Positions 1 through 64,000 of a DNA stretch of 64,000 bases are shown here, in pieces. Both the position numbers and the translations under genes were made by a program. The notes under the pieces are model-generated. The model made no database searches. It saw nothing but the letters and a program-made list of their open reading frames with translations, and was not told the origin of the DNA. Source of the DNA: Candidatus Cloacimonadota bacterium (GTDB lineage: Bacteria > Cloacimonadota > Cloacimonadia > Cloacimonadales > Cloacimonadaceae); assembly GCA_029567705.1 (NCBI GenBank), contig JAKPXC010000040.1:774-64773 (forward strand), given 5' to 3'. Every line of letters starts with the position of its first letter. Positions within the stretch are counted from its first letter, which is position 1.

Positions 1-329
1 GCCGCCAGCAAACAAGAAGAGAGTAAATCATCAGCCAAGCCATAGCTTGCTTTGGCAATCGTATTGGCTGTAGCCGGAGCAACCACAATGATATCTGCCC
101 AGTCTGCCAAGTTTATATGAGGAATCGGATCATTGTCTCCAAAGAGCTCGGTATGAACTGTCCCATGCGTAATGGCAGAGAAGTTCACCTGGCCTACAAG
201 TTTCAAAGCAGACTCAGTCATAATAGTCTTTATCTGCGCACCTTGCTTAACCAGCCGGCTGGCCAAATCTATAGCTTTGTAAGCAGCGATTCCACCGCTG
301 ACGCATAGTAGTATTTTATTATCCTTCAT
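1..329 (-). CDS. coaBC: CoaBC (phosphopantothenoylcysteine decarboxylase/synthetase), N-terminal flavoprotein part; the gene continues beyond the left edge
   Basis: Own translation of the minus strand from the ATG at 329-327 gives MKDNKILLCVSGGIAAYKAIDLASRLVKQGAQIKTIMTESALKLV...DIIVVAPATANTIAKASYGLADDLLS, the Dfp/CoaC flavin-binding signature. It is not in the ORF track because no stop lies inside the window. Confidence 0.85.
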   Translation of the reverse strand, partial: MKDNKILLCVSGGIAAYKAIDLASRLVKQGAQIKTIMTESALKLVGQVNFSAITHGTVHTELFGDNDPIPHINLADWADIIVVAPATANTIAKASYGLADDLLSSCLLA

Positions 330-630
330 ATCTATCCATTATTATTCTATGTGATGACCCAAGCCTCGTCATTCGATCTGCTGAGCATACATCGTTTAAA
401 GGCCAAGGCAACTTAGCATTTTTATAAAACATAGTCCAATCGTCAAGTATTTTCCACAAAATCAACGCCTCCTGTGCATGATTCTGGTGGTCTTTGTGGT
501 CTTCGGAACACATCCAAGAGTAAAAATAGAGGCGTAGATCCATGATATTGGAAAATGCGCCACATAGTTTGACATAATACAACAAGCATTCGACAAATAG
601 ACTGCACAGAGTAAATCCACTGCACGTCAT
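319..630 (-). CDS. Hypothetical protein (103 aa), doubtful
   Basis: ORF track. The stop overlaps the coaBC start by 11 nt, which looks operon-like. No recognisable motif; Cys/Trp-rich. It may start at an internal Met or be spurious. Confidence 0.3.
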   Translation of the reverse strand: MTCSGFTLCSLFVECLLYYVKLCGAFSNIMDLRLYFYSWMCSEDHKDHQNHAQEALILWKILDDWTMFYKNAKLPWPLNDVCSADRMTRLGSSHRIIMDRYEG

Positions 631-801
631 ACTATTACGTGTGCTATATGATAATTATTCATTATCAGGCCTGTTTCAAGAATCCACAACTAAGCCCAAC
701 AAATGACTTGTATCCTGATAATTAGTCTTGACTACAGAATAGACTCTAGAATAGGGGATAATGGATTTCTTACAATCTGAATGTGAAGTTAAATTCTGAA
801 T

Positions 802-3800
802 ATGGAAAATGAGGTTCTTGATATGCGTTATCTTTTAATCGCCTGCTTACTGATGAATGCAGCTAGCTTACTTGCTCTTGATGGTACACATAGTGTGGGA
901 GGCCATGGAGCGAACTACCCCACTCTTTCAGAAGCTTTTACAGTTTTAAGCAATGAAGGACTGACAGGAGACTGCGAACTATTGTTAAACACTGGGAGTT
1001 ATGTCGGTCCTTTTATTTTGGACTATGCAGACAACGGTTACAACCTGACTGTAAAAGCAGCCTTAGGACACACCCCCACTTTTACCAATCCCAGCTCCTC
1101 TTCGACCCAGAATTACATAATAAGAATAGCCGGAGTGAGAGGAATAAGGTTGCAGAACCTATATTTTGAAACCACTGGGACTTACTCAAGAGCTCTGCAA
1201 ATAGAGAACGATGCAGACGACCTGCAGATTACTGGCTGTACTTTCCAGGGAGTTCCCAATGCACCCACTTCATACACTGATGCCATTTACTTCACCGCTT
1301 CAGGCATAGCAGATGCTGATGATGTGTATATAGCCATGAACAACATAGTCGATGGAGGTTATGGGATTATCGTAAACAGCACAAGCTACCTTAACAGTTT
1401 CAGCGACTGGGAGATTCTGAACAACACATTTTCCGGAAACTATACTGGCATGAATTTACAAAGAATGAACAATCTCAGAATTGCAGGCAACAACATAGTC
1501 TCGGCCAGTTATGGCGTGAATGTCTCATCCTGTACAGGCGATTTTGACATCAGTCGTAACAAGGTAACAGACTGCAATTCGGGCATCAAGGTTGAATACA
1601 TCAATCCAAATCCTGCAGCTAATATCTACAATAATATCATCAATGTCTTTGGCTCTTATGGTCTCAGCGTTAATGCGCAAGGCTTGAATATATACCACAA
1701 CACAATTCAGAATTCCAATACCCAAACCTATCTCATCGCTACAGCAAGCTTCAGTGGTACAGATCTCAGAATTCGCAAGAATCACTTCTACTCCTCCGGC
1801 GATGCAGTAGCAGTGATTATCAGCTCCATTGATCCTGCTTATTCGCAGAGAAACATAATGGAACACAACAACCTCTATTCCAAAGGCCGTTACTTGGTTA
1901 AATCGTCAAACGACTATTATGCATCCATTGGCGAGTATGACGATCTGACTCTATGCCAGAATCTAAGCTGCTTCCCCGGCCTCTTCGGAGAAGACTTGCA
2001 AACTTCCTCTGCGTATCTCGATAACATTTTCCCCTCAACAGAAGTTGCTGTTGATTACAATAATCTTCCCCGTGATCCGGACAATAGCGATATCGGAGCT
2101 CATGAGTACAGCTCAGATCCCACCCACAGCCCTTTGATCGGACAATATAGCATCGGATTGGGACAGACTTTCCCCACCATTCAGTCATTTGCCGATGCGC
2201 TCCACCAAAGAGGAGTAGGAGGAAACGTCTCTGGCTTGTTAACTGACCCTCTCTATGAAGAACAAGTGGAATTCTTCACCATTCCGGGAGCTTCCAGTGA
2301 TAACATAGTGACTCTTTATTCTGCTCAGATACCCAATTCAACCCTCAGATTCTCCGGGCAAACACAGGCAGATAACTTTATCCTAAGCCTGAATCATGTA
2401 TCACACATAATATTGAGAAACATGATTTTTGAAACCACTTCTACAACATACTCGAACCTGATACTTAATCGGGGCTACAACCAAAACTTTGAGGTTAAGT
2501 ACTGCAGCTTTATTGCACCCGTAACAGCCAGTGGCTCCGGCATTGCCACTCCTTATGGTTACGAGGCAGATAACCTGGATATTCTTTCTTTGAGCTTCCT
2601 GGGTAATAGCACCGGAATGGAAATAAGGGGAAGTGGTTGGGATATCGTCGGATCAAGCTTTGACAATCAATACAACAGTATTTCTGGACAAGTATGCTCA
2701 AACATACGTGTGGAATACTCCAGCTTTACAAATGCAAGGAACTCAGCTGTTAGCATCAGTCAGGCAAAATCCTGCTACCTGCTCAATAACAGAATCTCCG
2801 GCACCAAAACCGGCATTGTCTTATATCAAGATAGTGATCCCAGCTTGGTTCGAAGTATGATTGCAAACAATGTCATCGACCTCAATGGAGGCAATGCTTG
2901 TGGAATCAGTGTTAGCGGAAGTATGATAAACATTCTGAACAACTCCGTACGTGTTGCTGGAACCAACTCACAGGCCATGTATTCATATCAGTTAGGCGCA
3001 AATGTGGAGATCGTGAACAACATCCTTCAATCTGCCGAGAGTTTTGCTCTGGAAGTAATTCACCACACTCCCACACCTACCACACTGATTGACTACAACT
3101 GCTACTACACAGAAGGAATTAACCTCCTTAAGATTGTTGATACTTATACCAGTTTGGATGGAGCTCTTGTGGGTTACCCGGATATGAACCAAAACTCTGT
3201 GTCCATCAATCCTCACCTCTCTGATGATATGCACACACAAAGCCCCTGGCTACGGTTGGCAGGCATGTTTAGAGCTGAGATAACGGAGGATATGGATTAC
3301 GAACTCAGGGGCGACTACTTTGATATCGGTGCTGATCAACAGCAAGGAGCCATCACAGACAATCGCCTGGCCGGCACTTACACAGTGGGTGAGTCTTCCA
3401 GCGATTATCAAACAATTACCGCAGCTTTGGCTGACCTTGAGCTCTGGGGAACTAACGGCAACGTTATTCTTCAGATCGCTTCCGGAATTTACGCCGGCAA
3501 GCTTAGCATGAGGAATTTCCCAAAGACTAACCCGACAGACATAGCTGTCATCAATGGATCGGATGATACTGTTATAGTGGTTGATCCCACTCCGGGACAG
3601 GATTTTGATAACTATGTGTTTAAACTAATTGGAACAAATGGCTTGACACTCAGCAATTTAAAGCTGCAAAGAACCAGCAATAACAATTATGCCACATATC
3701 TGGTTCTGGATGGTCGTTGTGATAATGTCTTGATTTCGAATTGTGATTTTGATCTCAGCGGAGGAACTCAGAACAATAGCAATGCTATAAATACCTATGA

Positions 3801-6144
3801 TAACCAGGGCTCAAACCTTGTTGTGGATAGCTGCAGTTTCTCAGACGGAAACTACGGCATCTCCATGAGTGGCCCCTATTATGGTACATTGAGCTACAGC
3901 AGCGTACAGATCAACAACTGCGATTTTAACAACGTGAAGTACCCTGTCAACATGCAAAAAGCTGTGGATGTGCAGATCATTGGTAATGTTATAACTGGCA
4001 GTTATCAGGCCATGGCTTTGTCCTACCTAAGCGGAGCTGGGCAAATCCGGAATAATCGAATCCACGAAAGCAGCTTGTATGGATCGTATTCCTCATACAT
4101 TGGAATCAGCCTCAGTAACTGCAACGGAGATTTCGGCCAAGCATTTCAGATCATAAACAACATCATCTTCATCGATCAATCCAGCGCTCAGTCTGCCACA
4201 GCCTTAAGTATCTCATACTCCAGCCATCTATACTTGAATCACAACACAATCATTTCAGATAATGCCTCATACAATGAGTATGGCTCTGCTCTGGACATCA
4301 ATACAGTAACGCTATCTAGCTTTTGGAACAATGTCTTTTCCAGCCCTTCGGGAGGATATGCTGCCAGGATTACCAATTGCTCGGATTACTTTTTTCAGAA
4401 CAATGCCTGGTATAGCAGTGCAAAACACATGGTATCACTTAACGGAGTGCTGAAGAGTAAATCCGAACTGCTCTCTGAAATTGATCCCCAAGGATATATT
4501 GCCAATCCACTTCCAAATAGCGATGGCTACGCTCAGTGCTCCTATTTGAAGCATAAAGCAGCAAGCACTACCAATAATTCTGATATTGACGGCAATCCTT
4601 TTGGCAATCCCGCTGATCTCGGGGCAAGTGTTGTTCCGGATTTTGGTGATCCCTTATCAGGAACAATCACAATTGGTTCAGGAGCGGACTATTCCGATCT
4701 GGCAACAGCCTTTACCGCCCTAACAAGACGTGGACTGAGTGGTAACCTGGCTCTGCAGATCAATCCGGGTGAATACATTACGAAGACCACTTTATCATAT
4801 GTTCCCGGCTCTCACCTCTACAGTGTTGATTTAGTCGGTGGAATAGATCAAAATGCTCCCATAGTAAAGAACAATGCCTCATCCGCCAACGAAAACTTCA
4901 TTCTCACCCTGAATAACATCCACAACTTGAATATACGCGACATTGCTTTTCAGGCAACTAACCCTTCCTATTGCGGAATTATCAAGATTCTGCGCTATAC
5001 TGAAGATTTGATGATCAGCAATTGCAGCTTTGTTGTGCCGGCCAACGCCACTAACAGTCAGGAAAATACTGCATTCTATTCCGGGAATGCCATACTGCAG
5101 GATGTTCGCATTGAGGATTCGTATTTTATGAACAATCCTTGGTCAATCTATGCTTATGCTCCTCAGCAATCCGATGGCAGCTTGGTTATTCAAGATAATC
5201 ACTTTGAGAACAACTATTACGCTGCATACTTCAGCTATATCACAGAGCTGGCGTTTGAAAGGAATGAGATAGTCGATTTCCGCTACATGGGCTTACAACT
5301 TAATACGGGCATCACCAATTCCATCGTAAACGCCAATTCCATCACCGGGAATGGGAATCAAGCACTCTACCTTTCGAATTTGGGAAGTTCCGGCGAACAT
5401 CGGATATTCAGTAATTATCTTCGCACCGGCCCAAATTCCACAAGCACCCTCTATATCAGCGGAACTGGAAATGTTCAAGCCTACCATAACACAGTGGTCA
5501 ATAGTTCCCTGAACTCGCAAAGTCTGGCTTTTGGCTTCGATAGCAGCTCTTCCAACATCTCGTTCCTCAACAATATATGCGTTGCAGATCAAGGCCTGGC
5601 AGCCTACTTCCAATCTTTATCCCATTTCGATTCTGGTGAGTATACCCACAATCTTTACTACTCCTCAGCTAATAATCTGGTTAGATTGGGAACAGAGTTC
5701 TTCAGTAACTCGTTGGCCTGGAACCTTTCCACTGGAGACCAATATAGTTGGTTTGAGAATCCGCTTCTAGAGGCAGATACTTTCATCATCTCCCCTGCCT
5801 CACCGGCAAGAAACAAAGGTACCAACCTTGCTGAAGCTAGCTTGGATATAATGGGTAACCACAGAGACAATCCCCCGGATCTTGGTTGTTACGAGACTTA
5901 TATATTCAATTTGGACACCCCCCAGAATCCATCATTGATTCTTAGTTCAGACGGCAGCAGCCTAAACTTGAGCTGGGATATGGTACCTGGGGCAGGTCTG
6001 TATATTGTTCAGATTGCTTCGGATCCGTTATCTCCGGATTGGCAGGATATGCCGGGAATGAGTACTGGACAGCTTAGTATTAGTATTCCCGTACCAGAAT
6101 TGCCAAAGGCCTTCTTCAGAGTTAGAGCTATAGGCCCTCAGTAA
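802..6144 (+). CDS. Giant secreted parallel beta-helix (PbH1-like) repeat protein with a C-terminal Fn3-like domain
   Basis: 1780-aa ORF. The probable real start is Met8 at 823, giving the signal peptide MRYLLIACLLMNAASLLA. There are four ~420-aa modules (aa ~28, ~446, ~856, ~1284). Each opens with a Y-x-(T/S)(I/L)-x-x-A-(F/L)-x-x-L...G...G-x-Y motif, followed by N/G/S/I-rich beta-helix rungs. The C-terminus reads LNLSWDMVPGAGLYIVQ...FFRVRAIG (Fn3-like). No PNP-type T9SS sorting domain is seen. Confidence 0.8.
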   Translation: MENEVLDMRYLLIACLLMNAASLLALDGTHSVGGHGANYPTLSEAFTVLSNEGLTGDCELLLNTGSYVGPFILDYADNGYNLTVKAALGHTPTFTNPSSSSTQNYIIRIAGVRGIRLQNLYFETTGTYSRALQIENDADDLQITGCTFQGVPNAPTSYTDAIYFTASGIADADDVYIAMNNIVDGGYGIIVNSTSYLNSFSDWEILNNTFSGNYTGMNLQRMNNLRIAGNNIVSASYGVNVSSCTGDFDISRNKVTDCNSGIKVEYINPNPAANIYNNIINVFGSYGLSVNAQGLNIYHNTIQNSNTQTYLIATASFSGTDLRIRKNHFYSSGDAVAVIISSIDPAYSQRNIMEHNNLYSKGRYLVKSSNDYYASIGEYDDLTLCQNLSCFPGLFGEDLQTSSAYLDNIFPSTEVAVDYNNLPRDPDNSDIGAHEYSSDPTHSPLIGQYSIGLGQTFPTIQSFADALHQRGVGGNVSGLLTDPLYEEQVEFFTIPGASSDNIVTLYSAQIPNSTLRFSGQTQADNFILSLNHVSHIILRNMIFETTSTTYSNLILNRGYNQNFEVKYCSFIAPVTASGSGIATPYGYEADNLDILSLSFLGNSTGMEIRGSGWDIVGSSFDNQYNSISGQVCSNIRVEYSSFTNARNSAVSISQAKSCYLLNNRISGTKTGIVLYQDSDPSLVRSMIANNVIDLNGGNACGISVSGSMINILNNSVRVAGTNSQAMYSYQLGANVEIVNNILQSAESFALEVIHHTPTPTTLIDYNCYYTEGINLLKIVDTYTSLDGALVGYPDMNQNSVSINPHLSDDMHTQSPWLRLAGMFRAEITEDMDYELRGDYFDIGADQQQGAITDNRLAGTYTVGESSSDYQTITAALADLELWGTNGNVILQIASGIYAGKLSMRNFPKTNPTDIAVINGSDDTVIVVDPTPGQDFDNYVFKLIGTNGLTLSNLKLQRTSNNNYATYLVLDGRCDNVLISNCDFDLSGGTQNNSNAINTYDNQGSNLVVDSCSFSDGNYGISMSGPYYGTLSYSSVQINNCDFNNVKYPVNMQKAVDVQIIGNVITGSYQAMALSYLSGAGQIRNNRIHESSLYGSYSSYIGISLSNCNGDFGQAFQIINNIIFIDQSSAQSATALSISYSSHLYLNHNTIISDNASYNEYGSALDINTVTLSSFWNNVFSSPSGGYAARITNCSDYFFQNNAWYSSAKHMVSLNGVLKSKSELLSEIDPQGYIANPLPNSDGYAQCSYLKHKAASTTNNSDIDGNPFGNPADLGASVVPDFGDPLSGTITIGSGADYSDLATAFTALTRRGLSGNLALQINPGEYITKTTLSYVPGSHLYSVDLVGGIDQNAPIVKNNASSANENFILTLNNIHNLNIRDIAFQATNPSYCGIIKILRYTEDLMISNCSFVVPANATNSQENTAFYSGNAILQDVRIEDSYFMNNPWSIYAYAPQQSDGSLVIQDNHFENNYYAAYFSYITELAFERNEIVDFRYMGLQLNTGITNSIVNANSITGNGNQALYLSNLGSSGEHRIFSNYLRTGPNSTSTLYISGTGNVQAYHNTVVNSSLNSQSLAFGFDSSSSNISFLNNICVADQGLAAYFQSLSHFDSGEYTHNLYYSSANNLVRLGTEFFSNSLAWNLSTGDQYSWFENPLLEADTFIISPASPARNKGTNLAEASLDIMGNHRDNPPDLGCYETYIFNLDTPQNPSLILSSDGSSLNLSWDMVPGAGLYIVQIASDPLSPDWQDMPGMSTGQLSISIPVPELPKAFFRVRAIGPQ

Positions 6145-6165
6145 TATAACAAAGTCTTGCTTATC

Positions 6166-6201
6166 AAGCCGGATGTATTGCTGCATCCGGCTTCTTTTCT
6201 T
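6166..6201 (+). terminator. Rho-independent terminator after the giant ORF
   Basis: AAGCCGGATG (6166-6175) pairs perfectly with CATCCGGCTT (6184-6193) across an 8-nt loop, followed by CTTTTCTT. Confidence 0.7.
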
Positions 6202-6240
6202 GCTCAATTAGCCACCTGATTCAGTCAGTCTGTTGGCTAT

Positions 6241-6320
6241 ATAACTGATTGCATAAGAAGCTTTTCCTTAACTGAGGTTAAGGATGGGTTAAGGATAGGT
6301 TTAGGAATCGACTTAGGAAG
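6241..6320 (+). repeat. GGTTAAGGAT-unit intergenic element, copy 1 (3 units)
   Basis: ataactgattgcataagaagcttttCCTTAACtgagGTTAAGGATGGGTTAAGGATAGGTTTAGGAatcgaCTTAGGAAG. It aligns with the six other copies listed below. Confidence 0.9.
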
Positions 6321-6353
6321 AGGATAGCAGGACGTGGAAAGAAATCAATAAAC

Positions 6354-6378
6354 AAGGCACTTTGAGTGCTTTTTTTTA
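6354..6378 (+). terminator. Hairpin plus T8 run, candidate terminator downstream of repeat copy 1
   Basis: AAGGCAC-tttga-GTGCTTT (short stem with a G-U pair) followed by TTTTTTTT. Confidence 0.55.
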
Positions 6379-6407
6379 TTGACAGCAGAACTAAGCTGGA
6401 AAAGGAT
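6379..6407 (+). promoter_or_regulatory. Candidate promoter of tRNA-Leu
   Basis: TTGACA at 6379-6384, a 17-nt spacer, then AAGGAT. The mature tRNA 5' end lies 12 nt further on. The -10 is poor. Confidence 0.35.
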
Positions 6408-6419
6408 GCTCAATAGCGT

Positions 6420-6506
6420 GCCGAAGTGGTGAAATTGGTAGACGCAGTGGACTCAAAATCCACCGAGCATTAGCTCATGCCGGTTCGATTCCGGCCTTCG
6501 GCACCA
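6420..6506 (+). tRNA. tRNA-Leu(CAA), CCA encoded
   Basis: Acceptor stem GCCGAAG/CTTCGGC. Anticodon arm GTGGA-CTCAAAA-TCCAC. Long variable arm. T-arm GCCGG-TTCGATT-CCGGC. Ends in A-CCA. Confidence 0.93.
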
Positions 6507-6680
6507 ATTCTTAAGGAGACAGAACGAAAGATTTGTTAGCCTAGGGCTATCTTTAAGGCATGATAACACGGAACCGTTTGGTTTCCGGATCAATCCGTTT
6601 AGAATTTAAACATATTCATATTGAAGGCTATATTTACTGATGCCTGCATACAGAAAAAAAATCCAAATTGTGGAGGTACC

Positions 6681-7724
6681 ATGTTTCGCAACACAAGAAT
6701 GATACAAGCTGCAGTCCTGATGATTGCATTAATAGCGCCCCTGGGGCTTTCCGCCATCTCCCAGGCTGCACCGCTCTTCCTTACCTTTGAACCCGGTGCT
6801 CGCGCAAACGGTATGGGACGTGCCTATACTGCCATAGCAGACGATGCCTATGCCGGATGGTGGAATCCTGCAGCCATGGCCTTCAACCGGAAGACGCAGC
6901 TCACTGCCACTCACATGCCATGGATGGTAGGTGCCGGAGCCGGTTTTGACGATATGTTCCATCAGTATTATGGCTGGAATCAGTACTTTGACGGTATTGG
7001 CAACCTGGGTGCCCATATTACCTGGTTGGATGCCGGTACGCAGATGCAGATGGATGAAGTTGGTAACGAGCTGGGGGAATTCCATACGTTTGAAGCTGCC
7101 TTTGCCATGGGCTATGCCTACGAAATGGTTCCCGATAAGATTGGCTTGGGTGGAAACTTCAAGATAATCTATAGTTACCTTGCTCCTGGAACAGGAAATA
7201 CAGATTCCGAAGGAAAGACCTTTGGTTATGCCTTTGATTTAGCCAGTAAGTTCAAGGATGTTGCCGGACTGGAAGGTCTGGATGCCGCAGCAGTAATCCA
7301 GAACATCGGCCCCAATGTGACCTACGTAAATGAAGCTCAATCCGATCCTCTGCCCATGACTATTCGTTTGGGTGCTGCATATCAGGTTCTTGATTCTCAG
7401 ATGGGAAGAATGAAGGTGAGCGTGGAAGCCAGCAAGATCCTGGCAAATGAAGACCCGCTTTTCCAGAGATTCATCACAGGCTTTGAACACATGGATGAAA
7501 CTATCTACGGTGCCGGTGGAGAATACACCTATCTGGATCTCATCACCATGAGAGCAGGTTATTTCTATGATAAAGCCGGAGAAGTGACTGGACCCAGCTT
7601 TGGAGCCGGTTTCCAATACAGCTTCAGCCAACGTTACAAGCTTACTGCCGATTTCGGCCTGATCTGGGGTGGAAAGCTAATCAACGATTATAATAAAATC
7701 TTCTCGCTGGGATTTGAATTCTAA
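6681..7724 (+). CDS. PorV/PorQ-like (FadL-like) outer-membrane beta-barrel, T9SS-associated
   Basis: Start moved to the ATG at 6681, which follows GGAGG at -11 to -7. Signal peptide MFRNTRMIQAAVLMIALIAPLGLSA. The motif PGARANGMGRAYTAIADDAYAGWWNPAAMAF matches what I remember of PorV-family proteins. C-terminal ...FSLGFEF is an OMP signature. Confidence 0.6.
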   Translation: MFRNTRMIQAAVLMIALIAPLGLSAISQAAPLFLTFEPGARANGMGRAYTAIADDAYAGWWNPAAMAFNRKTQLTATHMPWMVGAGAGFDDMFHQYYGWNQYFDGIGNLGAHITWLDAGTQMQMDEVGNELGEFHTFEAAFAMGYAYEMVPDKIGLGGNFKIIYSYLAPGTGNTDSEGKTFGYAFDLASKFKDVAGLEGLDAAAVIQNIGPNVTYVNEAQSDPLPMTIRLGAAYQVLDSQMGRMKVSVEASKILANEDPLFQRFITGFEHMDETIYGAGGEYTYLDLITMRAGYFYDKAGEVTGPSFGAGFQYSFSQRYKLTADFGLIWGGKLINDYNKIFSLGFEF

Positions 7725-7824
7725 GAAACTAGCTTGAAACATACATATATAAGTGGGTTCTTTGTGTTTGAAGCTCTTCGATATGGAGCGCAAACACAAG
7801 AGCCCATAAGCTTTTATCTGTAAT

Positions 7825-10800
7825 ATGAAGAAACTGCTTGTCTTCCTATTGACGATCTTGGCGGTTCAGCTTGTGGCTGAATCGATGAGGCTAAATCGTT
7901 TTGATAAGGTTAGTCCTCCCAGACGGCATCCATATACTTCTCTTTTGAGAGAGGAATCCAGCCCCGCTGAGCTGCAGCAGAGAAGAGCCGGAGATGGAAG
8001 TGATAGACTTTTGGTCATACTGGTAGATTTTCAGGAAGAGACACCTGATAATCCTCAAACCACAGGTAATGGCAAGTTCTTCCTGGAAGATGATCCGGAC
8101 TATATGTTCAGCATCGGGCGTCCACCTCACGACAGGGAGTATTTCCTTGCCAATATGGAAGCTCTTCGCTATTATTATCTGGCGGCCTCCGCAGGAACTC
8201 TTGATCTTCAATACGATGTCTATCCTCAGGATGGTTCTTTCTACACTTTGCCTCAACCCATGGCCTATTATAACCCTCCGGGAGCAAGCTCAGAACTCTT
8301 TGTTTCCAGAGTGGAGGAGTATTTCCAATCATCCTTCGAGATAGCAGATTCCCGCAGCCCGGAAATCAACTTTGGGGCCTACAATCATTACATGATTATT
8401 CATGCAGGATCGGACTGGCAACATGATGTATTGGGAGACAGCCCATCTGATCTGCCATCATTCTTCATCCACGTGAGTGAAGATAAAGCTGTGAAAGTTG
8501 ATTCGGGGGCACATAAGATCTATTACGCCTGCAATGTTCCTTCCACCATCTCACAGGATTTCAGCACCTATGATTCGGGTGGTTTGACAGTAAGATCCGG
8601 GTATGGTGCTTTGAACTCTGTGATAGCGCACGAGTTTGGTCATTCCCTGGGTTTGGTGGATCTTTACAATGTAAGAACCTTTCAACCGATGGTAGGCGTC
8701 TTTGATATCATGGATAGTGGTGGTAGCGGAACAATGGTGACCGGACCGCTGGACGATGGATCCTGGGTGGCAGTTGAAGGCATCCTTCCCGCTTTACCCG
8801 GTGCTTTTTCCAGAGCTCTGCTTTTTGAAGACGAGTTCAGACGGATAGGGCTCATGAAAGATAGTAATGAGTATCAACTCGACAATGATCTGAACATTGC
8901 TGCCAGCAGTCGGAAGAACACCGATGGCAAGCCTATAGTACAGATAATCAAGGTTCCTCTGTCTGAGACAGAGTATGTTCTGCTGGAGAATCGTTCCATT
9001 GATCCAGATGGTGACGGCATTCCTGCAGTTATTACTGATTTGGATGGCAGAGTCGTGTTATACCCCAGTCCGGATGGTGATCCCAGTGAAACACCCAGCT
9101 ATGAGTATGACTACTTCCTTCCTTCTTTCCTGAAGTCGGACAACTCCTCAATTGGTGGTGGTATCCTGGCTTGGCGTGTCAACGAAGATATCCTTTATAA
9201 CCAAGGGATAAGCTATCCAAGTGGGGAGTGGATTTCGAATTTTGATAATAATACTGTCAATACAGTATACAGCCGTCGAGGCGTTGAGGTCATTGAAGCA
9301 GATAATCTTCCGGATTTGGGTAATGAGTATTCCTGGTTCTGGACTGGAACTCCCTATGAGTATTTTCATGCCTATAAGCCGGTTCTAAACTCCGATGGCT
9401 TGTTTACTAACTGGTCGTTGATTCCCTGGAAGCCAAGCTTTGGTCCCAATACAGAACCACCTCTGCAGGATAGCTATGGCTTGCCGGCACAGAATTGGCT
9501 GGAGCAAATCGGAAATCCTTCTGCTGTTATGAGCTTGAAGATCAAGGATGCTTTCTTTGACAAAAGCCAGACTGTGTTCTTCGATAGCCTGTCCCTGGCA
9601 GTTGCTCCCATCGTTAGAACCAGTCTTTCCATTAGTGATGAGATCCCTGTGGTACAAAGCGGGAAGCTTACTTACCTCAGTCAGCCCGATCCCGATGGAT
9701 ACTGGTTGAATATGCTGGGGGATTTCTCTCACAATACGCTTCCTGGGGATATGCCTATCATCACTGCCAACCAGTTCAATGATCAATATGAAGAGCTTAT
9801 TGTTTCCGGGAAAAGAGACATTAGCATCCTGGACGTGGAGAACGACGTCTTCCACGAGCACAGTATAAACTTCCCTGATAGTCTATCGAGTATTCCTTTT
9901 GCTGTTGACAATGCCCTGTTTGTAGCCACTTATGGCGGTCTCTTCAAGATACAGAATTATGATGTAGCCCTGGTAAATCCCGAGCTTGGCGGTATACGTT
10001 CAATGGTTGCTTGGGACGACATGATTTATGCTCTGATTCCCAGAAAGCTGTTGTTGATAGATACTAATCTGGTGATCCAGAGTGGTCTGGATCTCCCCGA
10101 AGACTTTGGTCTCTATGAAGCTTTGGTCTTTCAGGATGCAAGCAGTACTGAGCTCACACTAATTCTTACTTCCAACCATGGGAACGTGTATACCTTTTCA
10201 AATGGAATCCTGAATAAGATCTTCACTGGTGATGGCAGCCTGGTTAGTCAATTGGGTCTTGCTTCTTTGAGGGATAATGCTCCCGTGATATTCTTTGGAA
10301 GAGGAAGCGATGCTTACGCAATAACCCTGGATGGCAGCCTGCTTCCAGGTTTCCCACGCTCAGTATACCCTCACACAATAGAGCCACAGGCACATCCAAA
10401 GGCTCTCAGGCTTTCCGGTAATGAGCTTTTTTACTATCCGCTTCAGGACAGAGGATATATTGCGATTGGTGAGATGGGAGAAATACATAAGGATAAAGGC
10501 ATGTTCTGGGACAAACTGTTCCGGACAGACTATCTACACTGGCAGGAAGCCAATCAGGAACTCTTGTGGTACTATCCCATCAGAGGAGCTAAAGTACAGA
10601 TCAAAACACTCAGTACCACAGACGGTAACCCCATCATCTGGAGCGGATTGCGTAACGGTAGTACCGGAGTATTCCAAGCTTCTGTAACGAACCCAATACC
10701 CACCTCACTACCGGTAACTGCTTACATCTTCCCCAATCCTGTTACTACTGGTTTATGCAGATTAAGAATAGAGAACAGCAACGAGAAGGGCTATTATGCA

Positions 10801-10968
10801 TTGTATGATGTATCTGGAGCCCTGATCCAGAGAATAGAATTCCCTGAAAGCTCTTCCAATCCCAGAGATCTGGAGCTAGACCTTCGAACCCTGAGTTCAG
10901 GTATCTACATTCTACAGGTTCGCTGTGGAGATCAGAACAGAACGATTAGATTTGCTATTGAGAAATAG
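7825..10968 (+). CDS. Secreted M6 (immune inhibitor A)-like zinc metalloprotease with a T9SS C-terminal sorting domain
   Basis: Signal peptide. HEXXH zinc site in VIAHEFGHSLGLVDLYN. C-terminal ~80 aa FPNPVTTGLCRLRIEN...YALYDVSGALIQRIEF...LSSGIYILQVRCGDQNRTIRFAIEK is a type-A Por secretion CTD pattern. Confidence 0.8.
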   Translation: MKKLLVFLLTILAVQLVAESMRLNRFDKVSPPRRHPYTSLLREESSPAELQQRRAGDGSDRLLVILVDFQEETPDNPQTTGNGKFFLEDDPDYMFSIGRPPHDREYFLANMEALRYYYLAASAGTLDLQYDVYPQDGSFYTLPQPMAYYNPPGASSELFVSRVEEYFQSSFEIADSRSPEINFGAYNHYMIIHAGSDWQHDVLGDSPSDLPSFFIHVSEDKAVKVDSGAHKIYYACNVPSTISQDFSTYDSGGLTVRSGYGALNSVIAHEFGHSLGLVDLYNVRTFQPMVGVFDIMDSGGSGTMVTGPLDDGSWVAVEGILPALPGAFSRALLFEDEFRRIGLMKDSNEYQLDNDLNIAASSRKNTDGKPIVQIIKVPLSETEYVLLENRSIDPDGDGIPAVITDLDGRVVLYPSPDGDPSETPSYEYDYFLPSFLKSDNSSIGGGILAWRVNEDILYNQGISYPSGEWISNFDNNTVNTVYSRRGVEVIEADNLPDLGNEYSWFWTGTPYEYFHAYKPVLNSDGLFTNWSLIPWKPSFGPNTEPPLQDSYGLPAQNWLEQIGNPSAVMSLKIKDAFFDKSQTVFFDSLSLAVAPIVRTSLSISDEIPVVQSGKLTYLSQPDPDGYWLNMLGDFSHNTLPGDMPIITANQFNDQYEELIVSGKRDISILDVENDVFHEHSINFPDSLSSIPFAVDNALFVATYGGLFKIQNYDVALVNPELGGIRSMVAWDDMIYALIPRKLLLIDTNLVIQSGLDLPEDFGLYEALVFQDASSTELTLILTSNHGNVYTFSNGILNKIFTGDGSLVSQLGLASLRDNAPVIFFGRGSDAYAITLDGSLLPGFPRSVYPHTIEPQAHPKALRLSGNELFYYPLQDRGYIAIGEMGEIHKDKGMFWDKLFRTDYLHWQEANQELLWYYPIRGAKVQIKTLSTTDGNPIIWSGLRNGSTGVFQASVTNPIPTSLPVTAYIFPNPVTTGLCRLRIENSNEKGYYALYDVSGALIQRIEFPESSSNPRDLELDLRTLSSGIYILQVRCGDQNRTIRFAIEK

Positions 10969-10982
10969 CTAGAGGTATCATA

Positions 10983-11960
10983 ATGAAAAGAACATGCTTT
11001 ATCATACTGGCTTTGGTGCTTGCTTGTGCAAGCCTGATGGCTCAATCGTATGAAGACTTGATATTCGGCACAACTTCACAACCTGATAGTGCAAATTCCA
11101 GCTTCCAACCTGTCCAGAATGACGACCTGATTAAGGTAAACTATCAAAGGAAGGACGCTCATAAAGCCATGCTGTTTTCCATGATTTTACCCGGTGCAGG
11201 TCAGTTCTATGCCGATAAGTCAATGATTCGGACTTATATCTATCCTGTAGTAGAGCTTGCTCTGATTGGCGGTATTCTTTACTTCAATCACGAAGGTGAT
11301 AAGAAAGTAGATGACTATGAATACTACGCCAATGGAGAGACTATTACCCAGCAGATTGGAGATTACTCTTACACTGGCCCCAGATATCGCCGTGAGTATC
11401 AAAACAATGTACAAGCCATCCTGATCGCCCACAGTAGTGTTGATGTCTACGACGGGACATTCTTCCGCTTAGATAACAATGACACTCAGCATTTCTATGA
11501 GGATATCGGTAAGTACAACAAGTATATCTTTGGTTGGGCAGATTGGTATCATACCTTTGCGGCAGACGAAGGAGCCTTTGTGCTGGATCTTCCTGAATAC
11601 AGTGATGCCTTTGTGCTCAGCGGAGAAGGTATCGATGCCAGATGGCTCGGCAACCACACAATCGCCAATATCAATGCCGGGAACATGAATGCCATGGTGC
11701 CTGCCAGTTCTTTAGCCAATTCTAAAATGCGCAAAGAATACATATCCATGAGGCAAGATGCAGAAACTGAATACTCCAGCGCCAGGCTTGTCTCTCTGGG
11801 TTTGGTCGCAAACCACCTGGTCAGCGCCATTGATGCTGCATTAGTTACTTCAAACCGGAACAGAATGTCTCTCAGCCAGAGCCCCTTTCAGATGAATTAC
11901 TACACTGCTCTCAGAGAAAATCGCATCACCCCCACCTTCAACCTTTCCTATAGATTCTAG
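10983..11960 (+). CDS. DUF5683-like envelope protein, paralogue 1 (325 aa)
   Basis: Signal peptide. LPGAGQFY motif followed by a hydrophobic helix. Y/D/E-rich middle region. LVANHLVSAIDAAL helix. Ends ...FNLSYRF. Lies 14 nt after the protease gene. Confidence 0.6.
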   Translation: MKRTCFIILALVLACASLMAQSYEDLIFGTTSQPDSANSSFQPVQNDDLIKVNYQRKDAHKAMLFSMILPGAGQFYADKSMIRTYIYPVVELALIGGILYFNHEGDKKVDDYEYYANGETITQQIGDYSYTGPRYRREYQNNVQAILIAHSSVDVYDGTFFRLDNNDTQHFYEDIGKYNKYIFGWADWYHTFAADEGAFVLDLPEYSDAFVLSGEGIDARWLGNHTIANINAGNMNAMVPASSLANSKMRKEYISMRQDAETEYSSARLVSLGLVANHLVSAIDAALVTSNRNRMSLSQSPFQMNYYTALRENRITPTFNLSYRF

Positions 11961-11964
11961 AGAA

Positions 11965-12645
11965 ATGAAACAGACTCGACTGCTTGCTGCTATCCTACTA
12001 ATCAGCTTGTCCTTGCCACTTGCCGGCTTGCCCAAGATAGCTCATGTGGGAATGTCTGCAATCTTGCCAGGCAGCGGACAGATCAGCTTGGGGAAGGTGA
12101 ACCGTGGGGCAGTAATGCTCACCGCCGACCTCCTGAGTATCTCCATGATGCTGCAATCTTCTGCAGAGATCAGATCTTTGGAACGCTCTTATACCGAACT
12201 GGCCAGAGTCTATGCAGGAGTTGAAAGCGCTCCGGATGATCGGTTCTGGCAGGATATGCAGAGATATCGCAGCAGTGATGAATTCAACCAAAGACAAGAG
12301 ATGCTGGCTCGCAACTACTATCTGCTTTACCTCACACCCAATGATGAGTACTCTTACAATGACTATCTTCAGATGTATCAGGAGTACCTTGCTGCCAATA
12401 CCTACGGCGAAGATGAATCCTGGAATTGGGAAAGCGACATCCAATGGAAGAAGTACAGAAACACCCGGGCAGATTATCAGGAAACCAAGCTCCTCAAGAA
12501 TCTCTTCATCGGTTTGATGATCTTTAACCGGGTCTTAAGCGTTATAGACGTAGCCTTTATCAATCCCCCCGGCGAGGCGCAGCGCCTTTATCTCACTCCC
12601 AGTGGTGAAACGGGGTTAATGCTAAATTATCAGATGGGTTTTTGA
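11965..12645 (+). CDS. DUF5683-like envelope protein, paralogue 2 (226 aa)
   Basis: Signal peptide. LPGSGQIS motif. IFNRVLSVIDVAF helix. Ends ...LNYQMGF. 4-nt gap from paralogue 1. Confidence 0.6.
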   Translation: MKQTRLLAAILLISLSLPLAGLPKIAHVGMSAILPGSGQISLGKVNRGAVMLTADLLSISMMLQSSAEIRSLERSYTELARVYAGVESAPDDRFWQDMQRYRSSDEFNQRQEMLARNYYLLYLTPNDEYSYNDYLQMYQEYLAANTYGEDESWNWESDIQWKKYRNTRADYQETKLLKNLFIGLMIFNRVLSVIDVAFINPPGEAQRLYLTPSGETGLMLNYQMGF

Positions 12646-12646
12646 C

Positions 12647-13291
12647 ATGAAACAACTCAGCATCCTTCTTTTGGTCCTGGTAGCTATTATACCCGTGTTT
12701 GGACAGAATAGAGCCGGGGCATTTGTGCTATCTGCCGGTCTTCCCGGTGCTTATCAGATTTCCAAGGGGCATGATTATGGCTATGCCATGCTTGGAGCAG
12801 AAATTGGTCTTTGGGGTACCTTGTTCTTTCTATCAAACGAACAGAAGCTCAGTCAGACGGATTACGTGGACTATGCCATCCGTTACGCCCACATCAGCCC
12901 CGGAGACTACTCTCAGGATTACTACTCCCACCTCAGCAGATACAGCAGCAGTGGTTATGAAGCAGGCGGTTACAACGCCATGATCCGGCAGCAAGCCAGA
13001 GATCTTTACCCTTATGATTCCGCCTCACAACAGCAATACATCGATGCCAACATCTATCCTGAAGAACTCGGTTGGCAATGGGAATCCCTGGCCAATCGCA
13101 GGGAATACAACAAGATCAGGATCTACAACAAGAATCTGAAGGACTATTCCAAGATCGCCACCGGCGTTCTGGTGCTCAACCACCTTATCAGCACCATAGA
13201 TTTCCTGCGTTACCCTCTGGGAGATAACAGCAGGGTGTCTTTTGGCTTTAATGGAGATAAAACCATGCTCCTGATGGACTATAAATTCTAG
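12647..13291 (+). CDS. DUF5683-like envelope protein, paralogue 3 (214 aa)
   Basis: Signal peptide. LPGAYQIS motif. VLNHLISTIDFL helix. Ends ...LLMDYKF. 1-nt gap from paralogue 2. Confidence 0.6.
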   Translation: MKQLSILLLVLVAIIPVFGQNRAGAFVLSAGLPGAYQISKGHDYGYAMLGAEIGLWGTLFFLSNEQKLSQTDYVDYAIRYAHISPGDYSQDYYSHLSRYSSSGYEAGGYNAMIRQQARDLYPYDSASQQQYIDANIYPEELGWQWESLANRREYNKIRIYNKNLKDYSKIATGVLVLNHLISTIDFLRYPLGDNSRVSFGFNGDKTMLLMDYKF

Positions 13292-13442
13292 CAGTAATGC
13301 TTATCCAGACTGGTATGAATAGTATGATCAAGCTCACTCAAGCCACTCTTGTGGAAAAAATGCCAAAAAAGAATGTATTTTGGGGCTGATTTTGCTTGAC
13401 ATATTATTGCCTGTACATTAGAAGCGTACTGAGAGGTTTAAA

Positions 13443-14159
13443 ATGAATAAGCTCATATTGATCGTAGCTCTGATGGCTCTTCTGGGAGCCAGCCTTGGAG
13501 CTGTGTCCATATTTGATATACAATACACCGGCAATCCCGGCATCGATAATACCTATCCCTCCCAATATGTTGGCCGCAGAGTCACTTTGGAAGGTGTTGT
13601 TACCGCCACGGATTATCGCACCGGTGGTTTTATCCTGAGCGAGACTATTGGCGGCCCCTATCGTGCCATCCTGGTTTCTGAAAGAAGAAACAGTGTCCAG
13701 ATCGGCGACTATCTCCAGCTTAGCGGAACCGTCTCCGAAACTTATGGAATGACCTGCATTGAAGATATCAGCTCCATCCGCATCCTGGACCGCAACTATC
13801 CCTTACCTCAGCCTCTTACTTTAAGCACAGCCCAGATTTCCGGGGCAGATGAATCTGAAGCCTATGAAAGTGTGCTGGTGCGCGTGATAAATGCCAGTTC
13901 GTTGGGAAACAGATCTGCCCGAGGCCGTTTTTCCGTTACCGACGGTAGTGGCCAGTGCAGTATTGTACTCAATAGCTTTGGCGGAAACCTCAATATCAAT
14001 CCTTCCGTAGGAACTATCTTCAGCCAGATTCAAGGCATTGTGGTTTTTTCTCATAGTGAATACAGCCTCAATCCGGTTGGTTCGCAAGGAATAGGCATAG
14101 CCGCTCCGGTTCATAACCAAACCCGAAGCTGGGGCAGAATTAAATCAATTTATAGATAA
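13443..14159 (+). CDS. Secreted hypothetical protein, possibly two OB-fold-like beta-barrel domains
   Basis: GAGAGG Shine-Dalgarno (SD) sequence. Signal peptide MNKLILIVALMALLGASLGA. SIFDIQYTGNPG...VTLEGVVTATDYRTGGFILSE resembles N-terminal modules of secreted nucleases or DUF5689 proteins, from memory only. Confidence 0.55.
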   Translation: MNKLILIVALMALLGASLGAVSIFDIQYTGNPGIDNTYPSQYVGRRVTLEGVVTATDYRTGGFILSETIGGPYRAILVSERRNSVQIGDYLQLSGTVSETYGMTCIEDISSIRILDRNYPLPQPLTLSTAQISGADESEAYESVLVRVINASSLGNRSARGRFSVTDGSGQCSIVLNSFGGNLNINPSVGTIFSQIQGIVVFSHSEYSLNPVGSQGIGIAAPVHNQTRSWGRIKSIYR

Positions 14160-14176
14160 ACAACGAGGTAATGATT

Positions 14177-14554
14177 ATGAAAAAGATCTTCAAGTCCCTT
14201 CTGTTAATTGGTGGAACAGCCTTAGCAGCTCATTTTGGTTACAAAGCCTACAAGCGGGTCAATGGTAGCGTTAAGCTCTCCAAATCATTACCCGAATTCC
14301 TGAACAACGTCTATGGTGAGATGCCCAAAGTCAATATCACCAGTGGTCTTGGCAACATGATTATCAAAGTGCTCTTCAGCCAGGAGATCATTGATAAACA
14401 CTCCGATATTGAGACGACGACCAGAGAATACATCGAAGATTTCTATCCGGAACTTGCCAAGTGCACAGTCGATGTAACAGTGAGCCCGATGAATTCTGAA
14501 GAAGAAACACAGGACAACTGCTGCGAAGGCGAAGAAGAAGCCGAAGAAGCCTGA
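14177..14554 (+). CDS. Small membrane-anchored protein with an acidic Cys-containing tail
   Basis: Start set at the second ATG (14177), which has better spacing to GAGG. One N-terminal TM helix. C-terminus EEETQDNCCEGEEEAEEA. Confidence 0.5.
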   Translation: MKKIFKSLLLIGGTALAAHFGYKAYKRVNGSVKLSKSLPEFLNNVYGEMPKVNITSGLGNMIIKVLFSQEIIDKHSDIETTTREYIEDFYPELAKCTVDVTVSPMNSEEETQDNCCEGEEEAEEA

Positions 14555-14577
14555 TTGTACTTTCCTGTAAAGCTTTA

Positions 14578-14604
14578 GCGGGTCATTTATGATCCGCTTT
14601 TTTT
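14578..14604 (+). terminator. Rho-independent terminator
   Basis: GCGGGTC-atttat-GATCCGC followed by TTTTTTT. Confidence 0.75.
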
Positions 14605-14677
14605 GTCCGTACCGATCAATCTTGCCTTAACCTGAACTCAGGATGGCTATCCCCTGCTTCATTACCCAGCCTCCATG

Positions 14678-14760
14678 GCTTCCTGATTCAATTCCTTAAC
14701 CTATCCTAAACCCATCCTTAACCTCAGTTAAGGAAACTCTTATCCTGCGGTAAGTTAGCA
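14678..14760 (-). repeat. GGTTAAGGAT-unit intergenic element, copy 2 (3 units)
   Basis: The reverse complement reads gcTAACTTAccGCAGGATAAGagTTTCCTTAACtgagGTTAAGGATGGGTTTAGGATAGGTTAAGGAattgaATCAGGAAG. An extra degenerate unit (ctgagttcaGGTTAAGGCa) lies further on at ~14617-14640. Confidence 0.9.
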
Positions 14761-14888
14761 ATAAGCGGCATTATAAGCATTCTATCTACTTGTCATAGAG
14801 GATGTTATCGTATGATGAGATAAGCTGATGAGACTCCGCCTGAAAGAAGGTTGAGACCGTTTTATCTGGCCTGAGATAACCTTGGTGG

Positions 14889-16157
14889 CTATATCTGAAT
14901 CAGACCGTCTTCATAGATGGCGTTGGGTTCCAGGAAGAACAGTTCACCCAGATGCGCCTGCTTAGATATATACCCTCTGATATAGTGATCACTCAGGAAG
15001 CTGGCAAGTTCACTCTCGATTTTATCAATAACTCCCCTAAGCGAGACTCTATTCTCTAGAATCTTTTGTCTGTAGGCGGTTTTCAGATCTTCTGCCATGG
15101 AGATCAAACGGTTTGAACGTTCCTGGGCTATAGTGCCATTGATCTGGTTCGGCATAGTAGCTGCCGGTGTGCCTTTTCGTTTGGAGTATTGGAACACGTG
15201 CAAGTAGCAAAGGGGACTCTCCTGAAGGAACTTATAAGTCTCCATAAATTCTGCCTCGGTTTCTCCGGGGAAAGCACAGATGATGTCTCCCCCGATTGCT
15301 GCGTGAGGAAGGTTTGAGGTTATCTTCTCAAGTAAATCACTTAAATGCTTTTGCTTATATACGCGTCCCATCCGACCGAGCACGCTATCCGCGACTGACT
15401 GGATAGCGAGATGGAAATGAGGTGCGATTTTCTTCGAGCAAGTTACCTGCTCCAGCAGTTCATCTGTAAAGAGCTGAGGTTCTAGGGAACTGAGGCGAAT
15501 GATCTCCAGTCCTTCTATCTCTTCCAGCTTCCTCAACAAGCCGGAAAGACCCAGCTTGCCATCCCGGTAGAGACCTAGATTGACGCCGCCCAGGACTATC
15601 TCTTTATAGCCAGAAGCCACGAAAGTCTGCGCCTGCAAGATCACATCTTCCGCTCGAGCGCTGCGATTGTGTCCTCTTCCGTAAGGCACCGCACAATAGC
15701 TGCAATAGAAATCACAGCCGTCCTGAATCTTCTGAAAAGCCCGGCTTCTATCCAACATTCCTTTCTGAAGGTGGAAATTGAAAGCTTCTGCCTGCATGAT
15801 GTCCATGAATCCCGGATCAGACTGTTGAACCAGTTCCTTCAAATCAAGTTTGTGCTGATTATCTATGACGTAGTCTACAGCTCCAAGGCTAAGCACTTCC
15901 TCCCGACTTCTCTGAGAATAACATCCGGTTACCACTATTTTCATGGCAGGATTGGCTTCCTTGACCTTCAAGGCCCGGCGGATCAGGTTTCTGCTCTTGA
16001 AATCGGTTCGATTTGTGACGGTGCAGGTGTTTATCAGGTATAGATCAGCAGGCTCGCCGAACTCCACCAGAATAGCGTCGTCAAAGGCTCCCACCATAGC
16101 AGCCGATTCTGCTTGATTGGTTTTGCAACCAAGGGTTGCGACAGCTATCCTGATCAT
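14889..16157 (-). CDS. mtaB: tRNA threonylcarbamoyladenosine methylthiotransferase MtaB (radical SAM)
   Basis: [22 protein letters not shown]-terminus. CDFYCSYCAVPYGRG radical-SAM CxxxCxxC motif. Confidence 0.8.
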   Translation of the reverse strand: MIRIAVATLGCKTNQAESAAMVGAFDDAILVEFGEPADLYLINTCTVTNRTDFKSRNLIRRALKVKEANPAMKIVVTGCYSQRSREEVLSLGAVDYVIDNQHKLDLKELVQQSDPGFMDIMQAEAFNFHLQKGMLDRSRAFQKIQDGCDFYCSYCAVPYGRGHNRSARAEDVILQAQTFVASGYKEIVLGGVNLGLYRDGKLGLSGLLRKLEEIEGLEIIRLSSLEPQLFTDELLEQVTCSKKIAPHFHLAIQSVADSVLGRMGRVYKQKHLSDLLEKITSNLPHAAIGGDIICAFPGETEAEFMETYKFLQESPLCYLHVFQYSKRKGTPAATMPNQINGTIAQERSNRLISMAEDLKTAYRQKILENRVSLRGVIDKIESELASFLSDHYIRGYISKQAHLGELFFLEPNAIYEDGLIQI

Positions 16158-16759
16158 GAACGGGAGGTCAGATACTTGTAGATAGTTGGTGCGTAGAAGC
16201 GATGTTCAAGTTCCAGAACTCTCTGGCCAATCTCTGCCGCAGTTTGGCAATCTGAGATGTCAATTTCTGCCTGGGCAATTACATCGCCATGATCGTACTC
16301 CGGATCAACCAGATGGATACTAACGCCGGATACTTTTTCTTGAGAAGCATATACTGCTTCGTGGACTCTCTGTCCGTAGAAGCCTTGTCCTCCGTACTTC
16401 GGCAGAAGGGCAGGATGTATGTTAAGAGCGGGAATAGCCATGGCTCTCAAACAATCTGCACTAAGCTTCTTCATAAAACCCGCCAAAACCAGAAGGTCTG
16501 GTTGGTAGGATTGCACCATTTTTTGGATACCCGCTTCAAAGGCCTGAGGATCAAGAGATGAGACAAACTCCACAGGCAATCCTTCCTGGCGGCAGTATTC
16601 TGCCACGGGAGCTGACTTCCTAGTGATGAGGACAAAACCTATCTCCACCGGAATCTTATGTTCACGGAAATATTGGTGAATGGCGCGGAGATTAGAGCCA
16701 CGGCTCAATCCGCTGGTCAGAACGGCTATTCTGTAGGTTTTAGGTGTAGTTCCTGCCAT
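16154..16759 (-). CDS. purN: Phosphoribosylglycinamide formyltransferase
   Basis: [28 protein letters not shown] and [12 protein letters not shown] motifs. 4-nt ATGA overlap with mtaB. Confidence 0.85.
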
Positions 16760-18507
16760 TGTTCAATAGGTACTTCGCTGGGGGCTTGATTCATCAGGTC
16801 TGTGGCTTTGAGTGTCTTGGGAAAGGCGATGACGTCCCGGATGGAATCTGCACCAGACATGATCATCACAAGCCTGTCAAGACCGGGAGCGATTCCACCA
16901 TGAGGCGGAGCTCCGTATTTCAGGGCATCCAGGAAGAAACCAAAACGGTCTTTTAGTTCTGCTTCTTCAAAGCCCAGAACGTCAAATATCTTCTTCTGTA
17001 TATCATATCTGTGACAACGGATGCTGCCGGAAGAGAGTTCCATTCCGTTGCAGACCAAGTCATAGAGCTGACCCAGGATACTGCCAATCTTATCCGGTTC
17101 ATCCAGCCAGGCGATATGCTCTTCTCTGGGAAGAGTGAACATGTGGTGTGCCGGCTCCCAGCGGGTCTGCTCGGCATTCCAGGAGAAGATCGGGAAATCG
17201 ACTATCCACAAAAGGTTAAAGGTACCGGCTGGGATGAGCTTTTCCTGTGCGGCCAAGTGATTTCGGAGTGCCGCAAGAATCTTGCAGGACATCTCCCAAC
17301 TATCAGCAGCAAAGGCAATCAAGTCTCCAGGTTCTGCTTGGGTAAGCCGGTTGACTTCTGTTCTTTCAGTGTCTGAGATAAACTTAGATATTCCAGCTTC
17401 GTAACCGGTGTCTGTAACCTTTACAAAAGCCAATCCTTTCCCGCCATTATGTTTGGCAAGCTCGACGAGTTCATCGGTTTGTTTGCGGGAGTACTTGGCT
17501 CCTCCTTTAACAACGATGGCTTTCACAACTCCGGATTGAGCCAGAGCTGATTGAAACACGGCAAATTGGCTTTGAGCAAAGGTCTCGCTCAGGTCAATTA
17601 GTTCCATACCAAAGCGGGTATCAGGCTTGTCACAGCCATAGCGGTTCATTGCTTCATTGTAGCTCAGACGAGGGAAGGGAATGGGAATATCGATATCCAG
17701 TACGGCCTTGAAGAGGCGCTGCATGAGGCGTTCCAAGAGATCGAAGATCTCATCCTGAGTGGCAAAGCTAAGCTCGATATCCAATTGAGTGAATTCCGGT
17801 TGACGATCTGCCCTTAGGTCTTCATCACGGAAGCATCGGGCTATCTGATAATAGCGGTCAAAGCCGCCAATCATAAGGAGTTGTTTAAAGATTTGAGGAG
17901 ATTGGGGCAAGGCGTAGAACTTTCCGGGGTGTATCCGGCTAGGCACCAGATAGTCTCTGGCTCCTTCCGGAGTGCTTTTCATGAGGATGGGTGTTTCTAT
18001 CTCGTAAAAGTTCTCGTTGTGCAGGAAGTTTCTGATCTCATAAGTGATCGCATCACGCATCAGTAGTATCTTTTGCAGCTTCTCACGACGGAGGTCTAGA
18101 TAACGGTAAGTCAAGCGCAGATCTTCCTCTGCCATTGCTTGTTCGTTCAGTTGGATAGGCAGAGGGGCAGTGTCGTTCAGAATGTGCAGATTGGAAGCGT
18201 GTACTTCAATGCTCCCGGTTTTCATAGAAGCGTTCCTATTGACTTCTGAGCGCTCCATGACCACACCTTCAACGTGAATCACATACTCGTTCCTTATCTT
18301 TTCAGCCTTGGTAAATATATCAGCTTGAGCAGGATCTATCAGGACTTGGACTATGCCTTTCACATCCCGCAGATCAATAAAGATCAAGCCACCAAGGTCT
18401 CTGCGTTTATGCACCCAACCGAATAGACTAACCGTCTTCCCTTTATCAGATTCAGAGAGCGAACCACAGTAATGGCTACGCTTCAAAACTCCCAGGTTTT
18501 CTAACAC
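16726..18507 (-). CDS. aspS: Aspartate-tRNA ligase
   Basis: RSHYCGSL...[21 protein letters not shown]-fold N-terminus. Class II motif [20 protein letters not shown]. Confidence 0.93.
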
Positions 18508-18554
18508 TTTTTTTATCTCCTAAAGCCTGTATAAGCTGTGAATAATAATGGTCT

Positions 18555-19607
18555 TTAGATCATCTTGATCTGTTCGTAGAGGGCATCTATCTTTTTTATC
18601 TCTTCACCCAGGTACTCAATCATGAAGCATTTCTCAAGGTATTCCGGAGCAGGATAGATCAGGCTGTTGTTGATCATAGCAGGATCAAGCATCTCTTGAG
18701 CAACCTTATTTGGTGTGGCATACTGAGTGTGTTCGGCATTGGCCTTTGCATTCTCTGCGTCTAGAAGGAAGTCAATAAATCTATGAGCCAGTTCTTTGTT
18801 CTTGGATGATTTCAGGATCACAACGCTATCCATCCAGAGACAGCTTCCTTCTTTGGGTAAGAAGAAACCAAGATCAGGGTTATTAGCCATCAATTGAAGA
18901 GCGTCCCCGTTATAAGCCTGAGCAAGCCAGGAAGTCCCGTCCTGCACTTCGTTCTTATAGCTGTCGCTATCAAACTGTGTGATGTTTGCATCCCAGACAG
19001 CCAGTATTTCTCGGGCTTTGTCCATGGCTTCCTGACTTGTATCGTTCACATTGTAACCAGCAAAGAGCAAGGCTGCACCTATCACTTCCCGTGCATCATC
19101 AAGCATGGTGACCTTGTTCCTGTTCTCTTTGAAGAAATCATTAGCTATCACAGACCAGCTACTATCCTGCACAACTGCAGCAGGCACAAAGCTCTTGTTA
19201 TAGATCAGACCTGTAAGCCCCCAGAAATATGGAACCGCATACTGATTACCGAGATCAAATGATTCTGCCTTCTGCAAGAGCTGGGGATCCAGATTGGGAT
19301 AGTTCAAGAGTTTAGATTTATCTAGAGGTTCAAGAAGGCCACTTTCTGCCAGGATACTCACATGATCTCCCGAAGGAAACACCAAATCAAACGACTCTCG
19401 GGAGTTCTTCACTTTAATCAGCATGTTCTCGTTTGAGTCATAAGTACTGAGCTTAACCTTACAATCGTTCTCGCGTTCGAAACGGCTGATCAATTCGGGA
19501 TCTATGTAATCCGTCCAATTGAATACGTAGAGCACTTTCTTCCCACTGTTGCAAGCGGAGAGAAGAAGGGCGGTAATAGCAAGCAAAAGAATAAAGTATC
19601 TCTTCAT
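18555..19607 (-). CDS. Spermidine/putrescine-type ABC substrate-binding lipoprotein (PotD-like); no permease or ATPase gene adjacent
   Basis: Lipobox LLSAC. KVLYVFNWTDYIDPELISRFERENDCKV is typical of PotD/PotF. Confidence 0.75.
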   Translation of the reverse strand: MKRYFILLLAITALLLSACNSGKKVLYVFNWTDYIDPELISRFERENDCKVKLSTYDSNENMLIKVKNSRESFDLVFPSGDHVSILAESGLLEPLDKSKLLNYPNLDPQLLQKAESFDLGNQYAVPYFWGLTGLIYNKSFVPAAVVQDSSWSVIANDFFKENRNKVTMLDDAREVIGAALLFAGYNVNDTSQEAMDKAREILAVWDANITQFDSDSYKNEVQDGTSWLAQAYNGDALQLMANNPDLGFFLPKEGSCLWMDSVVILKSSKNKELAHRFIDFLLDAENAKANAEHTQYATPNKVAQEMLDPAMINNSLIYPAPEYLEKCFMIEYLGEEIKKIDALYEQIKMI

Positions 19608-19616
19608 GATAACTCC

Positions 19617-20876
19617 TTATAAGTTTGTTTGGGCAAGATCCATCTGATCTGCCTCCAGGATTCCTTTTCTCAGATTCACTGCTCTGAGCAGGATCCATCC
19701 AATGATGAAAAAGAACATGATTGAAAGGATTGACCAACGGATATCTCCCGTTTTGTGGGCTATCCAACCATACAGTACGGGACCAATAATTGAAGAAAGC
19801 CTACCTGTCAAGGCATAAAAGCCAAAGAACTCCGCCTGCTTACTTCGGGGAGTAAGCTGAGAAAGGATAGTACGGCTGTTTGCCTGACTGCTGCCTATGG
19901 CCAATCCTGCCAGCAATCCCACCAGATAATACTCTCCAGCAGAACCACAGAAGAAAGCCCAGATCACCACAGCTATCCAGATAAGAAGCGATACACTGAG
20001 CGAGACTTTGGAACTCCACTTATCCGATACTACACCAAACAAAGCAGCTCCAATGATAGAAGTAAACTGCGCCAAGATAAAATAGACTATCATCGCCTTG
20101 GTATCCATCCCAAAACGCTCTATTCCATATATGGAGGCGAAGGCTATCACAGTCGTGATCCCATCATTGTAGATAAAGTAACTAAGGATAAACCTCAGAA
20201 GTTGGGGCAATTGCCGGATATGCCTGATAGAATAGCCTATTCTCTGAACAGCAACACGATAGTAGTTTGTCCGCTTGGATGGACGTTTAAACTCCTTAAG
20301 CCAGATGAAAAGAAAGCTGGAGAAGATCAGAAAGTGCAGAGCTACAGCCGGAAAGACCCATCTGACCTGCGAAGGACTGGTATTGATGATCCAGAGTGAA
20401 TAGAGCAGTGAGAGCAATCCACCCACATAACCCAAAGCCCAGCCATAGCCGGAAACCTTGCCTATATCGGAAGGGCTGGCTATATCGGGCAGAAAGCTAT
20501 CGTAGAATACATTGGCACTATTGAAGCCATAGTTGGCAATGATGAAGAAGACCATCCCCATCATGATACTGCCTGGACCCACAAAATACAGCAGAGCCGT
20601 GAAGATCACCGTTAGATAGCAATTGAAAAAGAGCATACGTTTCTTGGCTCGGGAGTAATCCGCCACAGCTCCCAGGATGGGGGCGGAGATAGCCACCAAA
20701 GCCATGGATATGCCCACAGCTCTCCCCCACAACATCTCTCCGTAGCCTTTTTCGCCTCCCACCACGGTACCGACAAAATACGCTGAGTAGACCACGCTTA
20801 CAATGATAGTCGTAAAGGCCGAATTGGCAAAATCATACATCATCCAGCCAACTAAGCTTTTATTCAGTTTCATCAC
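19617..20876 (-). CDS. MFS transporter, UMF1/Atg22-like family
   Basis: WMMYDFANSAFTTIIVSVVYSAYF N-terminal signature. About 12 TM segments. Confidence 0.7.
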   Translation of the reverse strand: MMKLNKSLVGWMMYDFANSAFTTIIVSVVYSAYFVGTVVGGEKGYGEMLWGRAVGISMALVAISAPILGAVADYSRAKKRMLFFNCYLTVIFTALLYFVGPGSIMMGMVFFIIANYGFNSANVFYDSFLPDIASPSDIGKVSGYGWALGYVGGLLSLLYSLWIINTSPSQVRWVFPAVALHFLIFSSFLFIWLKEFKRPSKRTNYYRVAVQRIGYSIRHIRQLPQLLRFILSYFIYNDGITTVIAFASIYGIERFGMDTKAMIVYFILAQFTSIIGAALFGVVSDKWSSKVSLSVSLLIWIAVVIWAFFCGSAGEYYLVGLLAGLAIGSSQANSRTILSQLTPRSKQAEFFGFYALTGRLSSIIGPVLYGWIAHKTGDIRWSILSIMFFFIIGWILLRAVNLRKGILEADQMDLAQTNL

Positions 20877-21951
20877 TACTCAAGGGAAGGTTAACGGAAG
20901 GCAGCATAGGCCAAAGCAAGCCTAGATCCTTCTTTGGTGATGTGATAAAGACCTGATTCTCATTGTTGATCAGTTCCTGAATCCTCTTCATGTGGATCAG
21001 GTCCAGCTCTGCAAAGATATCATCGAAGAGGAAAATCGGCCGGATAGCCGTGTTATCTTGGATCAGATTCGCCTGGATCAACTTCAGGATAACCACCACG
21101 ATACGTTTCTGCCCTCCAGACCCGTAGAGTTTGAGATCATAACCATTCAACAAAAAGCGATAGTCGTCCAGATGAGCACCCATCAAGGTACGCTCGTAGT
21201 GCTTTTCCCGGCTCTCATTCTGTTTGAGCCACTCCATCACCAGTTCTTCGGTAATCTCACCGGGTGAAACATGCCTCATAATTGGCTCGTAGAGCACCTC
21301 AAGCGAGTTGATGCTCTCAGATATATTTAGATAGGTAGAAGCCAACTGAGTATTCAGACCCTTCAGATAGGAAATCCTATACTCCAAAAGCTCCATATAA
21401 GCGCTGGAAAAACGCTTATCCCAAGCCGTCTTTTGAGCCTGGTTGTATCCGTTCTTCAGAAGGCTGTTTCTCTGCTTGATCACGTGCAGATAGTTCCGCA
21501 AAGCTGGGAGATATTTGGGATAAACCTGCGAGATAGAAAGATCAAAGTACTGCCTGCGAAACCTGGGACTGCCAGTGATGATATTGATATCTTCAGGAGC
21601 GCAATAGATAATCTTAACTGCCTCAAGCACCCGGCTAAGCTGCCGAACCGGTTCACCATCCAGAGAGAGTTGCTTTACACCATCCTGATAGCTGAAGCTC
21701 ACTTCCAAAGACAGACCGGTCTCCAGCATAAAATCTGCAGAGATATAGAAACGATCGGACGTAAAGCGCAGCATCTCCTGATCACTGTGAAATCGGATGG
21801 ATTTCCCCAAGCCACAATAGGCCATAGCCTCCAAGAGATTGGTCTTCCCACTGCCGTTGTTACCGATAAATAAACAGCCATGAGGCAGATATCTGAAGCT
21901 GCCTTTACTATAGTTTCTAAAGTTTAATATCTCGATCGAGCGTAGATGCAA
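20860..21951 (-). CDS. recF: DNA replication and repair protein RecF
   Basis: MHLRSIEILNFRNY...GNNGSGKTNLLEAMAYCGLGKS Walker A. C-terminal FLFDDIFAELD. Confidence 0.9.
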   Translation of the reverse strand: MHLRSIEILNFRNYSKGSFRYLPHGCLFIGNNGSGKTNLLEAMAYCGLGKSIRFHSDQEMLRFTSDRFYISADFMLETGLSLEVSFSYQDGVKQLSLDGEPVRQLSRVLEAVKIIYCAPEDINIITGSPRFRRQYFDLSISQVYPKYLPALRNYLHVIKQRNSLLKNGYNQAQKTAWDKRFSSAYMELLEYRISYLKGLNTQLASTYLNISESINSLEVLYEPIMRHVSPGEITEELVMEWLKQNESREKHYERTLMGAHLDDYRFLLNGYDLKLYGSGGQKRIVVVILKLIQANLIQDNTAIRPIFLFDDIFAELDLIHMKRIQELINNENQVFITSPKKDLGLLWPMLPSVNLPLSSDETE

Positions 21952-21955
21952 GCGA

Positions 21956-23122
21956 CTACGACCGCAGGGGCATAAGCAGGAAGGTGAGTTCCTGATTCTC
22001 CTGATTCATCTCGCTATAGATCATCATGGGATCTTTGGCAGAACCCAAGAGAATTTTCACCTTTTCCGTATCAACCACATCCAAGATGGCAAGCATGAAC
22101 TTGTAGTTGAAAGATATGTTTGTGGGACTTCCCTGATAGGAATAGTCATCCATGAACTGCTTGGCATCTCCGGTATCACGATTACTGGTATTGATCTCAA
22201 ACTGGTCTGAGCTTATCTCAAAGCGGGTACGGAGATTATCATCCGGTGCCACCAGAGCAACACGGCGAATGGCAGTTCTGAGCCGGTCTTTATCAATAAT
22301 AAGGCAATTCGGCAAGTCATGAACAAAGGCCTTTTGATATTCAGGATACTTATTCTCGATGATCTGGCTGTAGATCACATACTCACCATAAGCCAACATT
22401 AAGCGGTTATGCTCCATTAGAAGCTGTAGTTCTTTCACATCCGACCTATATATCTTCTGCATGAAATCCAGTGTCTTCACCGGAATCACTTTTTCAAGAT
22501 AGCTATCCTGGTTCTCGTTGAAGATGTTTTCTTCCAGCTTCTCGGCTTCTGGATTCTGTTGCATGATACTGCTGCGGACCTTTATCTCTGCAACCTTTCT
22601 GCCGTCTGTGGCAGCCATGAGTTGCTCATTATCATAGATCTTCCAGCAAACACCGGTTAGGACTGGACGATTGTTATCCAGCGAAACCGCAAAGGAAGTC
22701 TTGCTGATCATTCTATGAAAAAGTTCCGCTTCCAGTTTTATGGTATTTGTGAGAGTGGTAGCAGGTATCAATGGATAGAGTGAGTGATCAGCGCAGAGCA
22801 GCTTGAAATCGATCTTGCCACATTGGATAAGAAGCAAGTCCTCATTTGTCCAAAGCTGTAAAACATCATCCGGCATACTGGCAATGATCTCATTAAAGTG
22901 ACGAGCAGACACTGCAATGGTGCCACTTTCGCTGATGGAAGCAGGGAAATTTACAATTACAGTGATATTCAGATCTGTTGCAGTGATCTGTATGCTGTTG
23001 GTTTCTGTGTTGGCAACAATATGATAATTTGTCAGAATGGGATTGGTGGCTTTGCTGGGCACGATGGAAGCCAAGTGCTGAATGTGTTGGTTCAAATCTC
23101 TTTTATCTATTGATAGTCTCAT
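21956..23122 (-). CDS. dnaN: DNA polymerase III beta sliding clamp
   Basis: MRLSIDKRDLNQHIQHLASIVPSKATNPILTNYHIVA. Typical length. Sits immediately upstream of recF. Confidence 0.9.
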   Translation of the reverse strand: MRLSIDKRDLNQHIQHLASIVPSKATNPILTNYHIVANTETNSIQITATDLNITVIVNFPASISESGTIAVSARHFNEIIASMPDDVLQLWTNEDLLLIQCGKIDFKLLCADHSLYPLIPATTLTNTIKLEAELFHRMISKTSFAVSLDNNRPVLTGVCWKIYDNEQLMAATDGRKVAEIKVRSSIMQQNPEAEKLEENIFNENQDSYLEKVIPVKTLDFMQKIYRSDVKELQLLMEHNRLMLAYGEYVIYSQIIENKYPEYQKAFVHDLPNCLIIDKDRLRTAIRRVALVAPDDNLRTRFEISSDQFEINTSNRDTGDAKQFMDDYSYQGSPTNISFNYKFMLAILDVVDTEKVKILLGSAKDPMMIYSEMNQENQELTFLLMPLRS

Positions 23123-23237
23123 CTTTCACCCCGTCGAAAGGTATTTTTCTTTAAGAATCAGCAAATTGTAGCCTCTGGATTTAGTCAACAATTTTCCTTC
23201 CTGCCTGTCCAAACGAATACCTCCCTCTCTCTCTTCG

Positions 23238-23306
23238 CTTCCTAATACGATTCCTTAACCCATCCTTAACCTCAGTATAGGATTCGTTTATCTTGCAATA
23301 AGTTAC
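23238..23306 (-). repeat. GGTTAAGGAT-unit intergenic element, copy 3 (2 units)
   Basis: The reverse complement reads gTAACTTAttGCAAGATAAacgaatCCTATACtgagGTTAAGGATGGGTTAAGGAatcgtATTAGGAAG, followed by GCGAAGAGAGAGAGGGAGG. Confidence 0.9.
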
Positions 23307-23375
23307 CCCACAAGGAATGGATAGAAGACTAACAAGGTTGCAACTCAATGCCAATAAATGATATATACCACTTCC

Positions 23376-23416
23376 CTACAAAATGAAAGAGCAGGCTCCT
23401 TGCGGTCACCTGCTCT
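23376..23416 (-). terminator. Rho-independent terminator of hup
   Basis: Minus strand: AGAGCAGG-13 nt-CCTGCTCT followed by TTCATTTTGT. Confidence 0.7.
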
Positions 23417-23435
23417 TTCGGCTTTCACTAAAGAG

Positions 23436-23711
23436 TTACTTTTTTACAGCATCTTTGAGTTTCTTACCAGCTTTAAATACGGGAACTTTACGGGCTGGAA
23501 TCTTCAAAGGTGCTTTGGTTTTGGGGTTGATACCCTTGCGGGCTTTGCGCTTAGCAACGCTAAAAGAACCAAAACCAACCAAAGTCACTTTCTCGCCCTT
23601 TTTGAGAGCTTCTGTGATGCCCTCAAGGACGGCTGCGAGTGCGGCACCGGCTAATTTCTGTGAAATCCCGGCTTCTCCAGCGATTTTCTTAATCAATTCA
23701 TCTCTGCTCAT
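23436..23711 (-). CDS. hup: Histone-like DNA-binding protein HU
   Basis: MSRDELIKKIAGEAGISQKLAGAALAAVLEGITEALKKGEKVTLVGFGSFSVAKRKARKGINPKT... is the canonical HU/IHF fold sequence. Confidence 0.93.
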   Translation of the reverse strand: MSRDELIKKIAGEAGISQKLAGAALAAVLEGITEALKKGEKVTLVGFGSFSVAKRKARKGINPKTKAPLKIPARKVPVFKAGKKLKDAVKK

Positions 23712-24008
23712 TTTACCTCCTTTACTAAGTACTCAAAAGAGTTCGAGATATTTGTTTTGAAGTAAAATCAAGCCTGTACATCCTGTCAACAAAAAAAAAC
23801 AGCTTCCTACCATTTCTAAAAGCCTTCTGAGGCAAGACTTACGGTGATCAATACATGTATCTACATAACAGAGAACTTATTAACAGCATATATTGTCTTA
23901 GTATATTATTCTACACATACCGAAAAAAACCTTGAAAGACTCTTTTCAATTGACAAAATCCAGCCCTCGAAGCCATGGTCTTTTACAAAAGATTATGTGG
24001 AGGATTTA

Positions 24009-25205
24009 ATGATTAGACATAGTTTCCTACTGCTCTCGGTACTGGTTGTTTTTACTATAATCAGCGCTTGCAGTTCTACACCAAAGCCACCGGTCGTTGT
24101 GGAAGTTCCCGTTAGTCCCATGATTCAAGCCCAAGCTTATGCAGACAGCGCATTGGATTTGTTTGATGCTGAAGATTACATGAATGCGCTCACCCAGTTT
24201 AATACTGCTTTGAACACCTTCCGCGATGCTGCATCTGTGGCTACCGAGATTGACTCCGTGAATCACAAGATTGAAAAGATGCAGCTCAACATCGCCACTA
24301 CACATCTTAGAATGGCACATGAGAGCTATGAAGCTCAGATTTATCCCGAAGCAATCGAACACTATGAAGCTGCTTTAGAAGTCTATGACAGCATTACAGC
24401 TCCCATAACCATCGAAGCAGACGCTCTTCAACAGAATAGAGTTCAGCTTTACAGCAATCTGGCGCTGGTAAACAAAACCGCTGGGAACTTTGAAGCAGCC
24501 ATCACTTACTATGACCGAATTTTAGCAGGCGACCCCAATAATGCCGACGTTTTGAACTCCAAGTTCATAGTCCTGAACAACGATATTAGAGATACAGATC
24601 GTGCTTTCAGAGTTCTTCGTGACTATGCAGAAGCCTCAAACGATGCCAATGCCTACCTTATGCTGGCGGGCAAGTATGCAGAAAACGGCAATAACACAGA
24701 GGCTGAGAGCAATTACTTGAGAGCTTTGGAGATTCGTGCTGATGGTAACACCTACAAGTCTTTGGCAAGTTTCTATCTCAACACCTCTCAATGGGCTAAA
24801 TCAAATGATATCCTGCTTCGCTACGTCGGCACCAATCCTCCTCAAGAAGAGATGCTGATTTGTTACAGGCTGATGGGTAACAACTATCGCAATCTGAACA
24901 ATAACGCCAAGATGGTGGAATACTTTGAGAAAGCCCTGCTCATCGAAGAAGATCCTCAGCTTGCTCTGGCAGTTGCCAGCTATTACAATGGACGTTCCAA
25001 CTGGGCTAAGGTGATAAGCTTTACCACCATGGCTCTACGTGGAAATGCCCGTAATGCGGATGCTTTGCTTTTACGTGGTAATGCCTACTTCAAAAGCAAT
25101 CGGTTCAATGAAGCCCGCACTGACCTGGAACTTATTCGCAACGATCCCCGTCATGGAACCAATGCCACCAACCTTCTTAATGCAATCGCCAGAAGAAGAG
25201 GCTAA
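24009..25205 (+). CDS. TPR-repeat lipoprotein
   Basis: Start moved to the ATG at 24009, 6 nt after GGAGGA. Lipobox TIISACSS. Repeated A-x-x-x-Y-x-x-A-L TPR-like helices. Confidence 0.7.
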   Translation: MIRHSFLLLSVLVVFTIISACSSTPKPPVVVEVPVSPMIQAQAYADSALDLFDAEDYMNALTQFNTALNTFRDAASVATEIDSVNHKIEKMQLNIATTHLRMAHESYEAQIYPEAIEHYEAALEVYDSITAPITIEADALQQNRVQLYSNLALVNKTAGNFEAAITYYDRILAGDPNNADVLNSKFIVLNNDIRDTDRAFRVLRDYAEASNDANAYLMLAGKYAENGNNTEAESNYLRALEIRADGNTYKSLASFYLNTSQWAKSNDILLRYVGTNPPQEEMLICYRLMGNNYRNLNNNAKMVEYFEKALLIEEDPQLALAVASYYNGRSNWAKVISFTTMALRGNARNADALLLRGNAYFKSNRFNEARTDLELIRNDPRHGTNATNLLNAIARRRG

Positions 25206-25222
25206 GCAGTAGTTTAATGGAA

Positions 25223-25258
25223 AAGCCAGTCCTGCCGAGGTGGGACTGGCTTATTCGT
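25223..25258 (+). terminator. Candidate terminator after the TPR gene
   Basis: AAGCCAGTCC pairs perfectly (10 bp) with GGACTGGCTT across a 10-nt loop, followed by a weak T tract (ATTCGT). Confidence 0.5.
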
Positions 25259-25266
25259 AAAAGCTT

Positions 25267-25713
25267 ATGAAAAAGATCAAGACTGACGGTTCTATCCAGG
25301 GAATCTACGGGTTCAATCCGGAGACCAAGGTTCTCCGGCCACTGATCGGTACTTCAATCCCTGCAGGCTTCCCATCACCTGCCACGGATTACATTGAAGG
25401 TGTGCTCGATCTGAACGTCTATCTTATCCAGCATAAGCCTTCCACTTACTTCGTGAAAGCTGCCGGGTTTTCCATGATCAACGCCGGAATCTTTCCTGAT
25501 GATTTGCTGGTGGTGGATAAGGCTCTGGAGGCTACCCACAAGAAAGTGATTATCGCTATTCTGAATGGCGAGTTTACAGTGAAGAGGCTGCATATCACGG
25601 ATGAAGGATACTGGCTGGTGCCGGAGAATGACGAGTTTGAGCCGGTTCAGATCTATGCATCCGATGATTTTCAGATTTGGGGAGTGGTAACCTACGTAAT
25701 CCATAAGTTGTAG
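25267..25713 (+). CDS. umuD: UmuD-like S24 self-cleaving peptidase
   Basis: Aligns by eye along its whole length with E. coli UmuD. IPAGFPSPATDYIEGVLDLNVYLIQHKPSTYFVKAAGFSMINAGIFPDDLLVVDK...GEFTVKRL includes an AG cleavage site, G-x-SM Ser and VKRL Lys. Confidence 0.85.
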   Translation: MKKIKTDGSIQGIYGFNPETKVLRPLIGTSIPAGFPSPATDYIEGVLDLNVYLIQHKPSTYFVKAAGFSMINAGIFPDDLLVVDKALEATHKKVIIAILNGEFTVKRLHITDEGYWLVPENDEFEPVQIYASDDFQIWGVVTYVIHKL

Positions 25714-25714
25714 C

Positions 25715-28700
25715 TTGAAGCTCTATAAGTCTCTCCAGATAGCTATCCTTCTCATTAGTCTAACCCCGGGACTTCTTGCCCTTGAATACATTCACACCCA
25801 GACCATTGAGCTGGTATCAGGTCAATCCACATACCAACTTTCAAATGGAAACATTATAGTTAATACTGAAACTGTCGAGACCGAGGTGGGGCAATTAGAA
25901 CAGGGGATCGACTACGTTCTGGATTATAAATCCGGCTTATTGACCCTCCTGAGGCCACAAGATGCCCGCTTCATACTGGTCAGATATTTGAACCTCCCAT
26001 CCCGTTTTGCTCAATCTGCAAGCTTCTATGAGATCTATACGAGCCAGGATAGTCTGCCCCAAATCAATGCCAGACGACCTCTGTTCAATCCAGATAGTAA
26101 TCTGAACTTAAGAGGTTCCAAGACCTTTGCACTGAGCTTTTCAGATGATGCTGCCTTTGATCTGAAACAATCTCTCTTTGTGAACCTAAGTGGAAGCTTG
26201 GCACAGAATGTAGAGATATTGGCTCAGCTTTCTGATAGCCAATCCAAACTGAGCCCGGAGGGAGATTCCAGGGAACTAAGCAGCTTGGACAAGGTCTTTA
26301 TCAAGGTTTTTGGCCCCAGATACGAGATAGCTATGGGTGATCTGGCCTGGAAAAGTCAAGACAGCAAGTATCTTAGCTACACTACTAGTTTCGAAGGCCT
26401 AAAAGCTGCCTATCAGGGAAGCTTCAATCTCGAAGCAGGATACTCTGCCGCCACAGGCAAGACAGCTTCTATGGTATTGGAGATTATTGAGGGCAAACAG
26501 GGGCCTTATTATCTGAACGTGGACGGTTTTCAGAGTAGCTACAAGGTTGTGGCAGGAAGCGAGAGAATCTATCTGGACGGCAAGCTTCTGGATCGAGGCA
26601 GTGACTACACTATAGATTACAATGAAGGCACTGTTATGTTTCTAATCCTGGTTAGCCCTGCGAATAACGTTCTGGTGAACTACCAGTATTCAGACGAGAA
26701 CTATAAGCAGAGTATGCTATACAACTCTTTCAGGTATGATCTTAGTCCCAAGCTGTATGTAGTTCAGAATATGATACACCAGACTGATGATTCATCTGTG
26801 CCTTTGGTGGGAGACTTTTCAGATTCAGACTTGGAGGCTTTGGCAGCTGCGGGGGATAACAATGTCTGGGGAAACGGAATCTTTGAAGTGGAGCCGGGCT
26901 CTGGAACTTACAAGCAAGCCTTCACCGGTGATGGCATCCCCTACTACGTCTATGCTGCAGGAGACAGCCTGGCAGATTACAACCTGTTCTTCAGTTATGT
27001 GGGCTATGGTTCTGGTGATTATGAGCAGTATTCCAGTGGGAAGTACATCTACCGGGGACAGGGCATGGGTTCCTGGTTGCCTCAGAAGAGATTGATAGCT
27101 CCCGTAAGACGCACAAATGTAAATACAGGGCTTCACTTCCATGATAATGCCTTTTCCTTGGGCGCTGAAGCGATATATACCGTGAATGATCTGAACACCC
27201 TTTCAGATTTGGATGATGGTGACAACAGAAGCGTATTGTATAACCTCAACGGTGCATGGAGAAATGATGCAGGTTTCATCAAGCCAGAACTGTGGATTGA
27301 TTATGAGAAGAGGCTGGAAGATAGCTATCTCTTCGCTCAGGTAGAGGATCCCGGAGAGCAACAGGACATGAGCTTGATAGCGATGCCGGATTCCCTTTCC
27401 CGGGAACAGCTCACTGCCAGACTCAAGCTCCAGGTGGGAGAAGGCTGGCTACAGACCTTGAGCTTTCAAACCAGAAGCTATCCCGGACAGACTACCCGCA
27501 GCCTACGGTATATGAGTATAAACTCTGCCAAAGGTCTCATACCGCAGACAAGTCTCAACGCTACCTATGCCCTGCATGAATCGGATGAGCCAAACACTAC
27601 CGACAGCCAGCTTTACTATTCCACACTGAACAGCCAGTGGAACCTCAGCAAACTATCTCTGAGGCTGGAAGGCTTGCTCAACGCTCTTTTGTACGATGAT
27701 AATCAGAACACACTTCCGGGAACAGCCTACTGGAAGCTAAACCCCACACTGAGTTACTCCAGCGGAAACAATCTCCGAAGCAGCGCTTCTTTTGCGGCAG
27801 ATCAAGCCCTGGTTCAGCACGATGACTGGCAGAAGCTGAACAGCAGCTCAACCCTGGCAATCAAGCAAGTTTACAACAGCCAAGCCAACAATCTCGACCT
27901 GGACTATACTCATCGTGAGATAAGGAAACATGACGCAGAGAATCCCCGCTCCTTTTACGATCTGGCACGCTTCAGATCCACTCATAACTGGCTGAAGAAT
28001 GCCTTAAACCTCACGGCTCAATACCAGCTTAATCAAACAGAATTCTTTCCCAGAATCCGAGAGCTCGAATATGTAGGCGTGGGACTGGGGCTCTACGACA
28101 GCACAGGTGTGGTGACCTCCGGGGGAGACTACGATTACACATATATAACCAGTGATCAAGGAATCACCAGCTCTGAAATAACAGCCTCTGCTTCCGCATA
28201 TCTGAGGCCGGGCTTGGTCTTCAGTGACGATATCTCCAGACGTTTCACTTCAGACATTAGTTTGAGCGCTGTGGAGATCACAGAGCAAAGGAACGAACTC
28301 AAGACTTATCTCTTTTTCCCCGGATACGTCTTTGATCCCCTGCAAACTATCTACGGTCGACAAACTTTCCTTCAAAACCTCTGGGTAGATCTTTGGCGCA
28401 GCAAAGTAAACCTGAATCTTGCCTGGGATATAGACAGGAGTCTTGATAGAAGGTATCAGGAGCTCTACAGGTCTTACACTCAGAATCGCAGCATAGGCCT
28501 GGAATTCAGAGCCTTCCTGGGAAGTAACTTCAACCTGCGTTACATAAGTAATCAAGAGGACGACAGCCGTTACGAATCCAGCATAGATAAAGATAACTAC
28601 AGCTTTATCTGGCAGAAAAACTATTCGACTCAAACTGCCTTGGACATGAACCTAGATTACAGCGAAGAGAGCGGTGATAGCTACGTAGCTGAGACGAGCT

Positions 28701-28981
28701 ACACCCTCAAGAGTCTCTCCCTCACCGGCAACCTGAGAACAGTATATCAACAGAAGTATCGCTTCAGCAGCAGGCTGGGCTTCCGTTACAATGACCGCAG
28801 CGGTTCAGACTACCTGAGCTTCCTACCTGAAAAGCGGGAAGGCTTCAGCACCACTTGGAACCTGAAGGCTATCTACCGAATAAACAGCTTCAGTTCCGTG
28901 AACTTTGACTACACTGGTAATCTCTACCCGGAACAGAAAGCCAGACATACCATGAAATTGGAGTTTAAAGCAGAACTATGA
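25715..28981 (+). CDS. Very large (1088 aa) predicted outer-membrane beta-barrel protein, family unknown
   Basis: The TTG start lies 1 nt after the umuD stop. Signal peptide KLYKSLQIAILLISLTPGLLA. N-terminal DY-x-(L/I)DY-x-x-G motifs. The remainder has alternating Y/S/N/L beta-strand-like composition. Confidence 0.65.
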   Translation: MKLYKSLQIAILLISLTPGLLALEYIHTQTIELVSGQSTYQLSNGNIIVNTETVETEVGQLEQGIDYVLDYKSGLLTLLRPQDARFILVRYLNLPSRFAQSASFYEIYTSQDSLPQINARRPLFNPDSNLNLRGSKTFALSFSDDAAFDLKQSLFVNLSGSLAQNVEILAQLSDSQSKLSPEGDSRELSSLDKVFIKVFGPRYEIAMGDLAWKSQDSKYLSYTTSFEGLKAAYQGSFNLEAGYSAATGKTASMVLEIIEGKQGPYYLNVDGFQSSYKVVAGSERIYLDGKLLDRGSDYTIDYNEGTVMFLILVSPANNVLVNYQYSDENYKQSMLYNSFRYDLSPKLYVVQNMIHQTDDSSVPLVGDFSDSDLEALAAAGDNNVWGNGIFEVEPGSGTYKQAFTGDGIPYYVYAAGDSLADYNLFFSYVGYGSGDYEQYSSGKYIYRGQGMGSWLPQKRLIAPVRRTNVNTGLHFHDNAFSLGAEAIYTVNDLNTLSDLDDGDNRSVLYNLNGAWRNDAGFIKPELWIDYEKRLEDSYLFAQVEDPGEQQDMSLIAMPDSLSREQLTARLKLQVGEGWLQTLSFQTRSYPGQTTRSLRYMSINSAKGLIPQTSLNATYALHESDEPNTTDSQLYYSTLNSQWNLSKLSLRLEGLLNALLYDDNQNTLPGTAYWKLNPTLSYSSGNNLRSSASFAADQALVQHDDWQKLNSSSTLAIKQVYNSQANNLDLDYTHREIRKHDAENPRSFYDLARFRSTHNWLKNALNLTAQYQLNQTEFFPRIRELEYVGVGLGLYDSTGVVTSGGDYDYTYITSDQGITSSEITASASAYLRPGLVFSDDISRRFTSDISLSAVEITEQRNELKTYLFFPGYVFDPLQTIYGRQTFLQNLWVDLWRSKVNLNLAWDIDRSLDRRYQELYRSYTQNRSIGLEFRAFLGSNFNLRYISNQEDDSRYESSIDKDNYSFIWQKNYSTQTALDMNLDYSEESGDSYVAETSYTLKSLSLTGNLRTVYQQKYRFSSRLGFRYNDRSGSDYLSFLPEKREGFSTTWNLKAIYRINSFSSVNFDYTGNLYPEQKARHTMKLEFKAEL

Positions 28982-29763
28982 CCCACATCATCCTGAATCT
29001 GAGCAGTTTGGACTATATCCTTGTACTTTTCTTTGTCTTCTTAGCCGGCTTCATAGATTCGATTGCCGGAGGTGGCGGACTCATCTCACTACCGGCTTAC
29101 TGGTCGGTGGGTGTGCCTCCTCACACCGCTTTGGCCACCAATAAATTCTCTTCATGTTTTGGCACTATCTTCTCCACGATGACTTACCTCAGAGCCAAGA
29201 TCATAGACCTCCCCGTGGCAGCCATTAGTGCTGGATTTGCCCTGCTCGGCTCCTGGTTGGGCGCAAGCGTTGCTCTGAGAGTATCAGCAGCCTTTCTAAA
29301 CTATCTCCTGCTGTTTCTGGTGCCGGCCCTGGCTGTTCTCACTCTGATCAATAAACGTCTCGGTCTGGTGGACAACAGCCTCAATATCAAGCTTGGGTTC
29401 AGGATGTCTATTGGAGCTCTGATAGGACTGGTGATTGGCTTTTATGACGGTTTCTTCGGCCCCGGAACCGGAACTTTCATCATCATCCTCTACTCCGTTC
29501 TTCTGCACTACGACTTCCTGAAAGCCAATGGCAATACAAAGCTGGTCAATCTTGCTTCAAACATAGCTGCTTTGGCTACATTCTGGGTCGCCGGACAAGT
29601 GTATCTTCCCTTGGCAATTCCGGGAGCAGCATGCGGCATCGCGGGGAATCTGCTGGGCTCCAGATTGGTAGTTCTAAAAGGCAACAAGATCATCAAAGAG
29701 ATCTTCGTTGTAGCACTGTTGCTTCTCTTTGGTAGAGTGGTCTATAACCTCTTTTGGAACTGA
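28978..29763 (+). CDS. TSUP (TauE/SafE, DUF81) family membrane transporter
   Basis: FLAGFIDSIAGGGGLISLPAYW signature. About 8 TM segments. ATGA overlap with the preceding OMP gene. Confidence 0.8.
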   Translation: MTHIILNLSSLDYILVLFFVFLAGFIDSIAGGGGLISLPAYWSVGVPPHTALATNKFSSCFGTIFSTMTYLRAKIIDLPVAAISAGFALLGSWLGASVALRVSAAFLNYLLLFLVPALAVLTLINKRLGLVDNSLNIKLGFRMSIGALIGLVIGFYDGFFGPGTGTFIIILYSVLLHYDFLKANGNTKLVNLASNIAALATFWVAGQVYLPLAIPGAACGIAGNLLGSRLVVLKGNKIIKEIFVVALLLLFGRVVYNLFWN

Positions 29764-29813
29764 AGACATTTCAGGCTTGACATTTGACCGAAGGAAAGAT
29801 TGCTTGGTACTGT

Positions 29814-32687
29814 ATGATAGATAATGACTTTGTCTTTGGTGCGGATTTCTTTTCTCTGGATTCAGAGGAAGAACAAAGCGTTCAGAAACTCGAGCTTCGT
29901 GAAGGTGAACTGCGCGAAGTGGCAGTGCTGTTTGCCGACATAAAAGGCTTCAGCAGCATCTCCAATCTCTTCGACGCTGAGACTATCCACAAAAAGATGG
30001 ATGAGATCATGAAGATCTTCACACGCTGCATTGTTTTTTACGGCGGTGTAGTGGATAAATATATGGGTGATGGCATCATGGCGCTCTTTGGAGCCAAGAA
30101 AGCCAGCGAGCAGGATACCGAGCGCTCCATCCACGCTGCCATCAAGATGCAGCAACAGTTACAGCTCTACAACAACTTACTCTCAAGACAACCCGGTTTT
30201 GAAAACCTGAGCCTGGGGCTTCGCATTGGTATCAACAGCGGCTTGGTTAGCGTTGGCAAGATCGGGCAAGACAGAGGCGATGAATTCACCGTATACGGTC
30301 CCGAAGTGAACCTTGCTTCCCGCATGGAATCCAATGCCCCGGTCAATCAGATTATGATGCCCCAAAACACCAAGAAACTGGTAGAGAGAATCTTCGATTT
30401 TGATTATGTGGGTCCTGTTACGGTAAAAGGCTTCTCGGAGCCTATTGAAGCCTGGGTGGTGAAAGGACCAAAGCTTGATGCCTCATTACATAGAAGAAAT
30501 CAAAAGATCCGCTACGTTGGCAGAGAGGAAGAACAAGCCCGTCTGGAATCCCTCCTGAACCAAGCCCAGACCGAACACGGCAGCAGAGCCATCTGCGTTT
30601 CCGTCAAAGGGGAAGCTGGCTTGGGCAAGACCCGGTTGATCTATGAATTTGAATCAGCTCACACCACAGATATAAACGTTCTCCATGGCGCATGCAGTGC
30701 TGTGATACCTTCTCCTCTGAACCTTTTCAGCAGCATGTTTGAGAACCTCTTCCGGATCAGCATCAATGAGCCCATCCAAACCAAACAGGCCAAATTTGAA
30801 ACAGCCTATGCCAATCTACTGGAATCTGCTCCCCAAAACGTTTCTGATACCCTTAAAGACATTATACCCCTGATCGGTTATCTCTTGGAGATACGTTATC
30901 AGGACGACCGACTTAAGCAGACTGGGCCAGACCTCCTCAGCCATCTTTCACGCTCCATAGAAAGCTTCCTGGTGGAGTACATCAAGCTCAAATCAGATCC
31001 TACTCACACAATGGTTCTGATCCTGGATGACCTGCATTGGATCGATGAAGCCTCTTCCAAGGTGCTGGAGAACCTCCTCAACACTATCTCCCGTGATGAT
31101 CGTCTGAATAAGTTGCTATTGATCTTGATGCACCGTCCAGATTACCAGGTACCTAGCTTTATCAGTCTATTGGTGGAACACCATGAGATAAGCCTGCTGC
31201 CTCTTTCCAGACAGCATATTGAAGACCTGATCAGAGAGTTCATTGGAGAACTGACTTTAAGCCAGGAGAATCTGGAGACAGTTATCCGTCTCTCTGAGGG
31301 CAACCCCTTCTTCCTGGAAGAATGGTGCAACTACATCGATGAACTACCCAAAGACCAGCTCAAGGACTTCCCCGTTCCGGTCAATCTTCACACCCTGATC
31401 CTCACACGTCTGGATAAGCTTTCCGTGCCATTGCGCATGCTGCTCTACAAAGCAGCCGTCATAGGTAACGAATTCTTCGTGGAAATCTTGCGCAAAGTTG
31501 AGAACCGTCTGCGTGATCCCCTTGACATAGATGCAACGCTTTCCGAGCTTGAGGAGCAGACCATCATCCTCCGCATGCTGGATTTTGAGTATCAAAGCTA
31601 TTACTTTAAACACATCACCACCAGGGAAGTGGCATATCAGACTCTCCTGATGGAGAATCGCAAGATGCTGCATCAGCTCACAGGCGAAGCCATTGAGGAA
31701 ATCTTTGCCGACCGGATAGATGAGTTCATCTTCACTCTAGCCGAACACTATTCCAAAGCCGATAATCGCGAGAAAGCCCTCCACTACTTGCAAAAAGCAG
31801 CAGATTATGCCAGCAAGATATACAATAATAAGCAAGCCCTCCAACTTTATGAACAGATTTTAGCTATCCTGCCTTTTGATGCAGAGCAGAGAAGACTGGA
31901 GACCCGCTTTCGCATCGCTGAGATACAGTGGATGACGGGCAATTGGAAGGATTCCATCTCTGAGGTGGAAAGCATCCTGCAGACTTGTGTTTCTTCATCC
32001 TGCCGGGAGCTAGCCTTTGAAGCACATCGCTTTCTGGGTATCGCTGCCTTCTATAAGGGCGATATCGATACCGCCTTCCAGGAACTCAGCAGTTCACACC
32101 AAATCGCAGTTGAGCTCAACGATAAACGTCTCTTATGCATTGCCAGCGGCAACCTGGGCAACTGGTATTTCCAAACCAAGGACTACGCCAAGGCCAAGGA
32201 CTTGCAGCGTACGGGGCTAGACCTGGCAGCAGAACTCTCGGACGCCCAAAGGCAAGCTAAAGCACTCTCAAACCTAGGCTTGATCCACTTGGAAGAAGGT
32301 GAGTTTATTGAGGCGGAAAAGGCAATGACCGAGAGTCTCAATATTGCCCAGATCCACCGGCTGATGAAAGAAGAATCAATTGCCCTCGGTAACTTGGGCT
32401 ATATCTTCATCAAGCAATCCCGCAACGACGAAGCTATCCCCTACCTCAAGACCAAGCTGGAACTCGCTGAAGCAATGAACGACAAGCTCGAGCTTATCAA
32501 AGCTTTGGGAAATCTGGGCAATATCGCCAAGCACAATGAGGATTATCCCGAAGCCATCAAATGCTTCCAAAGAATCCTTGAGCTGCGGATCTATCTGGGA
32601 GATGAAAAAGGCCAGAATCTTGTCCGGGATGAGCTTCATAGCCTCTCCGAGCTGCTCAGCAAGTCCGAAGATAGCCCTCCGGACTAA
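29814..32687 (+). CDS. Class III adenylate/guanylate cyclase - STAND/AAA NTPase - TPR multidomain protein
   Basis: Cyclase motifs VAVLFADIKGFS, YMGDGIMALFG and FTVYGPEVNLASRMES. P-loop VKGEAGLGKTRL. Walker B MVLILDDLHWIDEAS. C-terminal ALxNLGxxY TPR repeats. Start is uncertain: ATG 29814 or TTG 29784. Confidence 0.8.
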   Translation: MIDNDFVFGADFFSLDSEEEQSVQKLELREGELREVAVLFADIKGFSSISNLFDAETIHKKMDEIMKIFTRCIVFYGGVVDKYMGDGIMALFGAKKASEQDTERSIHAAIKMQQQLQLYNNLLSRQPGFENLSLGLRIGINSGLVSVGKIGQDRGDEFTVYGPEVNLASRMESNAPVNQIMMPQNTKKLVERIFDFDYVGPVTVKGFSEPIEAWVVKGPKLDASLHRRNQKIRYVGREEEQARLESLLNQAQTEHGSRAICVSVKGEAGLGKTRLIYEFESAHTTDINVLHGACSAVIPSPLNLFSSMFENLFRISINEPIQTKQAKFETAYANLLESAPQNVSDTLKDIIPLIGYLLEIRYQDDRLKQTGPDLLSHLSRSIESFLVEYIKLKSDPTHTMVLILDDLHWIDEASSKVLENLLNTISRDDRLNKLLLILMHRPDYQVPSFISLLVEHHEISLLPLSRQHIEDLIREFIGELTLSQENLETVIRLSEGNPFFLEEWCNYIDELPKDQLKDFPVPVNLHTLILTRLDKLSVPLRMLLYKAAVIGNEFFVEILRKVENRLRDPLDIDATLSELEEQTIILRMLDFEYQSYYFKHITTREVAYQTLLMENRKMLHQLTGEAIEEIFADRIDEFIFTLAEHYSKADNREKALHYLQKAADYASKIYNNKQALQLYEQILAILPFDAEQRRLETRFRIAEIQWMTGNWKDSISEVESILQTCVSSSCRELAFEAHRFLGIAAFYKGDIDTAFQELSSSHQIAVELNDKRLLCIASGNLGNWYFQTKDYAKAKDLQRTGLDLAAELSDAQRQAKALSNLGLIHLEEGEFIEAEKAMTESLNIAQIHRLMKEESIALGNLGYIFIKQSRNDEAIPYLKTKLELAEAMNDKLELIKALGNLGNIAKHNEDYPEAIKCFQRILELRIYLGDEKGQNLVRDELHSLSELLSKSEDSPPD

Positions 32688-32739
32688 TCATTCCTTTATT
32701 CTATTGGCTCCCCATCCCTGCATCACCTCTTTCCTATCG

Positions 32740-32808
32740 CTTCCTAATACAATTCCTTAACCCATCCTTAACCTCAGCTAAGGAAATGCTTATTCTGCAC
32801 TAAGTTAC
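32740..32808 (-). repeat. GGTTAAGGAT-unit intergenic element, copy 4 (2 units)
   Basis: The reverse complement reads cgTAACTTAgtGCAGAATAAGcaTTTCCTTAGCtgagGTTAAGGATGGGTTAAGGAattgtATTAGGAAG, followed by CGATAGGAAAGAGGTGATGCAGGGATGGGGAG. Confidence 0.9.
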
Positions 32809-32953
32809 GGCTTGGGCATCTACCTAGTGAGCGATGTGATTGAAACAGAGTGGCTTAAGACTGCAAACAAAGCTGAAGACTGCGATTCTTCAGTCGCAGG
32901 TGTCTTTAGTCTCCAATTCCTGCCGTCTTGATGTGAATTTGCCTGAACATTCG

Positions 32954-32981
32954 TTGCACAAGCTGCTCCGCCACCTATATT
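32954..32981 (+). promoter_or_regulatory. Sigma70-like promoter candidate for the cupin/M42 genes
   Basis: TTGCAC, 16-nt spacer, TATATT; 35 nt upstream of the ATG at 33017. Confidence 0.45.
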
Positions 32982-33016
32982 ATCAGTATAATCCAATTCC
33001 TGATTAGGAGAATATA

Positions 33017-33412
33017 ATGAAACTAATGAACGCTTACGACGTCGAGCTTGAACCTGTTCAGGCTGAAGGTGCGGTGGGGGCCAAGATTCGCTGGCTCATC
33101 GCCCAAAAAGATGGTGCTCCAAACTTTGCACTCCGGCTCTTTGAGGTCGATCCTCAGGGGCAAACTCCCTATCATGAACACGATTGGGAACATGAGATTT
33201 TCTGTCTCTCAGGCTCCGGAATGCTTCTTACAGAACGCGGAGAGTTACCCTTTGGCACGGATGACATAATCTATGTCGATCCCAATATGAAGCATGCCTT
33301 TAAGAACGTGGGAGAGTCCACTCTGAAGTTCCTCTGCATTATTCCGCACGAACATCCGGTTCCCAAGAAGAAGATCAATCCCTTTGCCGCTGAAACTGCC
33401 AATAACTGCTAG
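33017..33412 (+). CDS. Cupin-domain protein
   Basis: GQTPYHEHDWEHEIFCLSGSG...HAFKN is a cupin His-cluster motif. AGGAG SD. Confidence 0.75.
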   Translation: MKLMNAYDVELEPVQAEGAVGAKIRWLIAQKDGAPNFALRLFEVDPQGQTPYHEHDWEHEIFCLSGSGMLLTERGELPFGTDDIIYVDPNMKHAFKNVGESTLKFLCIIPHEHPVPKKKINPFAAETANNC

Positions 33413-33420
33413 GGTGAATC

Positions 33421-34482
33421 ATGATAGATAAAAAGAATCTCGGTTTCTTCCGCGAACTCGTTTCAACCCCAAGCCCCTCAGGATTCGAAAGCCCCGCCCA
33501 AGAGGTGGTAAAGAACTACCTAAAACCTTATGCCGATAGCATATTGCAGGATCGTAATGGCAACCTCATTGCTCACAAGAAGGGCAGCGGTAAGCTGAAG
33601 GTGATGGTGGTTGGCCATGCCGACGAAATTGGAATGATCGTAAACTACATTGATGAAAGTGGATATGTCTATGTGCGTACCCTGGGAGGTTTTGATGTGA
33701 ATCTGCTTCCAGGCCTGAGGTTGGATATTCACCATCAAGGCAAGATAGTCAAAGGTGTGATCGGCAAAAAGCCGGTGCACATGCTGCGAGGCGGAGATGA
33801 TAATCCCAAGCTCAAGCTGGAAGACCTCTGGATAGATATTGGTGCTGCCAATAAGGAAGAAGCTCTCACTAAAGTATCTATCGGTGATATCATCACATTT
33901 ACTAATGAGATAGTGATGCTTTCTGAAGATAGAATCATGACAAAAGCTACGGATAATAAAGCCGGAGTGTATGTTGCGGCAGCCGTGATGGAAGCACTCT
34001 CCCAAAAGAAGCACAAAGCAAACTACTATGCTGTGTCCTCTGTAGGAGAGGAAACCACCATGAAGGGTGCTTCAACCAGTACTTATCAAGTGGAGCCTGA
34101 TATCGCTATAGCAGTTGATGTTACCTTCACTTCAGATATCCCTGGTGCTGATAAACGAGTCTATGGTGATGTAGCTTTGGGAAATGGACCAGTCCTGACT
34201 CTCGGAGCTATGGTGCATCCTAAGCTCAATCAAAGCCTGATAGATTTGGCTGCAAAGCATAAGATACCTCTACAGATAGAGATAGCCGGAGGAAGAACTG
34301 GTACAGACGCAGATGCCATTCATGCCAATCGAGGTGGAGTGGCAACCTTGGTGCTGTCTATCCCGAACCGCTATATGCACTCTCCCAATGAGCTTATCTC
34401 ATTGAGTGATCTCGATAATGCTGTAAAGCTGGTGACGGCTTTTATCCAAAGTCTGGACGATAAGGTTGATTTGAGCCGCTAG
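33421..34482 (+). CDS. M42 family glutamyl aminopeptidase (FrvX/PepA-like)
   Basis: FRELVSTPSPSGFE, VVGHADEIGMIV and TDNKAGVYV motifs. Confidence 0.85.
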   Translation: MIDKKNLGFFRELVSTPSPSGFESPAQEVVKNYLKPYADSILQDRNGNLIAHKKGSGKLKVMVVGHADEIGMIVNYIDESGYVYVRTLGGFDVNLLPGLRLDIHHQGKIVKGVIGKKPVHMLRGGDDNPKLKLEDLWIDIGAANKEEALTKVSIGDIITFTNEIVMLSEDRIMTKATDNKAGVYVAAAVMEALSQKKHKANYYAVSSVGEETTMKGASTSTYQVEPDIAIAVDVTFTSDIPGADKRVYGDVALGNGPVLTLGAMVHPKLNQSLIDLAAKHKIPLQIEIAGGRTGTDADAIHANRGGVATLVLSIPNRYMHSPNELISLSDLDNAVKLVTAFIQSLDDKVDLSR

Positions 34483-36255
34483 CTACTTCTTAAGATGCTC
34501 GTGCAGGAAATCGTGGTAATCCTGATTTTGGAATACCAGTTCTTCATGAGTGCCCTTGTGGCAATGACCTTGTGAATCTATATAAAGAACGCTGTCCACA
34601 TAACGCAAAGTGGAGAGCCTGTGAGAGATAACTATGGCAGAGATGCCGGGATAATGCTTGTCGATATCCTGCCATAGTTTCTCTTCATTCTCGGCATCGA
34701 GAGAGGCAGTTATATCGTCAAGAATAAGCAGCTCAGGGTGCTTGATCAGTGCTCTGGCAACCGTTATCCGCTGTTTCTGTCCACCCGAAACACCTAGGCC
34801 CCGGGAACCCACCACCGTCTCATCCTGCTGCGGAAAATCGTTGATTTCAGAAGCAAGTTGGGAGGTTCTCACGGCTTTCTGATAATCATCATCGGTGGTA
34901 TCTTTGGTAACGAAGCGGATGTTCTGCTTGATTGAGCCGCCAAACAAGACGGGTTCCTGAGGCACAAAGCCCAATAAATCCCTGAAACTTGAAATGTTAA
35001 GGCTGTCCAGGTTCAGATCATTTACCAGGATTTGCCCCTCTGTGGGCGGAACAAGGCCAGCTATCATGTGAGCCAGAGTGGATTTTCCGGCTCCCGTTGC
35101 ACCCAGAATCAAGAGCTTCTCCCCTCTCTTCAGGCTGAAACTGCAGTCCTTAATGACAGCTTCCGTTTTATCGGAATAGGTGCAGCTCACTTCATCAAAG
35201 CTCAAGCTTTCAAAGGTTTTAATCACTATACCAGTTGAGCTGTCACGGTTGTAAGTCGGGTAGTCCTTCATCTCTTCCAAGCGGTCGATATTCACAAAAG
35301 CCTGTTTACCGGAGACAAAGAGCTGAGGAAGATCCAAAAGTGGGTAGATCATCATGCTCAAGTAGGTGTAGAACAAGAAGAAAGTGCCAACCGTGATCTC
35401 TCCCTTCACAGCCATGTAGCCACCAAAAAGGATCACAGCAATCTGGGCAAAATAATCAATATACTCATATATTAGGTGTAGGATGGCATTGAGCTTCACC
35501 ACGCTCATCTCTGTCTTGAATCGTTTAGCCAAAGCTATATCGAAGAATCTGTTATACTTCTCTTCTGAAACAAATGCTTTTACTATTCTGATACCCGAAA
35601 AGCTCATCTCAAGCTGAGAATTAATATTGCTGATAGCTTGCTGGTTACGCTCGAAGTTCTTGTAGAGTTTATCGGAAGTAACATAGAACACTACCATCAT
35701 CAACGGCAGCGGTGAGATGGAGAAGAGAGTCAGCTTCCAATTGATACTGAACATCACGATCATACTAAAGAGAATCAGGCTGAATGAATTGAAAGCCCGA
35801 AAGATACCGGAGCATAGGAACCAACTGATCTTGGGAAATTCAGACAGGTCGTCTGTGAGCCTGGTAACGATATCACCAGTGCGGTATTTCTGGAAGAAGC
35901 GATAGTCCTTCTTGCAGATATACTTGAAGTAGAAGAGTCTTAAGCTATGCTCAAAGCGTAGGTTAACCAGAGCCCGGAAGGAAGGATAGAAACCCGTTAT
36001 AAGCTGAGCTGAGCCAACCGCAATAAAGATCCAGAGCACGTTCTTTATCTGCTGCATGGCATCGTTGTACTTCACTGCATCCAGCTTCAGTATCTCTGGA
36101 GCAGGTAAGGCCCTCAACATGTCTATCAGTCGCTTAAAGACCATCGGGAAAGCAATGGAGATTCCTGAAGAAACCAGAGTGAAAACGATCATGATAAGCA
36201 CGAACCACTTCTGTGCTACCCACTGCTTATAGACCCACTTGATATTCTTATTCAT
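34483..36255 (-). CDS. ABC exporter, fused permease/ATPase (MdlB-type half transporter)
   Basis: Six-TM N-terminal domain. Walker A GATGAGKST. Signature VSGGQKQR. Walker B LILDD. Confidence 0.85.
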   Translation of the reverse strand: MNKNIKWVYKQWVAQKWFVLIMIVFTLVSSGISIAFPMVFKRLIDMLRALPAPEILKLDAVKYNDAMQQIKNVLWIFIAVGSAQLITGFYPSFRALVNLRFEHSLRLFYFKYICKKDYRFFQKYRTGDIVTRLTDDLSEFPKISWFLCSGIFRAFNSFSLILFSMIVMFSINWKLTLFSISPLPLMMVVFYVTSDKLYKNFERNQQAISNINSQLEMSFSGIRIVKAFVSEEKYNRFFDIALAKRFKTEMSVVKLNAILHLIYEYIDYFAQIAVILFGGYMAVKGEITVGTFFLFYTYLSMMIYPLLDLPQLFVSGKQAFVNIDRLEEMKDYPTYNRDSSTGIVIKTFESLSFDEVSCTYSDKTEAVIKDCSFSLKRGEKLLILGATGAGKSTLAHMIAGLVPPTEGQILVNDLNLDSLNISSFRDLLGFVPQEPVLFGGSIKQNIRFVTKDTTDDDYQKAVRTSQLASEINDFPQQDETVVGSRGLGVSGGQKQRITVARALIKHPELLILDDITASLDAENEEKLWQDIDKHYPGISAIVISHRLSTLRYVDSVLYIDSQGHCHKGTHEELVFQNQDYHDFLHEHLKK

Positions 36256-38017
36256 GCTTGTCTCCGGCCAAAATCTGGAGTTCTACGAGCTTGTGATATT
36301 CCTTGGAGCTCTGCATCAGTTCCTGGTGTCTTCCCCGGTCGATGATCTCTCCATCTTTGAAGAAGAGTATCTCATCCGCATCCAGAATGGAAGTGAGCCG
36401 ATGAGCCACGATCACTGCAGTCTTTCCGCTCAGGACTTTCTTCATGCTGCGTTGAATCCGGGCTTCCGTCTGTGGGTCTATAGAAGCTGTTGCTTCATCC
36501 ATCACGATGATTTCAGGCTCAAAAGCCAAGGCTCTGGCAAACGAGATAAGCTGCTTTTCTCCCTGAGAGATGTTCTGTCCACGTTCAGCCAGTTCAGCGT
36601 TGATGCCCAGTTCTTGATCCGATATAAACTCATCCATCTGCACAATCTTGATGGCTTTCTCCACATCTGCGGAGCTTACTTCATCGTTATACACCCGTAC
36701 GTTTTCCAAGATAGAGCCTGGAAAAAGGAAGATATCCTGTAGAATCAAGCCAATCTTGGAGCGCCAGGCACGGAAGTCGAGCTCGCTAATATCAGTTCCA
36801 TCGACAAGAATACTACCTTTCTGGATTCGGTAAAAGCCGCACAAGAGACTTATAGCCGTGGTTTTACCACTGCCGGAAGCACCAACCAGTGCTATCTGAC
36901 TACCCTTTGGTATCTTAAAACTAACTCCCCTGAGCACCCAGTCTTCGTTCTGATAAGCAAACCACACATCTCTGAACTCAATCTCATGTTCAAAAGATAC
37001 GCTGGCTGTTCCCGTGAAGATCTCGTCTTCAGTCTCAAGCTCCGTCATCTCCAATATTCTGCGCAGGGAAACGAAGCTTCTTTGAATCTGCATCACATTC
37101 TCGGAGATATGCATCAGAGGCCATATCATACGATACATGTATTGAATGAAGATGATCAATGTACCCAGACTCACCAAGCCCATCAGGATCTTTGGAGCAG
37201 ACATCAGAATGATCCCAACGATAAGCAGAACATTGAAGATAAACATGAAGACGCCCTGAGAACCATATTCCAGGAAGGAAGTACGGGTCTCGAGGTTCTT
37301 CTTCTCCCGGGAGGCTTGCTCCAGTTCCTTCATGATACGTCTTTCCTGGCTCAGCACCTGGATAATCTGCATCCCTTGAACGTAATCCGTTATCTTTGCA
37401 GTGATATCGGCATAACGCTCCCTAATCTTCTTGTAGAACTTGGAAAGGTACCGAATCAGGAACCAATAAGCCACGATCACGATTATTACAGGAGGAACAA
37501 TCAATATGGTAATATGCGGTTCCCGTACAAAGAGAACCACAAAGACACCCACAAAGAAAAGCAGATTGCCAATAATCATGATGGAAAGCTCGGAGAAAAG
37601 CACTTTAACTCTCTCACTATCGCTTTCCACACGCGCAATCAGTTCACCAACAGGCTGTTGATTAAACCAGGGGATAGGTAGTTTTAAGAGATGAGAGAAA
37701 ACTCTGGACTTAAATTGAGTTATTATCTTTATCCCCAATCTTGAAAGCAGTACTATCTGCAGATAGGAAAGCAGCCCAGAGAAGATCACCACCAGAACGA
37801 AGAAGAAGCCGTAACGGAACATCTCCGAGAGATCGTTATTGGGTATGCTTTTATCTATGATATGAGCCAAGATCAGGGGATCAATCAAACGCAGCCCGGA
37901 GGTCACCAACATGGCAAAAAGTCCAAATAAAAGCAGTCCCATGTCCTTCCGCAGATATGGCAAGAGGAGCTTGAAGTTACTACTGTGATTGGCTTTGCCT
38001 GATTCCCTGTTCTTCAT
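36248..38017 (-). CDS. ABC exporter, fused permease/ATPase (MdlA-type partner)
   Basis: Walker A GASGSGKTT. Signature ISQGEKQL. Walker B IVMDE. 8-nt overlap with the partner gene. Confidence 0.85.
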   Translation of the reverse strand: MKNRESGKANHSSNFKLLLPYLRKDMGLLLFGLFAMLVTSGLRLIDPLILAHIIDKSIPNNDLSEMFRYGFFFVLVVIFSGLLSYLQIVLLSRLGIKIITQFKSRVFSHLLKLPIPWFNQQPVGELIARVESDSERVKVLFSELSIMIIGNLLFFVGVFVVLFVREPHITILIVPPVIIVIVAYWFLIRYLSKFYKKIRERYADITAKITDYVQGMQIIQVLSQERRIMKELEQASREKKNLETRTSFLEYGSQGVFMFIFNVLLIVGIILMSAPKILMGLVSLGTLIIFIQYMYRMIWPLMHISENVMQIQRSFVSLRRILEMTELETEDEIFTGTASVSFEHEIEFRDVWFAYQNEDWVLRGVSFKIPKGSQIALVGASGSGKTTAISLLCGFYRIQKGSILVDGTDISELDFRAWRSKIGLILQDIFLFPGSILENVRVYNDEVSSADVEKAIKIVQMDEFISDQELGINAELAERGQNISQGEKQLISFARALAFEPEIIVMDEATASIDPQTEARIQRSMKKVLSGKTAVIVAHRLTSILDADEILFFKDGEIIDRGRHQELMQSSKEYHKLVELQILAGDKHE

Positions 38018-38085
38018 GGATGTTAAGTCTCGTTATAATGGTTACAATTATGTTCCGGAGCGGTTTCCGGGTGAGAAAAGACCAA

Positions 38086-38163
38086 TGGTCGGGATGACTG
38101 GATTCGAACCAGCGACTTCTCGGTCCCGAACCGAGCGCGCTAACCGGACTGCGCTACATCCCG
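38086..38163 (-). tRNA. tRNA-Pro(CGG), CCA encoded
   Basis: The reverse complement reads CGGGATGTAGCGCAGTCCGGTTAGCGCGCTCGGTTCGGGACCGAGAAGTCGCTGGTTCGAATCCAGTCATCCCGACCA. Anticodon loop TTCGGGA. Confidence 0.93.
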
Positions 38164-38176
38164 ACCGGTTTAGGGT

Positions 38177-38205
38177 ATGGATTTTCAGGAGGTCAGTTCT
38201 GTCAA
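38177..38205 (-). promoter_or_regulatory. Candidate promoter of tRNA-Pro(CGG)
   Basis: Minus strand: AGTCTTGACA, 17-nt spacer, ATCCAT; 13 nt before the mature 5' end. Weak -10. Confidence 0.35.
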
Positions 38206-38207
38206 GA

Positions 38208-39635
38208 CTATTCTTTGGAGATCGCCTTTAGTAAACGCTCTGCGTCCTCTGCGGTAATCTTACCGCTTTCCAGCATTTGCAGGATTTTAAGCCGGCTTTG
38301 CTCGGCAACCTGTTCTTTTTCGTCTGATCTTAATTCAAAGACGCCCGGGGCTACTTTTTTGATGGTCTTCATCACTTTCTCTGAGATCTTATCTCCCATA
38401 TCGGTATCGATGTGGAAAGCGAAATGATGCTTCCCAGCCCCTTTGAAACCTTCTTTGAATTTGTTCACATAGTCTTCTTCCTTGAATTTGTTTACGAATT
38501 CCTTAAAGGTCTCCTGCAGCTCTGCAGCCAGCTTCTCCACGGTTCCAGAGACCTTGTCCCGGGTTTCATCCATATCAAAGTTATCGCTTACTTCTTTGAG
38601 CTTGGTGAGTGCATCTTTGATTACATCACGCAGCTTATCTTCCTGGATGGCGGAGAGGCCTTTGTTCAGATACGCAGTGAGGTTTTCCACCAGCTTCTTT
38701 ACCTTTTCTTTGTCTTCAGGGCTACCGATCTTTTTCACAGCCTCTTTGAGCTGCTCCATCTTCTCCCTGAGGAAATCAAGGTTAAGATGTTCATCATAAG
38801 ATAGCTTTATCATGCCGTTTTCTGTACGTATGCTGATCTTGGAATCCATATCTCCACTCTTGATGACAAAGACACCATCATCTTTCTCAGGAGCAATGCC
38901 AAGCTTGTTTTTGATAACTCCCATTTCTGTCTCAGCCCGGAGCTCAAATCCCCAGAGATTAGGCAGAACCAAGCTGATTACACCATTCTCAGATTGGAAG
39001 TTCAGGTTTGCATTCTGCACAGGTAGGCTTTCGTAGAAAATAACCCCATTCTCGTTTTCTATCTTTACATTTGGATAGGAACTGGAACGCATCTTGATGG
39101 AGCCGTTTTCGCTGATCACCTTCAATTCATCTCCGCTCAAACCATCTGTGGAAAATGGTCCATTCTCCAAGGATACCTCAAGATTTCCCTTGTGATTGTG
39201 AATCTTGATGGGACCATTCTCGCTTTCCAGCTTCATATCGCCCGTGCAGTTTGAGAAGACACTGGGGCCGTTCTCCATTCTAAGCTGAATCTTAGCCTCA
39301 ATACCCGTGACAGAATATGGATGGTTCTCTCCTTCCAGAAGCAGCTCTTCAAGCTTGGGAATCTTTATCTCGAGCTTTATGGACATATCTCTTCCTTTGA
39401 AGATAGAACTATCAAACTCCTCTAACTCCAGTGTGATTTGACCATTGTTATACTCAAGAGCGTAGAAGTCTTCAAAATCCGGATCTTCATCAGGGGAAGA
39501 GACAGTGTAATTTGCTACAATAACCAATTCATCGTTTTGTGAGGGAGAAATGTGCACGGGAGCCATGTTGTTTATGATGCTCAACCGGATCGCACCCTCA
39601 AAGTTCTGCGTCTTTTCATAGTATAAAGTCTTCAT
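38208..39635 (-). CDS. DUF4097-type beta-strand repeat protein with a coiled-coil region and SHOCT-like C-terminal helix
   Basis: Repeated ENGPIKIHN/ENGSIKMRS/ENGVIFYES/ENGVISLVL/ENGMIKLSY strands. K/E-rich coiled region. C-terminal LESGKITAEDAERLLKAISKE. Confidence 0.7.
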   Translation of the reverse strand: MKTLYYEKTQNFEGAIRLSIINNMAPVHISPSQNDELVIVANYTVSSPDEDPDFEDFYALEYNNGQITLELEEFDSSIFKGRDMSIKLEIKIPKLEELLLEGENHPYSVTGIEAKIQLRMENGPSVFSNCTGDMKLESENGPIKIHNHKGNLEVSLENGPFSTDGLSGDELKVISENGSIKMRSSSYPNVKIENENGVIFYESLPVQNANLNFQSENGVISLVLPNLWGFELRAETEMGVIKNKLGIAPEKDDGVFVIKSGDMDSKISIRTENGMIKLSYDEHLNLDFLREKMEQLKEAVKKIGSPEDKEKVKKLVENLTAYLNKGLSAIQEDKLRDVIKDALTKLKEVSDNFDMDETRDKVSGTVEKLAAELQETFKEFVNKFKEEDYVNKFKEGFKGAGKHHFAFHIDTDMGDKISEKVMKTIKKVAPGVFELRSDEKEQVAEQSRLKILQMLESGKITAEDAERLLKAISKE

Positions 39636-39991
39636 TTTGTTCTCCTTGATTCAATCATATTTAGAGCTTCATCGACCGATATAAAACCTTCTTCCAGATC
39701 ATTCATGATATCATTGAAATCAGTGATCACAGGTTCGGTTCCCTTTATCCTGTTGATAATCTCGGCCAGTCTGTTTTTGACAGTGGGATAAGAAATGCTC
39801 AGGCGTTTTTCCATCTCTTTGATGTTTCCCTGAACCGTAACAAACAAACGCACAAACTCAAGCTGTTCGGAATTCAAAGCTTCCAGCCAGGAACTCTCGA
39901 AATCCCCTTCCAGAGATAGTTCACAGCTCTCACAATAATACTGCCTGATCTTTAATTGACCTTGGCAAACGGGACAGCTATTCAGCTTCAT
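39632..39991 (-). CDS. DUF2089 zinc-ribbon plus HTH protein
   Basis: CPVCQGQL...YYCESCE zinc ribbon. LEFVRLFVTVQGNIKEMEKRLSISYPTVKNRL HTH. 4-nt overlap with the downstream gene. Confidence 0.75.
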   Translation of the reverse strand: MKLNSCPVCQGQLKIRQYYCESCELSLEGDFESSWLEALNSEQLEFVRLFVTVQGNIKEMEKRLSISYPTVKNRLAEIINRIKGTEPVITDFNDIMNDLEEGFISVDEALNMIESRRTK

Positions 39992-40188
39992 GATCTATTT
40001 CCTCTCTTTCTACTATAATGATCTTGATGTTCTTTAGGACAAGATAAGAGATGCCTTAATTATGTCAAGTACTATATTAATTTTTTTAAGCTTCCATACT
40101 AAGATGCTTAATAATAGGCGACTATATAAGCCATTTAGAAAGGGAAAGAGGTATCGTGATTGTGACTGACTTGGCAGCCATTGGCTAA

Positions 40189-40252
40189 AGTAACATAGGA
40201 TAAGAGTTTCCTAAACTGAGGTTAAGGATGGGTTAAGGAATCGTATTAGGAA
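40189..40252 (+). repeat. GGTTAAGGAT-unit intergenic element, copy 5 (2 units)
   Basis: aagTAACataGGATAAGagTTTCCTAAACtgagGTTAAGGATGGGTTAAGGAatcgtATTAGGAAG. The 5' arm is shortened. Confidence 0.9.
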
Positions 40253-40320
40253 GCCATAGGTAAGACATCCGGATCCAGCCAGCAGAATTCGGCAACTAAA
40301 TGCCCCCGAGACAGATATGG

Positions 40321-40749
40321 CTATGGAGCTGAAAACCTCAGATCCAGGGTTCGATTACTATCCTGAAAGTTCTTCCCGGGTTTGAATTCAGCCTCCCTGA
40401 CTACGTAGACCGTCATGTCGGTGCCAGTATCCTGGTTCAGATAAGTCAGGAAGGCTGTCAGATCATCAGAACGAGGCCCAAATATCAGGTCTCCTTTCAT
40501 AAATCCTACTCTCTCGGAAAAGCTTCCTGCTTGGATCTCATCTACTTGGATGAGCTCTATATCGTAATCCAGACCATGCCACTGAGGACTGATGAAAGTG
40601 ATACCATAACGATCTTGAATCATTTGCTCCAGATCCACCTGTTTACGAAAGCTGGGAAGAATGAGCAACAAGACAATCAACAACGACAAGGCAAAGACTA
40701 TTATTCTGAAGAGCTTCTTGCTTACAACCGGTCTGTTATCGTCTGTCAT
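40321..40749 (-). CDS. Small membrane-anchored protein with a possible PDZ-like domain
   Basis: N-terminal TM FRIIVFALSLLIVLLLIL. VDEIQAGSFSERVGFMKGDLIF resembles a PDZ carboxylate-binding region (weak). Confidence 0.5.
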   Translation of the reverse strand: MTDDNRPVVSKKLFRIIVFALSLLIVLLLILPSFRKQVDLEQMIQDRYGITFISPQWHGLDYDIELIQVDEIQAGSFSERVGFMKGDLIFGPRSDDLTAFLTYLNQDTGTDMTVYVVREAEFKPGKNFQDSNRTLDLRFSAP

Positions 40750-40759
40750 GCATTTTCTC

Positions 40760-42517
40760 TTAGTTCAAATAGTACCAATGCAGATTGGCATGAACCGATT
40801 GAGGGATGGGATAGGTGCCAAAGAGATCAGAGTCGAAAACATTTTTGAAGCTCACGGTAAAATCAAAGAGCTTGCTTATCTGGACTCCGGCCCACATATC
40901 CATGATGGCAGAACCTGTGATTTTGACAGGAGGCATGATGGAAAGATAGTAGTCACTGTGCCCGTAAAGAGCTACTCCACAGAGAATAGCGTTGTCTTTT
41001 GTGAGTTTACGCTTTAACTCCAGATGAGATTGATACCTCAGAGAAGGAAGCTCCGCAAGTTGTTGATATGCCCATTCTGGTTCCGGACAATCCTGCCAAC
41101 TAACATTCTGTTTCAAAGTCAGATCAGCAAAGCTAAAACTATGTGTCCAATCCAAGGTCATGTCTACATAAGGGAAGTCTTGTGTAGCTCTATATGTGCC
41201 GCCATTATACTCTCCTCCCTTCTGAATGCTCTTCATGCCCCCTATAGCTTGCAGCTTAACTCTCTCAGAGGGCTCAAGAATCAGGTTTGCAGCCAGGTTT
41301 TGTTTGATAACCTGATATCCGGAATCCAGCCACAGTCCCGGATTGTTAATGTCTTGCAGCAGAGTAAGCGGTGTGTTCTGGGTGCATAAATAACCGTAGC
41401 CGCCAAGCTTAAGCCAGTTATTTTTCCATGCCAGTCTTGCTTCCAATAGAGGATTTCCACTGAAGAAAGTGTCGAACCTGCCAAACAGCTCAAGTTGCCT
41501 TCCGTCATAGGAGTAGTTGATGCCTGTGCGGTATTTATAGTCCACCTCTCCGGTTCTGGCCTGGGGAGTGAAGTCCAGATCGACATCGTAGCGTTCGTGG
41601 TACAGGCTGATCTTGAAGGGACCTTTTGCATAGTCCTTGAAGAATCGATATTGAAGGGTTTGGTTACTTTGGTCAAGGTTGCCGCCTTTGGCTGTCTCGT
41701 TGACCGATAGAATACTGAATTCAAGCATAGGACTGTGAATAGCCGCATAGAACTGCCTGAGGCGGTGATCAATGGAGAAATTGTTGGGTTGCCAGTAAGC
41801 TGGAAGAAGGTCTTGAGAGCTATTGTCCTGTGCCCAATCCACCAATTCCAGCTCTATATTCCAGTTTCTGTTGCTCCAGGAAAGATAGTTTCTTAGAGAG
41901 CTTTGATCGTGATCCAGTCCCGTCCATACACCTGTCTGAACCAGCAGATTCAAGCTGTAGTACAAGCCAGGAAAGCCCAGCATCTCGTCTTTCTTGAATC
42001 CTACTCGGGCAAAGTTGTATTCATAATCGCCCAGCCCGGCCTGGATATCTGAAAGCATAACTTTGTAAGGATACCTATTCTCCGAGAAGTCCAAGCTTCT
42101 TCCACTGGTGGACTGGGAATAGAAGGTATCGTAGTATTGGATGAGAAGCGCATCAGACCAAATTGTAGGCATCTGAGTAAAGCCATGTCTGCTGATACCC
42201 ATATGATGGTTGTTCAGCCCTATAGCATGGTAAGAAGCACGATAGATGTCCAAACTGCTGAGCATTGGACTCTCTGCCTTGAAGATGAACGAATTTAAGC
42301 TTCGCCTGTCCCGATCCCGTTCAATCCAGGCGTCCACTTCAGAGCGTGGAACAGTGAACTGCTCAGGATTGAGTGTATCTTGAGCTGTTGGTTCTTCTAT
42401 GAGTACGGGATTATCGTCGATGGCATTGAGACTATCGCTTTCAACTTCAACAATCTGTGCGTAAAGGCTGATAGAGACAAATATCAGTATCAGAGCCAGG
42501 ATGCTTCTTTGTACCAT
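40760..42517 (-). CDS. Predicted outer-membrane beta-barrel protein (585 aa), family unknown
   Basis: Signal peptide MVQRSILALILIFVSISLYAQ. Y/W/N/S-rich alternating strands. Overlaps the epimerase stop by 28 nt. Confidence 0.65.
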   Translation of the reverse strand: MVQRSILALILIFVSISLYAQIVEVESDSLNAIDDNPVLIEEPTAQDTLNPEQFTVPRSEVDAWIERDRDRRSLNSFIFKAESPMLSSLDIYRASYHAIGLNNHHMGISRHGFTQMPTIWSDALLIQYYDTFYSQSTSGRSLDFSENRYPYKVMLSDIQAGLGDYEYNFARVGFKKDEMLGFPGLYYSLNLLVQTGVWTGLDHDQSSLRNYLSWSNRNWNIELELVDWAQDNSSQDLLPAYWQPNNFSIDHRLRQFYAAIHSPMLEFSILSVNETAKGGNLDQSNQTLQYRFFKDYAKGPFKISLYHERYDVDLDFTPQARTGEVDYKYRTGINYSYDGRQLELFGRFDTFFSGNPLLEARLAWKNNWLKLGGYGYLCTQNTPLTLLQDINNPGLWLDSGYQVIKQNLAANLILEPSERVKLQAIGGMKSIQKGGEYNGGTYRATQDFPYVDMTLDWTHSFSFADLTLKQNVSWQDCPEPEWAYQQLAELPSLRYQSHLELKRKLTKDNAILCGVALYGHSDYYLSIMPPVKITGSAIMDMWAGVQISKLFDFTVSFKNVFDSDLFGTYPIPQSVHANLHWYYLN

Positions 42518-43458
42518 TGGATGGTCTCCTTGATGCTTTTCTCCAAGTTAGGTTGAGGGTTATATCCCAGAAGATTGCGGGCTTTTTCAATGCTGCAGAG
42601 CCAACTGTCTGCCATAAACTCTTTTATCTTTTCGCGATTCAAAACCACAGGTCTTTGGGTGATGCGTCCCCAGATCTCTCCTCCCAAAGAGGCAAGCCGG
42701 GCAAGTGACTCATGAACGGTGATATCTATTTGCTTTACGTTCAGGGCTTTGGCCATTAGTCGAGGAATCTGGTCTTGAGTATAGACTTCGCCATCTGAAG
42801 CGAAAAAGGTTTGGTTAAAGGCTTTATCATTCAAGAAGCAAAGCTCGATCAGAGTGGCAAGTTCGCAGACGTGAATCATGTTCAACTGGCGGACTTTTGT
42901 ACCCAGCCGGAGGTTCATGCCTTTAGCTGCGAGCTTGACAAGCTGGAGGAAATCCTTGTCTCCGGGGCCGTATATGGAGCAGGGACGTATGATCGTGTAG
43001 GGAACCGGGGACGATTCTCTTACCACGCGCTCGGCTCTCTGCTTGCTTTTTCCATACCAGGTGACGGGCGCTGAGGGGGCTTCTTCGGTGATGGCTTCAC
43101 CCAGTTTTGAGGGACGTGAGGCCGCCTGAGAAGAGATTTGGATGAATTGCTTGAGGTTTGAGGCTTGTTCACAGGTCTTTAGGATAATCCTGGTGAGCTG
43201 GACATTGGCGTTATACATCTGGGTGTAGCTGAGAGCTTTGGTCATCCCAGCATTGTGAATCAGAACATCCACGCCAGCAAGAGCTTGCAGCAGATCATTC
43301 TGGTTGCTGTAGTCCAGCCTGTGGATTTCACAATCGGGCATCAATCCCGCATCTGCATTCTTTCGGATGATAGCTATCACTTGATGACCTGATGATTGAA
43401 AGTGTCTGATGAGGCCGGAACCCACAAAGCCGTTTGCTCCGGTTATTGCTATCTTCAT
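42490..43458 (-). CDS. NAD-dependent epimerase/dehydratase (SDR) family protein
   Basis: Start moved to Met27 (MKIAITGANGFVGSGL, Rossmann GxxGxxG). The ORF-track N-terminal extension runs into tRNA-Val. Confidence 0.8.
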   Translation of the reverse strand: MKIAITGANGFVGSGLIRHFQSSGHQVIAIIRKNADAGLMPDCEIHRLDYSNQNDLLQALAGVDVLIHNAGMTKALSYTQMYNANVQLTRIILKTCEQASNLKQFIQISSQAASRPSKLGEAITEEAPSAPVTWYGKSKQRAERVVRESSPVPYTIIRPCSIYGPGDKDFLQLVKLAAKGMNLRLGTKVRQLNMIHVCELATLIELCFLNDKAFNQTFFASDGEVYTQDQIPRLMAKALNVKQIDITVHESLARLASLGGEIWGRITQRPVVLNREKIKEFMADSWLCSIEKARNLLGYNPQPNLEKSIKETIQWYKEASWL

Positions 43459-43487
43459 GTACCACCGCCTCTTTGAATTTAAGGGGA

Positions 43488-43563
43488 TGGTGGGTGATGA
43501 GGGACTTGAACCCCCGACCTCTTGCGTGTAAAGCAAGAGCTCTTCCAGCTGAGCTAATCACCC
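43488..43563 (-). tRNA. tRNA-Val(UAC), CCA encoded
   Basis: The reverse complement reads GGGTGATTAGCTCAGCTGGAAGAGCTCTTGCTTTACACGCAAGAGGTCGGGGGTTCAAGTCCCTCATCACCCACCA. Confidence 0.93.
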
Positions 43564-43579
43564 ACTATATGCTGTCTAC

Positions 43580-43657
<78 letters not shown>

Positions 43658-43666
43658 CAGTTTCGC

Positions 43667-43695
43667 CATAAAAAAAGTGGGCTTCTTTTCGTCAA
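43667..43695 (-). promoter_or_regulatory. Candidate promoter of the tRNA-Pro/tRNA-Val unit
   Basis: Minus strand: AGTCTTGACG, 17-nt spacer, TTTATG; 9 nt before the tRNA-Pro 5' end. Confidence 0.35.
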
Positions 43696-43832
43696 GACTT
43701 TTCCGAAACGTGCATCTCTGGGCTTCTCTCTGTGATGCTGTTCGAGACGCAAGGAAAAATATGTATTGACTTAATCACAATGGCTTAAAATCTGGTTCAA
43801 CCAGCAAGAAGAATACATTCAAGGAGATAGAA

Positions 43833-44009
43833 ATGGCAAAGAACCATCGCGGTAAAGGCTTGAACAGCTTGCCAAACCACGGCAGAGGCGAATGCCCCGT
43901 TTGCAAACGTACCGGCGTGAAGCTGCTGCATGAAGTCAAAGTGGCCGACAAGACCGTTAAGGTCTGCAAAGTCTGCAAAAACACAGCAGCCAGCAAGTTA
44001 AGCGCCTAA
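43833..44009 (+). CDS. Unlisted 58-aa basic zinc-ribbon protein
   Basis: Own translation: MAKNHRGKGLNSLPNHGRGECPVCKRTGVKLLHEVKVADKTVKVCKVCKNTAASKLSA. AAGGAG SD 7 nt upstream. CxxC-20-CxxC. A terminator follows. Below the 60-aa ORF-track cut-off. Confidence 0.6.
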   Translation: MAKNHRGKGLNSLPNHGRGECPVCKRTGVKLLHEVKVADKTVKVCKVCKNTAASKLSA

Positions 44010-44018
44010 TCATAATTT

Positions 44019-44072
44019 AGATCTGGGATCGGTCGTGTTTTATATAACCAAGAACTCCCGGATCTTTTTTTT
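44019..44072 (+). terminator. Candidate terminator after the small zinc-ribbon ORF
   Basis: AGATCTGGGA (44019-44028) pairs with TCCCGGATCT (44056-44065), with one G-U pair and a 27-nt loop, followed by T8. Confidence 0.5.
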
Positions 44073-44090
44073 ATGCTTGAGCAATAGAGT

Positions 44091-44885
44091 ATGAAAGCAC
44101 TCAAGGAACTGGGTCAGAACTTCCTGATTGACAAGAACATCGCGGTAGAGATTGCCACTTTGGGAGAGCTGTGTTCTGAAGATACCGTCTGGGAAATAGG
44201 GCCTGGAAAAGGCATCCTCACTCAGGCTATTTTGGATCATGGTGTTAAACTCACGGCTTTTGAACTTGACCGCCGTTTCGAAGAACCTCTCCGCAAGAGA
44301 TTCGGTGATTCTCTTGAGTTGATCCGGGCAGACGTTCTGCGTCTGAACTGGAATGAGCAACTCAGCAGGTGCCCGGAGAAAATCAAGCTTATTGCAAACA
44401 TTCCTTATCAGATCACCTCTCCCCTGCTATCAAGGCTGGAAGAACACTCTTCCCGGTTTGAGCGGATTGTTCTGATGGTTCAGAAGGAAGTGGCTGAGAG
44501 ATTGACTGCCCGGGTAGGCACCAAGGAATATGGGTTGATGACCATCAGGCTGGGATTGGTCTTTGATATCAACATAGCCATGCAGGTGGGCAGAGAGTTC
44601 TTTGATCCCTCTCCCAATGTGGATTCTGCCGTAATCGTGCTGAAACCCAGAGAGCATCAACCTCGCCTGTCGCATCCGGAGCTCTTCTACCAACTTATCC
44701 ATCACGCTTTTATGCACAGAAGAAAAACACTAAGGAACAACCTGGTCAGAATGCTGAGTAAACAAGACTTGGCAGCACTGGATAAACACAGCAAGTATGA
44801 TCTTTCCCGCCGGGGAGAAAGCTTCAGTGAAGCTGAATTTATCGATCTTTGCGAGCTTCTTTCTGCTATTATGTACAGGCCTTAG
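44091..44885 (+). CDS. rsmA: 16S rRNA (adenine1518/1519-N6)-dimethyltransferase
   Basis: MKALKELGQNFLIDKNI..., VWEIGPGKGILT SAM motif and NIPYQITSPLL. Confidence 0.9.
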   Translation: MKALKELGQNFLIDKNIAVEIATLGELCSEDTVWEIGPGKGILTQAILDHGVKLTAFELDRRFEEPLRKRFGDSLELIRADVLRLNWNEQLSRCPEKIKLIANIPYQITSPLLSRLEEHSSRFERIVLMVQKEVAERLTARVGTKEYGLMTIRLGLVFDINIAMQVGREFFDPSPNVDSAVIVLKPREHQPRLSHPELFYQLIHHAFMHRRKTLRNNLVRMLSKQDLAALDKHSKYDLSRRGESFSEAEFIDLCELLSAIMYRP

Positions 44886-46629
44886 CGCTCAGAACAGCGC
44901 TCTGGACCTGTATCTTTACAATAATAGCAGCATCCGTATTCTGGATAACCAGCTACTCTACAATCTATCTCCAATAAAACATACATCATTTAAGCTTACC
45001 GGCAGCACTCAGAATGAAACGCGCCTGAACTTTAATCAAAACACACGCCTGGCAGACCTGAAGCTGGATATCAGCTATGATCGAGGAATCTTCAAGCACT
45101 ACCTCCTGAGTGGCTTCAATTATCATTACGATAAGAACGACCTGGAGACAGACCTCTCCGCATATCAAAGCAGGATGGGCTTCTTAGGCTATGGTCTCCA
45201 ACTTAACCCTATGGATAGTCTCTTCTTCAATATCAATGGCAAAGCCTATCTCAGAACGGAGAGAGACAGGTTCCTGGCTGAGACCAATCTAAAGGGAGAT
45301 GGTCAGCAGCTCAGCGGACAAAGCTCCTATTCATACTACTCCAACACCGGATACTACGGTCTGATTGGCAGAGGAGAGTATCTGGACCTTGATTGGGAGC
45401 ACTACGAGAGCTATGGCCTGAACGCCTTTATCAATCAAGATGTTTGGGGAACGGAACTGGCGAGTTCCTTTAGCTTGGATAGTAGAAGAGATCACTTCTA
45501 TACTCTTGAACAGAATGACGATCCCGGGCTTCCCAGCAGTTACGTGGAGACAGATAAGCAGAAACGTTGGTCCCTGGTCTCGGATACAAGGCTCAATCTT
45601 AATCCTACTGAGGCCATCGTACTTAACATAAGCAACAACTTCAGCCAGCGCAAGACAAGGCTGGAACAGAATCTAAGCCGCAACAATGCAGACTTCATCA
45701 ACCAAGCCTCAGTGCTTGTGAACTACAATCCTGTGCCGCAGTTATCCTGGCAGACAAATCTGGGGCACAATTTTGCCATCAAGGATTTCTCCTTTTCCAA
45801 TTCTAACCGGCACACAGAGCTTCGTAACCTTGGAACTAACTTACTATGGGAATACTCCCCCGGAGATACTCTCAGCTTGGGAAGCGGAATAGACCTGCAG
45901 CGCACTACCTACCCAAATGATGACCACAGATTGGATAATGACCTGAGAAACATCAATCTCCGACTTGGCTGGAAACACTATTACAAGAGTAGATTGCGTC
46001 TTTCCAACCGCCTACTATGGAGTTTGAAAGACGATGTCTATATCGACAGCCTGCTCTCTGGAAACAATACTCGTGTCTTCAGCCTGAGTTACCTGCCAGA
46101 GATAAGCCTATTGATCGGTGATCGCATCATGCTGAAGCAGAACTATCAACTCCGGGTGGATTACACAGACTACATGTATCTGATAGAGGAGCAAACCAAC
46201 GAGCTTTATCGCCAGTTTACTGCCAGATACAACCTAATCTTTGATAGTTTTCCCTTCGTTGCCCGTTCCGGAGATAGCCGATGGCTGGAGCTTCCTTATC
46301 GTAACGGAAACGATAACGGCATCCTTCTTGATGGCTTACTGCTTTATGAGAGAAGTGAGTATGGATACCAAGAAAACGATGGCTACATCATTAACTCCCT
46401 CACGGAAAGATATACTGCAGGGCTGAGCCTCAGGCACGACATCGGTTCTTTTTACTATCTTGTCCAACCCCGCATCAGTTGGGGTACCTGGAGGGAGTAT
46501 AGCGCAGTGTTTCTGGGAGCCTTCAGTTTTGATCAGGATTCCAGCCTGGAAGTCTCTTTAAACCCCATAGGAGAAGATCTGGAGAACCTAGACTGGCGTT
46601 TGAATCTTACACTAAGCCTGAGATACTAA
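44827..46629 (+). CDS. Predicted outer-membrane beta-barrel protein (~600 aa), family unknown
   Basis: Start is uncertain: GTG 44827 after GGAG, or ATG 44797. Signal peptide KLNLSIFASFFLLLCTGLSAQ. Ends ...LTLSLRY. Overlaps the rsmA 3' end by at least 59 nt. Confidence 0.65.
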   Translation: MKLNLSIFASFFLLLCTGLSAQNSALDLYLYNNSSIRILDNQLLYNLSPIKHTSFKLTGSTQNETRLNFNQNTRLADLKLDISYDRGIFKHYLLSGFNYHYDKNDLETDLSAYQSRMGFLGYGLQLNPMDSLFFNINGKAYLRTERDRFLAETNLKGDGQQLSGQSSYSYYSNTGYYGLIGRGEYLDLDWEHYESYGLNAFINQDVWGTELASSFSLDSRRDHFYTLEQNDDPGLPSSYVETDKQKRWSLVSDTRLNLNPTEAIVLNISNNFSQRKTRLEQNLSRNNADFINQASVLVNYNPVPQLSWQTNLGHNFAIKDFSFSNSNRHTELRNLGTNLLWEYSPGDTLSLGSGIDLQRTTYPNDDHRLDNDLRNINLRLGWKHYYKSRLRLSNRLLWSLKDDVYIDSLLSGNNTRVFSLSYLPEISLLIGDRIMLKQNYQLRVDYTDYMYLIEEQTNELYRQFTARYNLIFDSFPFVARSGDSRWLELPYRNGNDNGILLDGLLLYERSEYGYQENDGYIINSLTERYTAGLSLRHDIGSFYYLVQPRISWGTWREYSAVFLGAFSFDQDSSLEVSLNPIGEDLENLDWRLNLTLSLRY

Positions 46630-46695
46630 ATATCCGGGTTGACATAAAGCATATTTACTTCAGACTGACACGCATCACAGATTTGGAGAACAAGA

Positions 46696-48348
46696 TTGAA
46701 AGATATATTTACCATATTAGTCGGAGGGAAAGCCGGCGAAGGCGTGAAGAAGCTTGCCCAGTTAATAGCCAAGACCGCTCTGTACCATGGCCTTCACTGC
46801 TTTCAAAGTGACGACTATCAAAGCCTGATCAAGGGTGGGCACAACTTCAGCACCGTATCCATCTCCGGATATCCCATCTACAATTCTTATAAAGAGGCGG
46901 ATTTGATCATCTGCCTGGATCAACAGAGCTATACAAAACATCTGGCTGAACTCAAGCAAGATGGAGATATCTTCTACAATAGCGATGAAGCCACCAATGA
47001 GACCGGTATTGGACTTCCTCTATCCTCCCTGATGAAGGAGTCCTATCAGACACCGGCAAATCTCAGCTTGGCTGGGCTTGCCATCTTCTTTGCCTATTTG
47101 GGTTTGAGTATGGATGAGATGCAGAAGCTGATCCACTCAAGTTACAAGAAACAGATTGATGAGAACGTAAGCTTCGCAGAGAAATGCTATCCCCTGGTTA
47201 CACCTGCCAGATCACTTCCCAGTCCCGTAATCCCTACTACCTCAAACAAGCTTTACACCGGCAATCAAGCCATCTCTTTGGGAGCTTGGCTGGCAGGTCT
47301 GGATATGTACTTTGCCTATCCCATGACACCGGCTTCTTCCATCCTTCACTATCTGGCTTCCCTGTCCGCCAAACTGGGCGTGAAAGCCATCCATGCTGAG
47401 AGTGAACTGGCTGCTGCAAACATGGCAGTCGGAGCCGTGGTAGGTGGTGCCAGGGCTGCCATCGGGAGCAGTGGTGGAGGTTTTGCTCTGATGCAAGAAG
47501 CTTTCTCCCTTGCAGGTATCACCGAAGCTCCCCTGCTTTGCGTGCTTTCCTCGCGTCCTGGCCCTGCCACAGGAGTCTCCACTTATACTGCCCAGGAAGA
47601 CCTCTACTTCGCTTTGCATCAGGGACACGGAGAGTTCAGCAGAATAGTTGCCAGTCCGGACAGCACAGAACGTGCTTTCAAGCTTGCTGGAGAGCTACTA
47701 TCTCTGGCCTGGGAACTCCAGATACCCACCATCCTGCTCACAGAAAAGCATCTTTCAGAATCCATGCAAAACGTTACCTTCCCCACAGATAGTCATCCTG
47801 ATGCCACAGCTCTTCTGCCAGATAGCAAAGAAGGCTACAAACGCTACACCATCACAGATAACGGCATCTCCCCCCTACTCTTCCCACCTTCTGACGAAGT
47901 GATCAAATGGAACTCCCACGAGCATCTGGAAAGCGGACTGCGGACAGATCAAGCCGATACAATGGTCGCCATGCAGGATAAGCGGGACAGGAAACCCATT
48001 GAAGCGGCATGCGCCAAGTACGAACGCTTTGCAATCTATGGAAAAGGCAAACGGCGCATCTTTGCTTATGGCTCCACAGCTCTGGAGATTCGCGAAGCCA
48101 TGAAGCACCTTATAGACGATTATCAACTGGTAGTTCCCATTTATCTCGAACCCTTGCCAATAGAAGAGCTTCTACCCTATTGCGATGAACCAGCTATAGT
48201 GGTGGAACACAATTCCAAACCCCGCTTTGCCCAATTCCTCAAAGAGAAGCTGGGCTTGCAGAGTCGTGCAGATATCCTGCGTTATGATGGCCGGGCCTGG
48301 GATCCTATTGAACTGGCAAAGCGAATCATGGAGGTGGATCATGCGTAA
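46696..48348 (+). CDS. 2-oxoacid:ferredoxin oxidoreductase, fused gamma-alpha subunit
   Basis: TTG start after GGAG. Gamma-type ILVGGKAGEGVKKLAQLI. Alpha-type YTGNQAISLGAWLAGLDMYFAYPMTPASSI. Confidence 0.8.
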   Translation: MKDIFTILVGGKAGEGVKKLAQLIAKTALYHGLHCFQSDDYQSLIKGGHNFSTVSISGYPIYNSYKEADLIICLDQQSYTKHLAELKQDGDIFYNSDEATNETGIGLPLSSLMKESYQTPANLSLAGLAIFFAYLGLSMDEMQKLIHSSYKKQIDENVSFAEKCYPLVTPARSLPSPVIPTTSNKLYTGNQAISLGAWLAGLDMYFAYPMTPASSILHYLASLSAKLGVKAIHAESELAAANMAVGAVVGGARAAIGSSGGGFALMQEAFSLAGITEAPLLCVLSSRPGPATGVSTYTAQEDLYFALHQGHGEFSRIVASPDSTERAFKLAGELLSLAWELQIPTILLTEKHLSESMQNVTFPTDSHPDATALLPDSKEGYKRYTITDNGISPLLFPPSDEVIKWNSHEHLESGLRTDQADTMVAMQDKRDRKPIEAACAKYERFAIYGKGKRRIFAYGSTALEIREAMKHLIDDYQLVVPIYLEPLPIEELLPYCDEPAIVVEHNSKPRFAQFLKEKLGLQSRADILRYDGRAWDPIELAKRIMEVDHA

Positions 48349-49180
48349 TCTGGATACGGGAAAAGCCAATACCTGGTGCCCTGCCTGCGGTAACTTTGGC
48401 ATCCTAAATGCCGTTAAGATGGCCTTCAACCAGCTCTTTGATTCCGGCTTGAATCCTGCCACGCTTGCCATTACCTGCGGTATAGGCTGTCATGGAAAGA
48501 TCTTTGACTATCTCAATGTTTCAGGTATCTATGGCCTTCATGGCAGAGCTGTTGCCACTGCCTCCGGAATCAAGCTGGCAAATCCCGAGCTACAGGTTCT
48601 AAGCTTTGGCGGTGATGGAGACAGCCTGGGCGAAGGCCTGGAACACACACTCTTTGCAGCCAAACGCAATCTGGACATCACCCTGATCTTGCATAATAAT
48701 GGCAATTACGGCCTCACAACTGGTCAGTTCTCCCCCCTCTCCCCTCTGGGCTTCAGAGGTCTCTCCAGCCCCCAAGGCAGCGTGGAAGAACCTTTCCAGG
48801 CCATTCCCTTGCTTTTAATCTCCGGCGCTAGCTTCGTAGCCCGAGCATATTCTGCCAATCCCAAGCAGCTTGCCTCTATTATACGGCAGGGCGTGGAGCA
48901 CAAAGGCTTCTCCTTCATCGAAGTGCTGCAACCCTGCGTAAGTTACAACAACACCTATAGCTACTACAATCAACACGTCAAAGAACTGGAGAGCCGTCCT
49001 GCAGATATCATGGAAGCCATCCGCATAGCAAACGATGCAGAGACAATCTGGACGGGTGTTTATTACCAGACAGAGAAACCTACTTACCATGAATCTGCTC
49101 CCGGTCTGGCCAATCCTGCTATGCAGAGACCGGATCAACCTGCCCGTCTTGAGATGCTTCGCAGCCTGAATCTGATATGA
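48341..49180 (+). CDS. 2-oxoacid:ferredoxin oxidoreductase beta (TPP-binding) subunit
   Basis: Start moved to the ATG at 48341 (8-nt overlap). TWCPACGNFGIL and GGDGDSLGEG (TPP GDG) motifs. Confidence 0.85.
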   Translation: MRNLDTGKANTWCPACGNFGILNAVKMAFNQLFDSGLNPATLAITCGIGCHGKIFDYLNVSGIYGLHGRAVATASGIKLANPELQVLSFGGDGDSLGEGLEHTLFAAKRNLDITLILHNNGNYGLTTGQFSPLSPLGFRGLSSPQGSVEEPFQAIPLLLISGASFVARAYSANPKQLASIIRQGVEHKGFSFIEVLQPCVSYNNTYSYYNQHVKELESRPADIMEAIRIANDAETIWTGVYYQTEKPTYHESAPGLANPAMQRPDQPARLEMLRSLNLI

Positions 49181-49968
49181 AGAAAGCCAAGATTACTCTT
49201 CGAAACGCTATTCAGGCAGCTTTCTTTCTTTTATCTCTGGGTATTCTTTTCTTTGTTGTAACAACAGGCAAGAAAGCCATCCATAATGCCTGTCCCTATG
49301 CCGTGATCTGCTTTGGCATGAATATGAAGCAGCTTCTGGGTATCTCCGGGCAGCTCTTCCTGGCCGCTGTACTACTGGGTTTCCTGATTGCGATCTCGAC
49401 CATTTTTTGGGGTCGTAAGTTCTGCGGCTGGGTTTGCCCACTGGGTAGTATCCAAGAATTTCTCTTCTCCTTCAGATCCCGAAAGTACAAGCTGAAACAG
49501 CAGGTGCCTTTCTACCTGGAGAGAAAACTACAGCCTGGCAAGTATCTCATCCTGCTGATTACCTCTGTATTGGCCTTCATTGGTTTAGCCTATATCTATA
49601 TCCGTCTTTGTCCCTTCTATGCTTTATCCCAGCTTCCCCGTTTGGCCATACCCGGTTTGATTCTCACAGCCCTCATTCTTGGTGCAGCTTTCTTTATTGA
49701 CCGGTTGTGGTGCAGGTTTCTCTGCCCTTACGCAGCCTTTATGAATCTCTTTATGCTGCTGGGAAAAGCCTTTGGCATCAAACGGATGAAGGTCAGACGC
49801 AATCCCGAACGCTGCAACGACTGCGGAATCTGCAGCCTCTACTGCCCCATGAACATCAACCTCCTGGATACCGGACTGGTGGAAGATCCCAATTGCATCC
49901 ACTGCGGAATCTGCTCCCAAAAATGCCCCAAAGGAGCCTTGGAAAACAACTGCAAGGAAGAACTATGA
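49177..49968 (+). CDS. NapH/MauN-like integral-membrane 4Fe-4S protein
   Basis: Four TM helices. Two CX3CP motifs (FCGWVCPLG, WCRFLCPY). C-terminal CNDCGICSLYCP and CIHCGICSQKCP ferredoxin motifs. 4-nt overlap with the upstream gene. Confidence 0.75.
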   Translation: MKKAKITLRNAIQAAFFLLSLGILFFVVTTGKKAIHNACPYAVICFGMNMKQLLGISGQLFLAAVLLGFLIAISTIFWGRKFCGWVCPLGSIQEFLFSFRSRKYKLKQQVPFYLERKLQPGKYLILLITSVLAFIGLAYIYIRLCPFYALSQLPRLAIPGLILTALILGAAFFIDRLWCRFLCPYAAFMNLFMLLGKAFGIKRMKVRRNPERCNDCGICSLYCPMNINLLDTGLVEDPNCIHCGICSQKCPKGALENNCKEEL

Positions 49969-50516
49969 AACGCTTTCTCCAGATCCTATTGATCTTGACC
50001 CTCCTCAGCCTGGCTGCCGTTCAGATCATGATCCATACCGGTATACTGCTTCCCAAAGAGAAGGAACCCGTCTGCCCTGTGAACGCCATCCGGATGGTAA
50101 ACGGTAAAGCCGAGATAGACTCCTCACGTTGCATTGGCTGCCGGCGTTGCGTGGATGGAGTATTGATTCCAAAAGCACCAACCCAGAGAGTGGAAATACC
50201 CCTATCCGATAGCATAGATGCTCCTCAGTCGCTTCCGCCTGAACCGGCTCCGGTTAACGTCCCGAACCCTCAAAGAACTCAAACTGTCACTACCACTCAA
50301 GCCCAAACTCCACCAGCCACTCAAGCTTATCGGGTTGATCCGGACAAGTGTATTGCTTGCGAGCTTTGCGTTCCCAATTGCCCGGTGGGAGCCATCACCA
50401 TGCAGAATGGGAAAGCAGTTATCGATAAAGAGAAATGTATCTCCTGCGGTATCTGCGAGAATGGTAACGGCGATGACTTTCAAGGTTGTCCCACCGGAGC
50501 AATCAGCAAGCGTTAG
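49965..50516 (+). CDS. N-terminally anchored polyferredoxin (about three 4Fe-4S motifs) with a P/T/Q-rich linker
   Basis: Start moved to the ATG at 49965 (ATGA overlap). Hydrophobic N-terminus MKRFLQILLILTLLSLAAV. Cys motifs CP...CIGCRRC, CIACELCVPNCP and CISCGIC...CP. Linker PQSLPPEPAPVNVPNPQRTQTVTTTQAQTPPATQ. Confidence 0.7.
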   Translation: MKRFLQILLILTLLSLAAVQIMIHTGILLPKEKEPVCPVNAIRMVNGKAEIDSSRCIGCRRCVDGVLIPKAPTQRVEIPLSDSIDAPQSLPPEPAPVNVPNPQRTQTVTTTQAQTPPATQAYRVDPDKCIACELCVPNCPVGAITMQNGKAVIDKEKCISCGICENGNGDDFQGCPTGAISKR

Positions 50517-50522
50517 CTTTTT

Positions 50523-50969
50523 TTACAGTTCTGCCATCAGCTTTTCCCAATATCCCACTTCTGGAAGCAATCCCGCTTCCACAGCTCTTCTCACCGTGAT
50601 GCAGGGCAGTTCCTGCTCATAGATATCAGCCCTGTTCAGAGTTCTGAGATCTATTTCGGGTCTCTGTCTTGCCATTTGGTACATCAATCTGAGGTAAAGA
50701 TTTACCCAGGACACAGCCGGTTTACGCTCCATAAATTCCGAATTCTGATACGTCCAGAGATAGCGAATCAGATCATTTTTGTATGCTTCGCTGGGTTTGA
50801 TGCGATGCAGGTTGGCTGTGATAGATCCGGTCTGGTGATGATGTTCACTCAGTTTAGGATACTTTCTTCTTCTGGCATAAGCCTGACCACTGCGTTTATC
50901 CCAGCAATAGACCAGTTCCCCGACTGCGCCAGATAGGGCTGGCATCCCACATTGAAAACGTACTTTCAT
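50523..50969 (-). CDS. Hypothetical protein (148 aa)
   Basis: ORF track only; no motif I can name with confidence. Basic N-terminus, W/Y-rich. Confidence 0.5.
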   Translation of the reverse strand: MKVRFQCGMPALSGAVGELVYCWDKRSGQAYARRRKYPKLSEHHHQTGSITANLHRIKPSEAYKNDLIRYLWTYQNSEFMERKPAVSWVNLYLRLMYQMARQRPEIDLRTLNRADIYEQELPCITVRRAVEAGLLPEVGYWEKLMAEL

Positions 50970-51024
50970 GTTTTTCTCCTATAGTTTGCTCAGGTTCAGA
51001 AATAGAACCCTCTACCTTTTATAC

Positions 51025-51056
51025 GTGGACGTTTTCCCAAATGAGTGGACACTTTC
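51025..51056. promoter_or_regulatory. Direct repeat GTGGACgTTTTC / GTGGACaCTTTC, candidate operator
   Basis: Two 12-mers at 51025-51036 and 51045-51056 match at 10 of 12 positions. Their starts are 20 bp apart. They lie 56-87 bp upstream of the 148-aa gene. Confidence 0.3.
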
Positions 51057-51152
51057 GGTGATTATTTTCAATTTCTCTAAACTTCTTTTGGCATACGTGT
51101 GTAAGGTGTTGATAGACAATCGGTTTTACTCACTCACCACATAGGTATACGC

Positions 51153-51230
51153 TAACTTATTGCAGGATAAGCCTTTCCTTAACTGGGGTTTAGGATGGGT
51201 TTAGGATAGGTTAAGGATTCTTATCAGGAG
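51153..51230 (+). repeat. GGTTAAGGAT-unit intergenic element, copy 6 (3 units, degenerate)
   Basis: cTAACTTAttGCAGGATAAGccTTTCCTTAACtgggGTTTAGGATGGGTTTAGGATAGGTTAAGGAttcttATCAGGAGGG. Confidence 0.9.
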
Positions 51231-51372
51231 GGCATAATCATTCTTGACAAGTTCCTAAGTATGGATGTTACAGTTCAGCTATACCAAAGCGAAATAGATT
51301 CCATTGATAGATGAATCATTCTGTACAGATCAAAGCACTTAGGAATCTATCTAAAGCATAGAGGAGAGATAC

Positions 51373-53061
51373 ATGAGCTGGTTGCTGGGAAACTTCGGCA
51401 ACGAAAACATTAGAAGTTGTTGCCCAGAAAGTCCAGAGGTTGTAGTTGAGAAGCCGGGCTTTTGCTTATATGCGGGTGGAAATCCCAGAACCTTTACCAA
51501 ACATCAGCTTCCTAATGGAGATCAAGTGCTGGTTCTGGGTTATCCAGTTTACTTTGACGGGAACCAGTATGTCAATCTTACTCCCGATAAGCTTCTTGAT
51601 TTAATGAAGCTGACTGATCCCACGGAAAGCCTTGACGGACACTACCTGATCCTAAGAATTCGGGGCAGGGAGATAGATGTTTTCAATGACAAGCTGGGCA
51701 AACGCTCTCTTTATATCTACCAGCATGGTAACAGAACTTTGTTCACCACTCACATCGCCATCCTAAGAAAGGCAGTTAATCCTGAGCTGGATTTCCATAA
51801 GCTGGGACCACTGTGGCATACAAGATATCCGACTGGAAGCGGAAAGTACTGCCCCAGTCTGGATTCATACTATCGCCACACAACCATGTTGGGCACAGGC
51901 TCCAAGGCAACCCTGAAGAATGGAAAAGTCGAGATTGTCAACCATCCTTTCCATCCCGATTCGAACAAAGGAGACATCTTCCCAATGATAGAGTCTTTCT
52001 GTCTCAGCACTCCCAAAAGTCGGTTGCCAATAGCCATCAGCTTATCAGGTGGGATGGATATCCGGAGCTTGTTGGCAGTTTTCCTAAAGGCAAAAGTGAA
52101 CACATTCGCTGTTCATTACGGACGTGAAGACACCTCAGATTATCACATAGCAAGAAAGATTTCAGAAGATAATGGCATAGCATTTAGGCATATCGGTTTT
52201 AAGGAGGCGGAAGGCAATGATCCTTGGCAACAAGTGATCGATTACATGCAGACTCTGGGCTTGGTGGCAAATCCAGTCGAAGCACCATATATAGGTTTCT
52301 ACAAGGAAATTGCGCGTGAATCTGATCTGATAGTAAGTGGTTACTTCGGGAGTTTATATCGAATTCGCATTTATGTAACACACCTCCTTAACTGGCTGAA
52401 TCACAAACAACTTAAGACAGCAGATTTGCATGCTTTACTTCGCTTGGAACCACCTCCGATCTTTCAGCCTGATTGTATCAAAGAATTGAATCAAGGCTAT
52501 AGGGAGTGTATTGAATCAGTCTATGAATTGCTTAATAACCACAGAGATTTGAATAATCTACTACTACTGGATCTTCTGTTGGCAGGACATAGCCCTGCCT
52601 CCATGATACAGAACACCCTGACCTTCCTGGATCAGCATATTGTTGATCACATGCCTTGGCTTCAGAGCAGGATTCTCTCGCAACATTGGCATTATGGCTT
52701 GGCGTATCAGTTTATGGAAGGCATTCATCGAGACCTAATCAAGCGGAACTGGCCATCATTGGCTAAATACCCGATTGCCTTGTATGACATCCAAGCACCC
52801 TACAACTATCAGGCCTATATGGTAAAAGTGAAATCTTGGTACATACATCGTTTTAAACCGGTGCAGACGGAAGATCGGGTTATCCGGCTTCTGACAATAA
52901 ACCGTGAAAGCATCCTGGATCTGTTTAATAGCAAAAGAGTAAGGGATTATGCTCCATACAGGCTAGGATATATAGAGAAATCCATTGAGGAGTTTTACAA
53001 GGGAGAACGGAGAAAAGCACCGGTTCTGATGAGCTGGCTCTCGGTGGAATTGGGGAGATAG
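51373..53061 (+). CDS. Asparagine synthetase B-like ATP-pyrophosphatase lacking the N-terminal catalytic Cys
   Basis: PP-loop IAISLSGGMDIRSLLA. AsnB-like HYLILRIRGREIDVFNDKLGKRSLYIY. The N-terminus is MSWLLG rather than MCG. Confidence 0.7.
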   Translation: MSWLLGNFGNENIRSCCPESPEVVVEKPGFCLYAGGNPRTFTKHQLPNGDQVLVLGYPVYFDGNQYVNLTPDKLLDLMKLTDPTESLDGHYLILRIRGREIDVFNDKLGKRSLYIYQHGNRTLFTTHIAILRKAVNPELDFHKLGPLWHTRYPTGSGKYCPSLDSYYRHTTMLGTGSKATLKNGKVEIVNHPFHPDSNKGDIFPMIESFCLSTPKSRLPIAISLSGGMDIRSLLAVFLKAKVNTFAVHYGREDTSDYHIARKISEDNGIAFRHIGFKEAEGNDPWQQVIDYMQTLGLVANPVEAPYIGFYKEIARESDLIVSGYFGSLYRIRIYVTHLLNWLNHKQLKTADLHALLRLEPPPIFQPDCIKELNQGYRECIESVYELLNNHRDLNNLLLLDLLLAGHSPASMIQNTLTFLDQHIVDHMPWLQSRILSQHWHYGLAYQFMEGIHRDLIKRNWPSLAKYPIALYDIQAPYNYQAYMVKVKSWYIHRFKPVQTEDRVIRLLTINRESILDLFNSKRVRDYAPYRLGYIEKSIEEFYKGERRKAPVLMSWLSVELGR

Positions 53062-53223
53062 GCCTTCTGGGACTAGAATAGTACATGCTATAGAGCACTT
53101 GGCAAGATGAACGTCTTTATCACCAAGTATCGATGTGCAAAGACAATCAACATAGAATCAGTACTGGTGGCAATGTACACAAATGGTGCTGGAACTGGGG
53201 TTAGAACTCTTCCAAACTGATCT

Positions 53224-55143
53224 CTATGCCAAGACTGGGTGTACAAACTCAATCACCAGTAGAGTGATATCGTCATATTGCTGATCTGGATTTGAAAACT
53301 TCTGTGCTGCAGTAAGGATGGCATGAGCTGTGGTTTCCGGATTGGGATTCTGCAAACCTTTTACTATCTCTTCCAACCTTTCTATGCCAAAGAAGCTTTC
53401 ACTGCTACTCATCGCTTCCGTGATTCCATCCGTGAAGAGGATGATCTCATCGCCCAAATCCAGATCAAACTCAGCATTCTCAATCTTGAGATTGGGGATA
53501 AAGCCCAGAGATGTCGCTTGAGTCTCGCCGATTTTTGTGTAGCTGCAGTCTTTTTTCCGGACAAACCATGGTACGTGACCGGCATTGGTATAAAGCAATT
53601 TGCTAGAGTGTAAATCAAGATATCCAATAATCATGGTAACAAAGTTTTCAGCGATGTTATTGGTACAGAGATATGCATTCAAGTCCAGCATCAGACTGGC
53701 GGGATCTTTATGGTATGCTGCCTTGGCTCGTATAAACGTACTTACCATGGTCATAGTCATGGAAGCAACAATGCCTTTGCCGGTGACGTCTGCGATCACA
53801 AAGCAGAAGCACCGCTCATTAATGAGGAAATAATCGTAGAGATCACCGCCAATATCACCGGCAGGATTGAGAATACCAAAGGCTTTTATGGAGTTGTTAA
53901 ACAGCCCTTTCTCGCTATTGGGCGGGATCAGATTCCTCTGTATGGTGGAGGCAGAGCCTACTTCTGTCTGGATCCTGTCCTTCACCGCTTTCGTTTCTGA
54001 GAGATTCTTGATGTATTCCCTCAAGGATTCTTTCATGGAGTTGAAGGAATGAGATAGATACATAATCTCAGAATAATCATGGACTTCCGGTGCCTGTACA
54101 TCAAAGTTGCCAGCTCCAAGTTCTTCTGCAGCCAGTACCAATTCCTTCAAAGGCTTGTTAATCCTCTTGATTCGAAAATAAACGATAATCGCCAGGCAGA
54201 TAAAGGCAATAATCGAAGCCAGAGCTTGAATCATAGTGATGCGGTTCAGAGTGATGAATATCTCTTTCTCTGGTAATAGCACTCCAATAGCCCAGTCGTT
54301 TGAACGCAAGGGAGCAAATGCCAGCCAGTAGTTCTTAAGTGGGCCATTTTCCTTAAGCTTGGCAATACCTCTCTCTCCCCTCAACATGCGCTTCCCGGTC
54401 TCTCTGAGAACTGAGTCGTCGTATTCTTCGGCCAAAGCAAATATGCTATAATTCATGGACAATGAATCGTCCGTATGCACTACAAAAGAGCCTGTTTTGG
54501 AAATCATAAAGAGACGTGCATCGTTCTTTAAGTTATCGACTTGTATCAGATCTTTCAGGCGATCGATGGTAACATCCAGCCGAAGAACACCTACAGACTT
54601 GCCATTGTTCTGCAAGGATACAGCGTGAGAAGTAACAATCTTTTGGGTACCTGTTCTTGTGAACCAGGGCTCTGTCCAAACTGGGGTTCCTGTTCTGGTT
54701 GCCTGGTTGTACCAATCTGTGTAGGGGTAAATCTCAGGATTGAGCTGAGAGCTTTGAAGGATTCCATTATCAATGGTATAAACCTGAGCTGCAGGATACT
54801 GGTTAAGGTGGGGATCGTATGCAATGGCGATGGAGCTAATCTCCGGGCCTGTAATAAGAAGAGATCTGATGATTTCCAATCTCTGATCGCTGCTGCCAAT
54901 CTCTTTCTCTATCAAGAACTTGATGTTCCGGGCTATACTTTCAACCCTGGAAAGCTTAGCTTCGGTTCGGACAATGTTCTCGTTTGTGATGGAATCTACC
55001 AACAGACTGGCATTATCTACCATCACATTGGTCATTAGCAGACGTGTTACGATTATCAGCGCAATGCTGGTGATGAGGATGAAGATGTTTACGTATAAGA
55101 CAATCTGCCTGGACAGGCTGGGGGGCTGCTTACTTCTTGACAT
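53224..55143 (-). CDS. Membrane sensor PP2C/SpoIIE phosphatase (Cache-like periplasmic domain - HAMP - PP2C)
   Basis: Start moved to Met36 (MSRSKQ), giving a 14-nt overlap with the upstream gene. Two TM segments flank a ~270-aa extracytoplasmic domain. HAMP region KPLKELVLAAEELGAGNFD. SpoIIE motifs GDLYDY, ADVTGKG and LFTDGITEA. Confidence 0.75.
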   Translation of the reverse strand: MSRSKQPPSLSRQIVLYVNIFILITSIALIIVTRLLMTNVMVDNASLLVDSITNENIVRTEAKLSRVESIARNIKFLIEKEIGSSDQRLEIIRSLLITGPEISSIAIAYDPHLNQYPAAQVYTIDNGILQSSQLNPEIYPYTDWYNQATRTGTPVWTEPWFTRTGTQKIVTSHAVSLQNNGKSVGVLRLDVTIDRLKDLIQVDNLKNDARLFMISKTGSFVVHTDDSLSMNYSIFALAEEYDDSVLRETGKRMLRGERGIAKLKENGPLKNYWLAFAPLRSNDWAIGVLLPEKEIFITLNRITMIQALASIIAFICLAIIVYFRIKRINKPLKELVLAAEELGAGNFDVQAPEVHDYSEIMYLSHSFNSMKESLREYIKNLSETKAVKDRIQTEVGSASTIQRNLIPPNSEKGLFNNSIKAFGILNPAGDIGGDLYDYFLINERCFCFVIADVTGKGIVASMTMTMVSTFIRAKAAYHKDPASLMLDLNAYLCTNNIAENFVTMIIGYLDLHSSKLLYTNAGHVPWFVRKKDCSYTKIGETQATSLGFIPNLKIENAEFDLDLGDEIILFTDGITEAMSSSESFFGIERLEEIVKGLQNPNPETTAHAILTAAQKFSNPDQQYDDITLLVIEFVHPVLA

Positions 55144-56194
55144 ATGGATAGAACCTTTCATAGCTAATTGTTGAAGGACTATATCCGCCCTCAGAAAGGA
55201 GGCTCTTGGTTTCGTCAAAGCTGTTCTTCTCCAAGCTTCCAAAGACACCCGGTCTTGCCAGGATCACTTCTTTCATTTCCTTTAGCATCCATTTTTGATG
55301 AGGTCTATTTGCAGATAGACCGTTCTTTCTCATCACTTCCAATACTATGTCCAGAGCTTCTTCTTCGTTGTTTATTGCATATAACCAGCCTTCCATTAAT
55401 GCATCTGCAACATCCCTGCAGAGATCAGGATTGGCCAGATAATACTGCTCCGTGGTGTACAATCCATCCTCAGGGATGTTTAAACCAAGCTCACTAAATG
55501 GAAAAAGCAACAGGTCTTCCTCATCCATACCAGCCTGATAGAGCTGATGCAGCTCGTTGTAACGCATTACATTCATGGCTTCCACAAGTCCCGAGATAAG
55601 CAGATTCACGCTGGAATCTATATTTATGATATCCATCTCAAGATGGTATTTCCGATTGAAGATAAGGGACGGTTCCTGGTAATCTCCTTTCCAAAGGCCG
55701 ATCCTTTTGTACTTTAGATCTACCAGTTTGTTAATTCCAAAATCCTTTCGAGCAGCAATAATCAGGGAAGACTTCTGAGATATCTGAGCAAGGTTCACCA
55801 ATTGAGGCTGAGTAGCGGGACTTTTGAGCACCGTGAGTAGGTGTAGAATAGCAAAATCTGCCTCTCCATTGTTCAGAGCCGGCATAGCAAGTAGCTCTGT
55901 TCCACCGGGAAGAATCTCGGCATCAATTTCTCTACGTGCAAAGAAGCCTTTCTCTTTTGCTACATACAGCCCGGCAAACTGAGCTTGATCTTCCCATTTT
56001 GGTACAATTCGTACTACCGACAGTGAGCTGTTGTGTGGCTTGGAAGCCTCATCATTCCTTGTTGCCTGATTATCCCGCTTGCACGCTGAGAAGATCATAA
56101 AGACAGAACATAGTAATGCTACACCAATCCTGGCAAGACTGCTCCCACTCTGCCACAATGTTCTAAATCCATTAACAACAATCATGTATTCCAC
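55130..56194 (-). CDS. NMT1/THI5 (SsuA/TauA)-like periplasmic substrate-binding lipoprotein
   Basis: Lipobox MIFSAC. WEDQAQFAGLYVAKEKGFFARREIDAEILPGG is typical of this SBP fold. No ABC permease or ATPase gene is adjacent. Confidence 0.65.
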   Translation of the reverse strand: MEYMIVVNGFRTLWQSGSSLARIGVALLCSVFMIFSACKRDNQATRNDEASKPHNSSLSVVRIVPKWEDQAQFAGLYVAKEKGFFARREIDAEILPGGTELLAMPALNNGEADFAILHLLTVLKSPATQPQLVNLAQISQKSSLIIAARKDFGINKLVDLKYKRIGLWKGDYQEPSLIFNRKYHLEMDIINIDSSVNLLISGLVEAMNVMRYNELHQLYQAGMDEEDLLLFPFSELGLNIPEDGLYTTEQYYLANPDLCRDVADALMEGWLYAINNEEEALDIVLEVMRKNGLSANRPHQKWMLKEMKEVILARPGVFGSLEKNSFDETKSLLSEGGYSPSTISYERFYPYVKK

Positions 56195-56241
56195 TATCTC
56201 GCTATTCTCTAATTGGGAAATAACATCCCGTTCTTACGAAA

Positions 56242-56280
56242 CTAGCCTGAGAACAAAGTGCAAGCTTTATCTCAGGCTAG
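56242..56280 (-). terminator. Strong hairpin downstream of pyrG, possible terminator
   Basis: CTAGCCTGAGA pairs perfectly (11 bp) with TCTCAGGCTAG across a 17-nt loop. On the minus strand only TTTCG follows. Confidence 0.4.
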
Positions 56281-56398
56281 AAAACTACTTTACTCCTTTT
56301 ATTGTGGAACTGAATCCACAAGACTCCAAAACATATTCACCATGAACACGTTAAGTTACTAGAGTTCAGCTGATATTGATATGTTTGCTCTGTAGCTT

Positions 56399-57988
56399 CT
56401 ATTTCATGGCAGAGGCAATGAAATCTCTGAAGATGGGATGAGGACGGTTGGGACGGCTCTTAAACTCCGGATGGAACTGAACGCCTGTGTAAAACTTCAG
56501 AGCAGGAATCTCTACTATTTCTACCAACAAGCCATCCGGAGAAGTTCCTGAAATCTTCAGGCCATTTTCTTCCAGAATGCTGCGATAGCTGTTGTTGTAT
56601 TCATAACGATGCCGATGACGTTCGCTGATCTTCTCTGCCTGATACGTTCTGCTAACCAAGCTTCCTTCTGTAAGGAGGCACTCATAAGCGCCAAGTCTCA
56701 TGGTACCACCTACCATGTCTATGTACTGCTGGTCTTCCATAAGGTGTATTACTTGATGCTCTGTTACATCATCAAACTCTGAGCTATGAGCATCTTTCAT
56801 ATTACAGACATTGCGGGCAAACTCAATAACCGCTACATGCATACCCAGGCAGATACCAAAGAATGGGATGTTATGAGTTCTGGCATATTCGGCAATGGCT
56901 ATCTTTCCTTCAATTCCTCTTACACCAAATCCCCCGGGAATCAGGATTCCATCCACATTGGCCAGTTCTTTATCCAGATCTGCCGACTTGAAGACTCTCT
57001 CAGAATCCACCCACTTCATAACTAGCTTGCGTTTATGCCAGGTTGCAGCATGCAGCAAGGCTTCTTCCACGCTTTTATAAGCATCCTGATGCTTCACATA
57101 CTTCCCGCACACGGCAATAGTAACTGGTTCCTGAGCCTCTGTGCTGTTCTTCAGATACTGCTGCCATTCAGCTAGGTCATCCTCTTTACATTCCAAACCA
57201 AAGTGCTTACAGATAATGCTGTGCAAGCCTGCTTTCTTGTACACAAGAGGCACTTCATAGACGCACTTAACATCTATGGCGTTTATCACATGAGAGGTCT
57301 GAACGTTTGTAAAGAGCGCTATCTTGCCAAAGATATCATCTTCGAAGCTCTTCTCCGAACGACAGAGCAGGACATCCGGCTGAATACCTATCTCACGCAG
57401 TTTATAGGCGCTGTGCTGAGTAGGTTTGGTCTTAAGCTCTCCGGCACTTCGTATATATGGCACATAGGTAAGAAGAATAAACATTGTGTTCTCAATACCC
57501 AGATCAAGCCTGAGCTGACGGATAGCCTCCAGAAAAGGAAGGCTCTCAATATCGCCAACCGTTCCGCCAATCTCTGTGATAACCACATCATACTTATCAC
57601 TCAAACGCTGGATACGGGCTTTGATCTCGTTCGTAACATGCGGAATAACCTGTACCGTCTTTCCCAGATAGACTCCCTTCCTTTCATTATGAAGAACAGT
57701 CTCATAAACTTGCCCGGCACTGCAGCTTGAGAAACGGCTTAGGGACTCATCCACGAAACGTTCATAGTGCCCCAAATCCAGATCTGTCTCTGCTCCATCA
57801 TCAGTGACGAATACCTCGCCATGCTGAAACGGACTCATGGTACCTGGATCTACGTTTAAATAAGGATCAAACTTTTGCAGACCCACTTTGTAGCCCATAG
57901 ACTTGAGCAACAGCCCTATCGAAGCTGTGGCAATACCCTTACCCAGTGAAGATAAAACACCACCCATCACGAATATATACTTGGCCAT
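56399..57988 (-). CDS. pyrG: CTP synthase
   Basis: MAKYIFVMGGVLSSLGKGIATASIGLLLK. GATase region GICLGMH...HRHRYE. Confidence 0.93.
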   Translation of the reverse strand: MAKYIFVMGGVLSSLGKGIATASIGLLLKSMGYKVGLQKFDPYLNVDPGTMSPFQHGEVFVTDDGAETDLDLGHYERFVDESLSRFSSCSAGQVYETVLHNERKGVYLGKTVQVIPHVTNEIKARIQRLSDKYDVVITEIGGTVGDIESLPFLEAIRQLRLDLGIENTMFILLTYVPYIRSAGELKTKPTQHSAYKLREIGIQPDVLLCRSEKSFEDDIFGKIALFTNVQTSHVINAIDVKCVYEVPLVYKKAGLHSIICKHFGLECKEDDLAEWQQYLKNSTEAQEPVTIAVCGKYVKHQDAYKSVEEALLHAATWHKRKLVMKWVDSERVFKSADLDKELANVDGILIPGGFGVRGIEGKIAIAEYARTHNIPFFGICLGMHVAVIEFARNVCNMKDAHSSEFDDVTEHQVIHLMEDQQYIDMVGGTMRLGAYECLLTEGSLVSRTYQAEKISERHRHRYEYNNSYRSILEENGLKISGTSPDGLLVEIVEIPALKFYTGVQFHPEFKSRPNRPHPIFRDFIASAMK

Positions 57989-58001
57989 CTTTATTTCTCC
58001 A

Positions 58002-58029
58002 TAAAAAAAGGCGGGACGACTGTCCCGCC
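58002..58029 (-). terminator. Rho-independent terminator of the thiolase/aminotransferase operon
   Basis: Minus strand: GGCGGGAC-agtc-GTCCCGCC followed by TTTTTTT. Confidence 0.8.
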
Positions 58030-58036
58030 ATAGGGT

Positions 58037-59281
58037 TTAGCAGAGAGGCTTTAGCTCAGCCAAAGCGTCTTTAATAGAATCCACAGTATACTGTAGGTCT
58101 TCATAACTGTGACGGTAACAAATATATCCGTGATGGTAAGGTTGCAGGAAGACTCCCCTGCGGATTAACTGAGTATAGAATTCCGCTCTGAGCTTCTTAT
58201 ACAAGCCTGTCTCATCCTTGGGGAAGGTAATGAAGGGCATCCAGGGTGATCCACTAAAGGCAGCATTGATCCCTGAATCCGCCAACACTTTTTCCACCCG
58301 CTCGGCAAACCAATAACCCTTGGTAGCGATATCTTCCAGAGCTTTGTCGCGTTGAAGAATCTCGATAGTTTTGAGAGCGGCGATCTGTGCATCAGAATTT
58401 GGGAAGAAGGTAGAGGAAAGGAAGACCTTATCTTCCATCACCTTCATCATCTCTCGTTTTCCAACCAGTGCCGCAATGGGATAACCATTTGCCATGGCTT
58501 TTCCGACCGTGGTAAGATCAGGAGTAACACCAAAGTGTTTCTGAGCACCACCGATGGAACAACGGAAACCGCTACGGATCTCGTCGAATATCAATACGCA
58601 ACCATATTGATCTGCCAGCTTGCGCACTCCTTCCAGGTAACCCGGCTTGGGCATCTGAACCTCTGCAGCCAAAGGATGTCCCACAGGGGTAACAATGATA
58701 CCGGCCATATCATCGGCATTGGCTTTCAGGATAGATTCCAGTTCATCCAGATCATTGTAATGGAATTCAAAGATGTCTTCATAGAGCTTGGATGGAATAC
58801 CACCCTTCACTTCCACGCACCAATCGTGCCAGCCATGATAACCGCAGCGGGCAATCTTGGTCTTCCCCGTATAAGCTCTGGCCACCCGGATGCCAATGGT
58901 TGTGGCGTCCGAACCGGTCTTTACTATGGCAGCCATATCGCAGCAGGGAATACATTCAGAAAGCTTTTGGATCAGTTGGTTCTGAATCTCCTGAGTAAGC
59001 GAGAAGCAAAAGCCTTTGTTCTTGATCTGAGCGATCACAGCATCATCCACTTCTTCTTCACGATAACCCAGAATGATGGGACCGTAGGCGCAGAGGTAAT
59101 CTATATACTCGTTACCGTCTACGTCTGTAATCCTGCCACCCTTGCCATTATCGAAGAAGATGGGATACTCACCAGGGACGAAGTTGTACGGACGGCGGAT
59201 GCCGGCCACGCCTCCCGGTGCCAGACGCTTGGCTTCTTCAAAAAGAGCCATGCTTTTGGTTAAATTCAGTTTATCTGCCAC
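58037..59281 (-). CDS. Class III (GSA-aminomutase-like) PLP-dependent aminotransferase
   Basis: LFEEAKRLAPGGVAGIRRP...DVDGNEYIDYLCAYGPIILGY. Likely PLP lysine in TTVGKAMANGYPIAA. Confidence 0.8.
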   Translation of the reverse strand: MADKLNLTKSMALFEEAKRLAPGGVAGIRRPYNFVPGEYPIFFDNGKGGRITDVDGNEYIDYLCAYGPIILGYREEEVDDAVIAQIKNKGFCFSLTQEIQNQLIQKLSECIPCCDMAAIVKTGSDATTIGIRVARAYTGKTKIARCGYHGWHDWCVEVKGGIPSKLYEDIFEFHYNDLDELESILKANADDMAGIIVTPVGHPLAAEVQMPKPGYLEGVRKLADQYGCVLIFDEIRSGFRCSIGGAQKHFGVTPDLTTVGKAMANGYPIAALVGKREMMKVMEDKVFLSSTFFPNSDAQIAALKTIEILQRDKALEDIATKGYWFAERVEKVLADSGINAAFSGSPWMPFITFPKDETGLYKKLRAEFYTQLIRRGVFLQPYHHGYICYRHSYEDLQYTVDSIKDALAELKPLC

Positions 59282-59290
59282 GTATTCCTC

Positions 59291-60487
59291 CTATCTGGTC
59301 CAGATTGTTGCAATGCCCATACCACCACCAATGCAGAGGGAAGCAAGGCCTTTTTGGACGTTACGGCGTTTCATCTCATGAAGCAGAGTAACAATAATTC
59401 TTGAACCACTGCAACCAATGGGATGACCCAAAGCGATAGCTCCACCATTGACATTTACAATGGATGGATCAAGCTTACCCACTCCCTCCTTTTCCAAGCC
59501 TTTCAGCACAGCCAAGGACTGGGAGGCAAAAGCTTCATTGAGCTCAGCCAGTTCGATATCCCCAAGCTTCATTTGAGACTTTTCCAATACCTTCTTGATG
59601 GCAGGAACGGGTCCGTAACCCATAATGGCAGGATCCACACCGGCTGATGCAGTTTCTACGAAAGTTGCGAGAATCGGAAGGCCAAGTTCCCTGGCTTTGT
59701 CTTCACTCATCAGCAGCAGCATGGCAGCACCATCATTGATTCCGCTGGCATTGGCAGCAGTTACGGTTCCGTCATTCTTGAAAGCCGGTCTGAGCTTGGC
59801 AAGGCTTTCTGCCGTCACTCCGGCTCTGGGCATCTCATCTTTGTCGATCACAATGGGATCGCCCTTTCTTTGAGGAATGATAACCGGTACTATCTCATCT
59901 TTGAAAGCCCCACTTTTCTGGGCAGCTTCGGTCTTATTCTGAGAGAGAGCGGAGAATTGATCCTGCTCTTCTCTGGAGATTCCGTATTGCTCTGCCAGAT
60001 TTTCGGCTGTGATACCCATGTGATAGTTGTTGAAAATGTCTGTGAGGCCATCATGCACCATAAGGTCAACCATATCCTTGTTTCCCATTCTGGCTCCCCA
60101 ACGGGCATTCATCAAGGCATATGGGATCTGGCTCATATTCTCTGTACCGCCGGCAATCACGATATCAGCTTCACCGCTGCCAATCATCAGAGTGGCAAGG
60201 CTGACTGCTTTCATACCGGAACCACATACTTTATTCACTGTGAAGGAAGGGATATGCTGCGGCACACCTGCACCGATAGCTACCTGCCTGGCAATGTTTT
60301 GACCGTATCCGGTACCACAAACGTTACCGATGATAAGTTCATCCAATTGCTTGGGATCAAGACCTGTTTCAGATAGGATGGCTTTTACGACTGTCACGCC
60401 TAATTGAACGGCAGAGACGTCCTTGAAAACGCCGCCAAAAGTTCCTATAGCTGTGCGTTTTGCGGAAACGACAACCACTTTTCTCAT
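59291..60487 (-). CDS. Acetyl-CoA C-acetyltransferase (thiolase II)
   Basis: [19 protein letters not shown]. Active-site [12 protein letters not shown]-terminal [17 protein letters not shown]...LCIGGGMG. Confidence 0.92.
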
Positions 60488-60703
60488 GAGAACCTCCAGT
60501 ATTCATTTTGTTATTTTCTGCAACTCTGAAATCCACAGCTTTTTCGTCAACCCCAAACTGGAGAATTCTTCCGGATATATCGGAATCAGTCCAGAACTTC
60601 TTGTCTATTATAAGATTGATGATTCGGATGATTCTTACGGACTCAAGATGACTTAAGTAATAACAGCCTATCACAGATAACTCACCTGTTCGAAGATGAA
60701 GCC

Positions 60704-60784
60704 GTAACTAATAGTAAAATAGACCTTTCCTAAACCGGGGTTAAGGATGGGTTAAGGATGGGTTAAGGAATCTCCTTAGGAAGA
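60704..60784 (+). repeat. GGTTAAGGAT-unit intergenic element, copy 7 (3 units)
   Basis: cgTAACTaatagtaaaatagaccTTTCCTAAACcgggGTTAAGGATGGGTTAAGGATGGGTTAAGGAatctcCTTAGGAAGAGATGGG. Confidence 0.9.
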
Positions 60785-60827
60785 GATGGGCTGGGGTTCA
60801 CTTGTGCCTGCTTCAGTCACGTAGTCA

Positions 60828-61868
60828 ATGCGCATCAGAACCGAAACCTCTTGGTCGCTAAACAGCCCTTTTTTTGAATTGACATATAGACTTGATAAAA
60901 AAAGCATGTCCACCATGATGGAGATAAGACTAAATCAGTTGAACGATATACAAATAAAAGAGCTTCCCAGCTCTTGGGGTACTATTGCGTTCTATGAGTC
61001 CAGCGCCTGTCTCTATCTGCTGCTTTGTCCCAACCTCAAAAGAAAGATAGTGTTGCTGAAGGACCAATTGGAGAGCGAGGGCACATTTCATGAGCTGGTA
61101 ACGCAGACGGATATAATTCAGATCCACCCGGCTGAAGATTCCATTGCTGCCCTGCTGGCTTACAAAAGAGGATGCCTGGAGCTCATGCCCCAACAGCAGC
61201 AACGCCACTTCGCACAGAAGGATTATGTTTATCTGGCTCTAAATGCCTGGAACTATCCTTTTGTGACCAGTCAGGATTATACATTAGAAGATTGGAACTA
61301 TCTGGGTCCCTTCCGGGATCGCTTTCTTTTGGCAGAATACGTGGACAGTATCTCCAGAATCCTGCAACTCCCCTATTGTGAGACGGGATCTTTCCCCTGT
61401 GAGAAATTTGATCAACATACCTGCAAAGGGTGGTGTCTGGCTCTGAATCCGAGCGAAGAGCTAGGAAAACAGGACCGCCTGAAAAAGTTGGAGAACCTGC
61501 TATTTGAAAGCTATATGGTTCCAGGGGATACTGTGATAAAGCTGCTGGAAACGGAATACAACAAGTATTTCGAGAATCTGGAATTTGAAAAAGCTGAGCT
61601 CTTCAGTGAACAGATCAGCCTGCATCAACGCTACCAAAACTGGCTAAGATTCCTGGTTTCGGCAAAGCATCTGAGCTATGAAGACGATAGGGTGGTAATC
61701 CAAGATGGCCAGATGATCAGAGCCTTTGATGGCGATTCGTGGCTGGATCTGCCTACCCTCAAGCTGGAGTATCGTACCAATGAGATTTTGGCACTGGATA
61801 AATCTGTGGTGGATGAAGCAAAGATCATCTACGACTACATCAATCTAAAGCTAAAGCATACCCATTAA
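60828..61868 (+). CDS. UvrC N-terminal-half homologue (Cho-like): divergent GIY-YIG region, Cys-rich region and UVR motif only
   Basis: By-eye alignment to E. coli UvrC, ours first. [29 protein letters not shown] vs [44 protein letters not shown] vs [29 protein letters not shown] vs NLEFEEAARIRDQI. Start is uncertain: 60828, 60906 or 60915. Confidence 0.65.
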   Translation: [346 protein letters not shown]

Positions 61869-61888
61869 ACCAAATGAAAGGATAGACA

Positions 61889-62779
61889 ATGTTTAAAGAA
61901 CTCAGTTCTCTTACAATAGTACAAAGAAGTTGGCAAGGCAAGGTGCGTGATATCTACGATCTGGGCGATAAACTCATGATCGTTACCAGTGACCGCATCT
62001 CCGCCTTCGACTTCGTCTTCCCCACTCCCATCCCGGATAAAGGTAAGATTCTGACCAAGATTTCCACCTTTTTCTTCCGGGCAACTCAGGACATGGTTCC
62101 CAATCATCTGATAAGTGACAAAGTGGAAGACCTTCCTGCTGATTTTGCTCCCTATCATGAGTATCTTTCGGATAGATTCATGTTGGTGAAGAAGACCCGG
62201 GTAATCCCCTTTGAATGTATAGTGAGGGGTTACATCACCGGAAGTGCATGGAGCGAGTACAAACGCACCAATACCATTGGCGGAATGCTGCTTCCCGACA
62301 GCATGCAGGAAAGCCAGCGCTTTGCCAATCCGCTCTTCACACCCAGCACAAAAGCCGAGAGCGGCCATGACGAGAACATCAGCTATAGAGAAATGCTGCA
62401 AAGGATGGATCAAAGCCTGGCTGAGAAGATCAAAGATTATTCTTTGGATGTCTTCAACTACGCTCACGATAAGCTTTGGGATGAAGGAATCATCCTGGCC
62501 GATACAAAGCTTGAATTTGGCACGATCGGATCTCAGGTGCTGCTGATTGATGAAGTCCTCACACCGGATTCATCCCGCTTCTGGGACGCTTCTTCCTATG
62601 AGATTGGCAAGACCCCTCTCAGCTTTGATAAGCAGTATCTCAGGGACTATCTGGAAAGCATCAATTGGGCAAAGCAACCACCAGTTCCTGAGCTTCCTGA
62701 AGATGTGGTGCAGAAGACCCGGGAGAAGTATATCCATATCTATCAAGTAATAACCAAGGATACTGACTACAAATGGTAA
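61889..62779 (+). CDS. purC: Phosphoribosylaminoimidazole-succinocarboxamide (SAICAR) synthase
   Basis: WQGKVRDIYDLGDKLMIVTSDRISAFD and LADTKLEFG motifs. Confidence 0.92.
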   Translation: MFKELSSLTIVQRSWQGKVRDIYDLGDKLMIVTSDRISAFDFVFPTPIPDKGKILTKISTFFFRATQDMVPNHLISDKVEDLPADFAPYHEYLSDRFMLVKKTRVIPFECIVRGYITGSAWSEYKRTNTIGGMLLPDSMQESQRFANPLFTPSTKAESGHDENISYREMLQRMDQSLAEKIKDYSLDVFNYAHDKLWDEGIILADTKLEFGTIGSQVLLIDEVLTPDSSRFWDASSYEIGKTPLSFDKQYLRDYLESINWAKQPPVPELPEDVVQKTREKYIHIYQVITKDTDYKW

Positions 62780-63156
62780 GACATATTTGCATAGTTGACG
62801 ACGAAGAAGAACTCGTCAGCAACCTAAAATACGAATTCAAACACCTGCGTCCAGATTGGGAAGTGCATGGTTTTAACTCCGGACTTGATGCTCTCAAGCT
62901 GATACTCACCGGACAGATTGATGCAGTAGTCACCGATATTGCCATGCCGGATATGGATGGTTACGAGCTCTTTTGGAGAGTGAAAGACTATCGTGAAGAC
63001 CTGCCTGTGGTCATGATGACCGGGTTTGGTTACGATCCCAATCACGTCTTGGTACGCTCCAAAGTGGAAGGGTTGAAGGATATCCTCTTTAAGCCTTTTG
63101 ATACCCAGAAGCTTGTCGATATCATCGATTCAAGACTGCCGGAAAAAGAGATGTGA
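62773..63156 (+). CDS. Stand-alone response-regulator receiver (REC) domain protein
   Basis: ICIVDDEEE...DAVVTDIAMPDMDGYELF...PVVMMTGFG...KPF. 7-nt overlap with purC. Confidence 0.85.
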   Translation: MVRHICIVDDEEELVSNLKYEFKHLRPDWEVHGFNSGLDALKLILTGQIDAVVTDIAMPDMDGYELFWRVKDYREDLPVVMMTGFGYDPNHVLVRSKVEGLKDILFKPFDTQKLVDIIDSRLPEKEM

Positions 63157-64000
63157 GACTTCACAGCTTCATAGAAAAGCATTTGCTAAAGAGAACGGGG
63201 ATCAGCTATCTGCTCTATCCCCTTTCTCTTTTATACAGGGTTGGGCACAGGATAAAGCAAGGCAGGGATTTGAGCAGGCAATACAGAGCCCCCTATAAAG
63301 TGATAAGCATTGGCAATCTTACGGCTGGAGGAAGCGGAAAGACGCCCCTGGGATTGGAACTTGCCCGGCTTCTATCCGAGAATGGATATAGAGTTGCAGT
63401 GTCACATCGGGGCTACAAAGGCAATCTGGAGAAAGAGACTGTCCTGTTGGACTCAGAAATGGAACTCTCTCCCAAGATTCTGGGAGACGAAGCCTGCCTC
63501 TATGCCAGCAGTTTGAAAGATATCCCTTTAGTGATAGGCAGAGACCGTGTGGAAGCAGCCCGTCTGTTGCAACAGAAGAAACCTGATACACAAGTTCTAA
63601 TCCTGGACGACTCCTTTCAGAACAAAAAGCTCCATCATGATATTGATATTGTGGTGGTGAGTGCCGAGATGGGCTTGGGAAATGGCTTTTGCCTCCCTGC
63701 GGGATATCTGAGGGAACCTCTATCAAGCTTGAAGAAAGGGCACTATGTGGTACTGCTTTCCAAGAATGGCAGAACTCCCGGTGAAGCACTAGTGTCGCAG
63801 CTACGCTCTCGTACAGAAAGGATTTACTTTGCAGATTTGGTGCCCGGAGAGCTTAAGGCATACAATGGTGAACCGACCCAGAAGGAAGAACTGACCGGTA
63901 AAAAGCTGCTGTTGGTCTCCGGTATTGGCAATCCTGCCTCCTTTGAGGAGACTGTATGCAGCCTTGGTTTGGAATGGATCAAGCATCTCCGCTATCCGGA
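63153..64000 (+). CDS. lpxK: Tetraacyldisaccharide 4'-kinase; 3' end runs off the right edge
   Basis: Own translation from the GTG at 63153, which overlaps the REC stop: VRLHSFIEKHLLKRTGISYLLYPLSLLYRVG...VISIGNLTAGGSGKTPLGLELARLL...ILDDSFQN...REP. Not in the ORF track because no stop lies in the window. Confidence 0.85.
   Translation, partial: MRLHSFIEKHLLKRTGISYLLYPLSLLYRVGHRIKQGRDLSRQYRAPYKVISIGNLTAGGSGKTPLGLELARLLSENGYRVAVSHRGYKGNLEKETVLLDSEMELSPKILGDEACLYASSLKDIPLVIGRDRVEAARLLQQKKPDTQVLILDDSFQNKKLHHDIDIVVVSAEMGLGNGFCLPAGYLREPLSSLKKGHYVVLLSKNGRTPGEALVSQLRSRTERIYFADLVPGELKAYNGEPTQKEELTGKKLLLVSGIGNPASFEETVCSLGLEWIKHLRYP

Follow-up and report, generated by a model that had tools for sequence, protein, structure and literature searches.

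Introduction

REP, BIME and REPIN elements of Enterobacteria and Pseudomonas are described as short, high-copy palindromic repeats, strictly extragenic and genome-specific, with several families per genome, and REPs are believed to owe their upkeep to a single-copy protein acting in trans (RAYT) and not to an encoded transposase (PMC3733652, PMC3116915, PMC3337134). The seven copies of a non-coding repeat of ~90-135 bp analysed in this work, which lie in the chromosome of a Candidatus Cloacimonadota bacterium, resemble these elements in some respects and other modular or phased arrays in others. In Streptococcus pneumoniae, BOX elements (boxA - boxB(n) - boxC) combine end modules with variable tandem internal modules and encode no transposase, and the Foldback (FB) elements of Drosophila have unequal, variable inverted arms of short tandem sub-repeats, with a small or absent central loop. 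Heterocystous cyanobacteria carry STRR heptamer arrays, short units in tandem that are scattered through intergenic DNA and restricted to particular lineages. Among phased arrays of protein sites, ArcA and PhoB direct repeats lie 11 bp apart centre to centre, ParR-parC has 11-bp iterons, in E. coli oriC low-affinity DnaA boxes, 9-mers separated by 2 bp, form oppositely oriented arrays, and FRT joins a pair of inverted repeats to a third, direct one.

The seven copies in the window, by which we mean the whole 64-kb stretch of DNA that was analysed, are best explained as a single family (W) within a class of extragenic repeats that are interspersed in genomes across the Cloacimonadota. This class is apparently undescribed, and keeps its period, layout and spacer preference despite species-specific sequence, a combination that speaks for arrays recognised by protein at the DNA level, as with REP/BIME, rather than for small RNAs. 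We give a probability of about 0.45 to the reading that these are REP/BIME- or foldback-like repeats acting as duplex DNA, whose units would be recognised by a trans-acting protein that is peculiar to the lineage and spreads the copies or homogenises them.

Results and Discussion

The W family in the window

A search with a profile built from 26 copies found exactly seven copies in the window (Table 1), all intergenic, at coordinates and on strands matching those of the preliminary description of this DNA. Full elements scored at least 46 bits in nhmmer and everything else in the window at most 19 bits, with no decayed copies. As had been proposed, the copies occupy the longest gaps between genes (7 of the 8 longest, the eighth holding a small unlisted gene). 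The sequence GGTTAAGGA, with at most one mismatch, occurs 36 times vs 12.4 +/- 3.7 in shuffles. From independent metagenome assemblies 29 distinct copies were recovered, and the presence of identical copies in the independent assemblies Ga0116172/3/4, ERZ795031 and Ga0208458 rules out an assembly artefact.

Table 1. Coordinates of the W copies and neighbouring features in the window
Feature	Position	Strand	Details
Terminator (intrinsic) of gene upstream of c1	6166-6193	+	terminator scan: 12-bp stem, then T-run
c1 (W family)	6240-6331	+	nhmmer 62.4 bits; tRNA-Leu on one side, terminator of 1780-aa beta-helix gene on the other
c1 left arm TCCTTAAC	6265-6272	+	followed by loop TGAG, three units and 3' module
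c1 three units, 11-bp phase	6276-6284, 6287-6295, 6298-6306	+	
Terminator-like hairpin (6354-6372), then tRNA-Leu TTGACA box (6379-6384)	6354-6384	+	
Terminator hairpin of convergent + strand gene	14577-14598		bidirectional, judged by eye
c2 (W family)	14671-14760	-	nhmmer 68.7 bits; downstream of radical-SAM (MiaB-like) gene (14889-16157, -), before the convergent gene's terminator hairpin
c2 left arm	14727-14734	-	
c2 three units	14715-14723, 14704-14712, 14693-14701	-	
TTGACT -35-type box, dnaN promoter	23183-23188	-	~40 bp past c3 unit side, directed away
c3 (W family)	23229-23307	-	nhmmer 69.4 bits; HU gene (23436-23711, -) on one side, dnaN promoter on the other
c3 left arm TCCTATAC	23275-23282	-	
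c3 two units	23263-23271, 23252-23260	-	
c4 (W family)	32728-32811	-	nhmmer 78.9 bits; downstream of adenylate-cyclase/TPR gene, antisense to both + strand neighbours
c4 left arm TCCTTAGC	32777-32784	-	
c4 two units	32765-32773, 32754-32762	-	
TTGACA of DUF2089 gene promoter	40063-40068	-	directed away from c5
c5 (W family)	40184-40266	+	nhmmer 70.5 bits; flanked by two - strand genes
c5 left arm TCCTAAAC	40209-40216	+	
c5 two units	40220-40228, 40231-40239	+	
c6 (W family)	51149-51238	+	nhmmer 65.7 bits; divergent spacer within ~2.7-kb window-specific insertion (synteny with L088, L089, L090)
c6 left arm	51176-51183	+	
c6 three units	51187-51195, 51198-51206, 51209-51217	+	
TTGACA box by c6	51244-51249		directed away from c6, towards gene at 51373
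TTGAC box of thiolase gene	60546-60550	-	directed away from c7
c7 (W family)	60701-60792	+	nhmmer, two overlapping matches (46.3 + 32.1 bits), split because of the third unit; upstream of thiolase gene (59291-60487, -)
c7 left arm TCCTAAAC	60728-60735	+	
c7 three identical units	60739-60747, 60750-60758, 60761-60769	+	

The class has a short central inverted repeat, which is the defining feature of these palindromic elements, with head-to-tail cores of 7-9 bp on one or both sides in an 11-bp register and usually a higher unit count on one side of the centre. W is an arm-reduced variant: a 5' module (TAACTTAyTGCAGGATAAGC) is followed by one inverted unit, a 4-nt centre, two or three intact units (GGTTWAGGA), one or two degenerate in-phase units and a purine-rich tail. 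The unit numbers are those first reported (three in c1, c2, c6 and c7; two in c3, c4 and c5), and the unit strand is C-poor as described (0-4% C in units, 10-14% over cores). Other details of that description required correction: the period is 11 bp instead of 10 (unit starts 6276, 6287 and 6298 in c1), each core holds 3-6 GGA motifs instead of 4-7, and conservation reaches past the proposed ends, being weak and positional ~45 nt upstream of TAACTTA and extending downstream to about +100 as a SSATWGGnrAG block with the purine-rich tail. The 3' module is near-uniform in two-unit copies and diverged in three-unit ones, a subfamily structure typical of amplifying repeats.

No target-site duplication or terminal inverted repeat could be defined at the outer ends, and the ~40 window ORFs scanned include no transposase, in agreement with the preliminary description, and no integrase or HUH protein. 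This lack of a candidate protein within 64 kb counts against the reading preferred here.

Constraint and folding of W

Constraint on W is site-specific (dispersion index 3.9, P = 5e-20, bait region excluded) and strongest in the units, where the seven window copies, not found with the bait, show 0.15 changes per column vs 1.23 elsewhere (P = 6e-5). Within a unit, the sole tolerated change exchanges A and T at the central position. Arm and unit form a hairpin, TCCTTAAC-TGAG-GTTAAGGA, with a stem of only 8 bp. Left-arm changes are uncompensated, covarying pairs were absent from W (86.3% of cells pair vs 85.6% in shuffles) and folding is weak on either strand (z = -1.5; range -1.3 to -1.5), giving RNA structure in W no support. 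Searches of Rfam were negative, both with gathering thresholds and at E<=1, and the literature searched showed no corresponding class. The earlier picture of an uncompensated hairpin, of conservation based on primary sequence and of an element outside known classes, as far as tested, thus holds for W. The weakness of the hairpin and the conserved 5' module, which our model leaves unexplained, are points against that model.

A constant period with exchanged units in relatives

The W sequence is absent from relatives whose DnaN is 62-96% identical, and their counterpart spacers hold elements that share the design but are built from quite different units. In nine relatives' loci (192 kb, picked by protein homology alone), arrays of at least three units numbered 13 at period 11 and none at periods 7-10 and 12-16, with at least 12 different unit sequences among the elements. 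The 11-bp register is constant across unrelated unit sequences, and such a constant one-turn step, combined with freedom of sequence, is as predicted by duplex-DNA recognition on one helix face. Of the earlier hypotheses, that of direct-repeat protein sites one turn apart is the best supported, in view of this register and of the highly constrained units. A few 7-bp and 9-bp arrays beside W copies in the window organism's contigs count against our preferred explanation.

Inverted arm and units change jointly between families, as seen in the pairs TCCTTAAC with GTTAAGGA, CATTAGC with GCTAAAG, CCCGCGTG with CACGCGGG and CCAGGCAC with GTGCCTGG. Copies evolve in concert within genomes: copy-to-copy scores are 58-133 within a genome vs 10-24 for the same spacer in different genomes, and in L079 the copy that precedes dnaN resembles c3 no more closely than it does the remaining W copies. 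The same spacers are recurrently occupied in different species, namely those upstream of dnaN and thiolase, together with those that lie downstream of the genes for the radical-SAM protein, TauE/cyclase and the SpoIIE-type sensor. The c2 spacer holds other families in L076, L077, L078 and L085, the c3 spacer is occupied in L079, L076, L077, L085 and L086, the c4 orthologous spacer in L076 (228-384), L078 (3436-3505) and L085, and the c7 spacer in L088 contains an L076-family element in inverted orientation. Orientation in shared spacers is sometimes flipped, and two families sometimes adjoin in one spacer.

The relatives' elements are strong palindromes (fold z -4 to -14), and this, together with arm-unit covariation between families, could fit cis-acting folded strands with no dedicated reader protein, either RNA hairpins at transcript ends (stabilisers, RNase III sites, terminators) or DNA cruciforms absorbing transcription-driven negative supercoiling. 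In the twin-domain model negative supercoils are expected to accumulate upstream of promoters, where some copies lie, and c2, placed between stop codon and terminator, is probably inside a 3' UTR. Moreover, a long hairpin of RNA or ssDNA has an A-form helical repeat that is likewise 11 nt, and the period by itself would also agree with a folded single strand. However, a hairpin needs neither a fixed 11-nt sub-repeat nor unequal unit numbers per side, the units are conserved far past what pairing with one arm would need, most copies lie outside neighbouring transcripts, and the short W stem with its uncompensated arm argues in the same direction; we regard folded strands as a rather improbable explanation.

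Promoters and transcripts around the copies

Flanking promoters face outward: TTGAC boxes within 150 nt of copies were 24 outward vs 4 inward, with ~3.3 expected per class, and the dnaN promoter box is conserved in relatives (promoter block z = 27). No promoter/terminator pair bracketing the copies and no conserved promoter of W was found, and a downstream terminator accompanies only one of the seven copies (c1). Since c1 begins 47 bp past the terminator of the upstream gene, it lies outside that gene's transcript. Orientation relative to flanking genes and promoters is mixed.

These results bear on the earlier suggestion of a small-RNA family whose GGA/AAGGA motifs would sequester either a CsrA-like protein or 30S subunits by their anti-Shine-Dalgarno end. 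The GGA motifs on a C-poor strand, the purine-rich tail of ~100 nt, the terminators on both sides of c1, the GCAGGA of the 5' module, a candidate for the loop of a small hairpin, and left-arm substitutions leaning to G-T wobble on the purine strand (6 wobble-compatible changes, 0 of the opposite type, P about 0.06) would agree with it. Against it stand the transcription context just described and the lack of an Rfam match and of structural signal. The sponge is not supported because most sister families, of the same architecture and in the same spacers, have units without GGA (e.g. TCACGCGGG, CAGGCATGCTT, TGTGGCTATGA, AAGTAATGCCC, CAGCGATCAGT). The search for csrA found none in 388 kb of Cloacimonadota DNA, a weak argument in the same sense. 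We consider such RNAs very unlikely.

Operator arrays of a conventional transcription factor (winged-helix, of OmpR/PhoB/ArcA type), with adjacent genes as regulon, would account for direct repeats 11 bp centre to centre, for units being the most conserved part and for the location of about half of the copies upstream of promoters. But elements lie anywhere between 1 and 141 nt from the -35 box, orientation to the promoter is not fixed, c2, c4 and c5 lie in 3' regions or between convergent genes, and the neighbours (tRNA-Leu, dnaN, thiolase, cupin gene, DUF2089 gene) are functionally unrelated. The motif is fully replaced between species with 74-96% identical DnaN, and regulator specificity normally changes far more slowly. 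Given this complete difference between close species and the variable promoter distance, the classical OmpR/PhoB-type regulator proposed earlier does not fit, and is in our view the least probable of the explanations weighed.

Spacing along the chromosome

Copies are 7.5-11.0 kb apart (CV 0.12), near-evenly at ~9 kb, with P = 2e-4 to 2.4e-3 vs random choice among intergenic gaps in this one window. Such regularity is not expected of a purely selfish repeat. At P about 10^-3 it keeps open a chromosome-organising role, in which the arrays, bound by a co-evolving nucleoid- or insulator-type protein, would mark boundaries of supercoiling or looping domains at roughly even intervals as a host function, not a selfish one. 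All truly long gaps of the window are filled by a copy, decayed copies are absent, the same spacers are used across species, copies lie between terminators and outward-facing promoters, and relatives carry copies at a comparable density (roughly one every 7-10 kb), all of which would suit this role. Nevertheless, relatives' spacing derives partly from orthologous positions and is not independent of the window's, the several families per spacer and orientation flips look like turnover or re-insertion, c6 is within a recent insertion, L078 and L089 have no copy in spacers filled in other species, and predicted intrinsic curvature at the copies is not elevated. For the structural or domain-boundary DNA suggested earlier, the significant spacing stands beside this unremarkable curvature; we hold a host organising function to be unlikely.

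A possible mode of action

In the preferred reading, that of REP/BIME- or foldback-like repeats, the elements would work as double-stranded DNA, and the units, which follow one another at every helical turn on the same helix face and reverse polarity at the dyad, would be protein recognition sites. We infer a protein reading them, which would be lineage-specific and sequence-specific, most likely transposase-like or domesticated as an analogue of RAYT/REP, and which may bind cooperatively and copy, mobilise or homogenise the elements within a genome. Copies would survive in non-transcribed spacers, after terminators and upstream of outward-firing promoters, where they would do little harm; they may also insulate neighbouring transcription units, a putative benefit to the host.

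Comparison with described systems

Like the CsrA-sequestering RNAs of the CsrB/RsmY/RsmZ type, W has several GGA motifs on a strand poor in C, and its AAGGAUG is similar to the SELEX core of CsrA, but W differs in having no promoter or terminator of its own, no Rfam match or structural support and a mixed orientation, and in its relatives' GGA-less families. STRR arrays are likewise lineage-specific, short, tandem and dispersed in intergenic DNA, although their unit is 7 bp and they have no central inverted repeat or conserved end modules. Cores of 7-9 bp every 11 bp on one helix face recall phased protein-site arrays, with reversal of polarity about a centre as in oriC and FRT; those sites, however, are single loci or small regulons with a motif conserved across species, whereas the present elements probably number hundreds of dispersed copies, and their motif is replaced between close species.

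Foldback elements share unequal inverted arms built of tandem repeats, as an architectural analogy only, being eukaryotic and kilobase-scale, with 10/20/31-bp sub-repeats and no evidence of common descent or shared mechanism. Like BOX, the elements are modular intergenic repeats with conserved ends, variable internal unit number and no encoded transposase; boxB is ~45 bp vs 11 bp, and BOX has boxA/boxC terminal inverted repeats. We know of no species-by-species replacement of BOX units with a kept period.

The elements are short and high in copy number like REP/BIME repeats, several families can likewise coexist in one genome, and their upkeep would similarly depend on a trans-acting protein. 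REP/BIME elements differ in several points: the GTAG and CGTC tags at the palindrome end are absent here, the palindrome is made of 11-bp tandem sub-units in unequal numbers per side, W is almost without one of the arms but keeps 5' and 3' modules that are conserved and not palindromic, and no RAYT or IS200/IS605-type gene was seen in 64 kb of this genome. With REP/BIME the elements share their nature as extragenic palindromes of species-specific sequence, placed between transcription units at about one copy per 10 kb.

Copies of the repeat in the window

The repeat consists of a unit with a 7-9 bp core, iterated head-to-tail, that faces an arm, i.e. an inverted copy of the unit. With at most one mismatch, GGTTAAGGA occurs 36 times in the window, compared with 12.4 +/- 3.7 times in shuffles, and these occurrences cluster at seven places. 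A profile HMM made from 26 distinct copies was used to search the window and returned exactly seven copies (c1 to c7), all of them intergenic. Both the presence and the location of the repeat, as well as the number of units in each copy, agreed with the preliminary description. The 10-bp unit period proposed there had to be corrected to 11 bp, according to the unit starts at 6276, 6287 and 6298, the results of Tandem Repeats Finder and the spacing in all copies. Full elements scored at least 46 bits and everything else in the window at most 19 bits, a gap from which it follows that decayed copies are absent from the window.

Coordinates of the repeat copies and of other features mentioned in the text
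Feature	Location	Positions	Strand	Units
c1	window	6240-6331	+	3
c2	window	14671-14760	-	3
c3	window	23229-23307	-	2
c4	window	32728-32811	-	2
c5	window	40184-40266	+	2
c6	window	51149-51238	+	3
c7	window	60701-60792	+	3
dnaN promoter region	window	23140-23190	-	
Spurious 125-aa ORF	window	23383-23760	+	
HU-type gene (91 aa)	window	23436-23711	-	
Gene for 1088-aa protein	window	25715-28981	+	
Small gene (59 aa)	window	43833-44010	+	
Lineage-specific insertion	window	50523-53061		
Family V element	L016	3075-3130		
Array beside W copy	L035	65-119		
Array beside W copy	L035	240-345	-	
Array beside W copy	L069	1958-2043		
AACCTTATAAnnTATAAGGTTGACCTAAGGA palindrome	L090	5590-5630		
AACCTTATAAnnTATAAGGTTGACCTAAGGA palindrome	L090	19685-19725		

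The copies fill seven of the eight longest gaps of the window, and the eighth, which has no repeat, is occupied by a small gene absent from the ORF list (cut-off 100 aa). Its product has two CxxC pairs (MAKNHRGKGLNSLPNHGRGECPVCKRTGVKLLHEVKVADKTVKVCKVCKNTAASKLSA), and the gene is accompanied by a TTGACT box (43767), an AAGGAG that resembles a Shine-Dalgarno sequence and, near 44065, a run of T like that of a terminator. The 40-odd window ORFs that were scanned are ordinary chromosomal genes, with no transposase, integrase, HUH protein or RAYT (IS200/IS605-type Y1 transposase) among them. The T9SS genes (PorV, Por_Secre_tail) of the window, together with its DnaN/PyrG homologues, assign it to Candidatus Cloacimonadota. 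An element-associated gene was also considered and rejected, the ORFs adjoining the copies being unrelated to each other. The HU-type gene lies between a TPR gene and dnaN, as in relatives, where its counterpart is the PF00216 gene of L076, L078, L085 and L087; the ORF on the opposite strand to it is spurious. The 1088-aa protein has no Pfam domain and is syntenic in most of the relatives sampled, with homologues of 1082-1127 aa located between an S24 peptidase gene and TauE; it is a conserved unknown of Cloacimonadota.

Layout and constraint of the W family

The seven window copies and those found in metagenomes constitute the family termed W. The latter were retrieved with an exact 20-mer, which yielded around 45 contigs with a full element, mostly from Ga0116172/3/4, ERZ795031 and Ga0208458. 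Some of these copies were identical to window copies, and 29 distinct copies were recovered in total; the DNA of the same organism covered amounts to the 64-kb window plus around 150 kb of contigs. The invariance of the 20-mer among metagenome copies is an ascertainment bias, since it served as bait; neither the window copies nor the profile search is affected by this bias. In GTDB representative genomes the 20-mer gave only three isolated single matches, in unrelated organisms. A phage or plasmid origin was rejected, as the viral contig collection gave four isolated single matches, probably due to chance. Six metagenome contigs (L006, L010, L015, L026, L065 and L066) start or stop inside the repeat, which thus fragments short-read assemblies of the window organism.

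The layout was read from anchored stacks of the 29 distinct copies on the purine-rich strand. A weakly conserved, pyrimidine-rich extension of around 45 nt is followed by a 5' module (TAACTTAyTGCAGGATAAGC), a single unit in inverted orientation (TCCTTAAC), a 4-nt centre (TGAG), two or three GGTTWAGGA units on the 11-bp register, a 3' module (ATCGTATTAGGAAG-SSATWGGnrAG) that by eye corresponds to one or two more degenerate units roughly in phase, and a purine-rich tail. Purines make up 41-45% of the left side and 56-75% of the right side, so that the W core resembles what has been preserved at the centre of a larger, degenerate dyad. The 3' module is nearly uniform in two-unit copies and more diverged in three-unit copies, indicating that W has subfamilies. 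With the 20-mer bait left out, substitutions are over-dispersed across columns (index 3.9, P = 5e-20), and in the seven window copies, found without the bait, there are 0.15 changes per column in the units versus 1.23 elsewhere (P = 6e-5). Inside the unit, only the central position varies, by an A/T swap.

Elements of the same design in relatives

The dnaN and pyrG neighbourhoods of relatives were picked by protein homology only, and their gene order is conserved. The W sequence was found in none of them; the spacers that are occupied in the window are filled by elements whose design is the same but whose units differ.

Units of the elements found in the dnaN and pyrG neighbourhoods of relatives
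Locus	Protein identity to window	Units
L079	DnaN 96% aa (4-fold sites 40%, saturated)	GCTAAAGGATC, arm CATTAGC
L076 / L088 (one genome)	DnaN 74%	GCAGGATnCAA; also TCACnnGGG family
L077	DnaN 72%	TCACGCGGGnn, four inverted and four to six direct units; also CTTGTACTCAA
L078	DnaN 69%	CAGGCATGCTT / GTGCCTGnnGC
L085	DnaN 65%	TGCGTATTTCA; GCAGCAAGGAA
L086	DnaN 62%	TGTGGCTATGA
L089	PyrG 78%	AAGTAATGCCC; TTAAGGCTTGA
L090	PyrG 73%	CAGCGATCAGT

In addition, L087 (Syntrophosphaera, DnaN 59%) offers a weak example at most. The shared spacers are those upstream of dnaN, downstream of the radical-SAM gene, downstream of TauE/cyclase and upstream of the thiolase gene; a fifth, which lies downstream of the SpoIIE-type sensor gene, holds no element in the window. 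Conversely, two spacers that are filled in the window are empty elsewhere, namely that upstream of dnaN in L078 and that upstream of the thiolase gene in L089, this filled/empty comparison being limited to genomes too diverged for clean sites (4-fold site identity 40%). The element is inverted at two shared spacers in the L076/L088 genome, and side-by-side pairs of families occur within one spacer. As for c6, it sits in a lineage-specific insertion of around 2.7 kb relative to L088, made up of a 148-aa ORF without family, c6 itself and an Asn-synthase-like gene. In L088 the Fer4 genes are immediately adjacent to the SpoIIE-sensor gene, at its end, and the order differs in L089 and L090.

The 11-bp register is the invariant trait of these elements. 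In nine relatives' loci, 192 kb in total, there are 13 arrays of period 11 with at least three units and at least 80% identity, and zero such arrays with periods of 7-10 or 12-16. The inverted arm varies in step with the unit between families, and a 5' module, GTAAnnnAyTGCAGGAyArGC, is common to the W, L079 and L076 families. Those of the relatives' elements that were folded gave z values of -4 to -14, corresponding to strong palindromes, compared with -1.3 to -1.5 for the weak, 8-bp stem of W.

In all-against-all comparisons, copies within a genome score 58-133, and elements from the same spacer in different genomes 10-24, which is the background. The L079 element upstream of dnaN does resemble c3 (z = 4.6 over the shuffle null, compared with 0.5 for the flank and 27 for the promoter), a similarity that exists at the family level only, because 16 other W copies are closer to the L079 copy than c3 is. 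For this reason, retention of a locus-specific sequence at the dnaN site was rejected. Altogether, the wider finding is a class of extragenic repeats at the level of the phylum, which have dyad symmetry, 11-bp phasing and a sequence specific to each species and are found in the same spacers of different species. To our knowledge, and in the literature searched, such a class is undescribed, and no description of repeats of this kind in Cloacimonadota was found.

The window organism has a second 11-bp family (family V), represented in its contig L016 by a canonical, near-perfect palindrome of ATTACGGACTC with three units facing two, in the order ATTACGGTGTT-ATTACGGACTC-ATTACGGACT-A-AGTCCGTAATG-AGTCCGTAAT. 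It lies around 350 bp from a W copy within one spacer and, like the sister families of relatives, is clearly palindromic. The contigs of this organism, which were chosen for the presence of W, also have a few 7-, 8- and 9-bp arrays, some of them beside W copies. Those in L035 and L069 comprise about ten ATGGAC motifs on a register of around 9 bp and heptamer arrays of GTGAACA/TGTTCAC, and the long spacers of the window organism seem to be generally rich in micro-satellite-like arrays. A different palindrome, AACCTTATAAnnTATAAGGTTGACCTAAGGA, appears twice in 21 kb of L090 and may be a separate REP-like family.

Neighbouring promoters and possible RNA function

The dnaN promoter region of the window and of L076, L077, L078 and L079 has a conserved TTGACT-N16-ATTTGC arrangement, its TTGAC being a -35-type box conserved across species. 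Such conservation suggests that the promoters of Cloacimonadota consist of a -35 TTGAC box and, in place of a TATAAT -10, a TTTG box like that of Bacteroidota. TTGAC boxes are enriched in both 150-nt flanks of the elements but directed away from them: 14 right-hand and 10 left-hand boxes point outward and two on each side inward, with around 3.3 expected per class. They are found on either side, at 1-141 nt from the element. An apparent bias of the elements towards a downstream promoter (12 versus 0 in an asymmetric count) disappeared when equal flanks were counted, and was rejected. According to the scans for TTGAC and terminators, the copies are located in spacers, where they either follow a terminator or lie upstream of a promoter that fires outward, and neighbouring genes mostly do not transcribe across them.

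It had been proposed that the repeat encodes a family of small RNAs acting as a sponge for a CsrA-like protein or for 30S subunits. CsrA sponges of the CsrB/RsmZ type display multiple GGA motifs in hairpin loops or single-stranded parts of a conserved fold and have a promoter and an intrinsic terminator of their own. There are 3-6 GGA motifs per W core; GGA is missing from the units of L077, L078, L086, L089 and L090, which have the same architecture and location. A scan of all seven spacers revealed no conserved sigma-70-type promoter upstream of the copies and a downstream terminator for c1 only. Reading TTATTGC of the 5' module as a promoter box, given its weak resemblance to dnaN ATTTGC, was dropped, since by inspection its spacing to the nearest -35-like motif upstream is around 4 nt too long and not conserved. 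No copy matched Rfam, either at gathering thresholds or at E<=1. RNAalifold detected 0 covarying pairs in W, two plausible hairpins pair in 86.3% of cells versus 85.6% in column shuffles, and on neither strand is the fold of the W consensus better than that of shuffles (z = -1.5). As weak evidence, tblastn with the CsrA sequences of E. coli and B. subtilis gave no csrA match at E<0.4 across 388 kb of Cloacimonadota DNA. The sponge idea, which we consider unlikely, is contradicted by three observations: transcription signals and structure are lacking, the copies are oriented both ways relative to genes, and most sister families have no GGA. Sister families that are strongly palindromic may act as cruciforms or RNA hairpins, a role that W fits poorly.

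Possible recognition by a protein and possible role in chromosome organization

An 11-bp step, one helical turn, combined with free sequence is best explained by recognition of one face of duplex DNA by a sequence-specific protein. This reading is supported by the reversal of polarity at the dyad, the fact that the units are the most constrained part, the tolerance to an A/T swap at the unit centre and the location outside neighbouring transcripts. Intrinsic curvature was rejected as a general explanation: elements lie at the 72nd-98th percentile of the window and, with the exception of one sister family, real units bend no more than shuffled ones, according to the Bolshoy-Trifonov wedge model. 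A partner protein, the way in which the elements would spread and any benefit to the host are inferred.

The intervals between the seven copies are 7.5-11.0 kb (CV 0.12), an evenness with P = 2e-4 to 2.4e-3 against seven random gaps (net length >=30 to >=150 bp) and P = 8e-5 against uniform placement. Repeat density is similar in relatives, although this is not independent evidence because the positions are partly orthologous. A role as structural or domain-boundary DNA, the third possibility in the preliminary description, may therefore still apply. These data could be accommodated by a dedicated organizing system of Cloacimonadota, with phased arrays placed around every 9 kb between transcription units, one or more proteins of co-evolving specificity, species 'dialects', and a function as supercoiling or looping boundaries; we regard this proposal as rather improbable. 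If true, it would represent a previously undescribed kind of bacterial insulator system, one defined by sequence.

If the class holds, a whole candidate phylum, abundant in anaerobic digesters, has such interspersed repeats. Conservation of the register and dyad layout with a sequence replaced in each species amounts to a natural experiment in the co-evolution of proteins and their DNA sites, and comparing unit sequence with protein variation across hundreds of genomes would give a handle on the partner. The even spacing and recurrent spacer occupancy bear on whether REP-like repeats are selfish or contribute to chromosome organization, in a phylum unrelated to the Proteobacteria in which REPs have been studied. 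From a practical point of view, W repeats break metagenome assemblies, the repeats could be used as strain- or species-typing markers, and they should be masked when small RNAs or regulatory motifs are predicted in Cloacimonadota genomes.

Comparison with known repeat classes

The view that the element is genuine and unusual and fits no familiar class has been borne out, as judged from Rfam and the literature searched. CRISPR arrays, already discarded in the preliminary description, are rejected because the units are contiguous on the 11-bp register with no unique spacers between them. The same applies to intrastrand triplex (H-DNA), as the units are repeated in direct rather than mirror orientation and the triplex motif given in the literature is rich in G/C. 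A MITE would have terminal inverted repeats at its outer ends and a target-site duplication; the only inverted repeat of W is central and, by inspection of the stacks, the 5' and 3' modules are not inverted copies of each other. Nor do the flanking bases contain a per-copy direct repeat, by inspection and with exact ends undefined, and GCCATA-type motifs present at both ends were rejected as target-site duplications since they do not correlate copy by copy. W matches the 10-11 bp direct-repeat spacing of OmpR/PhoB/ArcA-type operators, and the physical logic of the phased protein sites suggested earlier is retained. The type of protein then proposed (OmpR/PhoB) is not, as the distance and side relative to promoters are not fixed and the motif is wholly replaced between species.

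The definition of REPs calls for a palindrome that carries a tetranucleotide tag, GTAG or CGTC, at one end (PMC3733652). W is REP-like in being a short, genome-specific repeat of high copy number (seven per 64 kb) and always extragenic. However, it fails as a REP proper: GTAG is present in 3/24 copies, at a variable column, and CTAC, CGTC and GACG in 0/24. Compared with the 20-40 bp palindrome of REPs, W has only its short stem, in contrast with its well-folded sister families. REPs usually flank the gene of their cognate RAYT, of which the window ORFs include none. With respect to the properties of REP, BIME and REPIN-RAYT systems, as given in PMC3733652, PMC3116915 and PMC3337134, the Cloacimonadota repeats resemble them in forming homogeneous, genome-specific families that replace each other in the same spacers. 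By analogy, this suggests that a trans-acting protein may copy or homogenize the elements within each genome.
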